Source: Selaginella moellendorffii (lineage: Eukaryota; Plantae; Lycopodiophyta). Taken from it: DNA of 64,000 bases. A model generated the notes under the pieces. It had not been told where the DNA came from, made no database searches, and was given only the letters and a program-made list of their open reading frames with translations. This document shows positions 1 to 64,000 of this stretch, piece after piece. Each line of letters opens with the position of its first letter. Positions within the stretch are counted from its first letter, which is position 1. The translations under genes and the position numbers were made by a program. Location of the stretch: NCBI RefSeq assembly GCF_000143415.4, contig NW_003314332.1, positions 868,001-932,000 on the forward strand, written 5' to 3'.

Positions 1-560
1 TTCTCCTAACGCAGGAGGATTGCTTGACTATGGTCCATGTGAGGGGTAGCAAGCCCATCTTCGTCAAGCCAGAGGCTGTAGTGATGAACCGGACTGCTAG
101 CTCAAGTGAAATCCTCATCATCGATGACTCGCCAATTAAAACTGTAGCGAACATGCACACATATGCAGTGCACCCCATCTCTTGCAGTATGGAAACTAGG
201 GAGAAGAAACCGTATGTTCTGGGGGACCTTGCAAAACGGCTTGGAGCGATGGTGATAGAGAACCGGCCAGTCCAGGAGGTGGCTGTAGAAATCAATCAAA
301 TGGCAGATGGAACGGTATATCAGAAGCCATTTGATCGGACAGACACCAGTCATCATTTATGGCATGTATATTGTCTAGCCAAGCACTATCCGCATCTCCA
401 TAATCTGCTCAACCGGATGGGTTCTTCGACCACTGAACATGAGCGTGGACGTATTAGAGAAGAGATGGCATTACTATTGGGTTTAAATCCTGATAGTGTG
501 GAGAGTGATGAAATTCCAAGATTATTGTATAGGCGTTGGAGGCAAAAAATAACAGTCTGA
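1..560 (+). CDS. C-terminal part of FCP1/NIF-like HAD domain cargo protein (5' end outside window)
   Basis: Nearly identical to the C-terminus of ORF 15364-16248; IIDDSPIK motif. Confidence 0.7.
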   Translation, partial: LLTQEDCLTMVHVRGSKPIFVKPEAVVMNRTASSSEILIIDDSPIKTVANMHTYAVHPISCSMETREKKPYVLGDLAKRLGAMVIENRPVQEVAVEINQMADGTVYQKPFDRTDTSHHLWHVYCLAKHYPHLHNLLNRMGSSTTEHERGRIREEMALLLGLNPDSVESDEIPRLLYRRWRQKITV

Positions 561-1000
561 GATGGCATGTATTTATTTAAAAATGTAACTTATTATGGCA
601 TGGGGTTCCATGCCATTGTATTAATATTAAAAGACAATTCTTTGAGAGGATTTGCATTATACTAGAAGTGTTACAGCATGTTATTGGAAGTCTACGAAGT
701 TGTTTTATTAATAAGGGGAAAGTAAAGATTGAATGAGGACTTGGGCTCCACCTAGACTCGGAGCAACTGAGCCAATATTAAAAGGATGGAAAGAAATTGG
801 ACGACGATGACAAGGAGAAGAGAGAGGTGAAGCAGTGGCAGGGGGAGGAGAAGTGATTGAGTAGACATTTCCTTGTTTAAAATAAAATGGCATGTGCCTC
901 AATGCAATTGAATTTTGTTATATTTATATACTATATAAAGGTTTGGAAACCTTATTTTACAAGTGGGATAATGACAATTCCCACTTTAATGAAATAGAGC
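1..1000. mobile_element. Right end of a second copy of the Sola-like DNA transposon, inserted in a family-A LINE
   Basis: Near-identical to 15689-16688. Ends in the TIR TCCCACTTTAATGAAATAGAGC (979-1000), followed by family-A ORF2 sequence. Confidence 0.93.
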
Positions 1001-1210
1001 TTACATCCTGTGTTCCGAGATGGTTAATCCGTAGAAAGCACTGATTCGGTCGCGGTTGTGGGCCATCTGGTTGGGCTGGATCATGGTGTCTGCCTCTATG
1101 AAGGTTCTCATCCCTGCTCTGTGCAGGTCTCTGCATGTCTGGTCCAGGCCGCGATCCTCTGAAGCTCCGAGCGTTTTACCCTTGACAGCAAAGAGTTTGC
1201 TCAGGTTCGT
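1001..1210 (-). mobile_element. Element E1: fragment of 5'-truncated family-A non-LTR retrotransposon
   Basis: Matches family-A ORF2 at about 24924-25125; followed by the target copy at 1211-1225. Confidence 0.85.
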
Positions 1211-1225
1211 CTAGTCCGACTTTGT

Positions 1226-1450
1226 CAATGGGGTTTTAATTAGTTTAGCCTCTATAAACCATAGAGTCCGATTTCGACATGCTCGAAACCGGGAAAGAGC
1301 TCTTCAAGATTTTTAGGTGGGGTGGGACGAGGGGGACAAAGTAGAACTGGTACTCGAGCCCGTGATGTCCGATGTCCAAGCTTCCGAAGTTCCTGGTGTG
1401 GAACTCTGTCGACTCGGGGAGGTACACGTGCCTTCGTTCTTGAACATGTG
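1226..1450 (-). mobile_element. Element E2: 225-bp 5'-truncated family-A LINE (3' tail only)
   Basis: Begins CAATGGGGTTTTAATTAG like the other A copies; flanked by CTAGTCCGACTTTGT (1211) and CTAGTCTGACTTTGT (1451). Confidence 0.92.
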
Positions 1451-1546
1451 CTAGTCTGACTTTGTTAAACGGGGCCTTTTATTTTCCAGTAAAAAACCAA
1501 AAAGACTGGGCATGGTTTCGTTGGGCACAAAACCAGCAAAGAGCCT

Positions 1547-3175
1547 TTATCTAGAGGAGCCTACAATGGAAGTACCAACGGAAAGGGGGGTTGCTCGTGA
1601 ACTGGCGCCCGAAGGTCTTCCGAGATGCGTCACCTGGAACCATTCATCCAGCAGTGTCCACATCCATTCCCGAGTACCTGCCTCCCCTTGCTTCCACAAA
1701 AAATGCCAGATCTGTGCTTCTTTTCTTGCTTTTTCAGGACCATTTCTTCCTCCTCTCTTTTCCAGTTGTAGGACCCGGGCTGCTGCTGCAGTTATCATTC
1801 TAGACCACACCCGTGACGCTACCACCCTTGGTCCTTCTTCCCTGTCGTTAAAGATTCTGTTGCACCGGGCTTTCCATACTTCCCACATTGTAATTCCTCT
1901 CAATAGGTCCATTATCTCTGTTGGAATTCCTTCTGTGTCTATTCGAGTTGTGTTGAGCTGATCAAACCGCGGTGCCCCTTCTTCTATTGCTGCCCATTTC
2001 CAAGAGTCTGTTCCATTTCGCATTCCTGTGGCAGCTTCGCCCCACACTGCCGCTTCATATGTGAGGCACACTTGTCTTTGGGAGTGCTGTTGCGGCATCC
2101 AGCATGTGCTTCTCCACACGTCCTGTGCGCTTTTGCATTCCCATAGTATGTGCCTTTGTGTCTCCCTCGCTCCACATTTGTCACAAGTTTGGTCCAAGAG
2201 GTGTATGTTCCGCTTTGATGGCAGCCAGTCTTGCATTGTCAACCACATGAAGTATCTTGTTTTTGCTGCCCACCATCCTTTCCATAGTTCTTTCAATATC
2301 GCCTGTTGTATCTTGTCCTGTATGTTGGCTCGTTTCATCCTTGATACCAGTAGTGAGTCACTGCGCGGCCGAATGAGCCTTCTCCCCAGTCTTGTTTCGT
2401 AGGCAAAAAATTCTTCCTTTTGCCTTCCCCGCCAATTCCATTCCATCGGATCCCATGCCAGCTTGCTTAATTTTTGTTGCCTGAACCAGTACATCATAGC
2501 TTCCTGGCACTCTGTTACCATTGGGTCCATTGATGCTGTTTTCTTGTCTAACCGTATGACTCGTATCGGCTCTGCTCTTGACATGTCCGGTCGTGAGCTC
2601 TCCTCGGGCACCTTGTATGGTAACAGTCTACCAGCCACCCCAACCTCGAAGACAAAACATTTCGCCTGGTCTTTAGTTGCCGTATATATCACCTTGTCCT
2701 CAGCTATCCACCATGCTGGTGTCGTTTCTCTGGCTTCCCTAATGCTCTGTTTGCAGTTCCCTTGCGCATCTTCCAAGGCTGTTTCAAACTTTTTCAGCCG
2801 GTGTGCCGAGATTTCCAGCCCGTAGAAAGCCTTTAGTCTATCTCTGTTCATTTCTGTGTCCCCCACTTTTATCATCGAGTCAGCTTCTGCAAATGTTCTC
2901 ATCCCAGCACTGTGAAGGTCCCGGCATACTTTGTCTATTCCTCTGTCCTCTATTTCTCCCAAACATTTCCCCTTATATTGAAATAGCTTATTTAGAAATA
3001 TTGGTTGTCGGTCCAACTCGTAGGTGTTTGTTGGTTTTCTTTTTTCCATCTTGCTCTTGAATTCTTTCCACAATCTGAACAGTTTCCCAGAGAAAGTATT
3101 TGGTCTTGGCATTTTCAGCGCACGTGAACAGCCACCTTTCATCTTTTTCCCAGTTTTGCCTCGTGTGTTCTAGTC
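1547..3175 (-). pseudogene. Family-B ORF2 C-terminal part (zf-RVT-type zinc finger)
   Basis: CDKCGARETQRHILWEC and EVWKARCNRIF motifs; apparent frameshift near 3120. Confidence 0.88.
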
Positions 3176-4806
3176 AATGCTCTATTTCGTTAAAGTGGGA
3201 TTTATTCAGTAAAATGGGACTAGGTACAAATTTTCAAGTATTTGAAAATGACGTGAAATTATATGTTATTTGTCCAAGGGCTAGACATATCTGGGGCATG
3301 GTGACTAGCGCGGTGACTTTATGTCCAGACTGAGTCCATCTGGTTGTATAATAAATCTCATTGTCAAGGTGAACAAGCCGAATCTGAAGCTAAAGAAGAG
3401 CGATAGCATGCGCGCATACACTATTTGTTTGTTCATTGAGCGTGTGGTGAGCTTTCCAAGATGAACGTCATTCCTATTAGCCAGACATATAACTTAATGG
3501 TGAGAACATTTAGATATTATTCAATGTTATCTTTTTCTAACGAATCTAATTGTGAAGGTGTAGCAAGAGGCATTGCTAGTCTGGAGAAGTCATTTAACTC
3601 ATTTGACCTTAGTGTATTTTCATGAAACTAAATAACATTCATATTATTAAGGAATTTCTCTAGTACCTTTTTTTTAGGACATAAAGGCTTGCATTTCTTT
3701 CAAAGGTGATTTAGTAAAAGGCCTGAGGGCACATGCCATTCTATTTCTCAGACCGGTATTAAGATATACTAGTGCAAAGGGAAAAAGGTATTTGGTGATC
3801 AAGTAAATGGCATGAGGGCACACGCCATTATAAGCCTAAGCGCTAGTGGACACCTCCTTTTTGGTACTCTCAGTGGTACTATCATCCTTCTCCGGGTCAG
3901 TTGTTTTGCTTTGGATTGTTGTCTCTGACGTTATTGGGGCGTTCTCGATAGTTGTTAATGTTGCCGTTTGTTCAGAAAAATGATCACCTGGAGTATAGTA
4001 CGGGGAGTTTGGAAGACTTATATATTCTACATCTTCACCTATCTCCTTCTCCGTCTCCTTTTCTGCCTCACTTACAGATTTTGTGCTTGCCATGAGAACG
4101 CTCTTCACCCTAAAATATGGAGTTCGTTGTGTTATAAAAGGAAACCAACACACATGCTGCAAGGGAATGATGGTACATAAAGCACGTAAGCCCACAATAT
4201 GGGTTTATGTGCCATTAATATGGGCCACACGCCATATTATTAGATTTATGCACGTGTGATTGGTAAATGCATATGTCACATCATCTTTGTTTTACCTCAC
4301 ACACTATATCAGGCCTAATGAACCATATCACATGTGCGCACATGCTATATATATGGAGAAGTATTATGCAAGGATAGAAAAATTCAATGCATGATTGTGG
4401 AGAGCAATGGCATGAAGCCACATGCTAAATAACATTTTAGAGAAAGAATTAAAATAAAAACATGCAAACAGTACTGAGTGGACCAAGACTTAGAAGTGCA
4501 CAATTGAATGAGGTATTTCTAATAAATATTTCACTCACCTCATATAGGAATGGCTACCACTCTCAAATGGCGTATCGCCTCATGCCATCACCTCGCAATT
4601 TGTTATAACAATCCGATGAATTCATATTCGGCTTGTTCACCTTAAACTTTAAGTAAGATTTGCTAGAACAACTAAGAATTTATACTTGCTATTTGTATCA
4701 TCTCACCTAGGAATGGCGTAAGGCCACATGCCATCACGCCTCCTCTGATTCAGATTCGGATTGTTCACCTTGAAATAAAATACATTAAAAACTTAGTAAA
4801 GGAATA

Positions 4807-7800
4807 TTAATGAATCTCACCTTGAACCCGGGTTATGAATGCTCTTGCTGCATCTCTTGCATGGTCTGGCAAGGTGATGGTGGCACTCTGCTTCCGCATC
4901 CAACCATGCACAACATTATCCACCGATATGCTCATGCTGGGATCCCTTGGATTCAGCACCCATTTCTTTTCTAGGCAATCCTTCGTATATCTGGAACTTG
5001 GCTTGAACCACTCCACAGTTACATTGAAGGAGTTAGTTTCCGCGTCCTCCTCTACATTAGTGATGCAGTGCCCCACCCATATCATTTGTTTTTTATTACT
5101 GGGTCTGACAAGCACGACCATTCCTTTGCAGACCTGTACTGGATTGAATGCTGAATCCGGCTTCTTGTTCCTCGGCCCACAATAGTGATCCTCAACATCG
5201 TTATCTGTCACTGCATTTCCAGAGGACATTGTTCCGCTACTATCTGGTGCTCTGGGTTCTGGCCAAAAGGACTCTTCCAATTCTTCATATACAACCGGCC
5301 CATTTTGGATAGCAGATATAATCTTCTCCCAGTATTCGAGCAAAGGCTTGCACCTCTTAAAATAGGATTCTCCACCAAACACCAACCCCCTCTTCCAGAA
5401 GGCAATATGCTGTCTAATCCCGGCCACTATACTTTCCTGGTCTTTGAGTCCATCCGGGTGCATCGGCCGTGAGGAACCCTGAGGAATCATAGGTTCCCCA
5501 GTTATGGGATCTCTCTTGAAGAGTTCAATGCCGTCCACTGGCAGCCACACTGTGTCCCATTCTCTCATCTTGTACCTCATCACTGGAGCACCGTCACACA
5601 TGCTGAAATGAAACTGAAGAGGCTTGGAGTGGCCAATCAGCATTTCGGATCCATCCCTGATGTAGCCTCTTACAAACCCCTTAAAGTCTAGAACCTCTGT
5701 AAGAAGTGCAGCTTCAACAGTGCCTTTGATGCAATTTTGGAATTCATCGTAGAGTTGTGGGAGGGTGAGGACATTGGATCGCCGGAGGGACTCTGCCAGG
5801 TGACTGAACATGGCATCGATGTCTTCATGAGTGTGCCCAACCATGAGAAAGCCAAGTGTAACCGTTTCAAATATGCCTTTGGCAACAAGCATCGCCAAGT
5901 ACGCAAAGACGTACATGTTTTTGTTCTCATTGCCAGCATTGTCTGTTTGGAGCAGAAGATGGGGTGGAAGGCCACATCGGCCGCAAGAACTTCCTTGAGA
6001 TTCTGTTTCATTTGGATGAGGCTGTGCATTCACCGGGCGACCAGCCTCGACGGAATGTCATGAGGCCTCACGTGATAACCCTACAATCTGACGGCCAACA
6101 TATTCACTGGGATGGCATGGGGCCCCACGCGATACTGCAAGCCTTTGCTCCTCCTCCAGCTGAACCCTGTATGGGGTTTGATCGACAAGGGCCTTATGCA
6201 AGGGTTGGCTGTTCAGCTCAGTCTGCGCACTTTGCAGAGACCTTAAGTGTTTTGCTAGGGACGCAATCATCATGTTTGCACCCCCGCCACCCCATAGAGG
6301 TACAAAGAAGTTCCCATAGTTCTGGGCACCATGCCCATGAGCGATTATGCCATACAGAGACACAGGCAGCTGCATGGATGAAGAGATTGCCTTGGGGGCA
6401 GGATTGAGTCGAGGTAAGCACGTCTTTTTCTGGTCCATTTTGTCGTGAATGATGCAGAGGTAAGAGTCAGGTCTCTCCATGGAGAGAATCCTGTTATGAT
6501 AATATGCAGTCCTGCAGCTTCTCTGCTCGATGTTGTGGTCGAACCAACGTCTCTCGCTCTTGAGCGCTGCAAAAATTCTTTGACAAAGCCATTTTGATAG
6601 CAGTGCACTCGTCACACTTTGAAAAGCTGGAGTACTTTCCTATACTCACATCCCTGAACCTGTTGCTCCACAATCTACTAAATCTAGATTGGCTCAGCTT
6701 CCTGTAGCCATTACTCTAGAGTTCCCGATTCACATCTTCCAATATGGCCCCCTTGGTATACATGGAAGGGAGAACTCGTTGGGTGTCTCGTGTTCCATCT
6801 TCCAAGAGGCGGGTTTTATGTGGTTGCTGCTCGCTACATATCTCGACAAACCTCTTGAAGATTGCCTCTCCATATACAACATGGCCCCTAGTTTCGTGCA
6901 TACCGTCGTTCCCATGGACTGCCTGTTGAACCCTTTGTTCCTCGAACTCAGTTTTGATTCTGTAGAATGTGGTTCGAGGGACTCCATAAATGATTTTCCA
7001 TGCCTTCATGCAGACCAAACCCCTCTGGAAGACCATGCCCCCCACCTGATGTTCTGAAGCATCAACAGATGACCGTACTGCCTTATACACAAAATTGCGA
7101 GCTACCTTCTAGGACAATGTCTTGTATCTTGCTCTCTCCTCTTCAATAGCATCCCAATCAACATGTTGACAGCACCTCCTCTTGCAACAAGCAACTGTCG
7201 AGACCATTTGAACCTCCATCGCCATTTTCTGCCTTTTCGGTTCGTTGCTCAGATCCCTTTGGCTGCGCTGTAGGAAGGTGTACTTTCTTTTCCCATGAAG
7301 AGATGTTCTGTCATCAGTTGTAGTGGTGTTTGATTGTGAATCCTTCACATTCTCAAACACTAAGTGCCTCAATTTCCACCGCACAATGCTTCCAATAGTC
7401 AGACTGTTTTCTTCTGTGTCAACAACCTCTAAAATCGCAACTCCAATATCATCCCAGCCCAATTCTTGATTAGCAACCACATCTCTTGGATCGACAACTG
7501 TGGCTAAGCCCTCAGCTACCACCTCCCCCTCGGGGTTGTTTAGAAACACCTTCGCCTGAATCCATGTAGCACGGTTCTTAAGATCCATGGAGGGAACATG
7601 CGTCGCACTTGCGCTGTCCCCAACATCTGCTTTCTTCTGAAGATTTTTCAAGGCAACAACAACATTTACCCCGACGACCATCTCTCCTCGTTCAATAGCG
7701 ACCACATTCCCATCGAAGACAGTCTCTACTGATACAGCAGCATTGCCTTCCCCAAGCCTTTGACAGTGTATAACAAAGTTTCGATCCATAAACACAAGGG

Positions 7801-7897
7801 TCCCTTTTGCAACTCTCTTCCCACCATTCAATGTAAACCTGTTCCCCAACCCTGAAGGCCATTCTGAAAGTGCAGAAAAGAAGTTAAGACCATACAA
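4807..7897 (-). pseudogene. Sola1-like DDD transposase, disrupted by stops and a frameshift
   Basis: Motifs CCKRRC, FSKCDEC, IIHDKMDQKKTCLP, LQTDNAGNENKN and FLMVGHTHEDIDAMFS. In-frame stops at 7109, 6716 and 6058; frameshift near 6540. Superfamily assignment is from recalled motifs. Confidence 0.75.
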
Positions 7898-8156
7898 AAA
7901 ATGATTGGAGAATGGCCTAAATCATAACATACCAAATAGCATGAGGCCAGATGCCATTATTCAAACATGCTATTGACACCCACGTGAAATTTCGCATTCA
8001 CAAAATTGGCATGAGCCCTCATGCCATTAGTGGTACCACTAATGGCATGAGGCCTCATGCCATTTCTAAATGTGGTCCTAAGCCATTCCATGGTGAACAT
8101 ACCAGGAAGCACAAGTGCCGAATATCAAGAGGAAGCAGTAGCCACACCAAAGACAG

Positions 8157-8345
8157 TGCCGCTCGCAACACCGCAACTACTCGTAGCGCCGCTCGCAACA
8201 CCGCAACTGCTCGTAGCGCCGCTTGCACAAACTACCACTCGCATAAACTGCTGCTCGCAATAGCGCTCGCAATGCCGCAACCGCTCTTAGACGCATAAAC
8301 CACAGCTCACAATGCCGCTTACACAAGCAGCGCTCACTGCGCTTA
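8157..8345. repeat. Degenerate ~30-bp tandem repeat inside the transposon
   Basis: GCCGCTCGCAACACCGCAACT(A/G)CTCGTAGC twice, plus degenerate copies. Confidence 0.7.
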
Positions 8346-9086
8346 GTGGAACCAAGAACACGGCGCACAAAAATGATAGACCTAGGAATGAGTTCGAGAA
8401 TTCAAAAATAACACACGCTTGAACGTCACATCAAATCCTCTGACAAACCAGATCTTATGACTCCTCTGACAAATTTCAAACTGAGTAGCTTCTAGACTTT
8501 GCTGTCGGAGGTTGAACTTTGTCACATCATGTCCTTGCCTCGATCCAACTGTGCCATGTCAGTGATTCGAACTTTGCCATGCCATGTTAACGATCCACGC
8601 CAAGATTATTCGCCGTGTAAAGGAATAATTATGCTGTGTGTGTATGTCCATTTATGGCAATATAAGGCCACACACCATTCAAAGAATAATGCTAGTCGAG
8701 CATTTTTTGGTGCATTTTTGGTTTCAAAATTGCATGAGCCCACACGCTATAAAGTTTACCTGTACCAAAAATAGAAACAGCTTTATTTACTTGGGAATTC
8801 AAGTGGTTGAGGCATTTTTAAACTTACAAACACATGCCCTACTTACATTCATTTGGTTGCTTAAAATTCAAAAATATTATAAACCTTTCTTTTTGCATTT
8901 TTAATGTTTTCAATTATGGTTTTTGATTTTCGCAGAACCAGCCTAGTAATCTATTTGCATCCCGTCATGTTTATAGCTAGCTTTCATTTGTCCCCTTCGC
9001 TAGCCTGAGATACATCTGCTCGGCATCTGCCTCTTATAGCATTTGCCCAGAAAGGGCATCTTTCTTCACGCAACATTTGCCACATG

Positions 9087-9105
9087 TTTAGGGTTTAGGG
9101 TTTAG
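9087..9105 (+). repeat. Short telomeric (TTTAGGG) tract / telo-box in the transposon intergenic region
   Basis: TTTAGGGTTTAGGGTTTAG. Confidence 0.75.
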
Positions 9106-10589
9106 CAATTCAGTAGCTTGATAAACATGCAAATACAGAACTTGATGCAAAATCCTTTGATATGTCACAATGCCCCTAGGACCATAAACACATTTCAATA
9201 GAGAGGGTCCTTTCATTTTATAACTCCTTACGTAGATCTTGGTGAAACCAGAGTTAGTGAAGTTAGTTTCTTGTGATCCCGCATCTGATTGTGATGTCCC
9301 TTTGCAGTGTCGATGGAAAGGTCAATGCACACCAAACTGTAAAATCTTGGAGCAAAATAACGGTCGGATCTATGGCAAATGCCCCTGAAACATTGTAAGG
9401 CTCGTGTGGTCTCATGTGGTGTCCGATCGAGATGCTTCTTTGCAGGGTCATCAAGAAGGACATTGTATACCATTCTGTAAAATCTAGTTGCGATCTAACG
9501 GTTGGATCTCCAGAAAACTCAAAAAAATCTCGCGTGTGTCAAAATATCCTAGGAATATACTCCTATGTGACCCTGAAAATGGCATGCGGCCCCACGCCAT
9601 TCAAGAGATAACGCCAGATGACACTGAGAATTTTTTGGTGCATTTTTTGGGTTCAAAATTGCATGAGCCCACACGCTATAAAGTTTATCTTTGCCAAATA
9701 GAGAAAAGTTTATCTGTGTCATGTGAGGTAGTTACAGTCCTTTGTGCTCGGCATCTGCCTCTTGCAGCATTTGCACTGAAAGGGAATTTTTCTCCATTCA
9801 ACATTTGGCCCTGAAAATGGCATGCGCCCACACGCCATTCAAGGAATAACGCCACAGGACGCCTGGATTTTTGGGTTTAAAATGTTTAGGGTTTTTTGGG
9901 TTTTTTCAAAATAATTTGGGTCCAATGTTTTTTGGGTTTCTTTGGTTCAAAATTGCATGAGCCCACACGCTATAATATTGATTTGAGAGAAAAATAGAAA
10001 CAGATAGAATTTCTTTATTTAGCTGAACATCTGCCATTTTTGGAAATACAAGATGCTTTGGAATATCCATTCATGCATGGTATAAATATAGCGAGGGTAT
10101 TAAATGATATCCCAATCATGATCTTTCTTTTGGATTTCGCGTGCATGCAATCCGAGGAATGATGACGTTGCGGATTTCTTTTGGATTTTGCGTGCTTGCA
10201 TGCACGCGGCAATCCAGAAATTAATGGTGGCGCCCAAGTCCGAGGAATGATGACGTGGCGGGATTACCAACCGTTGTGACATTTCGCGCGTGTGAGGTTA
10301 GGTTTTGCATTTTGCTTCATTCTCGCGCTCGCATCACACTCACGCTCGCATCGCGCTCCCACTCGCGATCACGCTCACATTCGCGCTCATCTACCTTCTC
10401 TACAGGTTTCTCGTGTGCATCGGCGTCCACTCGCGCTTGCATCACACTAGCGCTCGCATCGCGCTCGTGTGCATCGGCGTCCACTTCAAGACACACCCAG
10501 TTTGTAACTTCGCTGCCAACTCCGCCGCCCACTCCGCCACCCACACGCAACCCACTTGGCGTCCCGGGAGATTTCAGCGCCACTCTCCA

Positions 10590-10630
10590 ACTGTTAAGTG
10601 GCAGAGTAGCCTTGCTGCTACGATCCGCTG
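10590..10630 (+). other. ~40-nt fragment of the 25S rRNA 3' region embedded in the transposon
   Basis: TAAGTGGCAGAGTAGCCTTGCTGCTACGATCCGCTG matches 47498-47533 at 35/36. Confidence 0.88.
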
Positions 10631-10914
10631 CACACATAGTGCACATTCGCCAGCGAGTCTGGCCTCGATTGTCACGCCTCCATTCGGCTTCAAATGGTAA
10701 GTCTTTTAGGCCAAGTAGAAAATGGCATGAGGCCACATGCCATTCAGTAGCAACATTGGCATGCACCGATTGGGCTCTCGAGTGCAGTCCGGTTACAGAT
10801 GGCGTGTAGCCTCACGCCATCTTAGGATGCAGCCTCAAGACATCTGATGCAGTGGTGAATGGCGTGTGGCCTCACGTTATTTCCAGCTGCTAGCTTTTCA
10901 TCTGTCAGCTCTAA

Positions 10915-13900
10915 TTGTTGTGCATTTCTGAACAGGCGAGGAATTGCGTTCTTCTTCCAGCCACTATCAATGTGGATGCAGAGAAGGGGGAGGAGCTCAC
11001 CAGTTGGACTTTCGGGATGGAAGGCGAGGATCTGAGGCTGTACAACACAGATGGTGGGAGAAAAGAATGCATGGGGATCCTCATCCAAGTGACAGACACT
11101 CCATGCAGTTCCATGCAAGAATATGGACTGGCACTTGTGGTAGAGACAGCGTCCGCCTTCAAGATCCACCTTGCACATCCTAGCGGCTTCCTGGAGGGGG
11201 GCAGCGGCTATGAGGAATTCCTAGAGGGAGCTAGGGAGAGGTTGTCCAGGAGGCCCACAATTTCAAAGACGCTGCGGGTCTACGAAGATCACATGGAATC
11301 CATGGACCTCACCTACGGCGATGTTCAAAAACTATATTCCAACATTGAGCCGTTGAGAGTGCCTCCAGTTCGCGAAGCGAAGGGGAACGGGGTCGATCTG
11401 GAAACTACCCCGAAGCAGAAAAGGGTGGTCAAGCTCAAGCTGACGTCCGACTCTCTTGCTCCAAAAAAGAAGCTACTCGGTGATGCCATTGCCTCGGGTT
11501 CGAACACTACACCCACCAAAAAGAAGAGCCGCAAAGAGCAGAAAGAGCAAGAAGAGGCAGCAAAAATCGTCGCAGATAATAGTACTTATTACTATTCCAA
11601 CAAAGTATATACAATCGACGTGAGCCGTATTGACATCCAAAGCAAATACAACCACAGGCTAGTATCTGATGAGTGGGTGGAGAAACTGAAGCAGAAGATG
11701 CTAGCAAGTCCAGTAACACCCGACATCGCAGACGTGATCCCCTACTACCGAACAATGAAGGGCGAGATGAGGTTTCCAGACTTGATCAATAGGAAGGTGT
11801 TGGACGATCAGAACATCCGGTTCTATGCCGTTTCGGGGCAGCATTCTAGCTTGGCGATGCAAGAGATAGTTGTGGATATTATGGTGGGCGAGGAGGTGAA
11901 GAAAGTCTTCAAGACAAGAGTTGTCCGCCTGATAAAAGGCAACTCGCCCCTCCGATCTATCATATCCATCTCCCACGCGCAGAATGTCAAGCAAGAAACG
12001 TGCTACAAATCGGGTCTGCACGAGACATTGGCACGAACACGGAAGCTCTGGGTTCAACTGAAGAAGCCACAAAAACCAGGACAAGGACGTGCACTAGCAA
12101 CTAACGCCTGGCAGGTAAGCCTCGTTGCATGTGGCATAGCATGTGGCCTCACGCCATTTCCATTGCAGGAATTCTCGAGTCTTCTCTCGAAAACACTGGG
12201 GGTCAATGACACACTCAGCATCCATAACATTCTACTCATGACAAAAGTTATTTTTGACAAATGAGTAGATGTGCTGAGGAGGTACCATGACGGGGAGTTG
12301 CTAAACTCAATGGGTGTGGAGGACGGCCGGAAGCCCAATGATTTGAAGCTCAACGCTTTGCATTTCTCGCGGTCTCTAGACGATGACGACCTTCTGACAG
12401 TGGCTAATGCTCTTCTACGTGGTGAGGTAGTCTTCAACAAGACCAAAATGACTCCCGGCCATATTGTGACATACGAGGACTTGTGCACGACTCTAAGAGC
12501 TCGTGCGCTATTGAAGGATTGGATCTTCGAGAAAGTGGCCATGGAGAGGGTGAGCATCGACACCACGCAAGAGATGATGGAAGAGCTGGAGTTGTCAAAT
12601 GAAGACATCGACGAGTACGTGAAGGGGGCCCCCAAGTTCATCGATCTGCTGCGGGATGCCACGAAAAGTAAAGCTGAGAAGTTGGATCAGTATCCAAATT
12701 TCATTAAGAGGGATGTCGACCGCCGGCTTCAGAAATAGCTCGACCCCGCAGCAGAGGCCTATCGAGAACCTTACCGGGTATACGTGAATTCGGATGAGGA
12801 TCAAAGGTGGAGGAGCATTGTTTCCTGCGGAGATGAGCAGGTCAAGAACATCTTTTGTGTGATGGACTTCACAAACGAGGAGATCACTCATGCAGACGAA
12901 GTCAGCTCCATCATTGACTTAATGGTGGGACTTGCGGAGGTGGAATCTTCAGTCCACTATATGATCTACGACTCCGAATCCTATCACAAGTTCTGGAAGG
13001 CCTTGAACGAGGTGAAGGGTCGGTTGAAAGGCAAGGAGATGCAGGAGATCCATGGGATAATGGCTAAGAAGAAGATATCGACGAATGTCCGCATCTTCAC
13101 ACTCGCCCTTGTTATTGGTCCTGCAGCAGAGTGGGACTGGAGTGACTTCCCAGCTTCGTTCGACAAGGCCGATCGAATTGATCTGAGGGAGGTCAATTTA
13201 CCCGTGCCTGAGGAACTGAAGACGGCTATGGAGCTTTCGAATCCAGAGAAAGCTCCAGGTGTAGCATGGGAAATGCTCAGCTGGGTCTTCAACGCAATAG
13301 CACCTGCTTCCGACTCCAAGGGCAAATGCGTTGTCGAGTACAACTGCTGCAGACTATTCTTTCGAGCCGCACTACTCAAGGGTGTCCCGTGTGTTGCGGT
13401 GACAAACTCCATTGAAGAGGTGACTTCAATGAAGCATATAATTACAGTTGCCAAAGAAAAATAGTATCTTCTCTGCGAACCTGGTGAGTACGCACTTTAA
13501 GTTTAAATGTTATCTCACAAGCTCTGTATGCAGGAGCGTGGCCACCCCCAGATGTTGAAACGGTGTTAACAGCTATTGTTGGGCCGAGCTCACAACCTGC
13601 ACAAGGTAAGGTCATGTGAGGCCTCACGCCATTTTGATTATAGATCGTTGTGAATATTCAGACACGAGGACTGAAAAGCGCACTGGTGGCGTGTCGAAGA
13701 AGGACAAACAGACAAGCAATAGGAAAAAAGGAGGTACAAATTATATTTGCAATGGCATGTGGTTTCATGAAATTCCTTGCAGGAGACACTTCTTCAAAGG
13801 CAAAACAGGCAAGCACCAGCCAAGCTCAAACTGACAGTGGTCATAAAAAGCGAAAGCACGTTGGACAGTCGTCGGGATTAGAGGCTTTTGATTCGAAAAG

Positions 13901-14484
13901 GAAGAAGGGCAACGAAAAGATGATAGGTAATGCCTCGCGGTCACCACCTCCTGACTCAGATTCCTATGGTGGACTCCCCTTCCCCAATCTCAATGAAGAG
14001 GTACAATGGATGAGGGATGCTTTTCAAGTCAGGGCCACGTTTTTCTCATCTCGTCGTCTTTGAAGGGTGCAAGAACGTGCAGAAACCATGTTAAGACAGT
14101 CGGGTGAGGATACGGTCCTAGGTCACGCACTAAAACAGGCTATGGATGTCTTGTATTTTGAGATGGAGACTCGGCCAAATGATTTTCCCAAGATGGTCCT
14201 GGAAGAACAAGTCATCCAGCCTGAGCAGCCTATGGAAGAAATGCAGGAGGGGGATGAGGGGGGATGAGGAGCCAGAGAAAGATAATGAGCAGGAAGAGCA
14301 GAAGGACGAAGAGGAGGACAAAGAAGAGGAGGACGAAGAAGAGGAAGACGAAGAGGACTTGGATGGTCCTCACAATGGTGACGATCACAATAACAACGAC
14401 GACGATGATAACGACGATGGCCAGCCTGAGGTGGCCAAAGAGCAGTGGAGGAAGGTCATACAAGACAAACCATCAGGTAAATAA
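10915..14484 (+). pseudogene. Transposon cargo gene: ParB/Srx-like domain, degenerate N6/N4-MTase-like domain, basic and acidic tail (multi-exon)
   Basis: ORFs 10915, 12271 and 12784 share one frame, separated by single stops (12262 TGA, 12736 TAG). Motifs IDVSRIDI..NHRLVSDEWVEKLKQKM..FYAVSGQHSSLA and EKAP..GKCVVEYNCCRLFFRAALLKGVPCVAV. Candidate introns 12115-12168 and 13734-13782. D/E-rich stretch at about 14265-14420. Confidence 0.55.
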
Positions 14485-15363
14485 TAGTACATCCATTCCT
14501 AACCTTTTACCATTTCTAACATTGTCCATGTAGGTTGCAAAGCAAATGGTAAGTAGAGATTATTCAGTTGAATTAAGATACAAACTCTAGCCTTTAGTGT
14601 CGAGGAAGGATAGTGCCAAGCAAGGGTCGAAACGTATGTCCAATCTTTCAGAATCAACAGTGCGCCCAAGTGATATCGGTCCTAGTTCCTCAATAGCAGT
14701 TGATGGTAAATACAGTATAGTATTCAATGTGCTAATGAGTTTGTTTTTAGTAGCCAGTAGGGAGGATACCATCTCAATCGAAGGGAGATATTTGGACATG
14801 CATATGGATCCGCCAGTGGACTCTACTTGGCTGCAAGAGTCATCAGAGCTGGTGGAGGCTACTATCCATATCAACGCCAAGCAAGCTGACCACGCTCCAC
14901 TTGATGCTGCCCATACCACTGAGTCAATCTTGTCCACGTATCCAACTGACGGTGACCAGGCGCCATTGGACCCGCATAAGGCCGCCCCAGCTGCCGAGCC
15001 GGTCGTATCCTCATTTCCAACGGACTCAACGTGTGCCCAATCGTCTGACTACGCGCCATTGGAACCTCCCTACACCGCCCCTGCTGCCTGTTCGGTCATG
15101 TCCACTTTGCCAACGGAGGCACCAGCTAAAATGGCGTGTGATCACACGCCATCGGAACCACCCCATGCCACTGTTGAGCCAGTTGTACCAGAGTCTACAG
15201 CTGAAATGGCATGTGCCCACACGCCATCGGATGCGATTGACCCCACATTGCAGAGGAGAGTATTTCCGCCCTTCACGTTTCCTCAACCAAAACCCTCTGA
15301 ACGACCATCGGGAGCACCATTCGCTAATATTGTAGATGGTAAAATTGACTTGTACCATTTTTT

Positions 15364-16248
15364 ATGCTGACGCATTTCATTTCAGAGTCACGGCGAAAGT
15401 ACTGTATCGTTTTTGATCTGAACGGTGTTCTTTTCTCCCATGAGCATGGCTCGTCTTCAAATGTCACTGCACCCTCCAAATCCTGCGGTCGCAAGTTGGT
15501 CAAAAGAGACAGATTCACATTAATCACACGGGAGAAACTGCGGGATCTAATAATGACCATGCGACACTTAAAACAGAGGGCCGGGTTCAATTTGCAATTG
15601 GGAGTTTGGACATCCATGATGCGCCACAATGCATTAACGTTGCTACAGATGATGCACGATCAGACGCGAGTAATATTACCATTTGACTTTCTCCTAACGC
15701 AAGAGGATTGCTTGACTATGGTCCATGTGAGGGGTAGCAAGCCCATCTTTGTCAAGCCAGAGGCTGTAGTGATGAACCGGACTGCTAGGTCAAGTGAAAT
15801 CCTCATCATCGATGACTCGCCGATTAAAACTGCAGCAAACACGCACACATATGCAGTGCACCCCATCTCTTGCAGTATGGAAACTAAGGAGAAGAAACCG
15901 TATGTTCTGGGGGACCTTGCAAAACGGCTTGGAGCGATGGTGATAGAGAACCGGCCAGTCCAGGAGGTGGCTGCAGAAATCAACCAAATGGCAGATGGAA
16001 CGGTATATCAGAAGCCATTTGATCGGACAGACACCAGTCATCATTTATGGCATGTATATTGTCTAGCCAAGCACTATCCGCATCTCCATAATCTGCTCAA
16101 CCGGATGGGTTCTTCGACCACTGAACATGAGCGTGGACGTATTAGAGAAGAGATGGCATTACTATTGGGTTTAAATCCTGATAGTGTGGAGAGTGATGAA
16201 ATTCCAAGATTATTGTATAGGCGTTGGAGGCAAAAAATAACAGTCTGA
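15364..16248 (+). CDS. FCP1/NIF-like HAD phosphatase domain (possibly the last exon(s) of the cargo gene)
   Basis: CIVFDLNGVL, GVWTS, LLTQEDC and IIDDSPIK match the FCP1-homology motif order. Confidence 0.75.
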   Translation: MLTHFISESRRKYCIVFDLNGVLFSHEHGSSSNVTAPSKSCGRKLVKRDRFTLITREKLRDLIMTMRHLKQRAGFNLQLGVWTSMMRHNALTLLQMMHDQTRVILPFDFLLTQEDCLTMVHVRGSKPIFVKPEAVVMNRTARSSEILIIDDSPIKTAANTHTYAVHPISCSMETKEKKPYVLGDLAKRLGAMVIENRPVQEVAAEINQMADGTVYQKPFDRTDTSHHLWHVYCLAKHYPHLHNLLNRMGSSTTEHERGRIREEMALLLGLNPDSVESDEIPRLLYRRWRQKITV

Positions 16249-16689
16249 GATGGCATGTATTTATTTAAAAATGTAACTTATTATGGCATGGGGTTCCATG
16301 CCATTGTATTAATATTAAAAGACAATTCTTTGAGAGGATTTGCATTATACTAGAAGTGTTACAGCATGTTATTGAAAGTCTACGAAGTTGTTTTATTAAT
16401 TAGGGGAAAGTAAAGATTGAATGGGGACTTGGGCTCCACCTAGACTCGGAGCAACTGAGCCAATATTAAAAGGATGGAAAGAAATTGGATGACGATGACA
16501 AGGAGAAGAGAGAGGTGAAGCGGTGGCAGGGGGAGGAGAAGTGATTGAGTAGACATTTCCTTGTTTAAAATAAAATGGCATGTGCCTCAATGCAGTTGAA
16601 TTTTGTTATATTTATATACTATATAAAGGTTTGGAAACCTTATTTTACAAGTGGGATAATGACAATTCCCACTTTAACGAAATAGAGCG

Positions 16690-19494
16690 TAGTCTGTCTG
16701 GAATGACTTTGAGCAGTTGGTGGTGTAGTAGGAGTTTCCATGGTTGGTTTCCGGGCATGTTCATTCGGTGAAAGATCTTGAATAGCAGCACCTTGCATTG
16801 TTCCTCTATATCTATTATGTTTATCCCCCCCTCCTGTTTTGCTCTTGTAACCGAGCTCCATCCAACCTTTGCCCCTCCTCGTGATACTGTTGCCTGTCCC
16901 TTCCATACATATATCCTGATGAGCTTGTTCATTTCTTTTAACGTTTTCTTATCCAAGTTCCATGATGCCGCCAAGAACCAGATTGCCCCTAACACTATAT
17001 TATTCGCCACTACACATCTTGCCGAGAAGGACAGCTTTCGTGACGCCCAAAATTTCAGTTGATCTCTAAGCTTTTCGACCGCTTTTTGATTCTGCAGGAA
17101 GGGGTCATATGCCCGGCCTATTTGGAACCCCAAGTACCTTGTTGTTTCTCCTTGTTTCAGCCACTTAAAATCCCACTCACTCCCCTAGTTTGGCGGGTCA
17201 GAGCTTGGTAGCCATATTCCTACCGATTTTCCCCAGTTTATTCTTGAGCCAGCTGCCAGGTTGAAGAAGTCCAAATCCTTCTTGACCTTGCTCATGTTCT
17301 CCGGGGAACCTGACGTGATGATTCCTGTGTCATCTGCGAAGGCACTGGATTTCAACTGCCTTTTTGCTGTCCCTACCAGGTCTTGTAGCGAGTCTCTGCA
17401 CCCGGGCAGTACCAGCCCTTCCGGCCCATCCGCCCTTGCCAAATAGTGTGCTAAAGCATCGGCCACGAACAGGAATAGAAACGGGGCTAGTGGACACCCT
17501 TGTCTTACTGACCATTGCAGCTTGATCGTGTTCCCCACTGTCCCATTTATTGTGACCTTGCTTGATGCGCCTTGGTATAAGGTGGCCGACCATCCTATAA
17601 AATTTTCTGGAATGCCGATCTTCCTCATCGTCGCTTGCAGGAACTCCCAGTCTACTCTGTCATATGCCTTCTCGTAATCCAGGAGTATTATTGCCATCTC
17701 TAATCCTTGGTCCTTGACTTGTTCTTGTGTGAGCAGCACTGTCAGGATGTTGTCCACTAGTTGTCTTCCTTCCACAAATCCATTCTGGGTGTCATGTATC
17801 GTCTCTGGCAATAACGGCCGTAACCTCTTGGCTAACGCCTTGGCTACTATCTTGTATAGTGTATTTAGCATCAATATCGGTCTCCAGTTCTTGATTAGTG
17901 ATGCATCCCCCCCTTTTTTGGGGATGAGCGCAATTATTCCATCTATGGCTCCTGAGGGCCATTGTCCCATTCTCATCACTTCCTTCCATGTGTCCAACAC
18001 TACTGGCCCCAACCATTCCCAATTTGCTTTATAGTACGCTGGCGGCATCCCATCTTCCCCGGGCATCTTGTCGTCATTCAAGTCTCTAACTGCATCATCT
18101 AGCTCTTCCAGCGTGAAGTTTCTGCACAGGGCCCGTGCTAAGGATTCATCTACCTTCTGTGGCACCGACTGAAGAACTTCCACCATGGCCATTTTCCTTT
18201 CTTCTGTCCACAGTTCCGCTCTAAACAGTTCTTGGTAGTATGTCTCAGCCATCCTGTGCATCTCTTGTAAGCTCGTGTGCATCATGCCTTGGTCATCCTT
18301 GAGCCCGAACACTGGCGGGGACGTAACTCTTGCTTTTATGGACTTATAAAACTCTTTGTTTAGCGCATTTTCACTATTATGTCATTTGAGGTGCCCCGAC
18401 CTTATAAACGCCTCCATTTTTTCCGCTTCCAGGGTGAAAAGTTGGGCTTTGGTTCTTGCTAGCTGGGTTCTCAGTGACGTATCCAGCGGGTCCAACCTGA
18501 TCAATCTCTTAATAGCTTCAATATTCCTTCTTATTGCTTGCACTTTTTTGAAAACTTTTCTTCTCTTGTTCTGTGTCTTTTTTCGGATTTCATTGGCTAT
18601 CTTGATTGTGAACTTGTGCAGGTCTCCTCCTTCTTGCTGGTTCCATTTTTCTTTTATATAGTCATTCAACTTCCCGTCCTCAAAGTTTTTCCGAGATACC
18701 GGTGCGGGCCTCTTTGTTCCCCACCTTTTTAAGATGGGAAGCGTCAATGACACCGAGTTATGATCCGAGAAGTCTCTGTATCCCGTTGCTATGTCTAATT
18801 TGCCACTATTCCAACACAGTTCGGGTGATACATAAAAACGGTCCAGTCTTCGTTGAATTCCTCATTGCTGGTGCTCTTGCCATGTGAACCTTGGCTGGTG
18901 TTGTACAAAACCTGGGATGTTGTACGTATCCTCTAGCCCCAGCGCTAGCACTAATTGTGCCCACATTGCTCTTTCCCTGCTTGTCCTTTTATCTCTCATT
19001 TCTCCCCCATCTTTGTCTAGCACTTCTTCCACAAAGTTGAAATCTCCCGTGACCATCCATGTTGAGGGTTGTGCAGGTATTCGGTGTACCAGTTCATTCC
19101 AGAAATCTGCTCTTTCAGAGGAGCTTCCTGCTGGTGCATACACATTCAGGAGGCCCACTAGCATATCTCCTATCTTAAACTGGACACACTACGCTCTACC
19201 CGGTACCAGTATTGCATGTTCTTCAACCAGGGATTCCCACTGGCCTTTTACCACTATTAATGTGCCTCCACTACATGATACTGCCGGATTCCAGAAATAT
19301 TTCCCTTTCGTAAACTTATAAACCAGGTCCATACTTGAGAGCCTATGCTCTTGCACACACAAGAAATCAAAACATTGAGTCACACCTTCTATTTGTCTAA
19401 GGTACTGTCTAAGCTTCGTCTTTTTGTTATTCAGCGCTGATCTCTCCTTCTTCAGGCCTCCCACGTTCCACGTTCTCACGTTGACGTTAACCAT
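16690..19494 (-). pseudogene. Family-B ORF2: APE endonuclease and reverse transcriptase
   Basis: TWNVGG, LNVYAP, GDFN, RLDRFY, SDH; NWRPI, LDYEKAYDRV, VRQGCPLAP, FADD. One frame with stops at 19189, 18862, 18382 and 17185. Confidence 0.93.
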
Positions 19495-22400
19495 TTCTGA
19501 ATCCTCGGGCGCTGCCAAGACGCTGTCTCTCCACCCAATGGTATGGGCCCATTGGTCGGAGTGGCCATGCAAACGGGATTCTCACCGTTCCTCGGAATTT
19601 GAACAAGTTCGGCGCTTGCTCCACGAAATTGTCTTCTCGAATCGAAAACCTCTGTGGGTTCCAGTTGAAGTTGTAGGCCAGAATGTCCTCCAGGGTCCAG
19701 CCTATGTCTTGTCCAGGCGAGATCAAAATTGCCGACGGGGCGTATCCAACTCTGTTGTCGATCCATTCCCCCAGGAACTTGGGAGGGTTCGTTCCACTGA
19801 CATAGAGCTCTATTTCACATACTGCTCTTCTCGGTGGGGTGAACCCTAGTGGACAGTTTCCTCTTGCAAAGTCTTCCGTTCTTCCTGATCTTGAACGTGA
19901 TTGTTGTTGTTCTTGTTCTACTGGCCCCGGCGCCCTGTGTGTTGCCTGCTGGGGTGGTAGTTCTCCTTTATCCTGGACAGTCTCTACTTCTGTGTCAGGT
20001 CCCTTTGCCTCCCCCACGGCTTGTCCTTCAAAAAGTCTTCCTGTCGGCCTCCATTCTTTTCCTCGCGCTGTCCTCGACTGTCCTTTTTCCTGCTTGGCTG
20101 CTGTTGATTGCTCCCCTTGTCCCTCCTCCTTCTGTCCTTTGGTTCGAGGCTTCTTGCTTTCTCCACTGGAGGCCGCTTTCTCTATTATTTCCCTTTCCCC
20201 TCTTGCTCCTCGTTTCTTGCCTTCCGAGCCACTGTTTGCTTTTTGTCGGTCCTCCCCTGTTTCCGGCATTCCCCCCATGCTTGCTCCTCTGGCCAAACAG
20301 TGTTTCCCAATGTGTCCTGTTCGCCGGCAGATGATGCACACGCTCGGGTTCGGTAGCAACATAACCCGAATCCTTCTTGGCACTTCCCCCTTCCCTGGCT
20401 TGAGTTCTATCTCGAAGGGGATGTGTACTTCTTTCGGAATCCTGACTTTGACTGTGACTCTGTCTCCCACTGGCGTTCCTTCCATCCTTATAAACGTAGC
20501 AAACTGCCTTAGTATTGCTGCCAGAATCTTGTCTTCTGCCAGTGCCACGTCCATTCCCTGTAGCTCAAAGTTCACGATCACGGATGGCGGGAGTAGCATC
20601 CTTTTTTTCTGGGGCATGAAGTTGTTGTGGTATGCTCTGAAGAAGAGCTGAAAGTCCAACTGTGCATACGCATCCACTCGCAGTAGCTTGTGCCGAGCTC
20701 TCTCATCCTTGATGACCACATTATAGCACTTTTCCCCCAGGTCCTTCACATCTTCTGCCAAAACCGTGACCAACATGTCGTGGTACGCCAGTGCTGCGCA
20801 CACCCAATCTAACACTACAAATCCTGCCGGGACTGCTCCCTCCACTATCACGTGCAAGGTTTCTTCCGCTCGTCTGGCTTGCAGCTTGTTTAACTCCTCC
20901 ATGAATTCTTTCGGGTCTACCTCTAGCACATCGCTTGCTGGCCCATGTGGCATTCTCGTGGGCTTCCTTGGTGGCATTATCTCCTCGATCTTCACGGGTG
21001 GTGGCCCGAATGGGACTATGGGAGCATCCGGGCAGACAGACATTTTCGAGTACTGCGGTAGTACCTTCGGGTACCCTGTTTCCGGCTCTTGCTTCCCATC
21101 CGGGGATATCACCACTTCTGGCGCGAGCTCTTCCCGTCCCTCTTGATGACAATGCTTCCCATTGTCTTGCCTCTTCCCACTTCCCCTTGCCCTTGTCATC
21201 CCTCATTCTGCCATGGAATTCCTGTCCGACTGGTGCTTCATATGTTCGCACCGTTTGTTCCATTTCAATCGGTCTTTCCTGTCGGGCTTCCTGTTCCTGC
21301 TTTTCTTTGGTAGCCTTTTCCCTTTCAGCTTCATCTTCCAGTATCCGCTTTGCTTCCTCTTCTGCCAGACGTCTGGCTTCTTGCTCTTTATGCGCGTTGG
21401 CTTCCCGGATTGCCTTGAAACAAGGGGGGCCCTTGTCCAGTAGGCAGCACGTCTTGACCCTTCGCTTGATCCCGGACGGGGACCCTACCCCCGCTTCCTT
21501 CCCACTGGCTTCTTTTTCCATCCTTCCCGGTGCATTTTCCTCCCCCGTCCCCAGTGACTCGCTGGTGGTGTTTCTTCTAGGAGCTCTCGTGAGGGGTGCT
21601 CCCTCTTCCTCGCTTGAGTCCTCTTTTCCTTTGTTCTCCACATTGACTACCGGAACTTCTCCTGTCAGCGCCTCTTCTGGATCCAGTACCTCCGGCAGCT
21701 GCACACCTCTGGCTCTTTCTCCTGCAGTACTCATCCTCGCCATTGTCCTTGCTCGCGGCATACTTCCTCCGGTGTCTTCCTCTTTTTTCTGTTTTTCCCC
21801 CTCTGATTCTTGTGATCCTCTTCTCCTCTCTCCCTCTTTTTCCCCCTTTTCCTTCCCTTCCATTCCCTCCACTTCGTCTACGACCCTCTTTCCTTTCGGA
21901 GATTTTTCCCCCTTGTCTTTCCCTCTCCTCTCGCTTACCGCTTTGCCTTTGTCTTCGAGCTGCCCTTCGTCTTTTACTGAAAATAAAGCCCTCCGGATTG
22001 ACATGTCCCCTTTAAATGGCGCTGACCCTGGTTGCCACTTGTCGTTCCGCCATTTGCTGCCCACTCCTCCACGTTTTTCTTCCCCTTTCCCTGTCCACGT
22101 TGATAGCGCACATGATTGTTTCCTTGGATTCTTCGGCTTCTCCTCGGACATTACCCCGCCACACGTCCCTTCCTTGGATTTCATGCTTAGATTTTCCCCC
22201 CATGCATCTCCATGTGTCGCCTTGTCCTTCTTCCCCTCTCCTCCGACAGTGACCTGCCTGGTCCCTTTAACTCCGGCTCGTTGCGTGTTGATGACATCCA
22301 TCCTGGCCTCGTTTTTCTCCCGATTTGCTACTATCTTGACAGTTATTCCGCCGTTTCCCTCCATTAACTCCTTCCTTGGATTTCCCGCGCCCACATTTAT

Positions 22401-22508
22401 TCGCTGTCTAGCCGTCGTCTCGGGATTCCTCCCTCTCCCGGTTCCTCCCCTCTTGTTCTGCCGCGTGTCCTCCATCTCCTCCGCCCCTTCTTCCCCACTC
22501 AGTCTCAT
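19487..22508 (-). pseudogene. Family-B ORF1 (disordered N-terminus, RRM-like region, CCHC knuckle), split over two frames
   Basis: ORFs 20721-22508 and 19487-21199; CIICRRTGHIGKHC; overlaps the ORF2 start by 8 nt. Confidence 0.8.
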
Positions 22509-23515
22509 CCTAGCCGTCTAGAGCAGCGGTTTTTTGCCTTTGAACATCTTGATCCTACTCCAAGTTTTACACTTCCTTTCTTGAGCGTTTTTCTGGCCAG
22601 CGAGTTTGGTCTTCCCACTCTGGTGTGGCTCCCCTCTTGCCCAGTTACTCCTGCTCAGGATTTCAGTCACGTAAAGCTTTCGAACCTTCCGAAACCCAGT
22701 CCCGGGTCCAAGCCGATTTCAGCCGGCCAGCCCAGTTTGGCTGTGCTTAAGCTCCCCCCAACTAGTGCTCCAGATCATTGCCTCATTCTGACCGTTCCTC
22801 TTATCCTCCCAGCGCACACTCTTTCTTTTTTCCGTGTATGCAGTGAGAAGTGTTTGGGGGATTTTTGAGGCTTTTCACTTAGCTTTTCATAGCCCAGCGA
22901 TCTTACTCCTTTCTGGCCTGTTCCCCCGAGGACCGAAAGGACTTTCTTACAAGCCAATACTATTAGCTGAGGGGGGGCCAGAATGGATGTCATCCGGAGC
23001 CATTCCAAACCTTAAGCTACGAGCCAAAAAATGCACAGCGAGGGTGATTCAGTGGGATGCTTTCGATTCTTTTTTCTTTTTCTAGCACTTTGCAGCTGGA
23101 GGAGAGGCTGCACTTCTAGCTCTGATCTTTAGCCTTTGTCTGATGATCTTTAGCGGAAAAAAAAAAAACCAGCCCACCGACTTGAAACCAGCTTGGACCA
23201 CGCTGCGAGCTCTATCCACCCAATCTCTTGCTGTAACTTGCGCGGGTCACCCACACCCAGAGAAGGACCAAACTCACTGTCCAGCCACGCTCAGAGCAGT
23301 CATGCTTCCTCCTGGAGCTTCCAGATCTATTCTACCAGCCAGTGCAAAAACCCTCTCTGATCTGACTGCAGCCGAGAAGATCACACAGTGCGCGTCACTG
23401 CCATCCAGCGCCACCGCCACGCTCAAGTGTCCACTCCACTCTCTCCCAGCGGCTACTCTTCTCTCCTCTTGCCTTGGCGCCTTCCCTCTCCTCTCCGCCC
23501 TCCCTCACCATTCTT

Positions 23516-23554
23516 CTAGTCCGACTTTGTCCTCTCTCGCTAGTCCGACTTTGT
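23516..23554 (+). repeat. Double target copy separated by 9 nt
   Basis: CTAGTCCGACTTTGT-CCTCTCTCG-CTAGTCCGACTTTGT. Confidence 0.95.
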
Positions 23555-26500
23555 CAATGGGGTTTTAATTAGTTTAGCCTCTATAAACCATAGAGTCCGA
23601 TTGCGACATGCTCGAAACCGGGAAAGAGCTCTTCAAGATTTTTAGGGGGGGGTGGGACGAGGGGGACAAAGTAGAACTGGTACTTGAGCCTGTGATGTCC
23701 GATGTCCAAGCTTCCGAAGTTCCTGGTGTGGAACTCTGTCGACTCGGGGAGGTACACGTGCCTTCGTTCCTGAACATGTGCTGCCAAATCCATATTGGTG
23801 GCTTCCACATCCATTCTTCTTCTCCAGCCTCGCTTCTTCCTCTAAAAAACGGCCACAGCTTCTTCTCCTTTGCTATCCTCCCTTCCTCGCCTCGTTTTAT
23901 CAGTGTGTCCAGGCGGGCCGCGAGTGAGACAATCAGTCTGGACCAAACCTTTGAGATAGTTGCTCGAGCTGAGGGGTCCGTGTCCTCGAACAGCCTGGTG
24001 CAGCGAGCCTTCCATATCTCTGCTAGTGTGCATCCCCGAAGCGCATCGAAGAGCTCCTGGTGGAGATGTGTAATGTGTGTCTGAGTTTGGTTGAGTTGAT
24101 CAAAATGTGGGGCCTCGTTGTGTCTCCACTTCCATGCATCAGGATTCTTTGTTTTTCCCTGGATGAAGCTACCCCAGAGCGCTGATTCGTATGTGATTGC
24201 AGCTCCTCCGGTTGACATTCGTTTGAGTACCGCTGCTGCACCTTCCCATACTTCCTGTGCTGCCAGACATTCCCATAAGATGTGTCGCTGAGTTTCTGTG
24301 GTGCCACAGGTCTTGCAGGCTGTGTTCGAAAGATGTATGGCAACCAGAGAGGGAAGACGTTCTTGTTGGGCCAGCCACATGAAGTAGCGGTTCTTAGCTG
24401 ACCAGCGCCCCTTCCAGATCTTGTTGATGCAGTGTGAGTGGTTCCTGGAACGGATCTGTTGGGCCTTTGCTTTCCGGATGAGGGAGGATCGAGTCGGCAC
24501 CCTGATCAGTTTGCGGCCTAGCTTGGTCTCGTACTGGAAGAAGTCCTTGCACATGGTTCCCCTCCAATGCCACTCTGTGGGATCCCACTTGAGTTCGTCC
24601 AAGGTTTGTTGGCGGAACCAGTAGAGGCGAGCATATTGGTTTTCTGGGATCAAAGGATCAACGTTGGCAGTTTTTTTCTCCATTTGAATCACTCTGATCG
24701 GTTTAGCTCTGCTCATGTCGGGGAGGTCCTCGTACTCGGGGGTAATGATGGGGTACAAGCGTCCAGCCTGTCCTGCCTCAAAGACTAGTCCCAATGCCAT
24801 GTTGGGGAGGGTGCATACGATCGATTCATCCACCTTCCACCAACGATGGTGCTGATCTTCTTGCAGGTTTAGTCGTTCAAGGCATGCGTGTTTGGCTGCT
24901 AAGAAGGCTGTCTGGAAATTACGCATCCTGTGTTCCGAGATGGTTAATCCGTAGAAAGCACTGATTCGGTCGCGGTTGTGGGCCATCTGGTTGGGTTGGA
25001 TCATGGTGTCTGCCTCTGCGAAGGTTCTCATCCCTGCTCTGTGCAGGTCTCTGCATGTCTGGTCCAGGCCACGATCCTCTGAAGCTCCGAGCGTTTTACC
25101 CTTGACAGCAAAGAGTTTGCTCAGGAAAATTGGCTGCCGGTCCAGTTGTTCTTTGGTACGAGGTGGTTTACGTTCCAGCTTGCACTTGAATTGCCTCCAG
25201 AGCTTGAACAGCTTTCCTGAAAATGTGTGAGCCTTTGTCATTTTGAGTTTGGTGTCTGAGAAGAGCCATTGTTTGTCTGACGCCCAGTTTTGTCTGGTGT
25301 GTTCGTTCCTGTCCGGGAGGACTTTCAAAAATTGTGCTCGCAGCAGTATTCTCCATGGTTGGTGGCCAGGCATGAGCATCCTTGTGAAAATCTTGAAAAG
25401 AAGAGCCTTGCATTGTTCTTCGATGTCAATAATATTGAGGCCCCCTTCGTGCTTCGGAAGTGTTACTGACCACCAATTGACCTTTGCTCCACCACGCGAC
25501 ATGCAGGAGGAGCCTTTCCAGACATAGGTTTGAATGAGTTGGTTCATTTCCTGGATCGTTCACCTGTCCATGTTCCAGCATGCTGCCAGGAACCAGATCA
25601 CTCCAAGCAGGATGCTGTTAGCCACCACACAGCGTGCTGGCACAGAGAACGATAGTTTTCTGCTCGCCCAGAACTTGAGTTGATCCCTTAGTATTGTTAC
25701 AGCTTTTCGGTTCTGGGGTTCTGGATCATATTGGCGTCCCACTTGAAATCCTAGGTAGCGGGTGGTCTCCTCTGTGTCCAGCCATTTGAAACCCAGCTCA
25801 GTGCCCCATGTTGGAGGTCTGCCGGGGGGGAGCCATAGTCCTACCGATTTGTGCCAGTTTATTTTTGATCCCATGGCCTCATTGAAAAAGTCCAGGTCCC
25901 TTTTGACGTTTGAGAGGTTCTCCGGTGATCCCTCCACGATCAGGCTTGTGTCATCTGCAAAGGCTGAGGATAGGAGGTCCTCCTTTGAGGCTTCGTTCAT
26001 GTCCTGAAGCGCTGTGCCGCAGCCTGGAAGGGGCATACCTTTTGGACCCTGTGGTCAGGCGAGGTAGTAGGCCAGAGCATCCGCAACAAACAGGAACAGG
26101 TATGGTGCGAGGGGGCATCCTTGGCGGACTGATCTTTCAAGTTTGAAGGACTGTCCCATGGTTCCATTGATTGTAACCCTGCTCGATACCGAGTGGTACA
26201 GGGATGCTATCCATTCCACGAACTGCAGAGGAACTCCTTGCTTGATCATTATGGCTTGGAGAACTTTCCAATCCACCCGGTCGTAAGCTTTTTCAAAGTC
26301 CAGAAGAATGATTGCAATCTGCTCTGCCATGTCTTTGGTGTGTTCTTGCGCCAGCAGCACTGTTAGGAGATTGTCCACGATTTGCCTGCCATCTACGAAA
26401 CCGTTATGCGTCTCCTTGATTGTTTCTGGGAGCAGAGGCTTGAGGCCTGATGCCAAGGCTTTTGCTACAATCTTGTACATGGTGTTCAGCATAGAGATGG

Positions 26501-27041
26501 GCCTCCAGTTCTTGAGGTGGGACATATCTCCTTTTTTTGGTATCAGCGCAATGATCCCATCCGTAGCTCCTTCCGGCCACTTCCCAGCTCGCATGGTTTC
26601 TTGCCACATCTTGAGAACTTCTCGTCCGATCCAATCCCAGTTTTGTTTGTAGAAGGCTGGTGGCATGCCATCCTCCCCTGGCATCTTGTCGTCCTTGAGG
26701 TCATCCAGGGTGTCCTTTAATTCTTGCAGCATGAAAGGTCTCATTACTCTGGTGTTCATTGCTGGGGTGTACTTGGTCGGGATATGCTCCAGCACTCTTT
26801 CAAGTTTCTCTTGCCTGACCTCATCCCATGGTTCCTCCTTGAAAAGCTGGGAGTAGTAGTGTTCTGCCATGTTGTGCATGTCGTCGATCTCTATGTGCAG
26901 TTGCCCTTGTTCATCCTTCAATCCGAACATTGGTGGGGAGACCACTTTAGATCTTATGGATCGATAGAACTCCCTGTTCAGCGCGAGTTCACTTGTGTGC
27001 CACCTAATGTGTCCTGCTTTTAGGAAGGCTTCCATCTTGTG
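23555..27041 (-). mobile_element. Element E4: 3.5-kb 5'-truncated family-A LINE (RT to 3' end)
   Basis: RT and zf-RVT ORFs 26055-27035, 25560-26036 and 23574-25547; target copy at 27042-27056. Confidence 0.93.
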
Positions 27042-27056
27042 CTAGTCCGACTTTGT

Positions 27057-27711
27057 TAAACGGGGCCTTTTATTTTCTAGTAAAAAACCAAAAAGACTGG
27101 GCATGGTTTCATTGGGCACAAAACCAGCAAAGAGCCTTTATCTAGAGGAGCCTACAATGGAAGTACCAACGGAAAGGGGGGTTGCTCGTGAACTGGCGCC
27201 CGAAGGTCTTCCATGATGCGTCACCTGGAACCATTCATCCGGCGGTGTCCACATCCATTCCCGAGTACCTGCCTCCCCTTGCTTCCACAAAAAATGCCAG
27301 ATCTGTGCTTCTTTTCTTGCTTTTTCTGGACCATTTCTTCCTCCTCTCTTTTCCAGTTGTAGGACCCAGGCTGCTGCTGCAGTTATCATTCTAGACCACA
27401 CCCGTGACACTACCACCCTCGGTCCTTCTTCCCTGTTGTTAAAGATTCTGTTGCACCGGGCTTTCCATACTTCCCACATTGTAATTCCTCTCAAGAGGTC
27501 CATTATCTCTGTTGGAATTCCTTCTGTGTCTGTTCAAGTTGTGTTGAGCTGATCAAACCGCGGTGCCCCTTCTTCTATTGCTGCCCATTTCCAAGAGTCT
27601 GTCCCATTTCGCATTCCTGCGGCAGCTTCACCCCACACTGCCGCTTCATATGTGAGGCACACTTGTCTTTGGGAGTGCTGTTGCAGCATCCAGCACGTGC
27701 TTCTCCACACG
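27057..27711 (-). mobile_element. Element E5: 655-bp 5'-truncated family-B LINE
   Basis: Near-identical to 1466-2120; target copy CTAGTCCAACTTTGT at 27712-27726. Confidence 0.93.
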
Positions 27712-27745
27712 CTAGTCCAACTTTGTCAATAGGGTTTTACTTAGT

Positions 27746-30700
27746 TTATCCTCTATAAACCATAGAGTCCGATTTCGACATGCTCGAAACTGGGAAAGAG
27801 CTCTTCAAGATTTTTAGGGGGGGTGGGACGAGGGGGACAAAGTAGAACTGGTACTCGAGCCCGTGATGTCCGATGTCCCAGCTTGCGAAGTTCCTGGTGT
27901 GGAACTCTGTCGACTCGGGGAGGTACACGTGCCTTCGTTCCTAAACATGTGCTGCCAGATCCATATTGGTGGCTTCCACGTCCATTCTTCTTCTCCAGCC
28001 TCGCTTCTTCCTCTAAAAAACGGCCACAGCTTCTTCTCCTTCGCTATCTTCCCTTCCTCGCCTCGTTTCATCAGCGTGTCCAGGCGGGCCGCGAGTGAGA
28101 CGATCAGTCTGGACCAAACCTTTGAGATAGTTGCTCGAGCTGAGGGGTCCGTGTCCTCGAACAGCCTGGCGCAGCGAGCCTTCCATATCTCTGCTAGTGT
28201 GCATCCCCGAAGCGCATCGAAGAGCTCCTGGTGGAGATGCGTAATGTGTGTCCGAGTTTGGTTGAGTTGATCAAAGTGTGGGGCCTCGTTGTGTCTCCAC
28301 TTCCATGCATCAGGATTCTTTGTTTTTCCCTGGATGAAGCTACCCCAGAGCGCTGATTCGTATGTGATTGCAGCTCCTCCGGTTGACGTTTGTTTGAGTA
28401 CCGCTGCTGCACCTTCCCATACTTCCTGTGGTGCCGGACATTCCCATAAGATGTGTCGCTGTGTTTCTGTGGCGCCACAGGTTTGCAGGCTGTGTTTGGA
28501 AGATGTATGGCAACCAGAGAGGGAAGACGTTCTTGTTGGGCCAGCCACATGAAGTAGCGGTTCTTAGCTGACCAGCGCCCCTTCCAGATCTTGTTGATGC
28601 AGTGTGAGTGGTTCCTGGAATGGATCTGTTGGGCCTTTGCTTTCCGGATGAGGGAGGATTGAGTCGGCACCCTGATCAGTTTGCGGCCTAGCTTGGTCTC
28701 GTACTGGAAGAAGTCCTTGCACATGGTTCCCCTCCAATGCCACTCTACAGGATCCCACTTGAGTTCATCCAAGGTTTGTTGGCAGAACCAGTAGAGGCGA
28801 GCATATTGGTTTTCTGGGATCAATGGATCAACGTTGGCAGTTTTTTTCTCCATTTGAATCACTTTGATCGGTTTAGCTCTGCTCATGTCGGGGAGGTCCT
28901 TGTACTCTGGGGTAACGATGGGGTACAAGCGTCCGGCCTGTCCTGCCTCAAAGATTAGTCCCGATGCCATGTTGGGGAGGGTGCATACGATCGATTCATC
29001 AACCTTCCACCAACGATGGTGCTGATCTTCTTGCAGGTTTAGTCGTTCAAGGCATGCGTGTTTGGCTGCTAAGAAGGCTGTCTAGAAATTACGCATCCTG
29101 TGTTCTGAGATGGTTAATCCGTAGAAAGCACTGATTTGGTCGCGGTTGTGGGCCGTCTGGTTGGGCTGGATCATGGTGTCTGCCTCTGCGAAGGTTCTCA
29201 TCCCTGCACCGTGCAGGTCTCTGCATGTCTGGTCCAGGCCGCGATCCTCTGAAGCTCCGAGCATTTTACCCTTGACAGCGAAGAGTTTGCTCAGGAAAAT
29301 TGGCTGCCGGTCCAGTTGTTCTTTGGTACGAGGTGGTTTACATTCCAACTTGCACTTAAATTGCCTCCAGAGCTTGAACAGCTTCCCTGAGAATGTGTGA
29401 GCCTTTGTCATTTTGAGTTTGGTGTCTGAGAAGAGCCATTGTTCGTCTGACGCCCAGTTTTGTCTGGTGTGCTCGTTCCTGTCCGGGAGGACTTTCAAAA
29501 ATTGTGCTCGCAGCAGTATTCTCCATGGTTGGTGGCCAGGCATGAGCATCCTTGTGAAAATCTTGAAAAGAAGAGCCTTGCATTGTTCTTCGATATCAAT
29601 GATATTGAGGCCCCCTTCGTGCTTCGGAAGTGTTACTGACCGCCAGTTGACCTTTGCTCCACCACGCGACACACAGGAGGAGCCTTTCCAGACATAGGTT
29701 CGAATGAGTTGGTTCATTTCCTGGATCGTTCGCCTGTCTATGTTCCAGCATGCTGCCAGGAACCAGATCGCCCCAAGCAGGATGCTGTTAGCCACCACAC
29801 AGCGTGCTGAGAATGATAGTTTTCTGCTCGCCCAGAACTTGAGTTGATCCCTTAGTTTTGTTACAGCTTTTTGGTTCTGGGGTTCTGGGTCATATTGGCG
29901 TCCCACTTGGAATCCAAGGTAGCAGGTGGTCTCCTCCGTGTCCAGCCATTTGAAACCCAGCTCAGTGCCCCATGTTGGAGGTCTGCCGGGGGGGAGCCAT
30001 AGTCCTACCGATTTGTGCCAGTTTATTTTCGATCCCATGGCCTCATTGAAAAAGTCCAGGTCCCTTTTGACGTTTGAGAGGTTCTCTGGTGATCCCTCCA
30101 CAATCAGGCTTGTGTCATCTGCAAAGGCTGAGGATAGGAGGTCCTCCTTTGAGGCTTCGTTCATGTCCTGAAGCGCTGTGCCGCAGCCTGGAAGGGGCAT
30201 ACCTTTTGGACCCTGTGGTCGGGCGAGGTAGTAGGCCAGAGCATCCGCAACAAACAGGAACAGGTATGGTGCGAGGGGGCATCCTTGGCGGACTGATCTT
30301 TCAAGTTTGAAGGACTGTCCCATGGTTCCATTGATTGTAACCCTGCTCAATGCCGAGTGGTACAGGGATGCTGTCCATTCCACGAACTGCAGAGGAACTC
30401 CTTGCTTGATCATTATGGCCTGGAGAACTTTCCAATCCACCCGGTCGTAAGATTTTTCAAAGTCCAGGAGAATGATTGCAATCTGCTCTGCCATGTCTTT
30501 GGTGTGTTCTTGCGCCAGCAGCACTGTTAGGAGATTGTCCACGATTTGCCTGCCATCTACGAAACCGTTCTGCGTCTCATTGATTGTTTCTGGGAGCAGG
30601 GGCTTGAGGCGTGATGCCAAGGCTTTTGCTACGATCTTGTACATGGTGTTCAGCATAGAGATGGGCTTCCAGTTCTTGAGGTGGGACATATCTCCTTTTT

Positions 30701-32273
30701 TTGGTATCAACGCAATGATCCCATCCGTAGCTCCTTCCGGCCACTTCCCAGCTCGCATGGTTTCTTGCCACATCTTGAGAACTTCGGGTCCGATCCACTC
30801 CCAATTTTGTTTGTAGAAGGCTGGTGGCATGCCGTCCTCCCCTGGCATCTTGTCGTCCTTGAGGTCATCCAGGGCGTCCTTTAATTCTCGCAGCGTGAAG
30901 GGTCTCATTACTCTGGTGTTCATTGCTGGGGTGTACTTGGTTGGGATATGCTCCAGCACTCTTTCAAGTTTCTCTTGCCTGACCTCATCCCATGGTTCCT
31001 CCTTGAAAAGCTGGGAGTAGTAGTGTTCTGCCATGTTGTGCATGTCGTCGATCTCTGTGTGCATTTGCCCTTGTTCGTCCTTCAATCCGAACATTGGTGG
31101 GGAGACCACTTTGGATCTTATGGATCGATAGAACTCCCTGTTCAGCGCGAGTTCACTTGCGTGCCATCTAATGTGTCCTGCTTTTAGGAAGGCTTCCATC
31201 TTGTCGGCCTCTATCCTTTCCAGTTGGCGCTTAACCTGGATTTTTTGAGCTTGTAGCCACGGGTCATTCGGGTTGCTGCGAAGGTCAGTGTTGATCGAGG
31301 CCAGGACACTCCGAACCTTTTGGACTGTGTTAAAGACACCTCTCCTATCTTTCCGGATCTTGGCCCGAGCCTCTTGAGCGATTTGAAGGGTGAAGGAGAG
31401 TAGGTTCCCCTTGTGTTTCTCCCATTGCTCGTGCGCCCGGTTATTGTTGGCTTGCTCCTCAAAGAACTTCTTGGGTATGGCAACTGGCTTCCTTGGACCT
31501 CTTGATCTTCGAAAGGGAAGTGTGAGTCTAATTGGATGGTGGTCTGAGAAGTCCGTGTAGGTGTTGTCGATGTCTAGCTTCCCCCCTTGCATGCACAGGT
31601 CCATGGTGAGGTAGAAGCGGTCCAGACGACGCTGTATGCCTCTGCGTTGACGTTCTCGCCATGTGAAGCGTGGTTCATGTGTCACAAAACCCGGGATCTC
31701 GTAAGCGTCGCAGGTGCCAATTTGTAAGAGGAATGAGTTCCATGCAAGGCGTTCCGCACGTGTACGTCTATCCTGGATTATGCCTCCCTGTTTGTCCTCC
31801 TCATGATCCACGAAGTTGAAGTCACCAGCCAGGATCCAGTCATCGATTCCGGTGGGAAGACGACGCTGCAGAATTCGGAAGAAGTGTGCTCGTGAGGTGG
31901 AGCGGGAAGCTGGGGCGTAGATGTTCAACAGGCCTATGGTTCGGGCATTTACTTTTATCACTATCATATGAGCACGTCCAGGGATTAGGATCTGGTGCGA
32001 GGTGCCAAGGGATTGCCATGGTCCTTTGGCGATGATGAGGGTTCCTCCTCGCCTTCCAACTGCAGGGTTCCAGAAGTGTTCGCCTTGGGAAAACTTAAAG
32101 ATTGTCTGGTGTTCTTGCATTCTATGCTCCTGGAAACAGAAGAAGTCACATTTTCCTATCACTCCTTCTAACTGGCGAAGGTATTGTCGTAGCCTCGCCT
32201 TCTTGTCATTCCATAGCACTCCGTCCTTACTAATGCCTCCTACATTCCATGAAAGCACGCTGAGATCAGTCAT
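27746..32273 (-). pseudogene. Family-A ORF2 (APE-RT-zf-RVT), copy E6
   Basis: SWNVGG, GDFN, SDH, RQGCPLAP, FADD; stop at 29082 and a 1-nt deletion near 28482. Confidence 0.93.
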
Positions 32274-35200
32274 TGTCCTTGTTTGTAGTGATCCGATCGC
32301 GTTCCACCCACGAGAATTCACGATCTCTCCCTCCTCTCGCGGGGATGACGCCGCTTTTGGTGAGAAGGGCTGCATGCAGTTCCATGTTGGTGCCCATGAT
32401 TGTGGCCTTGTCTACTTCCACATGGTACCTAAGATCCTTGATTACCTCGGACGCTTCCAGAAAGCTGTGTACTCCATTCTCTGGGAGTTGATCGCGCGGC
32501 ATGTGGAATGTGGGGGTGACATATCCAACCGGAGGGCCGCTCCATAGTGCGAGGTACTTCCGGGGACGTGTGTTGCTTACATGGAGCCACAGGTTGACTT
32601 TGAGTCGCCTGAAGCATCGGGAGGAGGACGCTCTCCCTCGCGGCATCAGGTCCTCTGATGGGGATCTCTCCACTCGTGCTCGTTCCGGGGACGGGGAGCA
32701 TTGGACTGTGTGCTGCCCACCCCTCTGGTCTCTTGGCCTCTCAGGCGAAGCTTGTCCATCCGTCGGTGTTTCTTCCCTGCACATTGACATTCTGTCGGAC
32801 TGTCTCCTAGATGTTCCTCCTTGAGTCGAAGGGCTTCTCCTTCTTTTTCCCCGGTCCTGCATCGGCTTAGAGGGCGTCGCTGCCGCTGGGGGTGTCGTCC
32901 TAGATTCCTGGATATGGATCGGGTGCACTTTCCCCATGATCCGGATCTTGTTCGGGATTGGCGCCTTTCCAGTGTACAAGACGTGGATGAGTTGGTCCCC
33001 TAACTCCTCCCTTGTCGCCCGTTTCCCTAGGTACTGAGCGAAGCCCTCCACCATCATTGCCAGAAACACCGGGGTGTTGTCTGTCTCGCACAGGTCCTCG
33101 ACGAGTAGATCCAGCTCCATTGTTGGGCGGTGAACCAAGTCCTTCTGCCTCGGAGAGAATCCTGGCGGAAACTTGTAGAAGAACAACTCGTGTGTTGGTC
33201 TCGTCACCCTCTGCTTTAGGACCAAGGCTCACCTGTTTTTCTCCGTGCTCACCTCCACGCTGTAGCAGTTCCGGCCGAGGAACGTGACTGGTCTCCCCCG
33301 GAACGATACTCCTGCCTCTTTGAAGCCTTCCTCGAGCCTTTCCATTGCTGCTTGCCGGTCTGGTTTGTTCCCTTCAAAGATTGCCAGGATCAAGTTCTTG
33401 GCTGCCTTGGCTTGACATTCCTGCAGTTCCATGAGGACCTCGTTCGCCTCCACTTGTAGTTCTCCTGGGACTGGTGCCGTGACGTCCGACATTGCCGGTG
33501 CAGCAGCTGAATGGGGTGAAACAGTCTTTGTCACGTCCATGTCCAGCTCTTCCACCCTTGTCCATCCGAGATAGAGTACGTCTGACTCCTTCCTCTTCTT
33601 GAGCGGGACGGCTGGAATTGCTTTCTCCTTGGTGGTCCCAGTCAAAGCTCTCGGAGCTGGTGTTTCTGGAACATTTGTGAGTGCTGGGGTGGTCTCTTCG
33701 ATCTGATCCCCCTCCGAGTCCCCCTCTTTCCCCTGTCTCTCCTCCGTCGCCGCTTGGATGACTCGTTCCCTCTGCTGTGTGTCCATGAACAGCACGCTCA
33801 AACCCGGCGAGGCAGAGTGTGAGTCAGGCGAGGGCTGTTGTGGCGTGTTCTCCAGCGTTTCGTCCGCATACTTGCCAATTCCCTCCAAAGCTGATATCGA
33901 TGGGATCCTTTCAAATGTGGGCGTCCTGGCCGGCGGTGTTGTGTTCAGCGGGGGGGTGATTGTTTGCTTGGAAGATGAGGCGTCTGAAGCTCCCTTTGAT
34001 TTTTTGCTCCCCGTTGCAGTCTGGTTCTTCTTCTTTGTGATCTTGACTGTATCGGCGGACGAGGAGGGAGCAGCTCGAGTCGGTTCTGGTTCTGGTTCCA
34101 CAGCTTCGTTGTCCTTCGGGGGCGGCGGTGGGCGCTGCTTGAGCTTGATCGAGAGTTTCGTCCCCGTGCTTCTCATTTCTGGTCGAGGCTCTGCCGTAGG
34201 TCTCTCCTCATCATCAGGGGTGTTCTGAGTCGTGTCCGTGCGAGGGGGTTCTTCCAGTTCATCTTCCAGTGGTGGACCGCACTTTCGCATGTTCTTTGTA
34301 CGCGGCATTTCCTTCTTTGTTCCGGTCCTGTGTTCAGTAAAGAGTTCACGGATCAACGCTACTCCACGAGGGCGATGTGGTGATTCTGCTGAGGTACTGC
34401 TGGCAGTTTTTTGGGTCGAAGAGGGGGGCGTATGGGGGGAGGCGTGTGGGGGGTCTAGCCTTGGGGAAGAAAGGGGAGAGAAATTGCCATGTGATCGCAA
34501 GGGTGGAGCGGAGACAAATCGGGGAGCGAGGGGATTGGAAGGAGAACTGACCTCTTGGTCGTTGGCGTGATGCTCCTCTCCTTTTCTCTTTGCTCTGCTT
34601 GCTTTCTTCCGCTCTCCAGTCGCTCTCGAGCTCGATTCAACTTTTCCGGGGAAGGGCAAGTTTAGGGTTGTTGGTACTGCTCTTGGCGGGGGGGTACGTG
34701 GACGCGTGCGATTGGATGTGCTCCATCTTAAGTTCACCTTGGATTTTGGTGATGTAATGCGATCTTGGCGATTCTCCCGCCGTACGTTGTGTTGGTTCGA
34801 GGACTGCCCTCTTGATGATTGTCGGGGTGATGGCGATGTGGGGGAGGGGATGTTCCCTGGTGACACGTGGGGGATGGTGATGTCATTTTTCTTTTCCTTC
34901 GTCGTCTTTCCCTTCTGTTCTGGACCGTGCGATCTTGTCTCAGTTGATCTTCGCCATGGCTGGGACTTGTGCGTGGGGAGGGCCGCCGATCCTTTGGTTG
35001 GGGTTTGCTTCTCGTGATCCAATGGTTGCAATGCTGATCGGCTCGGTACGTGTACAGTTATCCTTGTGCGTGGTTTTTTGGTGTTTGTCGTTGTCTGCTC
35101 CGGGCCGTTGGATCTGTTTTCGGACGATCCTGACCGTGCTTGGGACTTAGCCATTTCTTGCATGGGCTTCGTCTGAGTGGGAAGAAATTTTCGATCGGGC

Positions 35201-35352
35201 AGATCATGGATTCTTGGGGAGGGATGCTCCCGGCCGGGTGAAAAACGATCTGGAGGTGGAACAACTAATCGAAGTCCATACCTGTGTGCCCCTTGCCTTG
35301 ACGTCTTCTGCAGTTCTGAGGTCCTGGGGAGGACCACGTTTTGCCGATTCAT
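32266..35352 (-). pseudogene. Family-A ORF1 (~1030 aa), copy E6
   Basis: Single frame with one CGA>TGA stop at 33229 (CGA in E8). Confidence 0.85.
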
Positions 35353-36112
35353 GAGTGCTGGAGAGAATGATCTTTGTGGGTCATTGAGAGCTGTCCCAAT
35401 ATTGATCCAAGTCCATCAGATTGTCCGTGGTCGTCCTTTGCTGCCACACCCGTGAAATGCCCTTCTAGTGTCCTCGTGTTCTAAGGACCAGAACTTGGAG
35501 CGATTGGCACTTGTTTTGCTTCTCGGGTGCTTCTGTCCCTTTCCAGTGCTTCAGGCGTCCCTTCCTCCAGTCAGGCATGGCCCCCTTCCTGCTTTTGCTT
35601 CTTTTCTTGGGGAAAGAGTGGGGGCAGGACTTCTGCCACTGATCGGTCTGCTGTTGAGTCCTCTTTTTGATCAACCAGGGGGGCCAAAGAAGATTGTGGA
35701 CCGTGAAGCCAGCAATCCTATTGGGGCTGGTGATCCTGGAGCGATCTCTTCACTACCCAAATGGATCTGCGTGGACCTTCTGTTGGGTGGAGCGAGCTTG
35801 AACCAGGGGATTCTTGGCGGGGTCGGTCAGCAGCACAGTGGGGGGATTAGAACGATGGGGAAGTGATCGGGATTGTTGCAAGGGAAGCGCCTGACCGGAG
35901 GGGAGCCGTGGAGAACCGGGACCTTTGCACAGCCAGTACCGAGATCGACAAGTGGGTTCCGCACACTCTAGAGTTCGGCTGTGAACCAAGGCGCCTAGTA
36001 GCAGATCCATGGCGAGCAGCTGGGGCGCGAACCAGGAAGCCGTGGGAAGTGGAGGGGATGGGATCGCCGGAACTTTGAGGAGTGCCTTGCGCCTAGGGTT
36101 TCCATCCCTCTT

Positions 36113-36159
36113 CTAGTCCGACTTTTCTCTAGTCCGACTTTTTGCTAGTCCGAATTTGT
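36113..36159 (+). repeat. Triple (partial) target copy
   Basis: CTAGTCCGACTTT-TCT-CTAGTCCGACTTT-TTG-CTAGTCCGAATTTGT. Confidence 0.93.
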
Positions 36160-37805
36160 CAATGGGGCTTTTCATATTTATCCTCTTGAAAACCATAGAG
36201 GTCCAGTTTCGACATGCTCGAAACTGGCAAAGAGCATATAGGGGGGTTGAGATGAAGGGAGGATCCCTGGAACTAGAGTGCGGTTCGGTTTTGTGCAGAT
36301 CAGATCAGGGAACTAGTGTCCGGTTCTGTGCTGCCCAAAGCCATGCCACTCACTCTGCAAACGCGTGCTCCCTATCCGTACTGGTGGTGAACTTCGCGCC
36401 TTATCCATGGTCCCCAGCCTCATCTCTCCCATGTGGTTGCATCTACAGATGTGAAGGACTTGAGTCGATCGTGAGATCAGTGAAGGTACACCACCCTTGC
36501 TTGATCTCCATCTGTATGACGCCTACAGTTTTCCAGAGATATAAGAAGCCCCTGGAGATGTACTGTCCTGGATCCCACAGTGCAGTGAACTGAGGAGTGT
36601 GCCGTCTCCGGTAATGGTGATGCTGCTGCTGCCTGGGAGTCCTCTCCTTGCTGCTGTGTGACTGATCCCCTCCAACTGGGATTGCTGTTTCCAGCCTCCC
36701 ATCAGGCCGTGCAAGTGTAGTGCCGCCACGCTAGTCCCACGGCCTCATACCAGTGTAGCCGTACCCTTGGTGCTATCCATCTGGAATCACAACCAAAGGC
36801 GAGCTGCTCCTTTCGGATCCGAGTTGAAGCTACGTTTCCGTACTCCAACAAGCTAGCCTGATGCAGCTTCTAACACGAGCCGTGCCCCTCGAAACATCCC
36901 ATACATCAAATGGCGTTGCTCCGAGTGCCTTGATCATGGTGGATCCACAACCAAGGCAAGAAAGGAATCAGTCAACACAGCTGTACCGTACAAATTGGGA
37001 CTTCAGTGTGCCGTCGAAAGTTGTTCCTTTGCCGATTGGGACTAGGTGTACAATCGGAGGGTAGGGAAGTGCTGCCACGTAGTTTGAAGGACCCGGTGCG
37101 TGTCGGAGAATAGTGTCCTTTGCATATTCAAACGAGCAGCCGTAACAGCGCCAAGCGAGTTGTCCCCTCCTTACGTGGAGCTTGGCTCTCCAGACCCCAA
37201 TAATCCAAACCCCAAGTGAATGAGGAAGGAAGGACGCTGCCGATGAGGTTCTGTGCAGCTAGTGTCCTTGGAAGAAGTTCCAGCAACCGTGGACTCCAAA
37301 GCCCCCAACTTGAACCATGTTCCGAAATTTGAACGTTTGGATCTTGCTCGTGAACCGTTGGATTGCCACGAAGTTTTGCTGGCGTGTGCTCCTTCGGAGG
37401 ATCTATCTTCCCACCGTTGCTATCGGCGAAAAGGTACGTGGTTCAGCCGCCACCGCAATCCCTAGGTCGTCCATAACCCTAGCCGCCACCAGAGATAGGG
37501 TCGCCTTGATCTCCTGATTCCTGGCTCCAAATCGCCTGTTCTTGGACTCAGAATGATCGTGGGGATGTGCTCTCTCCAGCCGTGAAATGGAATCGTGGAA
37601 AGTCCATGTGGAGAGCTTGCAGTGACTAAAAGAGTACTCTTGACGCTTTCTCGCTCATGGAACATGCAAATCCAGTGAAACCAAGGCACGGCTTGCTCTC
37701 AGCATCGTCCTTATTGCTCTCCTAGTCCTACTCCTACTCTGGATCAAGCACCAAAGTCGACTCTCAAGGCGCTCCTCTTCTCGCTAAACTTAGGGTTTCC
37801 TCTCT
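36160..37805 (-). mobile_element. Element E7: 1.65-kb non-autonomous retroposon (family C) with an A-like 3' tail
   Basis: Starts CAATGGGGCTTTT; shares the TTTCGACATGCTCGAAA hairpin and a 5' GGAAACCCTA; no long ORF on its own strand; flanked by target copies. Confidence 0.82.
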
Positions 37806-37854
37806 CTAGTCTGCTAGTCCGACTTTGTCAATGGGGTTTTAATTAGTTTATCCT

Positions 37855-40800
37855 CTACAAACCATAGAGTCCGATTTCGACATGCTCGAAACCGGGAAAG
37901 AGCTCTTCAAGATTTTTAGGGGGGTGGGACGAGGGGGACAAAGTAGAACTGGTACTCGAGCCCGTGATGTCCGATGTCCAAGCTTCCGAAGTTCCTGGTG
38001 TGGAACTCTGTTGACTCGGGGAGGTACACGTGCCTTCGTTCCTGAACATGTGCTGCCAAATCCATATTGGTGGCTTCCATGTCCATTCTTCTTCTCCAGC
38101 CTTACTTCTTCCTCTAAAAAACGGCCACAGCTTCTTCTCCTTCGCTATCCTCCCTTCCTCGCCTCGTTTGATCAGCGTGTCCAGGCGGGCCGCGAGTGAG
38201 ACAATCAGTCTGGACCAAACCTTTGAGATAGTTGCTCGAGCCGAAGGGTCCGTGTCCTCGAACAGCCTGGCGCAGCGAGCCTTCCATATCTCTGCTAGTG
38301 TGCATCCCCGAAGCGCATCGAAGAGCTCCTGGTGGACATGCGTAATGTGTGTCCGAGTTTGGTTGAGTTGATCAAAGTGTGGGGCCTCGTTGTGTCTCCA
38401 CTTCCATGCATCAGGATTCTTTGTTTTTCCCTGGATGAAGCTACCCCAGAGCGCTGATTCGTATGTGATTGCAGCTCCTCCGGTTGACGTTCGTTTGAGT
38501 ACCGCTGCTGCACCTTCCCATACTTCCTGTGCTGCCGGACATTCCCATAAGATGTGTCGCTGTGTTTCTGTGGCGCCACATGTCTTGCAGGCTGTGTTCG
38601 GAAGATGTATGGCGACCAGAGAGGGAAGACGTTCTTGTTGGGCCAGCCACATGAAGTATCGGTTCTTAGCTGACCAGCGCCCCTTCCAGATCTTGTTGAT
38701 GCAGTGTGAGTGGTTCCTGGAACTGATCTGTTGGGCCTTTGCTTTCTGGATGAGGGAGGATCGAGTCGGCACCCTGATCAGTTTGCGGCCTAGCTTGGTC
38801 TCATACTGGAAGAAGTCCTTGCACGTGGTTCCCCTCCAATGCCACTCTGCAGGATCCCACTTGAGTTCGTCCAAGGTTTGTTGGCGGAACCAGTAGAGGC
38901 GAGCATATTGGTTTTCTGGTATCGATGGATCAACGTTGGCAGTTTTTTTCTCCATTTGAATCACTCTAATCGGTTTAGCTCTGCTCATGTTGGGGAGGTC
39001 CTCGTACTCGGGGGTAACGATGGGGTACAAGCGTCCAGCCTATCCTGCCTCAAAAACTAGTCCCGATGCCATGTTGGGGAGGGTGCATACGATCGATTCA
39101 TCCACCTTCCACCAACGATGGTGCTGATCTTCTTGCAGGTTTAGTCGTTCAAGGCATGCGTGTTTGGCTGCTAAAAAGGCTGTCTGGAATTTATGCATCC
39201 TGTGTTCCGAGATGGTTAATCCATAGAAAGCTCTGATTCGGTCGCGGTTGTGGGCCGTCTGGTTGGGCTGGATCATGGTGTCTGCCTCTGCAAAGGTTCT
39301 CATCCCTGCTTTGTGCAGGTCTCTGCATGTCTGGTCCAGGCCACGATCCTCTGAAGCTCCGAGCGTTTTACCCTGGACAGCGAAGAGTTTGCTCAGGAAA
39401 ATTGGCTGCCGGTCCAGTTGTTCTTTGGTACGAGGTGGTTTACATTCCAACTTGCACTTAAATTGCCTCCAGAGCTTGAACAGCTTCCCTGAGAATGTGT
39501 GAGCCTTTGTCATTTTGAGTTTGGTGTCTGAGAAGAGCCATTGTTCGTCTGACGCCCAGTTTTGTCTGGTGTGCTCGTTCCTGTCCGGGAGGACTTTCAA
39601 AAATTGTGCTCGCAGCAGTATTCTACATGGTTGGTGGCTAGGCATGAGCATCCTTGTGAAAATCTTGAAGAGAAGAGCCTTGCATTGTTCTTCGATGTCA
39701 ATGATATTGAGGCCCCCTTCGTGCTTCGGAAGTGTTACTGACCGCCAGTTGACCTTTGCTCCACCACGCGACACGCAGGAGGAGCCTTTCCAGACATAGG
39801 TACGAATGAGTTGGTTCATTTCCTGGATCGTTCGCCTGTCCATGTTCCAGCATGCTGCCAGGAACCAGATCGCTCCAAGCAGGATGCTGTTAGCCACCAC
39901 GCAGCGTGCTGAGAACGATAGTTTTCTGCTCGCCCAGAACTTGAGTTGATCCCTTAGTTTTGTTACAGCTTTTTGGTTCTGGGGTTCTGGATCATATTGG
40001 CGTCCCACTTGAAATCCAAGGTAGCGGGTGGTCTCCTCCGTGTCCAGCCATTTGAAACCCAGCGCCGTGCCCCATGTTGGAGGTCTGCCGGGGGGGAGCC
40101 ATAGTCCTACCGATTTGTGCCAGTTTATTTTCGATCCCATGGCCTCATTGAAAAAATCCAGGTCCCTTTTGATGTTTGAGAGGTTCTCCGGTGATCCCTC
40201 CCCGATCAGGCTTGTGTCATCTACAAAGGCTGAGGATAGGAGGTCCTCCTTTGAGGCTTCGTTCATGTCCTGAAGCGTGGCACCGCAGCCTGGAAGGGGC
40301 ATACCTTTTGGACCCTGTGGTCGGGCAAGGTAGTAGGCCAGAGCATCCGCAACAAACAGGAACAGGTATGGTGCGAGGGGGCATCCTTGGCGGACTGATC
40401 TTTCAAGTTTGAAGGACTGTCCCATGGTTCCATTGATTGTAACCCTGCTCGATGCCGAGTGGTATAGGGATGCTGTCCATTCCACGAACTGCAGAGGAAC
40501 TCCTTGCTTGATCATTATGGCCTGTAGAACTTTCCAATCCACCCGGTCGTAAGCTTTTTCAAAGTCCAGGAGAATGATTGCAATCTGCTCTGCCGTGTCT
40601 TTGGTGTGTTCTTGCACCAGCAGCACTGTTAGGAGATTGTCCACGATTTGTCTGCTGTCTACGAAACCGTTCTGCGTCTCCTTGATTGTTTCTGGGAGCA
40701 GAGGCTTGAGGTGTGAGGCCAAGGCTTTTGCTACGATCTTGTACATGGTGTTCAGCATAGAGATGGGCCTCCAGTTCTTGAGGTGGGACATATCTCCTTT

Positions 40801-42375
40801 TTTTGGTATCAGAGCAATGATCCCATCCGTAGCTCCTTCCGGCCACTTCCCAGCTCGCATGGTTTCTTGCCACATCTTGAGAACTTCTGGTCCGATCCAG
40901 TCCCAGTTTTGTTTGTAGAAGGCTGGTGGCATGCTGTCCTCCCCTGGCATCTTGTCGTCCTTGAGGTCATCCAGGGCGTCCTTTAATTCTCGCAGCGTGA
41001 AAGGTCTCATTACTCCGGTGTTCATTGCTGGGGTGTACTTGGTCGGGATATGTTCCAGCACTCTTTCAAGTTTCTCTTGCCTGACCTCATCCTATGGTTC
41101 CTCCTTGAAAAGCTGCGAGTAGTAGTGTTCTGCCATGTTGTGCATGTCATCGATCTCTGTGTGCAGTTGCCCTTGTTCGTCCTTCAATCCGAACATTGGT
41201 GGGGAGACCACTTTAGATCTTATGGATCGATAGAACTCCCTGTTCAGCGCGAGTTCACTTGCGTGCCATCTAATGTGTCCTGCTTTTAGGAAGGCTTCCA
41301 TCTTGTCGGCCTCTATCCTTTCCAGTTGGCGCTTAACCTGGATTTTTTGAGCTTGTAGCCAGGGGTCGTCCGGGTTGCTGCGAAGGTCAGTGTTGATCGA
41401 GGCCAGGAGACTCCGAACCTTTTGGACTGTGTTAAAGACACCTCTCCTATCTTTCCGGATCTTGGCTCGAGCCTTTTGAGCGATTTGAAGGGTGAAGGAG
41501 TGTAGGTTCCCCTTGTGTTTCTCCCATTGCTCGTGTGCCCAGTTATTGTTGGCTTGCTCCTCAAAGAACTTCTTGGGTATGGCAACTGGCTTCCTTGGAC
41601 CTCTCGATCTTCGAAAGGGAAGTGTGAGTCTAATTGGATGGTGGTCCGAGAAGTCCGTGTAGGTGTTGTCAATGTCCAACTTCCCCCCTTGCATGCACAG
41701 GTCCATGGTGAGGTAGAAGCGGTCCAGACGACGTTGTATGCCTCTGCGTTGACGTTCTCGCCATGTGAAACGTGGTTCGTGTGTCACAAACCCCGGGATC
41801 TCGTAAGCGTCGCAGGTGCCAATTTGTAAGAGGAATGAGTTCCATGCAAGGCGTTCCGCACGTGTACGTCTATCCTGGATTATGCCTCCCTGTTTGTCCT
41901 CCTCGTGATCCACGAAATTGAAGTCTCCAGCCAGGATCCAGTCATCGATTCCAGAGGGAAGACGACGCTGCAGAACTCGGAAGAAGTGTGCTCGTGAGGT
42001 GGAGCGGGAAGCCGGGGCGTAGATGTTCAACAGGCCTATGGTTCGGGCATTTACTTTTAACACTATCATGTGAGCACGTCCAGGGATTAGGATCTGGTGC
42101 GAGGTGCTGAGGGATTGCCATGGTCCTTTGGCGATGATGAGGGTTCCTCCTCGCCTTCCAACTGCAGGGTTCCAGAAGTGTTCGCCTTGTGAAACCTTAA
42201 AGATTGTCTGGTGTTCTTGCATTCTATGCTCCTGGAAACAGAAAAAGTCACACTTTCCTATCACTCCTTCTAATTGGCGAAGGTATTGTCGTAGCCTCGC
42301 CTTCTTGTCATTCCATAGCACTCCGTCTTTACTAATGCCTCCTACATTCCATGATAGCACGCTGAGATCAGTCAT
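37855..42375 (-). pseudogene. Family-A ORF2 (~1500 aa), copy E8
   Basis: One frame with two in-frame stops (41092, 39040); APE, RT and CKTC..ETQRHILWEC. Confidence 0.93.
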
Positions 42376-45300
42376 TGGCCTTGTTTGTAGTGATCCGATC
42401 GCGTTCCACCCATGAGAATTCGCGATCTCTCCCTCCTCTCACGGGGATGACGCCGCTTTTGGTGAGAAGGGCTGCGTGCAGCTCCATGTTGGTGCCCACG
42501 ATTGTGGCCTTGTCTACTTCCACATGGTACCTAAGATCCTTGATTACCTCGGACGCTTCCAGAAAGCTGTGTACTCCATTCTCTGGGAGCTGATCACGCG
42601 CCATGTGGAATGTGGGGGTGACATATCCGACCGGAGGGCCACTCCAGAGTGCTAGGTACTTCCGGGGACGTGTGTTGCTTACATGGAGCCACAGGTTGAC
42701 TTTGAGTCGCGTGAACCGTCGGGAGGAGGACGCTCGCCCTCGCGGCACCTGGTCCTCTGATGGGGATCTCTCCACTCGTGCTCGTTCTGGGGACGGGGGG
42801 CGTTGGACTGTGTGTTGTCCACCCCGCTGGTCGCTTGTCCTCTCAGGTGAAGCTTGTCCGTCCGTCGGTGTTTCTTCCCTGCGCATTGACACTCTGTCGG
42901 ACTGTCTCCTAGCTGTTCCTCCTTGAGCCGAAGGGCTTCTCCTTCTTTTTCCCCGGTCCTGCATCGGCTTAGAGGGTGTCGCTGCTGCTGGGGGTGTTGT
43001 CCTAGATTCCTGGATATGGATCGGGTGCACTTTCCCCATGATCCGGATCTTATTCGGGATTGGCGCCTTTCCAGTGTACAGAACGTGGATGAGTTGGTCC
43101 CCTGACTCCTCCCTTGTCGCCCGTTTCCCTAGGTACTGAGCGAAGCCCTCCACCATCATTGCCAGGAACACCGGGGTGTTGTCTGTCTCGCACAGGTCCT
43201 CGACGAGTAGATCCAGCTCCATTGTTGGGCGGTGAACCAAGTCCTTCTGGCTCGGGGAGAATCCTGGCGGAAACTTGTAGAAGAACAACTCGTGTGTTGG
43301 TCTCGTCACCCTCTGCTTTAGGACCAGGGCTCGCCGGTTTTTCTCCGTGCTCACCTCCACGCTGTAGCAGTTCCGGCCGAGGAACGTGACTGGTCTCCCC
43401 CGGAACGACACTCCTGCCTCTTTGAAACCATCCTCGAGCCCTTCCAGTGCTGCTTGCCGGGCTGGTTTGTTCCCTTCAAAGATTGCCAGGATCAAGTTCT
43501 TGGCTGCCTTGGCTTGACGTTCCTGCAGTTCCATGAGGACCTCGTTTGCCTCCACTTGTAGCTCTCCTGGGACTGGTGCCGTGACATCCGACATTGCCGG
43601 TGCAGCAGCTGAGTGGGGTGAAACGGTCTTCTTCACGTCCATGTCCAACTCTTCCACCCTTGTCCATCCGAGATAGAGTACGTCCGACTCCTTCCTCTTC
43701 TTGAGTGGGACGGCTGGAATTGCTTTCTCCTTGGTGGTCCCGGTCGAAGCTCTCGGAGCTGGTGTTTCTGGGACCTTTGTGAGCGCTGGGGAGGTCTCTT
43801 CGATCTGATCCCCCTCCGAGTCCCCCTCTTTCCTCTGTCTCTCCTCTGTCACCGCTTGGATGACTCGTTCCCTCTGCTGTGTGTCCATGAAAAGCGCGCT
43901 CAAACCCGGCGAGGCAGAGTGTGAGTCAGGCAGGGTCTGTTGTGGCGTGTTCTCCAGCATTTCGTCCGCATACTTGCCGATTCCCTCCAAAGCTGATATC
44001 GATGGGATCCTTTCAACTGTGGGCGTCCTGGCCGGTGGTGTTGTGTTCAGCGGGGGGGTGATTGTTTGCTTGGAGGATGAGGCGTCTGAAGCTCCCTTTG
44101 GTTTTTTGCCCCCTGTTGCGGTCTGGTTCTTCTTCTTTGTGATCTTGACTGTATCGGCAGACGAGGAGGGAGCGGCTCGAGTCGGCTCTGGTTCTGGTTC
44201 CACCGCTTCGTTGTCCTTCGGGGGCGGCGGTGGGCGCTGCTTGAGCTTGATCGAGAGTCTCGTCCCCGTGCTTCTCGTTTCTGGTCGAGGCTCCGCCGTA
44301 GGTCTCTCCTCATCGTCAGGGGTGTTCTGAGTCGTGTCTGTGCGAGGGGGCTCTTCCAGTTCGTCTTCCAGTGGTGGACCTCGCTTTCGCATGTTCTTTG
44401 TATGCGGCATTTCCTTCTTTGTTCCGATCCTGTGTTCAGTAAAGAGTTCACAGATCACCGCTACTCCACGAGGGTGCTGTGGTGATTCTGCTGAGGTACT
44501 GCTGGCAGTTTTTTGAGTCGAAGAGGGGGGTGTATGGGGGGAGGCGTGTGGGGGGTCAAGCCTTGGGGAAGAAAGGGGAGAGAGATCGACGTGTGATCGC
44601 GAGGGTGGAGCGGAGACAAATCGGGGAGCTAGGGGATTGGAAGGAGAACCGACCTCTTGGTTGTTGGCGTGATGGTCCTCTCCTTTTCTCTTTGCTCTGC
44701 TTGCTTTCTTCCGCTCTCCAGTCACTCTCGAGTTCGATTGAACTTTTCCGGGCAGGGGCAAGTTTAGGGTTGTTGCTACTGCTCTTGGCGGGGGAGCACG
44801 TGATGCGTGTGATTGGGCATGCTCCGTCTTAAGTTCGCCTTGGATTTTGGTGATATAACGTGATCTTGGCGATTCTCCTGCCGTACGTTGTGTTGGTTCG
44901 AGGACTGCCCTCTTGATGATTGTCGGGGTGATGGTGACATGGGGGGGGGAATGTTCCCTGGTGACACGTGGGGGATGGTGACATCATTTTTCTTTTCCTT
45001 CGTCGTCTCTCCCTTCTGTTCTGGACCGTGTGATCTTGTCTTAGTTGATCTTAGCCGTGGCTGGGACTTGTGCTTGGGGAGGGTCGCCGATCCATTGGTT
45101 GGGGTTTGCTTCTCGCAATTCAATGGTTGTGATGCTGATCGGCTCGGTACGTGTACGGTCATCCTTGTGCGTGGTTTTTTGGTGTTGGTCGCTGTCTCCT
45201 CCGGGCCATTGGATCTTTTTTCGGATGATCCTGACCGTGCTTGGGACTTAGCCATTTCTTGCATGGGCTTCGTCTGAGCGGGAAGAAATTTTTGATCGGG

Positions 45301-45453
45301 CAGATCATGGATTCTTGGGGAGGGATGCTCCCGGCCGGGTGAAAAACGATCTGGAGGTGGAACAATTAATCGAAGTCCATACCTGTGTGCTCCTTGCCTT
45401 GACATCTTTTGCAGTTCTGAGGTCCGGGGGAGGACCACGTTTTGCCGGTTCAT
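42368..45453 (-). pseudogene. Family-A ORF1, copy E8
   Basis: ORFs 44776-45453 and 42368-44761, frameshifted in a G run relative to E6. Confidence 0.85.
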
Positions 45454-46247
45454 GGGTGTTGGGGAGGACGGTCTTTGTGGGTCATTGAGAGCTGTCCCAA
45501 GTGCTGCTGGGTATCAATCCAAGTCCGTCAGACTGTCCGTGTTCGTCCTTTGCTGCTACGCCCGCGAAGTGCCCTTCTAGTGTCCTCGTGTTCTAAGGAC
45601 CAGAACTTGGAGTGATTGGCACTTATTTTGCTTCTCGGGTGCTTCTGTCCCTTTCCAGTGCTTCAGGCGTCCCTTCCTCCGGTCAGGCGTGGCCCCCTTC
45701 TTGCTTTTGCTTTTTTTTTTTTTTTCTTGGGGAAAGGGGGGGGAGCGGGACTTCTGCCACTGATCGGTCCGCTGTTGAGTCCTCTTTTTGATCAACCAGG
45801 AGGGACCAAAGAAGATTGTGGACCGTGAAGCCAGCAATCCTATTGGGACTGGTGATCCTGGAGCGATCTCTTCACTACCCAAATGGATCCGCGTGGACCT
45901 TCTGTTGGGTGGAGCGAGCTTGAACCAGGGGATTCTTGGCGGTGTCAGTCAGCAGCACTGTGGGGGGATTAGAACGATGGGGAAGAGATCGGGATCGTTG
46001 CAAGGGAAGCGCCTGACCGGCGGGGAGCCGTGGAGAACCGGGACCTTTGCACAGCCAGTACCGAGATCGACAAGTGGGTTCCGCACACTCTAGAGTTCGG
46101 CCGTGAACCAAGGCGCCTAGTAGCAGATCCATGGCGAGCAGTTGGGGAGCGAACCAGGAAGCTGTGGGAAGTGGGGGGGATGAGAGCGCCGGAACTTTGA
46201 GGAGCGCCTTGCACCTAGGGTTTCCATCTCCGCTAGTCCGACTTTGT

Positions 46248-46585
46248 CAATGGGGTTTTAATTAGTTTATCCTCTACAAACCATAGAGTCCGATTTCGAC
46301 ATGCTCGAAACCAGGAAAGAGCTCTTCAAGATTTTTAGGGGGGGTGGGACAAGGGGGACAAAGTAGAACTGGTACTCGAGCCCGTGATGTCTGATGTCCA
46401 AGCTTCTGAAGTTCCTGGTGTGGAACTCTGTCGACTCGGGGAGGTACACGTGCCTTCGTTCCTGAACATGTGCTGCCAAATCCATATTGGTGGCTTCCAC
46501 GTCCATTCTTCTTCTCCAGCCTCGCTTCTTCCTCTAAAAAACGGCCACAGCTTCTTCTCCTTCGCTATCTTCCCTTCCTCGCCTA
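46248..46585 (-). mobile_element. Element E9: 338-bp 5'-truncated family-A LINE
   Basis: Family-A 3' tail; next target copy 46586-46600 continues into 25S rRNA. Confidence 0.93.
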
Positions 46586-47562
46586 CTAGTCCGACTTTGT
46601 GAAATGACTTGAGAGGTGTAGAATAAGTGGGAGCTTCGGTGCAAGTGAAATACCACTACTTTCAACGTTATTTTACTTACTCCGTGAGGTGGAGACGGGG
46701 CCTGGCCCCTTCTTCTTGTCCCAAGGCCGGCTCATGCCGGCCGATCCAGGCAGATGACATTGTCAGGTGGGGAGTTTGGCTTTGGCGGCACATCTGTTAA
46801 AAGATAACACAGGTGTCCTAAGATGAGCTCAACGAGAACAGAAATCTCGTGTGGAACAAAAGGGTAAAAGCTCATTTGATTTTGATCTTTAGTACGGATA
46901 CAAACTGCGAAAGCATGGCCTGTCGATCCTTTAGTGTTTCCAAATTTGAAGCTAGAGGTGTCAGAAAAGTTACCACAGGTATAACTGGCTTGTGGCAGCC
47001 AAGCGTTCATAGCGACGTTGCTTTTTGATCCTTCGATGTTGGCTCTTCCTATCAATGTGAAGCAGAATTCACCAAGTGTTGGATTGTTCACCCACCAATA
47101 GGGAACGTGAGCTGGGTTTAGACCGTCATGAGACAGGTTAGTTTTACCCTACTGATGAGCTGTGCCACAATAGTAATTCCACTTAGTACGAGAGGAACTG
47201 TTGATTCGCACAATTGGTAATTGCGCTTGGTTGAAAAGCTAGTGGCGCGAAGCTACCATGCGTGGGATTATGACTGAACGCCTCTAAGTCAGAATCCGTG
47301 CTAGATGTGGTGCTCTCTACCTCCTCAGCTGTTACCTGATTAAGGTTAGGGGGGCCCCGTGCTCCCCCGAGAACACATGATGCAACCGCCATCCCCCGGG
47401 GCCGATGCTGCCCCGGGGGCGCGGCTTGGAAATCCAATTTCGAACGGTCGAGGAGATAAATCCTTTGCAGATGACTTAAATAGGGGATGGGGTACTGTAA
47501 GTGGCAGAGTAGCCTTGCTGCTACGATCTGCTGAGGTTCATCCCTCTGTCCCACTGATTTGT
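46586..47562 (+). rRNA. 25S/26S rRNA 3' portion, degenerate
   Basis: CTAGTCCGACTTTGTGAAATGACTTGAGAGG, GTCAGGTGGGGAGTTTGG and the sarcin-ricin loop AGTACGAGAGGAAC. Many CpG transitions at conserved sites (GATGTTGGCTC, ACCGTCATGAGAC). Confidence 0.97.
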
Positions 47563-47675
47563 CCCACCCACCGAAGGAATAAAACTGAGGGGTACGGCTT
47601 TCCCTAGCCCGACGGACTGGGCAACACGAGCTTGGGCTCAGGCTCGAGCGCGTAAGGTGAAGTGCTTGACTCCCT

Positions 47676-48530
47676 GGGGTGAAGTGCTTGTCTCCCTGGG
47701 GCATGGTAGGCCACAAGCACTGGAAGGATGCGAGTGGGGGATGCAAGTGTTGGGCAGCCGAGGTCAAACCTTGGGTGCCTAGCTCCACACCCCCAGCTGG
47801 ACTTCCAGTGCATGTACGGGCTGCCAGGCTCCTCCCCACGTGCACCATGTCGGGGTCTGACTCGGGCTCCATCTCGGACTCGGGTTCCAGCTCGAACATG
47901 GACACGTGGGGGTGAAAGCCCAAAGCGCTTGTCTCCCTGGGGCGTGGTAGGCCGCCAGCACCAGAAGGATAGTGGGGGATGCGAGTGTTGGGCAGCCGAG
48001 GTCAAACCTCAGGTGCCCGGCTCCACACCCCCAACTGGACTTCCAGTGCATGTGCGGGCTGCCGGGCTCCTCCCCGCGTGCACCATGTCGGGGTCAGACT
48101 TGGGCATGATCTCGAACTCGGGTTCCGGCTCAGACATGGACACGTGGGGGGAAAGCCCAAAGCGCTTGTCTCCCTGGGGCATGGTAGGCCGCCAGCATTG
48201 GAAGGATAGTGGGGGATGCAAGTGTTGGGCAGCCGAGGTCAGACCTCGGGTGCCCGGCTCCACACCCCCTGCTGGACTTCCTCTGCATGTGCGGGCTGCC
48301 GGGCTCCACCTCGCGTGCACCATGTCGGGGTCAGACTCAGGCTCCATCTCGGACTCGGGTTCCGGCTCGGATATGGACACGTGGGGTGAAAGCCCAAAGC
48401 ACTTGTCTCCCTGGGGCATGGTAGGCTGCGAGCTCTAGAAGCATAGTGGGGGATGGGAGTGTGGGCAGCCGAGGTCAGACCTCGGGTGCCTGGCTCCACA
48501 CCTCCTACTGGACTTCCAGGGCATGCGCGG
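47676..48530 (+). repeat. IGS subrepeats, ~238 bp x about 3.5, related to the putative Pol I promoter
   Basis: Units beginning GGGG(T)GAAAGCCCAAAGC near 47908, 48146 and 48383, with a degenerate first unit near 47676. Confidence 0.9.
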
Positions 48531-49479
48531 GCTCCTGCCTGCTTGGACTTGGGCTTGAAGTCAGGCTCGAGAATGTACTCGAGCTTTTGCTCGGGCTCGC
48601 GTTTGGACTTGGCTCCTGCTCACGCTCAAGCTTGAACTCGGACTAGGACAAATAGCCAAAAGCTGTTGTCCCAGAAAGAGGAGAGACTTTCTTACCTGTA
48701 GGATGATGGGTGGGGAGTGGAGGCTCTCGGGCAGCTGGGGTTGAACTGCGGCTGCCCAGCTCTGCTTCCCATACAAACGAGAGTTGGCTCGCTTGCCAGG
48801 GTCACGTCGTGGCGCTTCGATGGCTCCCCTTGTGTGCCTCACCTTGTGGGCTTCCCGTGCCCACCGGGCAAAGGAAATGGTGCTCAGCTGCTCTGGTGGC
48901 AAGCACGTGCAGCATCCGTCCAGGTGTTACCCGATCGGCAATCCAGATGCAGAACTCCCAACGTGGAATGCCTGGGCAGTGTCGCATGTGTGAGTGCTCG
49001 TGGCCTTTGGCCGGTGGCGTGGGGGGGGCCTCCCCAGTATTGATGGGGGGTGGGGTTGTGCAAGGGTTCTCAGCTACAGAGAGAGCCTTGGCATGGCTTC
49101 CCTAGCACCCACTCCAGCATTTGGCAGAGTTGTGCTGTGCAATCTATGGGCATGGCCTTGGGACCACATTTGCACGCCTGTCGGGCGAGGGGGAGGGAGG
49201 CAGCAGTGTGGTCCTCCGGGCTTCCAAGGGAGGCAAGCCTCAGGGGCGGCACGGCTGCTTGGCAAGGGCCAGCGTCACCCGGTGGGAAAGGGGAGGGGCC
49301 CCCACTTGCCGGGCGACGGAGGGAGGAAGGGGGGAGGACTCTCTCGGGCCTGAAGCGCACGGAGAAGGCGCAGGCTGAGCCTCAGCCTGCGTGCACGTGA
49401 GGGAGGGGGGGAAGGCCCTGCCCGCCTACCACGTGGCACGGAAAAGGGGAGAGGGGAAAAAAAGTGGCCCAGAATGTCT

Positions 49480-49700
49480 AGGGCCCAAAACGTGTGATTT
49501 TTCGCAAAAAGTTGGAAAGGTACCACGTGTTCTGCGGGCTTTTTTTGGGGCCCAAATCGCGCGATTTTTCACGAAATGTTGGGGAGGTACCCCACATTTC
49601 GCAGCGCTCGTTTTGGGGCCCAAAACACGGTCTTCGTGAAATGTTGGGGAGGTACCACATGTCCCGCGGGCGTGCTTTTTAGCGCCCAAAAGGTACACGG
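49480..49700 (+). repeat. IGS degenerate ~68-bp repeat x3
   Basis: GGGCCCAAA...GAAATGTTGGGGAGGTACC recurring. Confidence 0.65.
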
Positions 49701-49774
49701 GATTGTGGAGGTATGCTGCAGCTTTGGATCAGCTGCCCCACACTATAAGAGTAGGGGGAGTGTGAAATATTTCA

Positions 49775-49892
49775 GAGTGGGTTCAAACTATGACTATGGC
49801 ATTGGATCCCATCAAACCTCCAAAGTTTAAGTGTCCCTGGGCTTGAATAGTATTGGGCTGGGTGACCACCCGGGAAGTCCAAGTGACCCCCT
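49775..49892 (+). rRNA. 5S rRNA-like gene (diverged) inside the IGS, linked 45S-5S arrangement
   Basis: GGATCCCATCA..CTCC..AGTT(T)AAG..TGGGC..ATAGTATTGGGCTGGGTGACCACCCGGGAAGTCC aligns to plant 5S; followed by a T10 run; TATA-like element near -30. Confidence 0.8.
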
Positions 49893-49893
49893 C

Positions 49894-49903
49894 TTTTTTT
49901 TTT
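49894..49903 (+). terminator. Pol III oligo-T terminator
   Basis: T run directly after the 5S-like gene. Confidence 0.65.
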
Positions 49904-50294
49904 CCTTACAAGTCATTTATTTTTGTAAGATCACTGTTTTAATATATAAACTTTGAGTATTTTTCCATAGCATATAAGTGTATGGTCCTTAAATACTACT
50001 TACAATTGTCAATGTAAGGTGTATTTGCCAAATTGTGTCGTTAGTTAGTTATTAACTAGGATATAAGTCACAAAGAATGTGTTGTGATTGTCACCATGTG
50101 GCATGGCAAGCAAGTCCAAACATATGTATGTCACATGGCATACAAGGTCAAGGACACTAAACTCTAACTATGAGAAAAAGCCAAAGAGCACAAACCAAAG
50201 TGCATGCCATGTGTCAATGTGGCATACATTGAAAACCATAAAACTCTATGAGATCAAACCAAAGGCCATGCCACGTGTCAAAATAAAACTCGGA

Positions 50295-50598
50295 TGTATC
50301 CAGGGCCAGACAGATCCGAGGCTGAACATGTCCGGGGCCTGACATGTAAGGGGCCGGACATATCGAGGTCCGGACATGTCCGGGGCCCGACATATTGGGT
50401 GCTCGACATGTCCGGGGCCGGACATATCGGGGCCTAGACATATCGGGTGCCCGACATATCCGGGGCCTGACATATCGGGTGCCCGACATATCCGGGGCCG
50501 GACATGTCCAGGGCCCAACATATCGGGTGCCCGACATGTCCGGGGCCGGACATATCAGGGCCCAAACATGTTTGGGGCCCGACATATCCAGGGCCTGA
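50295..50598 (+). repeat. 16-bp minisatellite x about 19 in the IGS
   Basis: CAT(A/G)TCCGGGGCC(C/G/T)GA units in register from 50327 to 50598, plus two degenerate upstream units. Confidence 0.92.
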
Positions 50599-50733
50599 GG
50601 TATGCCACATGGTATACACGTGGCGATATAAGTTACTACAAAAAAAAACAACTCAAAAACATCCAACTTTAGCCGATATATGAGTTGGCAACACTACATT
50701 TACTACCATGACACTAAGCTCGAAATATGTCAC

Positions 50734-53700
50734 TGTTGCGAATGTGACTTCAGGTATCAAAAGTTACCTGTCGGCTAGTCCTTTCGGATATTCTTTCTTA
50801 CTGCCACGATGGCAGGAGGTCGGTATTGCTGGGCTCGTTATCAGTCTCCGCCTAAGCTAGTTGAGAAACTGGTCATCACATGTGCACTTAGACCGGAAGG
50901 GCACTAAGGAAGGAAATCCTAAGTTGTCATTTAGTCAAGCAGACTTGACACGGTGATGAGAAACTCATGATGTTGGCTTGCACTTGCTAGTGTTGGGAAC
51001 CCCCGCGATATTGAGCTTGGTCCCTCAATATCGCTAGATGATAGCTTACTGTGTCTACCAAACACCCTCGCTATCATGCCCTTTGTGTTAGTCTCATTTC
51101 GGTCCCAAATGCTATTTATGGAAAGTGTCTAGATTTGCTCATTTGGCATATCTACAGAATGTAGAGATCGGCCTGAACACAATGGTGTTCGTCCCGTGTC
51201 CAAATTCGCATTCTAAGGACATTCCATATTTAGTAAGTTTCAAGCTTGTCCCAGAGACTAACTCCTGATACTAAGGGAGGTTTGGGGTGAAAGCCCAAAG
51301 CGTGTGTTCCTCAAAGGGGGGGGGGCTATAGGGGGTTCCAAATGTATAGTAGGGATAGTGGGTAGGTCGGGCATGGCCGACCAACCTGAGGCATAGTCTA
51401 GCTCCCGCTTGCGTGCCTGTCCTTGTTCTGCGTCTGGCTTGGGTCTAAGCCCAAGTTCCATTCCATGCTAGCTGGTGGAGTACCCATATCCTCACGTTAG
51501 GCCACCGGTATGCTAAAATAGCGCCAGACTTCGTTTGGCTCCGTTTTGCGTGCTGGTCCTGGCATTGGGATGCTGGTTGCTCCAGGACTGTTCCAAGTCG
51601 CTCTGGGGCCCTGTCCCTTCGCTCCTTGGGCTGTATGCTCGGGAGTTGCTCCGTGGTTCGGTTCCATCACTCCTTGGCTCCATGCTTGGGAGTTTGGCAC
51701 CATTCGTTCGTTCAGTGGCCCAAGGCCCTGAACCTCGGGTTCCTATGGACACGTGGCATGGACACGTGGCATGTGACATATGGCATCTGTCACGTGGCAC
51801 AAAGAGGGTTTAGGTTCCGCTTCATGGTGTTATCCTATGGTAAATCACCATAGGATAAAGGGTCAAAACCACGTGCGCTACATTTGGTATCAGAGGAAGA
51901 GTCTCAGCGAGTACTATTCAATGAGATTGGGCAACTAGTCTCGTTGCATACGCAGAGATGAAAACGATGGTCCGAGTGGGTACACGTTTTGGTGCAAAAG
52001 ACTTTGCAATTGTTCCTTGGGTATGGATTTGGTTACCTTCTTGTTCCATATTATATGAGCTTGCTCTTGGGCTCATAGGATGGATTTGAGTTGTTCCGGT
52101 AGCACGAGCTTAAGCTTGAGCTCGTGAGTGAGGCACATTAGCAACTTGAGGTTACACTTTGAGTTGGCAGGATTAATGTTAGCCTATCGGTGGTTCTATG
52201 AGTTGTTATAGGTTAAATCAAATCTCCCTGGGTTTGCTATGAGTGGCAAATAGGCTGGTCCGTAGCTGTTTAGCGCGGCACTAGTGGATCCTTCCTAGAC
52301 ATGATTATAAGTGGATCAATCAAGACTGTAGGGAATAGTCTATTGGTTCAAGTAATCATTGCCGTGCTCTCTCATAAACTTTTCTTCGATTGAACTGAAG
52401 GCAATGCGAAAGCAAGTTTGAGGTTTGGTCAAAAGATGAGACCGAAAAGAGAGTCATCGGGGACGAAGGATCAAATACGTAAATCATTTTCTCTTCTTGG
52501 AGAGATGATCTGCAACGAGGTGTTAACTCATTGCTTGTGTTCACATCATGCAATCAAGAGTCCCTATCTTGATGCATGTTGGAGATGGTGGTTTTACAAT
52601 GGTGAGTTATGGGATGGATAGTGGTGAAACACTAAACCATTTTGTCTAGGCTCGCAATTGGAAGACTTGGGTTGCAATGCTCAATTCTTTTCCGGGGAAC
52701 CTTGCTATTGCTCCTTGAGTAGCTTGGTGTTGGATTAGTGTTGAGTTTGGTCGGAAAGAGAGTGGCATGAGCTTGTCCGTGTTGTGAACAAAAGTTAGTG
52801 GTGTTGGGTGTCGTAAACCTCTATTGGTGGAGTGTGGCATTTATGTTGCATTTTGTTGAATCGAGTTGGCATTTGATACTCACATAAACGTTTGAAGTAA
52901 TGACATAGGCATTGCTCATTGCGTTACTCAATTGATGATCAAGTCATTGTGATGCTTATATCATATCCATGTGATAAAGAGTAATGCATTTACGAAGTTG
53001 TTTGGGTAAATGATGATCAACCCCCAAAGTGGTTGATGGAGAAGCTAGTCTACTTGCACGAAGTAGCATTGTAGTAGCTTTGACTGGATTCTCGATAGTG
53101 GTTCATTATGCTAAGCTTAAGTTGGTTCTTTGTTTCCTTGAGTTGGCCCACTAAGGTGTTGGAAAAGGGTTGTAGCATTCATTTGCTATAGCTTGTCGGT
53201 TGATCCGTTAGCACTTGGAGTAGATTGTTGGATGGAGAAGATGTGGAGTTGGGGCATTGACATCACTAGCACTTGTGTTAGTGGAAGTGGCATTGTTATT
53301 TCAAGTGATGAGGAGTTTTCCTTGGACCTTGATTTTTCCATGTTATTTTTTTTGTTAGTGTTTTGGCTTCACATCGGATCTTGAAGGTGATTGAAGAAGA
53401 GTGTTAGTGCAATATGAATATCCGAAGATGTGGTCTTCGTGATCAAGCCTTGGATGTTCATTTTGCATTTTGCGGATGTCGGAGTTGGATATCGGAAATA
53501 TGGGCAAAAAGATGTTCGATGCTTAAGCATATTGATGGATCATGAGAATTTGTGTTGAGGTGAACCTATGTGAATTTGTTAGTAGGAGGAAGTTGGTTGA
53601 GTTTTGAAAGTTTGCATTCCTGGACTGAGAGTCATTCTTTCTCTAGGATGGAAAATTTTCCACAAATTTTCTTAGACTTTTCCAATGGCTGATCTGTTAG

Positions 53701-56700
53701 TCACTTTGCTCGAAAACCATTCCGTTTTCGTAAGCCAGTACAAACTATTGAAGGGGTTGGAGTTGGCTTCGGTTGGCTTAAACCTTAGTAGATAGTTTGT
53801 ATGATGCGGCCTGAAAGGGATGCTAACTTTTGGGGCTAAGGCAATTGAGTTGGATAGAGTCTGGAGTTGGTGTAGAAAAGTGGCCGTTACGCTTTTTTAA
53901 GAAGGGTGACCCTTGTGCCTTTCTTTTGTAGCATTATGCTCGGTGGCAGGTTGCACCTTGCATTTCACTAAGACTCGATGAGAGTAGTGAGCTCTCACTG
54001 ATCTTGACTTAGTCTTAGTAGCACTGCGCCTTGGCTGGGGATGGTGATGTCTAACTTAGTTGTTTGAGGTTGAGATGTTAGTACCCGTACTATAGCTTTG
54101 TCTATGAGGAGGTTGTGTACCGATATGAGTCCATCTCATAGTCTTCACTTTAGTTTCGACTGAGTGTTGATCACATAGCTAGCCTCTTCAAGGCATGCTC
54201 AGAACTATTGACTAAATGCATTAGTGAGCTTATTGCGGTTGAGTTGGATTCGAGTGGTCATTTAGTTTGTGCTTGTCTATGAACTTTTATCTCATACCTG
54301 GGGTATTATGTTCATGTTGGACAAGTATGTAACTTGATGACATGAGTTTGTGTTCGGGTCTTGTGAAGGCAAGTTGAGGAGTGATTGTTAGTTGCTTTGC
54401 GACTAGTGATTACTTGTAGACTTCGTCAAGGACTTTTGACACTTGCTTTGCTCGATGATGATTTAGCGGTGATGGGCTTGCTTTACCAGATGGTGTTGCA
54501 GAGGATTGTGTTATTAGGCTGACATGGTTTTTTCCATGTTGGCATATCAATTCCTTTGTCGATATCATTTGGTTACTTTTGGTCTATAGTGTTAGATTTC
54601 ATTGAGTCTTGGATGTAGTGATTCACTCCTTGATGATGTGTTATCTGTCACTGAGTTTTGCTAAAGGATTGGTCTCGGATACTAAGTATAGTATCTTCGA
54701 CTTTGGTTAGCTTGGTTGCTGGAAAGCTTCGAGTGGTGATTCACTCTTGCTTTCTTCTAGTTTTGTCCTGGTGTTGATGGCATTGAAGTGATGCCTTGTC
54801 ATTGATATTGTTGATATTGAGACTTGAGTGAAATGAAATGTCTTTCCTTAGGATTGATATTAAGTTTCATTAGTCTTGATGAAAAATGTTGATGATTTGG
54901 CTTTAGCTTTGTGTTGTTGGCATTCATGCATTTGCTAGTTAGCAACTGTGTTAATGTTCAAACAAACTGAGTGGCAAGTTGAGTTAGTTGTGTTCTAGAT
55001 GAGATTATTTAGTAGAGGGTTGAGCTTTAACTTTTCCTTGAAAAGTGATTTAGTCGTGGACTATGCTAACTTTACGAAATGATGTGTTAGTGATTGATAT
55101 TGAAGTGATTGAATCCTTGTTGGGTTTGAATTGAGATATATCAATCATTGATGATTCGTCTTGCACTTGTTACGAAGTGAGTTACGTCTTGTTCTAGATG
55201 GGTTCATGGAGGATCGTTTGATGATCACTTGTTAAGCATAGCTTCATTGTGCTTAGCTTTTGGATTGATGCAGAAATGCTCTTCATTAGCTTTGGCATTA
55301 TGAAGTTTGGCTTATGGATGTGTTGAAGAAGACATTGTGAGTTGCATCACGATTTCTTCTTTAGCATTGAAGTTAGCTTCTATGAGACTCGTGATCATTA
55401 TTAAGCAAGACTTGGCTATAGGCTTCTTCGAGCTTTGGTTCTTTGAGTTTTATGCTCATTGTTCTATTTGTTAGAAGTTGTTGGGGAAGGCATTTTGGCT
55501 CATTAGCTTCGATGTTGAAGTTGGCTTTGCATCTGGCAATCATTGGTGATGATTGACTATCATCTAGGGTAGTTGATTGTCCTTATCACAAGTTTTGCTT
55601 GATTATTGTTGGTTTGGAATTATTTGTTGTTCTTCGGGATGGTAGATTCTTTCTTCAACGATCATTATACATTACTACATTGATGGGCTAATTGACGATT
55701 TTTCATGATAGTTGGTTGTTCTCTTTGATGGCTTTTGGCTTTTTGCAATACCACATGTTCTTTGTGGTTTGCTTTGGATTGGTCTCTTGGGTTTGAGATG
55801 TTAGTAGGATGTTGCTAACACTTGCTTAGGCAAACTTGAGTTCCTTGGTATTGTTGGCTGAGATCTATTTCGATTGGCTTTTGTGATAGTTGGCAGGCAT
55901 GAGTGTTTGTTGGTCTTACCACATTCATTCTCTTCTGTTCATTGTTGCTCGAGTTAGTTTTGATAGATTTGGATGTTATTTCCTTTGGGTGATACATTCG
56001 CGAGCATTGTGCTTGTTAGTCAATGATACTTTGTGTTCTTTGAGTTCTCTCTAGTAAGTTGTTGGCTTACTGTCTACTATCTTCGGTAGTTAAGTTTCAT
56101 CATTGAGTATCCTTGATGATATACTAGCTATTGAATTTTGTTGGATGGTCATTCTTATGTTTGCCAAATTATGATGATCTTGATGGTTCCTATACTATAA
56201 TACTAGTTTATCGGATGATAACTTATTTGGAATACATTTGTGTTCTCATCTAAGCTTTATTCACTGATAATTAAATCTTTAAGATATCATTGTTTATGAC
56301 TTTGATATAGTCCCTATCTATTGATCTTTGAGTTTGGGCCAGTATAGGCAGACTGGCTTCGGCACTTTGTGTGCATGTTGAAATCTCTAGTCATGGGGTA
56401 GCTACTGTCAACTGGTCACATAACCCGCCTCTCTGTCGATGTTCCTTATTTCGTTGAAAGGGCGTGACCGTGTAAACAACTCTAACTGCCTGTTGACAGT
56501 AGTCTATCTAAACCTTACCGACGGGTTTGGTTTCTTTGCTTAGGAGGGTTGGGGCCTCTGGCTTCTCTCTCTATGTTCCTGCGGGCAGGGGCATATCACA
56601 CTTTTGTAAGCTGGGTGACTCCCAGAGCAGCAAGGGTGGCTGACTCTGTTGGTCATTTCCTTGTCGGCAACGGCCGGAAGGTGTCTGAGCTGGTAGCGCA

Positions 56701-57995
56701 TCCACGTTAGACAAAGAGGTTGCCTCCTAACTCATTTAAGTTGGTGCATTTCTCACATAGTGTGAGTACCGTGAACTTTTTCTGGAGTTGTTTCCTTGGC
56801 GGTATTCTAGACTCAAGTATGCATCGACGAGGATGTCGATCTTCCCAAAGGGGGGAGAGTGTCGTGAATGTGACTTCGGGTATCGAAAGTTACCTGTCAG
56901 CTAGTCCTTTCGGATATTCTTTCTTACTGCCATGATGGCAGGAGGTCGGTATTGCTGGGCTCGTTATCAGTCTCCGCCTAAGCTAGTTGAGAAACTGGTC
57001 ATCACATGTGCACTTAGACCGGAAAGGCACTAAGGAAGGAAATCCTAAGTTGTCATTTAGTCAAGCAGACTTGACATGGTGATGAGAAACTCATGATGTT
57101 GGCTTGCACTTGCTAGTGTTGGGAACCCCCGCGATATTGAGCTTGGTCCCTCAATATCGCTAGATGATAGCTTACCGTGTCTGCCAAACACCCTCGCTAT
57201 CATGCCCTTTGTGTTAGTCTCATTTCGGTCCCAAATGCTATTTATGCAAAGTGTCTAGATTTGCTCATTTGGCATATCTACGGAATGTAGAGATCGGCCT
57301 GAACACAATGGTGTTCGTCCCGTGTCCAAATTCGCATTCTAAGGACATTCCATATTTAGTAAGTTTCGAGCTTGTCCCAGAGACTAACTCCTGATACTAA
57401 GGGAGGCTTGGGGTGAAAGCCCAAAGCGTGTGTTCCTCAAGGGGGGGGGGGCTATGGGGGGTTCCAAATGTCTAGTAGGGATAGTGGGTAGGTCGGGCAT
57501 GGCCGACCAACCTGAGGCATAGTCTAGCTCCCGCTTGCGTGCCTGTCCTTGTTCTGCGTCCGGCTTGGGTCTAAGCCCAAGTTCCATTCCATGCTAGCTG
57601 GTGGAGTACCCATATCCTCACATTAGGCCACCGGTATGCTAAAATAGCGCCAGACTTCGTTTGGCTCCGTTTTGCGTGCTGGTCCTAGCATTGGGATGCT
57701 GGTTGCTCCAGGACTGTTCCAAGTCGCTCCGGGCCCCTGTCCCTTCGCTCCTTGGGCTGTATGCTCGGGAGTTGCTCCGTGGTTCGGTTCCATCACTCCT
57801 TGGCTCCATGCTTGGGAGTTTGGCACCATTCGTTCGTTCAGTGGCCCAAAGCCCTGAACCTCGGGTTCCTATGGACATGTGGCATGTGACACATGGCATC
57901 TGTCATGTGGCACAAAGAAGGTTTAGGTTCTGCTTCGTGGTGTTATCCTATGGTAAATCACCATAGGATAAAGGGTCAAAACCACGTGCGCTATA
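50734..57995 (+). mobile_element. 7.3-kb non-autonomous LTR retroelement (LARD-like, probably Gypsy-derived) in the IGS
   Basis: LTRs 50734-51882 (TG..CA) and 56860-57995 (TG..TA). TSD GTCAC at 50729-50733 and 57996-58000. PBS TGGTATCAGAG at 51885-51895; PPT AAAGGGGGGAGAG just before 56860. No internal ORF over about 70 aa. Confidence 0.93.
51283..51365 (+). promoter_or_regulatory. rDNA promoter-like block within the 5' LTR (copy at ~57409-57491 in the 3' LTR)
   Basis: TGGGGTGAAAGCCCAAAGCGTGTGT..G-run..GGGGGTTCCAAA.GTATAGTAGGGATAGTGGG is colinear with 58199-58275. Confidence 0.75.
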
Positions 57996-58198
57996 GTCAC
58001 GTGACTCTTACCTTGAAAAACCACTAAAAATGACACATGTTACATGGCATGAACAGTGTGCCACGTGTCATCCGCTCCTAGAAGTCATCTTGTGACACTC
58101 GAAAAAAAAAAAAAAGAAAAAATGACCACTTTTTCATTGTTGATGTTGCAGGAGTCACACCACTTCCAGATTCTAAGCCTGAACACTAATACATGCTG

Positions 58199-58280
58199 TG
58201 GGGTGAAAGCCCAAAGCGTGTGTCTCCCGGGGGGGGGGCTGTGGGGGGTTCCAAAAGTATAGTAGGGATAGTGGGTTGGA
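58199..58280 (+). promoter_or_regulatory. Putative RNA polymerase I promoter / initiation site
   Basis: TATAGTAGGG at 58258-58267 matches the plant rDNA initiation consensus TATA(R)TA(N)GGG. It lies after an AT-rich tract, upstream of 18S sequence, and is homologous to the IGS subrepeats. Confidence 0.65.
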
Positions 58281-59190
58281 GGAGTCGGGTAGCCGAGGTG
58301 GAGTCCGAGTCCGGGTCCGAATCCGGGCGAGCGAGTGCTCTTCACGTGGTATATTGCGTGCGGGGCGAGCTCAAAGTGGGCTTTGGCTTCTGGCTTTGGC
58401 TCGTGGCTCTGCTTTTGCTACCTGCAACATCACACTCCCTGCTCGCCACCACAATGCGCATTGGGATGGGTAGCCAGGAGACTCGGATCTTTGCATGCGG
58501 TGGTGGTGGGCTAGCTGGCAGTTAATCCTCCTGATGTGGGGTGGTGTGTGCCTTTGGTAGAGGGCTGCAAACCTATTGCTGTGGTGCAACACATGTGCTT
58601 GTGACGGGTCCTGGCCAATGCTTCGGCAGAACCGGGAGACTCGGACGACCAACATGTGTGGTGCGCCACAGCTCGGGCTAGCCTCTCGCTTTTGTGTGTG
58701 TTTTGGGGCAGTGAGGTGTTCACACCCCCTCCCAAGCACACACCCCTTGCTGTGCTGTAACCATTGAGTCCGGATCCGGGCGGGCAAAATTCCCTCGTGT
58801 TTGAACGTGGGTGAGCTCGGTCGCATGGGGGCTTAGTTGGTGCTTCACAGCCAGGGAAGTGACACTCTAGACATCTACCCTTTTGTTAAAAATGCACGTG
58901 ACGGGGGAGCAAGAAGTCATATGCTCTGTGCTATTGAGCGACCTTTTGGAATCTCGGGCAAGGGATGTATTTCTACCTAAGAAAACCTTTGTTAAAAATG
59001 CATGTGACAGAGGGAGCAAGAAGTTACATGCTCTTGTGCTACTCCTTGTTGTCCCTGATGGGTGATGGCTCCACTTACTTGTGATGCTGAATGAACTGAT
59101 GTTCCTGGTGTGACCACCAAGTCCAGATCCGGGCAGGCAATTCCCTTGTCTTGAACTTGGGTGAGCTCAGTCGCATGGGGGCAGCTGGGT
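58281..59190 (+). other. 5' ETS-like region with internal duplications
   Basis: Lies between the promoter and 18S; 58770-58832 resembles 59122-59182, and 58883-58920 resembles 58989-59030. Confidence 0.5.
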
Positions 59191-59225
59191 TCTGAGGTGA
59201 CCTCCTTGGTGGTGAGTAGCAAGTC

Positions 59226-59418
59226 CTTAGAGGGACTATTTGCTTCCAGCAGATGGAAGTTTGAGGCAATAACAGGTCTGTGATGCCCTTAGATGTTCTG
59301 GGCCGCACACGCGCTACACTGATGAATTCAACGACTGCGTGCCTGTGCCAAAAGGCTCGGGTAATCTTTTGAAATTTCATCGTGGGGATAGATCATTGCA
59401 ATTATTGATCTTCAATGA
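59226..59418 (+). rRNA. 18S rRNA internal fragment (3' major domain), pseudogenic
   Basis: CTTAGAGGGACTAT..GGAAGTTTGAGGCAATAACAGGTCTGTGATGCCCTTAGATGTTCTGGGCCGCAC..GGGGATAGATCATTGCAATT. Confidence 0.95.
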
Positions 59419-59420
59419 TC

Positions 59421-59475
59421 TAGGGTTTAGGGTTTAGGGTTTAATCCTTTTGCGAAAGGAATTTAGGGTTTAGGG
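59421..59475 (+). repeat. Interstitial telomeric repeats at the rDNA boundary
   Basis: TAGGG(TTTAGGG)2TTTA, then (TTTAGGG)2. Confidence 0.85.
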
Positions 59476-59490
59476 CGCATTTTAAAGGAA

Positions 59491-60075
59491 TTATTCTGAT
59501 TGAGGATCAGGCTTATTGAGCATGATCTTCAGTTGTCGCTTCGCGCTATGGGATATCATCACCATTCTCTGCAAACCGATGCGTTGACGAATTCCTTGCT
59601 CTTTCTTTCTTGATCCGAAGAACATGCTCCACAGCGTGTGATTCACGAGCTGGATCGGCATGATTCTTACACGCTGCCTCTTCCAAGCCAATAAATCCGC
59701 TTCAAACGGCATGCTATGGATCAGCTCCTCAACGTGTTCCAGCTTGCTGGCCCAACCAAGGAGGTCCATCATGCATAGATAGTGATCCAGGGTCTGTTCC
59801 ATGTGGAAATCCGCCTGCATCCCCAAGAAGTGCTTCCAGCCTTGCCAGTACAATCCTCCATGGCTGCAAGCAACCAACACAGCAATGAACGTAACATCCA
59901 CAGGCTCAACCCCCTCCATCACCATCCAGCTGAAAAATTCAACAGCTTTCTCAGCTAGCCCGTTTTGAGCGTGTCCCAAAACAATACTCGTCCAGGCTAC
60001 CGCATCCCGTTCCTCCAATCTGTTAAACACACTTCTAGCATCTTCCAGCTTTCCACACTTGCAATACATGTTCAC
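59491..60075 (-). pseudogene. PLS-class PPR protein C-terminal fragment (E domain frameshifted)
   Basis: MYCKCGKLEDARSVF, TFIAVLVACSHGG, HYLCMMDLLG; small deletion relative to 63526-63978. Confidence 0.88.
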
Positions 60076-60193
60076 AACTCCCGTCCAACAGTTAAGTCTT
60101 GCTCAAACCCTGCTTCTTTCACGCTTTCGTGCAAAATTCTGGCTTTTGCTGCTGAAGATGAATTCGATGGATTCGCACACGCGTCCAACAGGC

Positions 60194-60732
60194 TCACGAA
60201 TATGACCTTATCGGGCTGCACACCTTCTTGGTCCATTTTCCTCTCGAGGCCCTCCTTGCGTGCTCAGTCTTGGCATATGCACTAAACAGTGCACTACAGA
60301 GCACCACATCGTACTGGGGAAGCTCATCGAACAATTTCCGAGCGCTCTCCACGAAACCTTTCTCTACGCTTGCGGAGATGATTGAAGTGTAAGAGGCGAT
60401 GGACTGCTGCGGCATTCTCTCTAAGGTGATCGTGGCGTCTTCAAGATGCCCCAGACGGGCATATGCGTGCACCATCACAGACCAAGTCACCGAATTGCGC
60501 TCGGGCGCTCTTCTGAAGAGCTCCTCTGCACACTGCATATGGCCGTTCTGGGCATACCCAGTGACCATAGCGTTCCACAGCACCACGCAGTGGAAGCCAT
60601 TCTATCGAAGATGTTCAGAGCGCAATCAAGATACCCCTTGAGGGGATACGCGCTCACAACAGCAGTCCAGGACCCTTTGTGGCATCTCCCTGAAGACGCA
60701 CAGCGCCTCCTGGAGGTTCCCATGTTGGGCAT
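60194..60732 (-). pseudogene. PPR repeat fragment
   Basis: VLWNAMVTGYAQNGH, SVTWSVMVHAYARLGH; frameshifted. Confidence 0.8.
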
Positions 60733-61606
60733 ACGCCCTGATCATGGTGCCCCCGGGTCTTCTGCGGCTTCTCCTACAACCGCCCCGTCTCGCCAGAGTC
60801 GATGATTACGAGACCGGAGCCTGTTACCTGCAAGCTGCTGTTGCTGCTCAAACTCTGGGTCCTGTTGGGAGGATGATTATTTGGGTGTCATGTTATGTCA
60901 GTCTGAACAGTGTTTCTGCTCTTGATCTTGCTGACCAGCAGCTCAGTTTGTAAAATGATAGTGACCATTTGTTGAAAGTATAATATCCACCAATGATTCT
61001 TTAGTGCTGATTTCACCTTTGAGGAGGTAGTTTTCAAGCAAAAAGAGGTTTGATTTTAATCCCCACCTAGCATATCAAGTTATCAACTATAGCAAATGCT
61101 TAATATTTTAAATTTGTTTATCTACTTAGAATATTTAATATTATACAAATGGAAAAAAAAAAGATTAAAAAAATAAAAATAAAAATTACAAAGTCATATA
61201 TATTTTAAACAGCTCAGATCCCGTGGCTCAGCTACAGGAGCACGCATGGCGCACCTGTTTCAGTCAGGTATGAGGTTCTCTAGCTGTTGGCAATAGCTTG
61301 GTCGCCTGATATCACTATACATTTTACAAGTGATTCAACACAGGAGTCATGCCGGAAACAAAAGGTATTGTTGGCTGGCCATGCTCGAACATTCCTCGGT
61401 CCTTTGCAGCAAATGCCGCGAAAGGGCATTTGCTGGAATGCTATATTTTGGGTGGTAGAATATTGGTAGTATATTCTTTAATTTTGGTTCCTAGATTCGC
61501 TTAGGGTTTTTGGAGCTCGGCGTCGATGATCATGGAGGCCGTCTGCATGCCTTCCAGGAGGCTTGTCCATTGAGACCATAAGCAGCCACCGTTGCACTCC
61601 AGGAGC

Positions 61607-62010
61607 TTAGTTCAAGCAGTTGAATAGCTCCTTGGCAACGCTCACAATTCCGCATTCCCCATACATGTTGATCAAAGCTGTTGCAACTCCTGCTCCTCCA
61701 CATTCCCTGACATTGCTGTGAATCAGTTCACTAGTTTGAACTGATTCACATTCTTTCAAACTGGTAGCTCGCTTCACCCCTGTTTCCCTCAAGCTATCCA
61801 GAAACGCCTTTCTCTACGTTTATGTGGTAATGACTTCTGGAATGCCCTTCTCTTGCAATCGCTCAGCAAAAACTCTGCCCCGCAACCGTGTCCGAGATCT
61901 TTCCTCACCTCTTTCTCCTTTGTGCATTCCGCCAGGGAGACCGATTTGACGCAGAAGCCGTCTAGGAAGGGGCGCCTGGCGTCGGCGATAGCGGCCAAGG
62001 TGAGAGCCAC
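61607..62010 (-). pseudogene. PPR N-terminal fragment
   Basis: VATALINMYGECG; SLAECTKEK. Confidence 0.6.
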
Positions 62011-62299
62011 AAAGCTGCCTCCGTCTTGGGTCGCTCACCAAGTATATGCGATGAAGAACAGGTTTGTCACCACAAAAACCAGGAACCAAAACTGAAGAAT
62101 ATACTACCACCCTATAAACATACGGATAAAAGTAACGTATATTCTACCACCAAAAATATAGCATTCACTTTCGCGGCATTTGCTGCAAAGGACCAGTCTG
62201 TTTAAAAAACTTCCTGAATTACAGCATTCCTTCATGATCATTCTTCAGCAGCTCCACTGAAAACGCAACCGAGCCAGCCAAGTGTCTCCAGTTATGGCT

Positions 62300-62695
62300 T
62301 CAGAGCATCTCAATGAGAGCAGCCTGTTCCCCAGCTGCTCCGAATTCGAATCCTCCACTGGGGCAGAAGGTTATGGTGTATCCCCCACCGGTACCGCAGG
62401 TGAAGGTACTAGTCTCATCGTCGTAAGCGTAACTGTAAGCCTGTGGACAAGCATGCTTGAACACCTTGGAGAAAGGCGTCGGCGGGCAAGTCTCGGGCTT
62501 GTCGTGCGCTCCCCTGCAGCAGTAAGCATCCGTTTGGAAAACCTCGCAAGCGCTCTTGCAGCCGATCACCCAGTTATCCTTCCAGACTTTCAGTTCGTTC
62601 GGGCACATAGCGTTCAGGTCGCTGTGACAGCCAGCGGACTTGCAGTTCCACTCCGGGTTGATTCTGAATGGCAAGTTGTAGCCGTACTCGGCCAA
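62300..62695 (-). pseudogene. Thaumatin-like (PR-5) protein, C-terminal half
   Basis: YNLP, GCKSAC, YCCRG, FKHACPQAYSYAYDD, YTITFCP; no N-terminal half seen. Confidence 0.85.
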
Positions 62696-63525
62696 GGTGG
62701 CGGGAGGGACAGCATCCGAGTTCTGAAGCCTGCCCCAAAGAATTTATACTAGCAGAAGAGCCGTAGCGAACTTGTCCACTACTCTGCGATGTCGATCAAC
62801 TACTGGTCCTTCGAAAGTCTTCAATGTGATATACGTCAAGTGGCTTCAGCCCTCCAGCAACTTTACAAGGACGTCCTGATATAAAAATGTTTTGTGACTC
62901 ACTGTACTCCTCGTCATTCAGGAGGGCTCGCTAGTTTCTCCACAGAAAGACCTTTCCACCAGCTCTCCTGTCAGCCAGAGTTAACTTGCCAAGAGCAGGT
63001 GTTGTCCTTCAAACAGTTTTGCGACTCACTGTACTCGTCGTCCAGGTGAAACAGTTTCACCTTGCTTGACCCGACTTTCATTGGTTGCAGTCTCGGATGG
63101 CCTTCCAGAACTATAAATGAAACCGGCTATATCCAACTCCAAAAGGTTTCCATGAGCAAAAACTTACCTGCAGCTGGGTCCACAACGTTCGTCGTTTATA
63201 TCATTGTCCTCACTATCGCATCCTTCTCGGATTTCCAACAGTGAATGCACATGATCTGTAGTCCCACTGCGGACTAAAGCAACGACCTTTATTACTCAGA
63301 GAGAGTCAAGTAACTTACGCTGCTGTGCTGGCTACTTGCTGGTGAAAAGTCCAATCGGGATAAGGAAGAAGACAGTTTGTTTGTAGCCCCAAGCTCTTCA
63401 ATGGCAGCCTGCAAGCAAGAATGGGATCTCCTCTCAAGTAGTCAAACACGAAAAAATTACCTCTTCAGTGGGAAGCACGACGCCCATCAAGCATGATCTT
63501 CAGTTGTAGTTCCTCACCCATGCAT

Positions 63526-64000
63526 TCACGAACTCTTTGCTCTTTCTTTCTCGAGCCGAAGAACATGCTCTGCAGCGCGTGACTCACGAACTGGATCGGC
63601 ATGATTCTTACACGCTGCCAGCAGAATCTTCCAAGCCGATAAATCCGCTTCAAACGGCATGCTATGAATCAGCTCCTCAATGTGTTCCAGCTTGCCGGCC
63701 CGACCAAGGAGGTCCATCATGCATAGATAGTGATCCAGAGTCTGTTCCATGTGGAAATCTGCCTGCATCCCCACGAAGTGCTGCCAGCCTTGCCGGTACA
63801 ATCCTCCATGGCTGCAAGCAACCAACACAGCAATGAACGTAACGTCCACAGGCTCAACCCCCTCCATCACCATCCAGCTGAAAAATTCAACAGCTTTCTC
63901 AGCTAGCCCGTTTTGAGCGTGTCCCAAAACAATACTCGTCCAGGCTACCGCATCCCGTTCCTCCAATCTGTTAAACACACTTCTAGCATCTTCCAGCTTT
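63526..64000 (-). CDS. PLS-class PPR protein C-terminus with E domain (5' end outside window)
   Basis: ACSHGG, DLLGRAG, SMPFEADLSAWKILLAACKNH; duplicate of about 59515-60051. Confidence 0.85.
   Translation of the reverse strand, partial: KLEDARSVFNRLEERDAVAWTSIVLGHAQNGLAEKAVEFFSWMVMEGVEPVDVTFIAVLVACSHGGLYRQGWQHFVGMQADFHMEQTLDHYLCMMDLLGRAGKLEHIEELIHSMPFEADLSAWKILLAACKNHADPVRESRAAEHVLRLEKERAKSS

Follow-up and report, generated by a model that had tools for sequence, protein, structure and literature searches.

A 64,000-nt stretch of Selaginella moellendorffii DNA (the window; contig NW_003314332.1, 868,001 to 932,000) holds a stack of LINE copies that ends in a 25S rRNA gene, raising the question of whether a plant LINE can insert repeatedly at one nucleotide of the large ribosomal RNA gene, a habit so far described for LINEs only in animals in the literature we could search. 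To test whether the element boundaries share a target, we searched the window for the 25S segment CTAGTCCGACTTTGT, allowing up to 2 mismatches. Twelve matches were found, all on the + strand (0.11 expected by chance; 0 of 100 shuffles reached 12). Each match is followed by one of two or three conserved element 3′ ends (CAATGGGG... or TAAACGGGG...) and preceded by an element 5′ end or an internal truncation point. All element open reading frames lie on the − strand, so the elements are antisense to the rRNA. Self-comparison of the window resolved nine head-to-tail copies, which belong to two autonomous families (A and B) and one noncoding passenger (C), with exact 3′ ends and 5′ truncations ranging from 225 bp to full length (8.4-8.5 kb; Table 1). 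The original prediction of at least nine stacked, antisense, site-specific insertions with a ~15-bp duplication was therefore confirmed, with a small correction: the boundaries thought to carry partial copies of the 15-mer instead carry whole extra 15-mers, all of them at the 5′ junction of a full-length element. The site lies 148-163 nt downstream of the AAGG^TAGC (R2) sequence in a Selaginella 25S fragment, close to the predicted distance of roughly 150 nt.

Table 1. Features of the insertion array and the adjoining rDNA, in window coordinates.
Positions	Strand	Feature	Basis
1004-1205	−	Family A fragment; 5′ truncation point at 1205; 3′ part cut off by the end of a 13.5-kb DNA transposon (1-1003)	98% match to 24924-25125
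1211-1225	+	15-mer target copy (perfect)	15-mer search
1226-1450	−	Family A, 225-bp 5′-truncated copy	Junctions; self-comparison
1451-1465	+	15-mer (1 mismatch)	15-mer search
1466-23515	−	Family B full-length copy (about 8.5 kb, at 1466-3175 plus 16690-23515), interrupted by the DNA transposon at 3176-16689; carries zf-RVT and RVT_1; ORFs broken	Pfam; self-comparison; empty site seen in L003
23516-23554	+	Two perfect 15-mers separated by 9 nt, at the 5′ junction of the full-length B copy	15-mer search; junctions
23555-27041	−	Family A, 3487-bp 5′-truncated copy	Self-comparison
27042-27056	+	15-mer (perfect)	15-mer search
27057-27711	−	Family B, 655-bp 5′-truncated copy	Self-comparison
27712-27726	+	15-mer (1 mismatch)	15-mer search
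27727-36112	−	Family A full-length copy A1 (8386 bp); 5′ UTR about 760 nt, ORF1 about 1030 aa, ORF2 about 1500 aa (APE, RT, zf-RVT); ORFs carry a few stops or frameshifts	ORFs; Pfam
36113-36159	+	Three 15-mer copies with 1-nt spacers at the A1 5′ junction; the two nearest A1 share the same base change	15-mer search; junctions
36160-37813	−	Family C, 1654-bp noncoding passenger	Self-comparison; a contig of the likely RNA run X2 covers its body
37814-37828	+	15-mer (perfect)	15-mer search
37829-46232	−	Family A full-length copy A2 (8404 bp)	Self-comparison; Pfam
46233-46247	+	15-mer (perfect)	15-mer search
46248-46585	−	Family A, 338-bp 5′-truncated copy	Self-comparison
46586-47560	+	25S rRNA gene 3′ part (Rfam LSU model about 2411-3399); begins with the last 15-mer (46586-46600); inferred first-strand nick between 46600 and 46601	15-mer search; Rfam; junctions
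49775-49894	+	5S rRNA gene linked in the spacer; marks the locus as an rDNA unit	Rfam

To ensure that the junctions were not peculiar to this array, we examined further loci in the older public assembly (GCA_000143415.2). Five more loci (L001, L003, L004, L005, and L010) showed the same junctions, and three of these gave the predicted left end, in which 25S sequence ending ...GAGCTTGACT adjoins the 15-mer. L004 is a complete single insertion of a fourth family (D; 70% identical to A) flanked by 25S on both sides, with the 15-mer duplicated. In L005 and L010, the upstream 25S sequence is followed by the 15-mer and an element 3′ end, and L001, L003, and L010 are further stacks. In contrast, both element ends are destroyed at L002, and this locus was uninformative. 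In total, 19 of 22 readable 3′ junctions in ten loci abut the 15-mer. Specificity is strong but not absolute, since three older A-like copies (probably two events) sit at other TTGT^G sites inside an LTR retrotransposon family. These off-target copies, together with an apparent resemblance of the nick site TTTGT^GAAA to the T-rich/purine preference of L1 endonucleases, could suggest ordinary L1 elements with only a weak TTGT/G preference, whose insertions in dead rDNA units are tolerated while others are purged. However, we consider this very unlikely: the same nucleotide is used by 19 junctions of at least five families (including D and a second passenger, E1, in L010) across six loci, with a constant 15-bp duplication, and a 9-kb rDNA unit offers many TTGT^G sites, none of the others being used. 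In addition, the nearest non-Selaginella relatives are dispersed and poly(A) tailed.

We next asked whether the nine copies record separate insertions or the multiplication of one inserted rDNA unit by unequal crossover or segmental duplication. A1 and A2 differ by 4.5%, with a dN/dS of 0.20 in ORF2 and 0.28 in ORF1 (1.2-1.7 in control frames), indicating that they diverged under purifying selection and therefore descend from separately evolving active lineages rather than from in-place duplication. In the window, no two copies share a truncation point, no shared private mutations were seen, and three families are interleaved; moreover, a 15-bp homology is too short to drive recombination. Multiplication of one unit is thus a remote possibility for the window. 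Nevertheless, L001 holds two adjacent A copies with the same truncation point, the same 222-bp deletion, and only 0.2-0.35% terminal divergence, so unequal crossover or an assembly artifact also builds arrays. To order the insertions, we built a maximum likelihood tree from the 3′ 1.3 kb of ten A copies; however, the three long window copies had equal terminal branches, so that no age gradient could be read and the reused 15-mer could not be identified.

Taken together, these data are best explained by families of plant L1-clade LINEs that integrate by target-primed reverse transcription at one fixed position of the 25S rRNA gene, antisense to the rRNA (probability of roughly 0.85). In the inferred cycle, the element is transcribed from its own 5′ UTR, since an antisense element cannot ride on the Pol I transcript, ORF1 and ORF2 are translated, and the proteins recognize a conserved pair of 3′ hairpins on an RNA without a poly(A) tail. 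The APE domain would nick the rRNA-sense strand at ...CGACTTTGT^GAAATG, with the TTTGT-3′OH end priming cDNA synthesis, and the other strand would be cut 15 bp upstream (GACT^CTAGTC), giving the 15-bp duplication. Because the target is duplicated, it would survive each insertion and could be hit again, so a dead rDNA unit would collect a head-to-tail stack. The promoter and the role of the APE in site choice are inferred, the latter from junctions alone. Alternatively, the stack may have arisen in one or a few events by template jumping, in which the reverse transcriptase moves from the 5′ end (or an internal point) of one RNA to the 3′ end of another carrying read-through target sequence. Consistent with this idea, the elements end directly at the target without poly(A), making read-through transcripts carrying the 15-mer plausible, and the extra target copies at full-length 5′ junctions share a base change, which shows that target sequence can travel with the RNA. 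However, every inner spacer is exactly 15 nt, the same as the duplication in the single insertion L004, whereas read-through tails would be expected to vary in length, and stacks at different loci have different partners and orders. We therefore regard template jumping as unlikely.

To place the elements among known LINEs, we searched their proteins against Pfam and built an RT phylogeny. Exo_endo_phos, RVT_1, and zf-RVT were found in A and B above Pfam cutoffs (Exo_endo_phos, 2e-16, and RVT_1, 5e-27, in A), the ExoIII motifs QE, GDFN, and SDH are present, and one B copy has an uninterrupted 1542-aa ORF2 with the APE, RT, and zf-RVT domains. However, no fully intact full-length copy lies in the window, so current activity is unproven. 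The best solved relative of ORF2 is human L1 ORF2p (2e-38). A sequence search with the APE against solved structures retrieved only bacterial ExoIII-type enzymes and not the L1, R1, or TRAS endonucleases. The long ORF1 had no Pfam hit even at an E value of 1, and an AlphaFold2 model built on a five-row alignment had a mean pLDDT of 30 and was discarded. In an IQ-TREE analysis of 50 RT sequences, Selaginella A and B grouped with poly(A)-tailed plant-type relatives (support 100/99) and then with Trifolium and Linum L1 elements (99/96), and not with the only fish sequence in the data set. Although this tree is unrooted and contains neither curated clade references nor a true Tx1 sequence, it places the lineage among plant L1 elements, while the original prediction had named an L1/Tx1 type. 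Like these plant L1 elements, A and B carry zf-RVT; the poly(A)-tailed relatives, whose ORF1 has DUF4283 plus a zinc knuckle, are, however, dispersed.

Other retroelements are already known to target the large-subunit rRNA gene. The R1 elements of arthropods (R1Bm and R1Dm) are also APE-type, two-ORF LINEs without poly(A) that insert at one 28S site with a short fixed duplication (about 14 bp); however, R1 belongs to another clade, lacks zf-RVT, inserts in the sense orientation, and is cotranscribed with rRNA, and the Selaginella site lies 74 nt downstream of the ATCTAGCGAAACC stretch that probably marks the R1 site. R2 elements likewise use target-primed reverse transcription but have a single ORF with a C-terminal restriction-like endonuclease and sit in the sense orientation, and their similarity to the Selaginella ORF2 (1e-15) is much weaker than that of human L1 ORF2p. 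Tx1-group LINEs (Tx1L, Keno, Mutsu, and others) are animal APE-type relatives of L1 that group with the vertebrate L1 F lineage and have sequence-specific targets, including multicopy RNA genes (PMC4640811, PMC3747384), and we know of no 28S-targeting member. In the same genus, PLE-X Penelope-like elements, a different class without an endonuclease, insert at a precise 28S position and were reported in 2021 as the first plant transposable elements to do so (PMC8557442). We found no published description of a plant APE-type rDNA-specific LINE in the literature searched, which did not extend to Repbase; one review table lists “R2” in rice and maize, citing a 2004 screen (PMC10946416), but we regard this as doubtful. 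A plant L1 lineage with this habit, antisense and therefore with its own promoter, would show convergent evolution of the rDNA “safe harbor” strategy inside a clade known for dispersed insertion, and offers a natural example of how an L1-type endonuclease can be narrowed to one site. The 15-mer and its flanks appear to be conserved in land-plant 25S, judging from Arabidopsis, making the enzyme a candidate for plant-native targeted insertion, an aim now pursued with animal R2 (bioRxiv 10.1101/2025.08.22.671877). More speculatively, and with less than even odds, plant L1 elements may have evolved rDNA specificity independently, as a fourth origin beside the restriction-like-endonuclease, R1, and Tx1 groups, in a lineage that may still be active. 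On this tentative view, only the target copy that keeps the native downstream 25S sequence (TTTGT^G) may be recut, so that stacks would grow in one direction, and PLE-X elements may exploit the nick made by this APE.

Finally, we compared the element termini. All families end in ...CCCCATTG, ...CCCGGTTG, or ...CCCCGTTTA directly at the target, with no poly(A) tail. The 3′ hairpins are conserved in A, C, and D with two compensatory pairs, and a homologous hairpin occurs in B and E1. This tailless module fits the proposal by Ohshima that ancestral plant L1s recognized their RNA stringently (PMC3747384). In family C, only the last 77 nt, comprising the 3′ hairpin module, and the 5′ GAAACCCTA motif match family A. 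GAAACCCTA occurs only three times in the 64 kb, each time 9-23 nt from a full-length 5′ end.

To determine whether the elements are consistently joined to ribosomal DNA, we first searched the window for the 25S 15-mer CTAGTCCGACTTTGT, allowing up to 2 mismatches. The 15-mer occurred 12 times, against 0.11 expected, and all occurrences were on the + strand where the original prediction had placed element boundaries. A search with Rfam models identified the 3' third of a eukaryotic LSU rRNA beginning at the last 15-mer, as well as a 5S gene. In contrast, all long ORFs between 1.5 and 45.5 kb were on the - strand. Each 15-mer was followed by a conserved element 3' end (CAATGGGG... or TAAACGGGG...) and preceded by a 5' end or an internal break point. 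Comparison of the window with itself resolved nine copies, the last of which is followed by the 25S 3' part. These copies belong to two autonomous LINE families, A and B (about 66% identical at the DNA level), and a non-coding passenger, C, which shares only its last 77 nt with A. The copy of B that is full length is split by a DNA transposon with 22-bp terminal inverted repeats (GCTCTATTTCGTTAAAGTGGGA), a TAGTC duplication, a DUF7869 ORF on the - strand, and a NIF-type phosphatase ORF on the + strand. The empty site of this insertion was observed in another locus (L003, see below), and the transposon has also inserted, at another position, into the leftmost A fragment.

Features of the window and of other Selaginella loci (L numbers), with the nine LINE copies in order along the window
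Location	Strand	Feature	Size
1004-1205		A fragment	
		A copy	225 bp
1466-23515		B copy, full length, split by DNA transposon	
		A copy	3487 bp
		B copy	655 bp
		A copy A1, full length	8386 bp
		C copy	1654 bp
		A copy A2, full length	8404 bp
		A copy	338 bp
3176-16689 and 1-1003; L002:1-9584; L011:15337-20912		DNA transposon	13.5 kb
36161		3' end of C matched by a low-depth contig of run X2	
42368-42375		Overlap of ORF1 stop and ORF2 start, family A	
46586-47560	+	LSU rRNA 3' third (Rfam model about 2411-3399), starting at the last 15-mer	
49775-49894		5S rRNA gene	
47682-48533		Short repeats in spacer	period about 240 bp
50299-50595		Short repeats in spacer	period about 48 bp
50734-58280		LTR retrotransposon in rDNA spacer	
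50734-51880 and 56860-57993		LTRs of this retrotransposon (96.4% identical)	
59575-60052 and 63516-64000		Repeat	480 bp
L003:16449-16500		A copy broken off against telomere repeats	
L010:15402-16758		Decayed rDNA unit	

Family A encodes Exo_endo_phos, RVT_1, and zf-RVT domains, and family B encodes RVT_1 and zf-RVT in the window; all three domains occur in an uninterrupted 1542-aa ORF2 at locus L005. The APE retains the ExoIII-type motifs QE, GDFN, and SDH. ORF1 is about 1030 aa, with a long proline/serine/lysine-rich N-terminal part and a C-terminal part that matches no Pfam family. The ORF1 stop of family A overlaps the ORF2 start (ATGACTGA), a layout suggesting termination-reinitiation. Both full-length A copies carry a few stops or frameshifts. 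The ORF2 piece was 97% identical to a Selaginella moellendorffii gene model, whereas the next relatives outside Selaginella were only about 31% identical.

To test whether the same junctions occur elsewhere in the genome, we retrieved nine Selaginella loci of assembly GCA_000143415.2 through gene models. The cleanest case, L004, is a decayed 25S gene carrying one copy of a fourth family (D, about 70% identical to A), in which ...TTGAGCTTGACT is followed by the 15-mer, the element, the 15-mer again, and then GAAATGACTTGAG. In L005 (a B copy) and L010 (a stack of four), 25S upstream sequence ending in GAGCTTGACT lies directly against the 15-mer, confirming the left junction with 25S sequence that the original prediction had singled out for confirmation. 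L010 also holds a second passenger (E1, 2.06 kb) with a B-type 3' end, and L001 and L003 are further stacks. Counting only readable 3' ends, 19 junctions in six loci abut the 15-mer. Three older A-like copies (88 to 91% identical), in L009, L011, and L012, do not, and all three are hosted by the same LTR retrotransposon family as that found in the rDNA spacer of the window. Two of them lie at the same site in an LTR (...CCCTTTGT^GTTAGTC); one of these has a 16-bp duplication, and they group together in a tree, so they are probably one event copied with the LTR element. The third lies in the internal part of the same LTR family (...GTGTTGT^GAACA), with a duplication of at least 44 bp. Nevertheless, all nick sites share TTGT^G, and the preference for the 15-mer is strong but not exclusive.

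With regard to INDEPENDENCE, we compared A1 and A2, which differ at 4.45% of sites (76% of these differences are transitions, and 44% lie at CpG). Their dN/dS is 0.20 in ORF2 and 0.28 in ORF1, against 1.2 to 1.7 in the other frames. Therefore, most of their divergence arose while both lineages were coding and mobile; they are separate insertions, and ORF1 is a real gene. Consistent with separate insertions, no two window copies share a truncation point. In contrast, two neighbors in L001 share the same truncation and a 222-bp deletion and are nearly identical, so duplication (or an assembly artifact) also contributes elsewhere.

We next examined the ends of the elements for conserved RNA modules. 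The last 80 nt or so of A, C, and D fold into two hairpins, with two compensatory pair changes in the 10-bp first stem, and B and E1 retain a homologous first hairpin. There is no poly(A). The motif GAAACCCTA occurs only three times in the window, each time on the - strand and 9 to 23 nt from the 5' ends of A1, C, and A2, and family D has AAAACCCTAG at the same place. Full-length 5' junctions also carry extra target material: two whole copies before A1 that share a base change, one whole copy plus 9 nt before B, and GACTAG before C and D. This fits transcripts that start in the upstream flank and carry target sequence along; however, abortive cut-and-fill events are not excluded.

The 3' junctions place the first nick on the rRNA-sense strand after TTTGT, and the duplication places the second nick 15 bp upstream on the other strand. 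Because the element is antisense to the rRNA, we infer that it must use its own promoter. Inside a stack, the base after each 15-mer is C or T, whereas all four kinds of real target have G. We therefore suspect that only the 15-mer next to the native downstream 25S is cut again, although this is an inference from few sites.

In assembled contigs from sequencing runs, one run presumed to be RNA (X2) contained a 1553-nt contig at depth 128 over the body of C and nothing over the adjacent A 3' end, suggesting that C is transcribed. A low-depth contig of X2 matched the 3' end of C and then continued into 8 unrelated nt and a run of A rather than into the 15-mer; it may represent a C-like copy or a polyadenylated transcript from another site. 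Another run showed a C/15-mer/B junction that is absent from the window, so stacks differ between loci.

To classify the elements, we compared ORF2 with solved structures and built an RT tree of 50 sequences. Human L1 ORF2p was the best solved relative (2e-38), far ahead of R2 (1e-15). In the tree, A and B are sisters. Their next relatives are two poly(A)-tailed elements with different flanks and a DUF4283-plus-knuckle ORF1, followed by Trifolium and Linum L1s (99/96). Published trees place Tx1 with the vertebrate F lineage and make land-plant L1s monophyletic (PMC3747384). The lineage is therefore best called plant L1, with the caveat that our tree contained no curated references. Target-specific LINEs have been listed in the early-branching, Tx1, and R1 groups (PMC4640811), and the endonuclease-less PLE-X elements of two Selaginella species have been called the first TEs known to target 28S in plants (Craig et al. 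2021, PMC8557442). We found no description of the LINEs reported here in a literature search that did not extend to Repbase.

No 18S gene follows within 16 kb of the 25S end in the window (47561 to 64000), where the spacer holds short repeats and a 480-bp repeat is also found; the unit looks like a dead or terminal rDNA copy. In L010, a decayed rDNA unit has 25S upstream sequence (model 1640 to 2388) fused to a strongly deleted 18S remnant and followed by spacer and 5S sequence, 1.1 Mb into a 2.45-Mb scaffold. In L003, an A copy is broken off against a head-to-head block of plant telomere repeats, (TTTAGGG)3 followed by (AAACCCT)3, inside a 0.98-Mb scaffold.

What the first reader, a model, noticed from the sequence alone, without database searches (positions are those of the whole stretch)
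36160..37805. Non-coding 1.65-kb passenger retroposon using the same rDNA site
Seen: flanked by the target duplication, same orientation, with a diverged family-A 3' tail (~85 nt) and a 5' GGAAACCCTA like family A. The body does not visibly match A or B and has no long sense ORF. No tRNA or 5S head was recognised. Inference: a SINE-like non-autonomous parasite mobilised by family-A ORF2 through 3'-tail recognition, conceptually like the R2-dependent SIDEs of Drosophila.
Basis: partly seen in the sequence, partly recalled or inferred. Interest (0 to 1): 0.75.

Follow-up and report, generated by a model that had tools for sequence, protein, structure and literature searches.

The report
Non-coding hitch-hiker of spikemoss rDNA LINE
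A 1.64-kb gene-less element in a dead ribosomal RNA gene of the spikemoss Selaginella moellendorffii shares its first 10 letters, its folded tail and its landing site with the neighbouring LINE jumping genes. It most likely spreads by borrowing their enzymes, an arrangement known from animals that I did not find described for plant rDNA.

Summary
On the minus strand, 36160-37800 is a 1,641-bp unit. It sits between two copies of the 15-bp 26S target (one copy has a mismatch) and between two 8.4-kb family-A LINEs, antisense to the rRNA.

Features shared with family A:
- It starts with the same GGAAACCCTA.
- Its 80-nt tail is 81-83% identical to A tails, against about 61% to family B.
- The tail's 10-bp hairpin is kept through a compensatory G-C to A-U change.

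New here:
- Homology to A probably runs about 290 nt inward, into the end of ORF2. The tail therefore derives from a LINE, which makes the element SIDE-like rather than SINE-like.
- The 1.34-kb body matches nothing: no DNA, protein, Pfam, tRNA or Rfam hit. It has no codon periodicity and lacks the A-rich skew of LINEs.

Most likely (0.65) it is a copy of a non-autonomous family mobilised in trans by an A-type ORF2 protein. The tail is 17-19% diverged and keeps states shared with B, so the partner may be a sister subfamily of A.

This scan has reported 1.65-kb look-alikes on other DNA of this genome; I did not check them. It is a new variant of a known kind, of moderate interest.

The parts
37814..37828 (-). 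26S target copy on the 5' side of the element (exact 15-mer; shared with the 3' end of the upstream A copy)
   Evidence: read
37801..37813 (-). 13-nt 5' junction filler, different from the filler of both A copies (7 nt and 41 nt)
37791..37800 (-). 5' terminus GGAAACCCTA, identical to the 5' terminus of both full-length A copies; contains the plant telo-box-like AAACCCTA
   Evidence: (3 occurrences, 0.08 expected)
37765..37777 (-). 13-mer (element nt 24-36) that is the exact reverse complement of A nt 15-27; a possible shared 5' motif in either orientation
37679..37687 (-). 9-mer (14 of 15 when extended) shared with A at almost the same distance from the 5' end (nt 114 vs 112)
   Evidence: weak, no colinear 5' homology by shuffle test
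36451..37790 (-). orphan non-coding body of 1.34 kb
   Evidence: no match; no 3-nt periodicity (z -0.3); AT skew 0.05 vs 0.25-0.31 in the LINEs
36240..36450 (-). region of weak, colinear similarity (~53%) to the C-terminal coding end of A ORF2, including the C-run just before the A stop
   Evidence: taken alone only z 3.6 and tblastn E 0.019
36160..36239 (-). 80-nt 3' tail, 81-83% identical to A tails, ending in CCCCATTG like A
36203..36227 (-). 10-bp hairpin with GCAUG loop; perfect Watson-Crick stem in this element
36145..36159 (-). 26S target copy on the 3' side (one mismatch)
37829..46225 (-). full-length family-A LINE (APE, RT, zf-RVT; ORFs broken), upstream neighbour on the minus strand
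27727..36103 (-). full-length family-A LINE (ORFs broken), downstream neighbour on the minus strand
46586..47560 (+). 3' part of the 26S rRNA gene, where the stack of insertions ends; the junction is near position 2440 of the Rfam eukaryotic LSU model

Best explanation
36160-37800 (minus strand) is one copy of a long, non-coding, non-autonomous retroposon that descends from an A-type LINE and is copied by the proteins of such a LINE.

Proposed mechanism (all inferred):
1. Its RNA starts at the same GGAAACCCTA as family A. It could come from a shared 5' start signal or from read-through along the head-to-tail stack.
2. Its ~80-nt tail, with a conserved GCUCUUU box, a 10-bp hairpin and the CCCCAUUG end, is bound in trans by the ORF2 protein of an A-type LINE.
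3. The apurinic-type endonuclease nicks the fixed site of the 26S gene on the strand antisense to the rRNA.
4. Reverse transcription is primed there and the 15-bp target is duplicated.

Shown: the anatomy, the target copies, the shared ends, the hairpin with a compensatory change, and the absence of coding capacity.
Inferred: transcription, trans-mobilisation, and that the unit is multi-copy.
For: - Ends and flanks: exact shared 5' 10-mer found only at the 5' ends of full-length units. Same 15-bp target copies on both sides.
- Independent insertion: its own 13-nt junction filler differs from the 7-nt and 41-nt fillers of the two A copies. This points to a separate insertion event, not a segmental copy.
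- Tail: 81-83% identical to A while the sequence just upstream is only ~53%. That step is expected if only the tail is under constraint.
- Hairpin: 95% of cells paired across A, B and this element, against 21-55% when partners are slid, with 3 pairs changed on both sides. In this element G-C became A-U and G-U became G-C, giving a perfect stem, whereas one A copy with only the first change is mismatched.
- No coding capacity: no sense ORF over 75 aa, no periodicity, and no protein or Pfam hit.
- Not a recent local deletion: A copies are 94-99% alike in the same stretch.
- Leads, unchecked: scan notes report 1.65-kb elements with the same start motif and tail on other pieces of this genome.
Against: - Only one copy is in the window, and I could not fetch any other. 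Multi-copy status rests on unchecked notes.
- The tail is 17-19% from the A copies here, so A as seen here may not be the helper.
- Beyond the first 10 nt the 5' ends show no colinear homology.
- No A copy in the window has intact ORFs.
- There is no evidence of transcription.
Confidence: 0.65

Rival explanations
1. It is a dead copy of a third, autonomous LINE lineage related to A. That copy landed at the site as a full-length element and then lost its interior by deletion in place, so it never moved as a 1.64-kb unit.
For: - The 3' ~290 nt look like the ORF2 end plus 3' UTR of an A-type LINE that is neither A nor B.
- Related LINE subfamilies exist in the genome.
- Only one copy was seen here.
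Against: - The remaining 1.34 kb shows no codon periodicity (z -0.3), while A coding stretches of similar length give z 10-19.
- It is longer than A's ~770-nt leader, so a deletion would have had to spare only non-coding sequence.
- It has no protein-level similarity to A, B or 49 LINE proteins.
- Unchecked notes describe units of the same 1.65-kb length at other loci.
Confidence: 0.15
2. It is a one-off chimeric retrocopy. An A-type reverse transcriptase began on a LINE tail and jumped to an unrelated cellular RNA, as R2 and L1 are known to do.
For: - The body is unrelated to the LINEs and lacks their A-rich composition.
- Template jumps by rDNA LINE enzymes are documented (PMC3414825).
Against: - A second jump back to the exact first 10 nt of A would be needed.
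- A fresh chimera should carry a tail nearly identical to A, but this one is 17-19% diverged with a compensatory stem change.
- The body hits no protein family and no known RNA family.
Confidence: 0.08
3. It is a functional non-coding RNA gene or regulatory insert of the rDNA that merely resembles a retroposon.
For: A few 150-nt windows fold better than shuffles on the sense strand (z to -2.9).
Against: - It sits in a decayed rDNA fragment inside a stack of at least nine insertions.
- It has retroposon hallmarks at both ends.
- It has no Rfam match.
- The structure signal is weak.
Confidence: 0.03

Closest known systems
SIDEs of Drosophila R2 and R1 (Eickbush and Eickbush 2012, PMC3414825)
   Same: Non-autonomous and gene-less. 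Made of LINE-derived ends. Inserted at the rDNA site of the helper with its target duplication and variable 5' junctions. Thought to be recognised through the 3' end.
   Different: SIDEs are short, carry the R2 ribozyme at the 5' end and depend on co-transcription with the 28S gene. This element is 1.64 kb, antisense to the rRNA, has no detectable ribozyme, shares only 10 nt plus short motifs at the 5' end, and carries a 1.34-kb orphan body. The host is a lycophyte and the helper is an L1-type LINE with an apurinic-type endonuclease.
Stringent-type LINE/SINE pairs such as eel UnaL2/UnaSINE1 and zebrafish LINEs (PMC1636434, PMC4176376)
   Same: Partner and LINE share a 3' tail whose stem-loop is what the ORF2 protein recognises. 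Here a 10-bp hairpin is kept with compensatory changes.
   Different: Those partners are short SINEs with Pol III heads and insert without a fixed site. Here there is no head, the element is long, and it has one fixed rDNA target. Recognition is untested.
Sadhu non-coding retroposons of Arabidopsis (PMC1401498, PMC2848041)
   Same: Plant, non-coding, non-autonomous, no Pol III head, and presumed to be moved by LINE enzymes.
   Different: Sadhu has no known LINE-derived tail and no fixed target. From my own knowledge, not checked here, it ends in poly(A). This element has a structured tail without poly(A) and a single rDNA site.
R1-type site-specific LINEs with apurinic-type endonuclease (e.g. 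R1Bm, PMC1919474)
   Same: The helper family behaves like R1: a fixed large-subunit rDNA site, a ~15-bp target duplication and stacked insertions.
   Different: Different clade (plant L1-type with zf-RVT), different site, and opposite orientation to the rRNA.

Membership tests
SIDE (short internally deleted element of an rDNA LINE) | Inserted at the helper's rDNA site with the helper's target duplication | tested here: met
   15-bp target copies at 36145-36159 and 37814-37828, the same as for A and B
SIDE (short internally deleted element of an rDNA LINE) | 3' end derived from the helper LINE's 3' end | tested here: met
   80-nt tail 81-83% identical to A; nhmmer alignment over ~287 nt, E 3.7e-17
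SIDE (short internally deleted element of an rDNA LINE) | 5' end derived from the helper (in R2 SIDEs, the self-cleaving ribozyme) | tested here: inconclusive
   Only the terminal 10 nt and two short motifs are shared. There is no colinear homology and no ribozyme family in Rfam at E<=1
SIDE (short internally deleted element of an rDNA LINE) | Expression by co-transcription with the 28S/26S gene | tested here: not met
   The element is antisense to the 26S fragment
SIDE (short internally deleted element of an rDNA LINE) | Several copies with variable 5' junctions | not testable with these tools
Only unchecked scan notes are available
SINE | Pol III head derived from tRNA, 5S or 7SL RNA | tested here: not met
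   ARAGORN found none and Rfam found none
SINE | Short length (under about 700 bp) | tested here: not met
   1,641 bp
Stringent-type LINE partner | Shares the LINE's 3' stem-loop | tested here: met
   10-bp hairpin, 95% of cells paired, 3 pairs changed on both sides across three lineages
Stringent-type LINE partner | Mobilised in trans by the LINE's ORF2 protein, depending on the tail | not testable with these tools
   Needs a retrotransposition assay

The most novel reading that the evidence does not exclude
A long-lived family of 1.65-kb non-coding retroposons in Selaginella has kept only the transcription-start motif (a telo-box-like GGAAACCCTA) and the hairpin tail of an L1-type LINE. It uses that LINE's proteins to home, antisense, to one nucleotide of the 26S rRNA gene. 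This would be the first LINE parasite of plant rDNA and a natural minimal definition of what this LINE needs in cis.
Probability: 0.55. Interest if true: 0.55.

Novelty: new variant of a known kind. Interest (0 to 1): 0.45.

Why it matters
Site-specific rDNA LINEs and their parasites have been worked out almost entirely in animals. I found no paper on a plant rDNA-homing LINE or a partner of one.

If this element is a propagating family, comparing it with family A marks the cis requirements of a plant L1-type LINE: a 10-nt start and an ~80-nt tail with one hairpin. It would also offer a small, gene-less vehicle that lands at one defined, multi-copy site.

It also shows that a LINE parasite can persist without a Pol III head and without rRNA co-transcription.

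Tried and rejected
- Other copies, by DNA: a metagenome scan with the 18-nt hairpin core gave 75 loci, none with any blastn similarity to the element or to A, so all are chance hits.
- Other copies, by protein: the word-based protein search with the 143-aa antisense ORF found nothing. Selaginella appears in that collection only through NCBI gene models, so this blank says little.
- The search of earlier findings by sequence was blank.
- Body as decayed LINE coding sequence: rejected by tblastn against the window, against 49 LINE proteins, by Pfam and by periodicity.
- Body as a relic of a protein gene: the full HMMER search with the longest sense stop-free stretch gave one hit (P0050, E 5.6e-6). 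It is an 18-residue match counted six times in a tandem-repeat translation, so it is an artefact.
- Colinear 5' homology to A beyond 10 nt: not supported by shuffle tests.
- tRNA, 5S or ribozyme head: none.
- A structured body RNA: only a weak sense-strand signal.

Full report
**Setting**

The window carries the 3' part of a eukaryotic large-subunit rRNA gene (46572-47560, plus strand) followed by a 5S gene at 49775-49894. The best protein relatives of the LINE ORFs are Selaginella moellendorffii gene models; SELMODRAFT_431488 is 97% identical. That fixes the organism.

Upstream of the 26S fragment lies a stack of retroelements, all on the minus strand and therefore antisense to the rRNA. Each is separated from the next by a copy of the 15-mer CTAGTCCGACTTTGT. 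This 15-mer occurs 12 times at up to 2 mismatches, against 0.11 expected. The rRNA sequence resumes directly after the last copy at 46586-46600.

The stack, reading:

| Coordinates | Unit |
|---|---|
| 1004-1210 | A fragment |
| 1226-1450 | truncated A |
| 1466-23515 | full-length family B, split by a 13.5-kb DNA transposon at 3179-16688 |
| 23555-27041 | truncated A |
| 27057-27711 | truncated B |
| 27727-36103 | full-length A |
| 36160-37800 | the element in question |
| 37829-46225 | full-length A |
| 46248-46585 | truncated A |

Family A encodes an apurinic-type endonuclease, a reverse transcriptase and the plant-L1 zf-RVT domain. Its ORFs are broken in both full-length copies.

**The observation**

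The element is 1,641 bp on the minus strand. Target copies flank it at 37814-37828 (exact) and 36145-36159 (one mismatch).

- **5' end.** It begins with GGAAACCCTA. On the plus strand that 10-mer occurs exactly three times in 64 kb against 0.08 expected. Each occurrence is at the 5' terminus of a full-length unit: two A copies and this element.
- **Junction filler.** Between the target copy and the 5' terminus lie 13 nt of filler. The fillers of the two A copies are different (7 nt and 41 nt), and the 41-nt filler consists of partial target repeats. Variable 5' junctions of this kind are typical of target-primed reverse transcription, as described for R2 and its SIDEs (PMC3414825). They argue that the three units arrived in separate events.
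- **Tail.** The last 80 nt are 81-83% identical to five A tails and about 61% to the two B tails. The tail ends in CCCCATTG exactly as A does.
- **Heads.** No tRNA and no Rfam family was found.
- **ORFs.** The longest sense ORF from a start codon is 75 aa.

**What is new about the 3' end**

nhmmer aligns the last ~287 nt of the element, not just the tail, to the last ~300 nt of A (E 3.7e-17 to 2.5e-9 for the four longer A copies; the 225-bp truncated copy aligns only over its last ~137 nt, E 9.5e-13).

In the multiple alignment the identity is about 53% over the upstream ~170 columns. It rises sharply in the tail, while A copies are 94-99% alike throughout. Taken alone the upstream part is only modestly significant: local-alignment z 3.6 with 7 of 1000 shuffles as good, and tblastn E 0.019. 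I call this extension probable, not certain.

In A this upstream part is the open C-terminal end of ORF2. A C-run of variable length just before a TAA moves the stop between about 90 and about 20 nt from the 3' end among copies. The roughly 88-nt 3' UTR of A therefore coincides with the well-conserved tail.

From this I infer that the element's 3' end descends from the ORF2 end plus 3' UTR of an A-type LINE, and that only the UTR part has been kept similar. The tail also shares states with B rather than A, namely a G in the GCUCUUUGC box and a G before the terminal C-run. This suggests it split from the A lineage before the present A consensus formed, or that it belongs with a sister subfamily. 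Selaginella proteins 82% and 89% identical to A ORF2 show such subfamilies exist.

**The hairpin**

A 10-bp stem with a 5-nt loop sits about 45-70 nt from the 3' end in A, B and the element.

- On the eight tails, 95% of cells pair, against 21-55% when the partners are slid by 1-3 columns.
- Three pairs change on both sides, and no shuffle reaches the observed covariation score.
- Only three lineages are involved, so the counts are small.
- In the element one G-C pair has become A-U and a G-U pair has become G-C, giving a perfect stem. One A copy carries only the first of these changes and is mismatched there.

This is the pattern expected if the stem matters for propagation. It matches what is known for stringent-type LINEs, whose ORF2 proteins recognise a 3' stem-loop (PMC1636434, PMC4176376).

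**The 5' end**

Beyond the first 10 nt there is no colinear homology to A. Two short coincidences stand out:

- A 13-mer at element nt 24-36 is the exact reverse complement of A nt 15-27. About 0.002 such matches are expected in the 300 x 400 nt compared (my estimate).
- A 9-mer, 14 of 15 when extended, lies at nt 114 in the element and nt 112 in A.

B has a related AAGGCGC core within its first 60 nt. These may be start-site or promoter motifs. The terminal AAACCCTA resembles the plant telo-box; that comparison is from my own knowledge and was not tested.

**The body**

The 1.34 kb between the ends matches nothing:

- blastn, nhmmer and six-frame tblastn against the rest of the window;
- tblastn with 49 LINE proteins, including five from Selaginella;
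- Pfam on the ten longest stop-free stretches;
- a full HMMER search of 1.84 billion proteins with the longest sense stretch, whose single hit is a repeat artefact.

The body shows no 3-nt periodicity (z -0.3), like A's 5' leader (z -0.2). A coding stretches of similar length give z 10-19. Its AT skew is 0.05, against 0.25-0.31 in A and B. It is therefore non-coding and not LINE-like in composition. Its origin is unknown.

**Interpretation**

The best reading (0.65) is a non-autonomous, LINE-derived retroposon moved in trans by an A-type ORF2 protein through tail recognition, landing at the same 26S site.

- **Compared with SIDEs.** It works like the SIDEs of Drosophila R1/R2 and like stringent LINE/SINE pairs. 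It fails two defining features of R2 SIDEs: co-transcription with the rRNA, and the ribozyme.
- **Compared with SINEs.** It fails both defining features of SINEs: a Pol III head and short length.
- **Rivals.** These are a third LINE deleted in place (0.15), a one-off template-jump chimera (0.08) and a functional RNA gene (0.03). The residual 0.09 is for none of these.

**What I could not do**

The decisive test is copy number elsewhere in the genome.

- The metagenome scan returned only chance hits.
- No other collection holds plant genomes.

Notes of this scan, which are AI-written and which I did not check, report the same kind of unit on other pieces of this genome: a 1.65-kb non-coding element with the same start motif and ~80-nt folded tail at the same site (s1-366155), two such units in tandem (s1-349002), a 1.74-kb one (s1-433290), and further hitch-hiker families (s1-420542, s1-420485, s1-410753, s1-418144). 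The scan has therefore found this before on other DNA. These notes raised my estimate that the unit is multi-copy, but they are leads, not evidence.

**Literature**

Searches found no description of a plant rDNA-homing LINE or its parasite. A 2024 review of rDNA and transposable elements does not mention Selaginella (0 occurrences), and the passages my search returned name only R1/R2-type LINEs, an LTR lineage and non-autonomous elements carrying rDNA-derived sequence. Subscription journals and Repbase could not be searched.

Noticed in passing
window 36113-36159: Three tandem 16-nt partial copies of the 26S target lie between this element's 3' end and the 5' end of the downstream A copy (TRF period 16, 2.9 copies). 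They are probably junction slippage or abortive priming events.
   Followed up: partly
window 37829-37935, 27727-27833, 23555-23662, 46248-46355: A C-run of 6 to 8 residues just before the TAA of family-A ORF2 varies among copies and shifts the stop codon between about 90 and about 20 nt from the 3' end.
   Followed up: partly
window 37718-37765: The element's 5' region holds two target-like motifs: CTAGTCCTAC (9 of 10 to the target) and CAAAGTCGACTC (target-like in the opposite sense). They may be old junction filler absorbed into the element, or chance.
   Followed up: no
window 1-1003 and 15689-16691: The end of a second copy of the 13.5-kb DNA transposon (98% identical) interrupts another A fragment at the window start. 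The same transposon has therefore hit the LINE stack twice.
   Followed up: partly
window 46601-47160: The 26S fragment shows several transition differences from the universally conserved core as I remember it, for example in the GGGATAACTGGC and GATGTCGGCTC blocks. This suggests a decayed, probably methylated rDNA copy. It was not checked against a reference.
   Followed up: no
window 49775-49894: A 5S rRNA gene lies 2.2 kb downstream of the 26S end on the same strand, a linked 35S-5S arrangement.
   Followed up: no
window 59421-59442 and 9089-9103: Short tandem runs of the plant telomere-type unit (AAACCCT) occur inside other elements. AAACCCTA occurs 12 times in the window against 1.6 expected.
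   Followed up: no
window 42368-45453: The roughly 3-kb ORF1 region of family A has strong codon periodicity but no Pfam domain.
   Followed up: no
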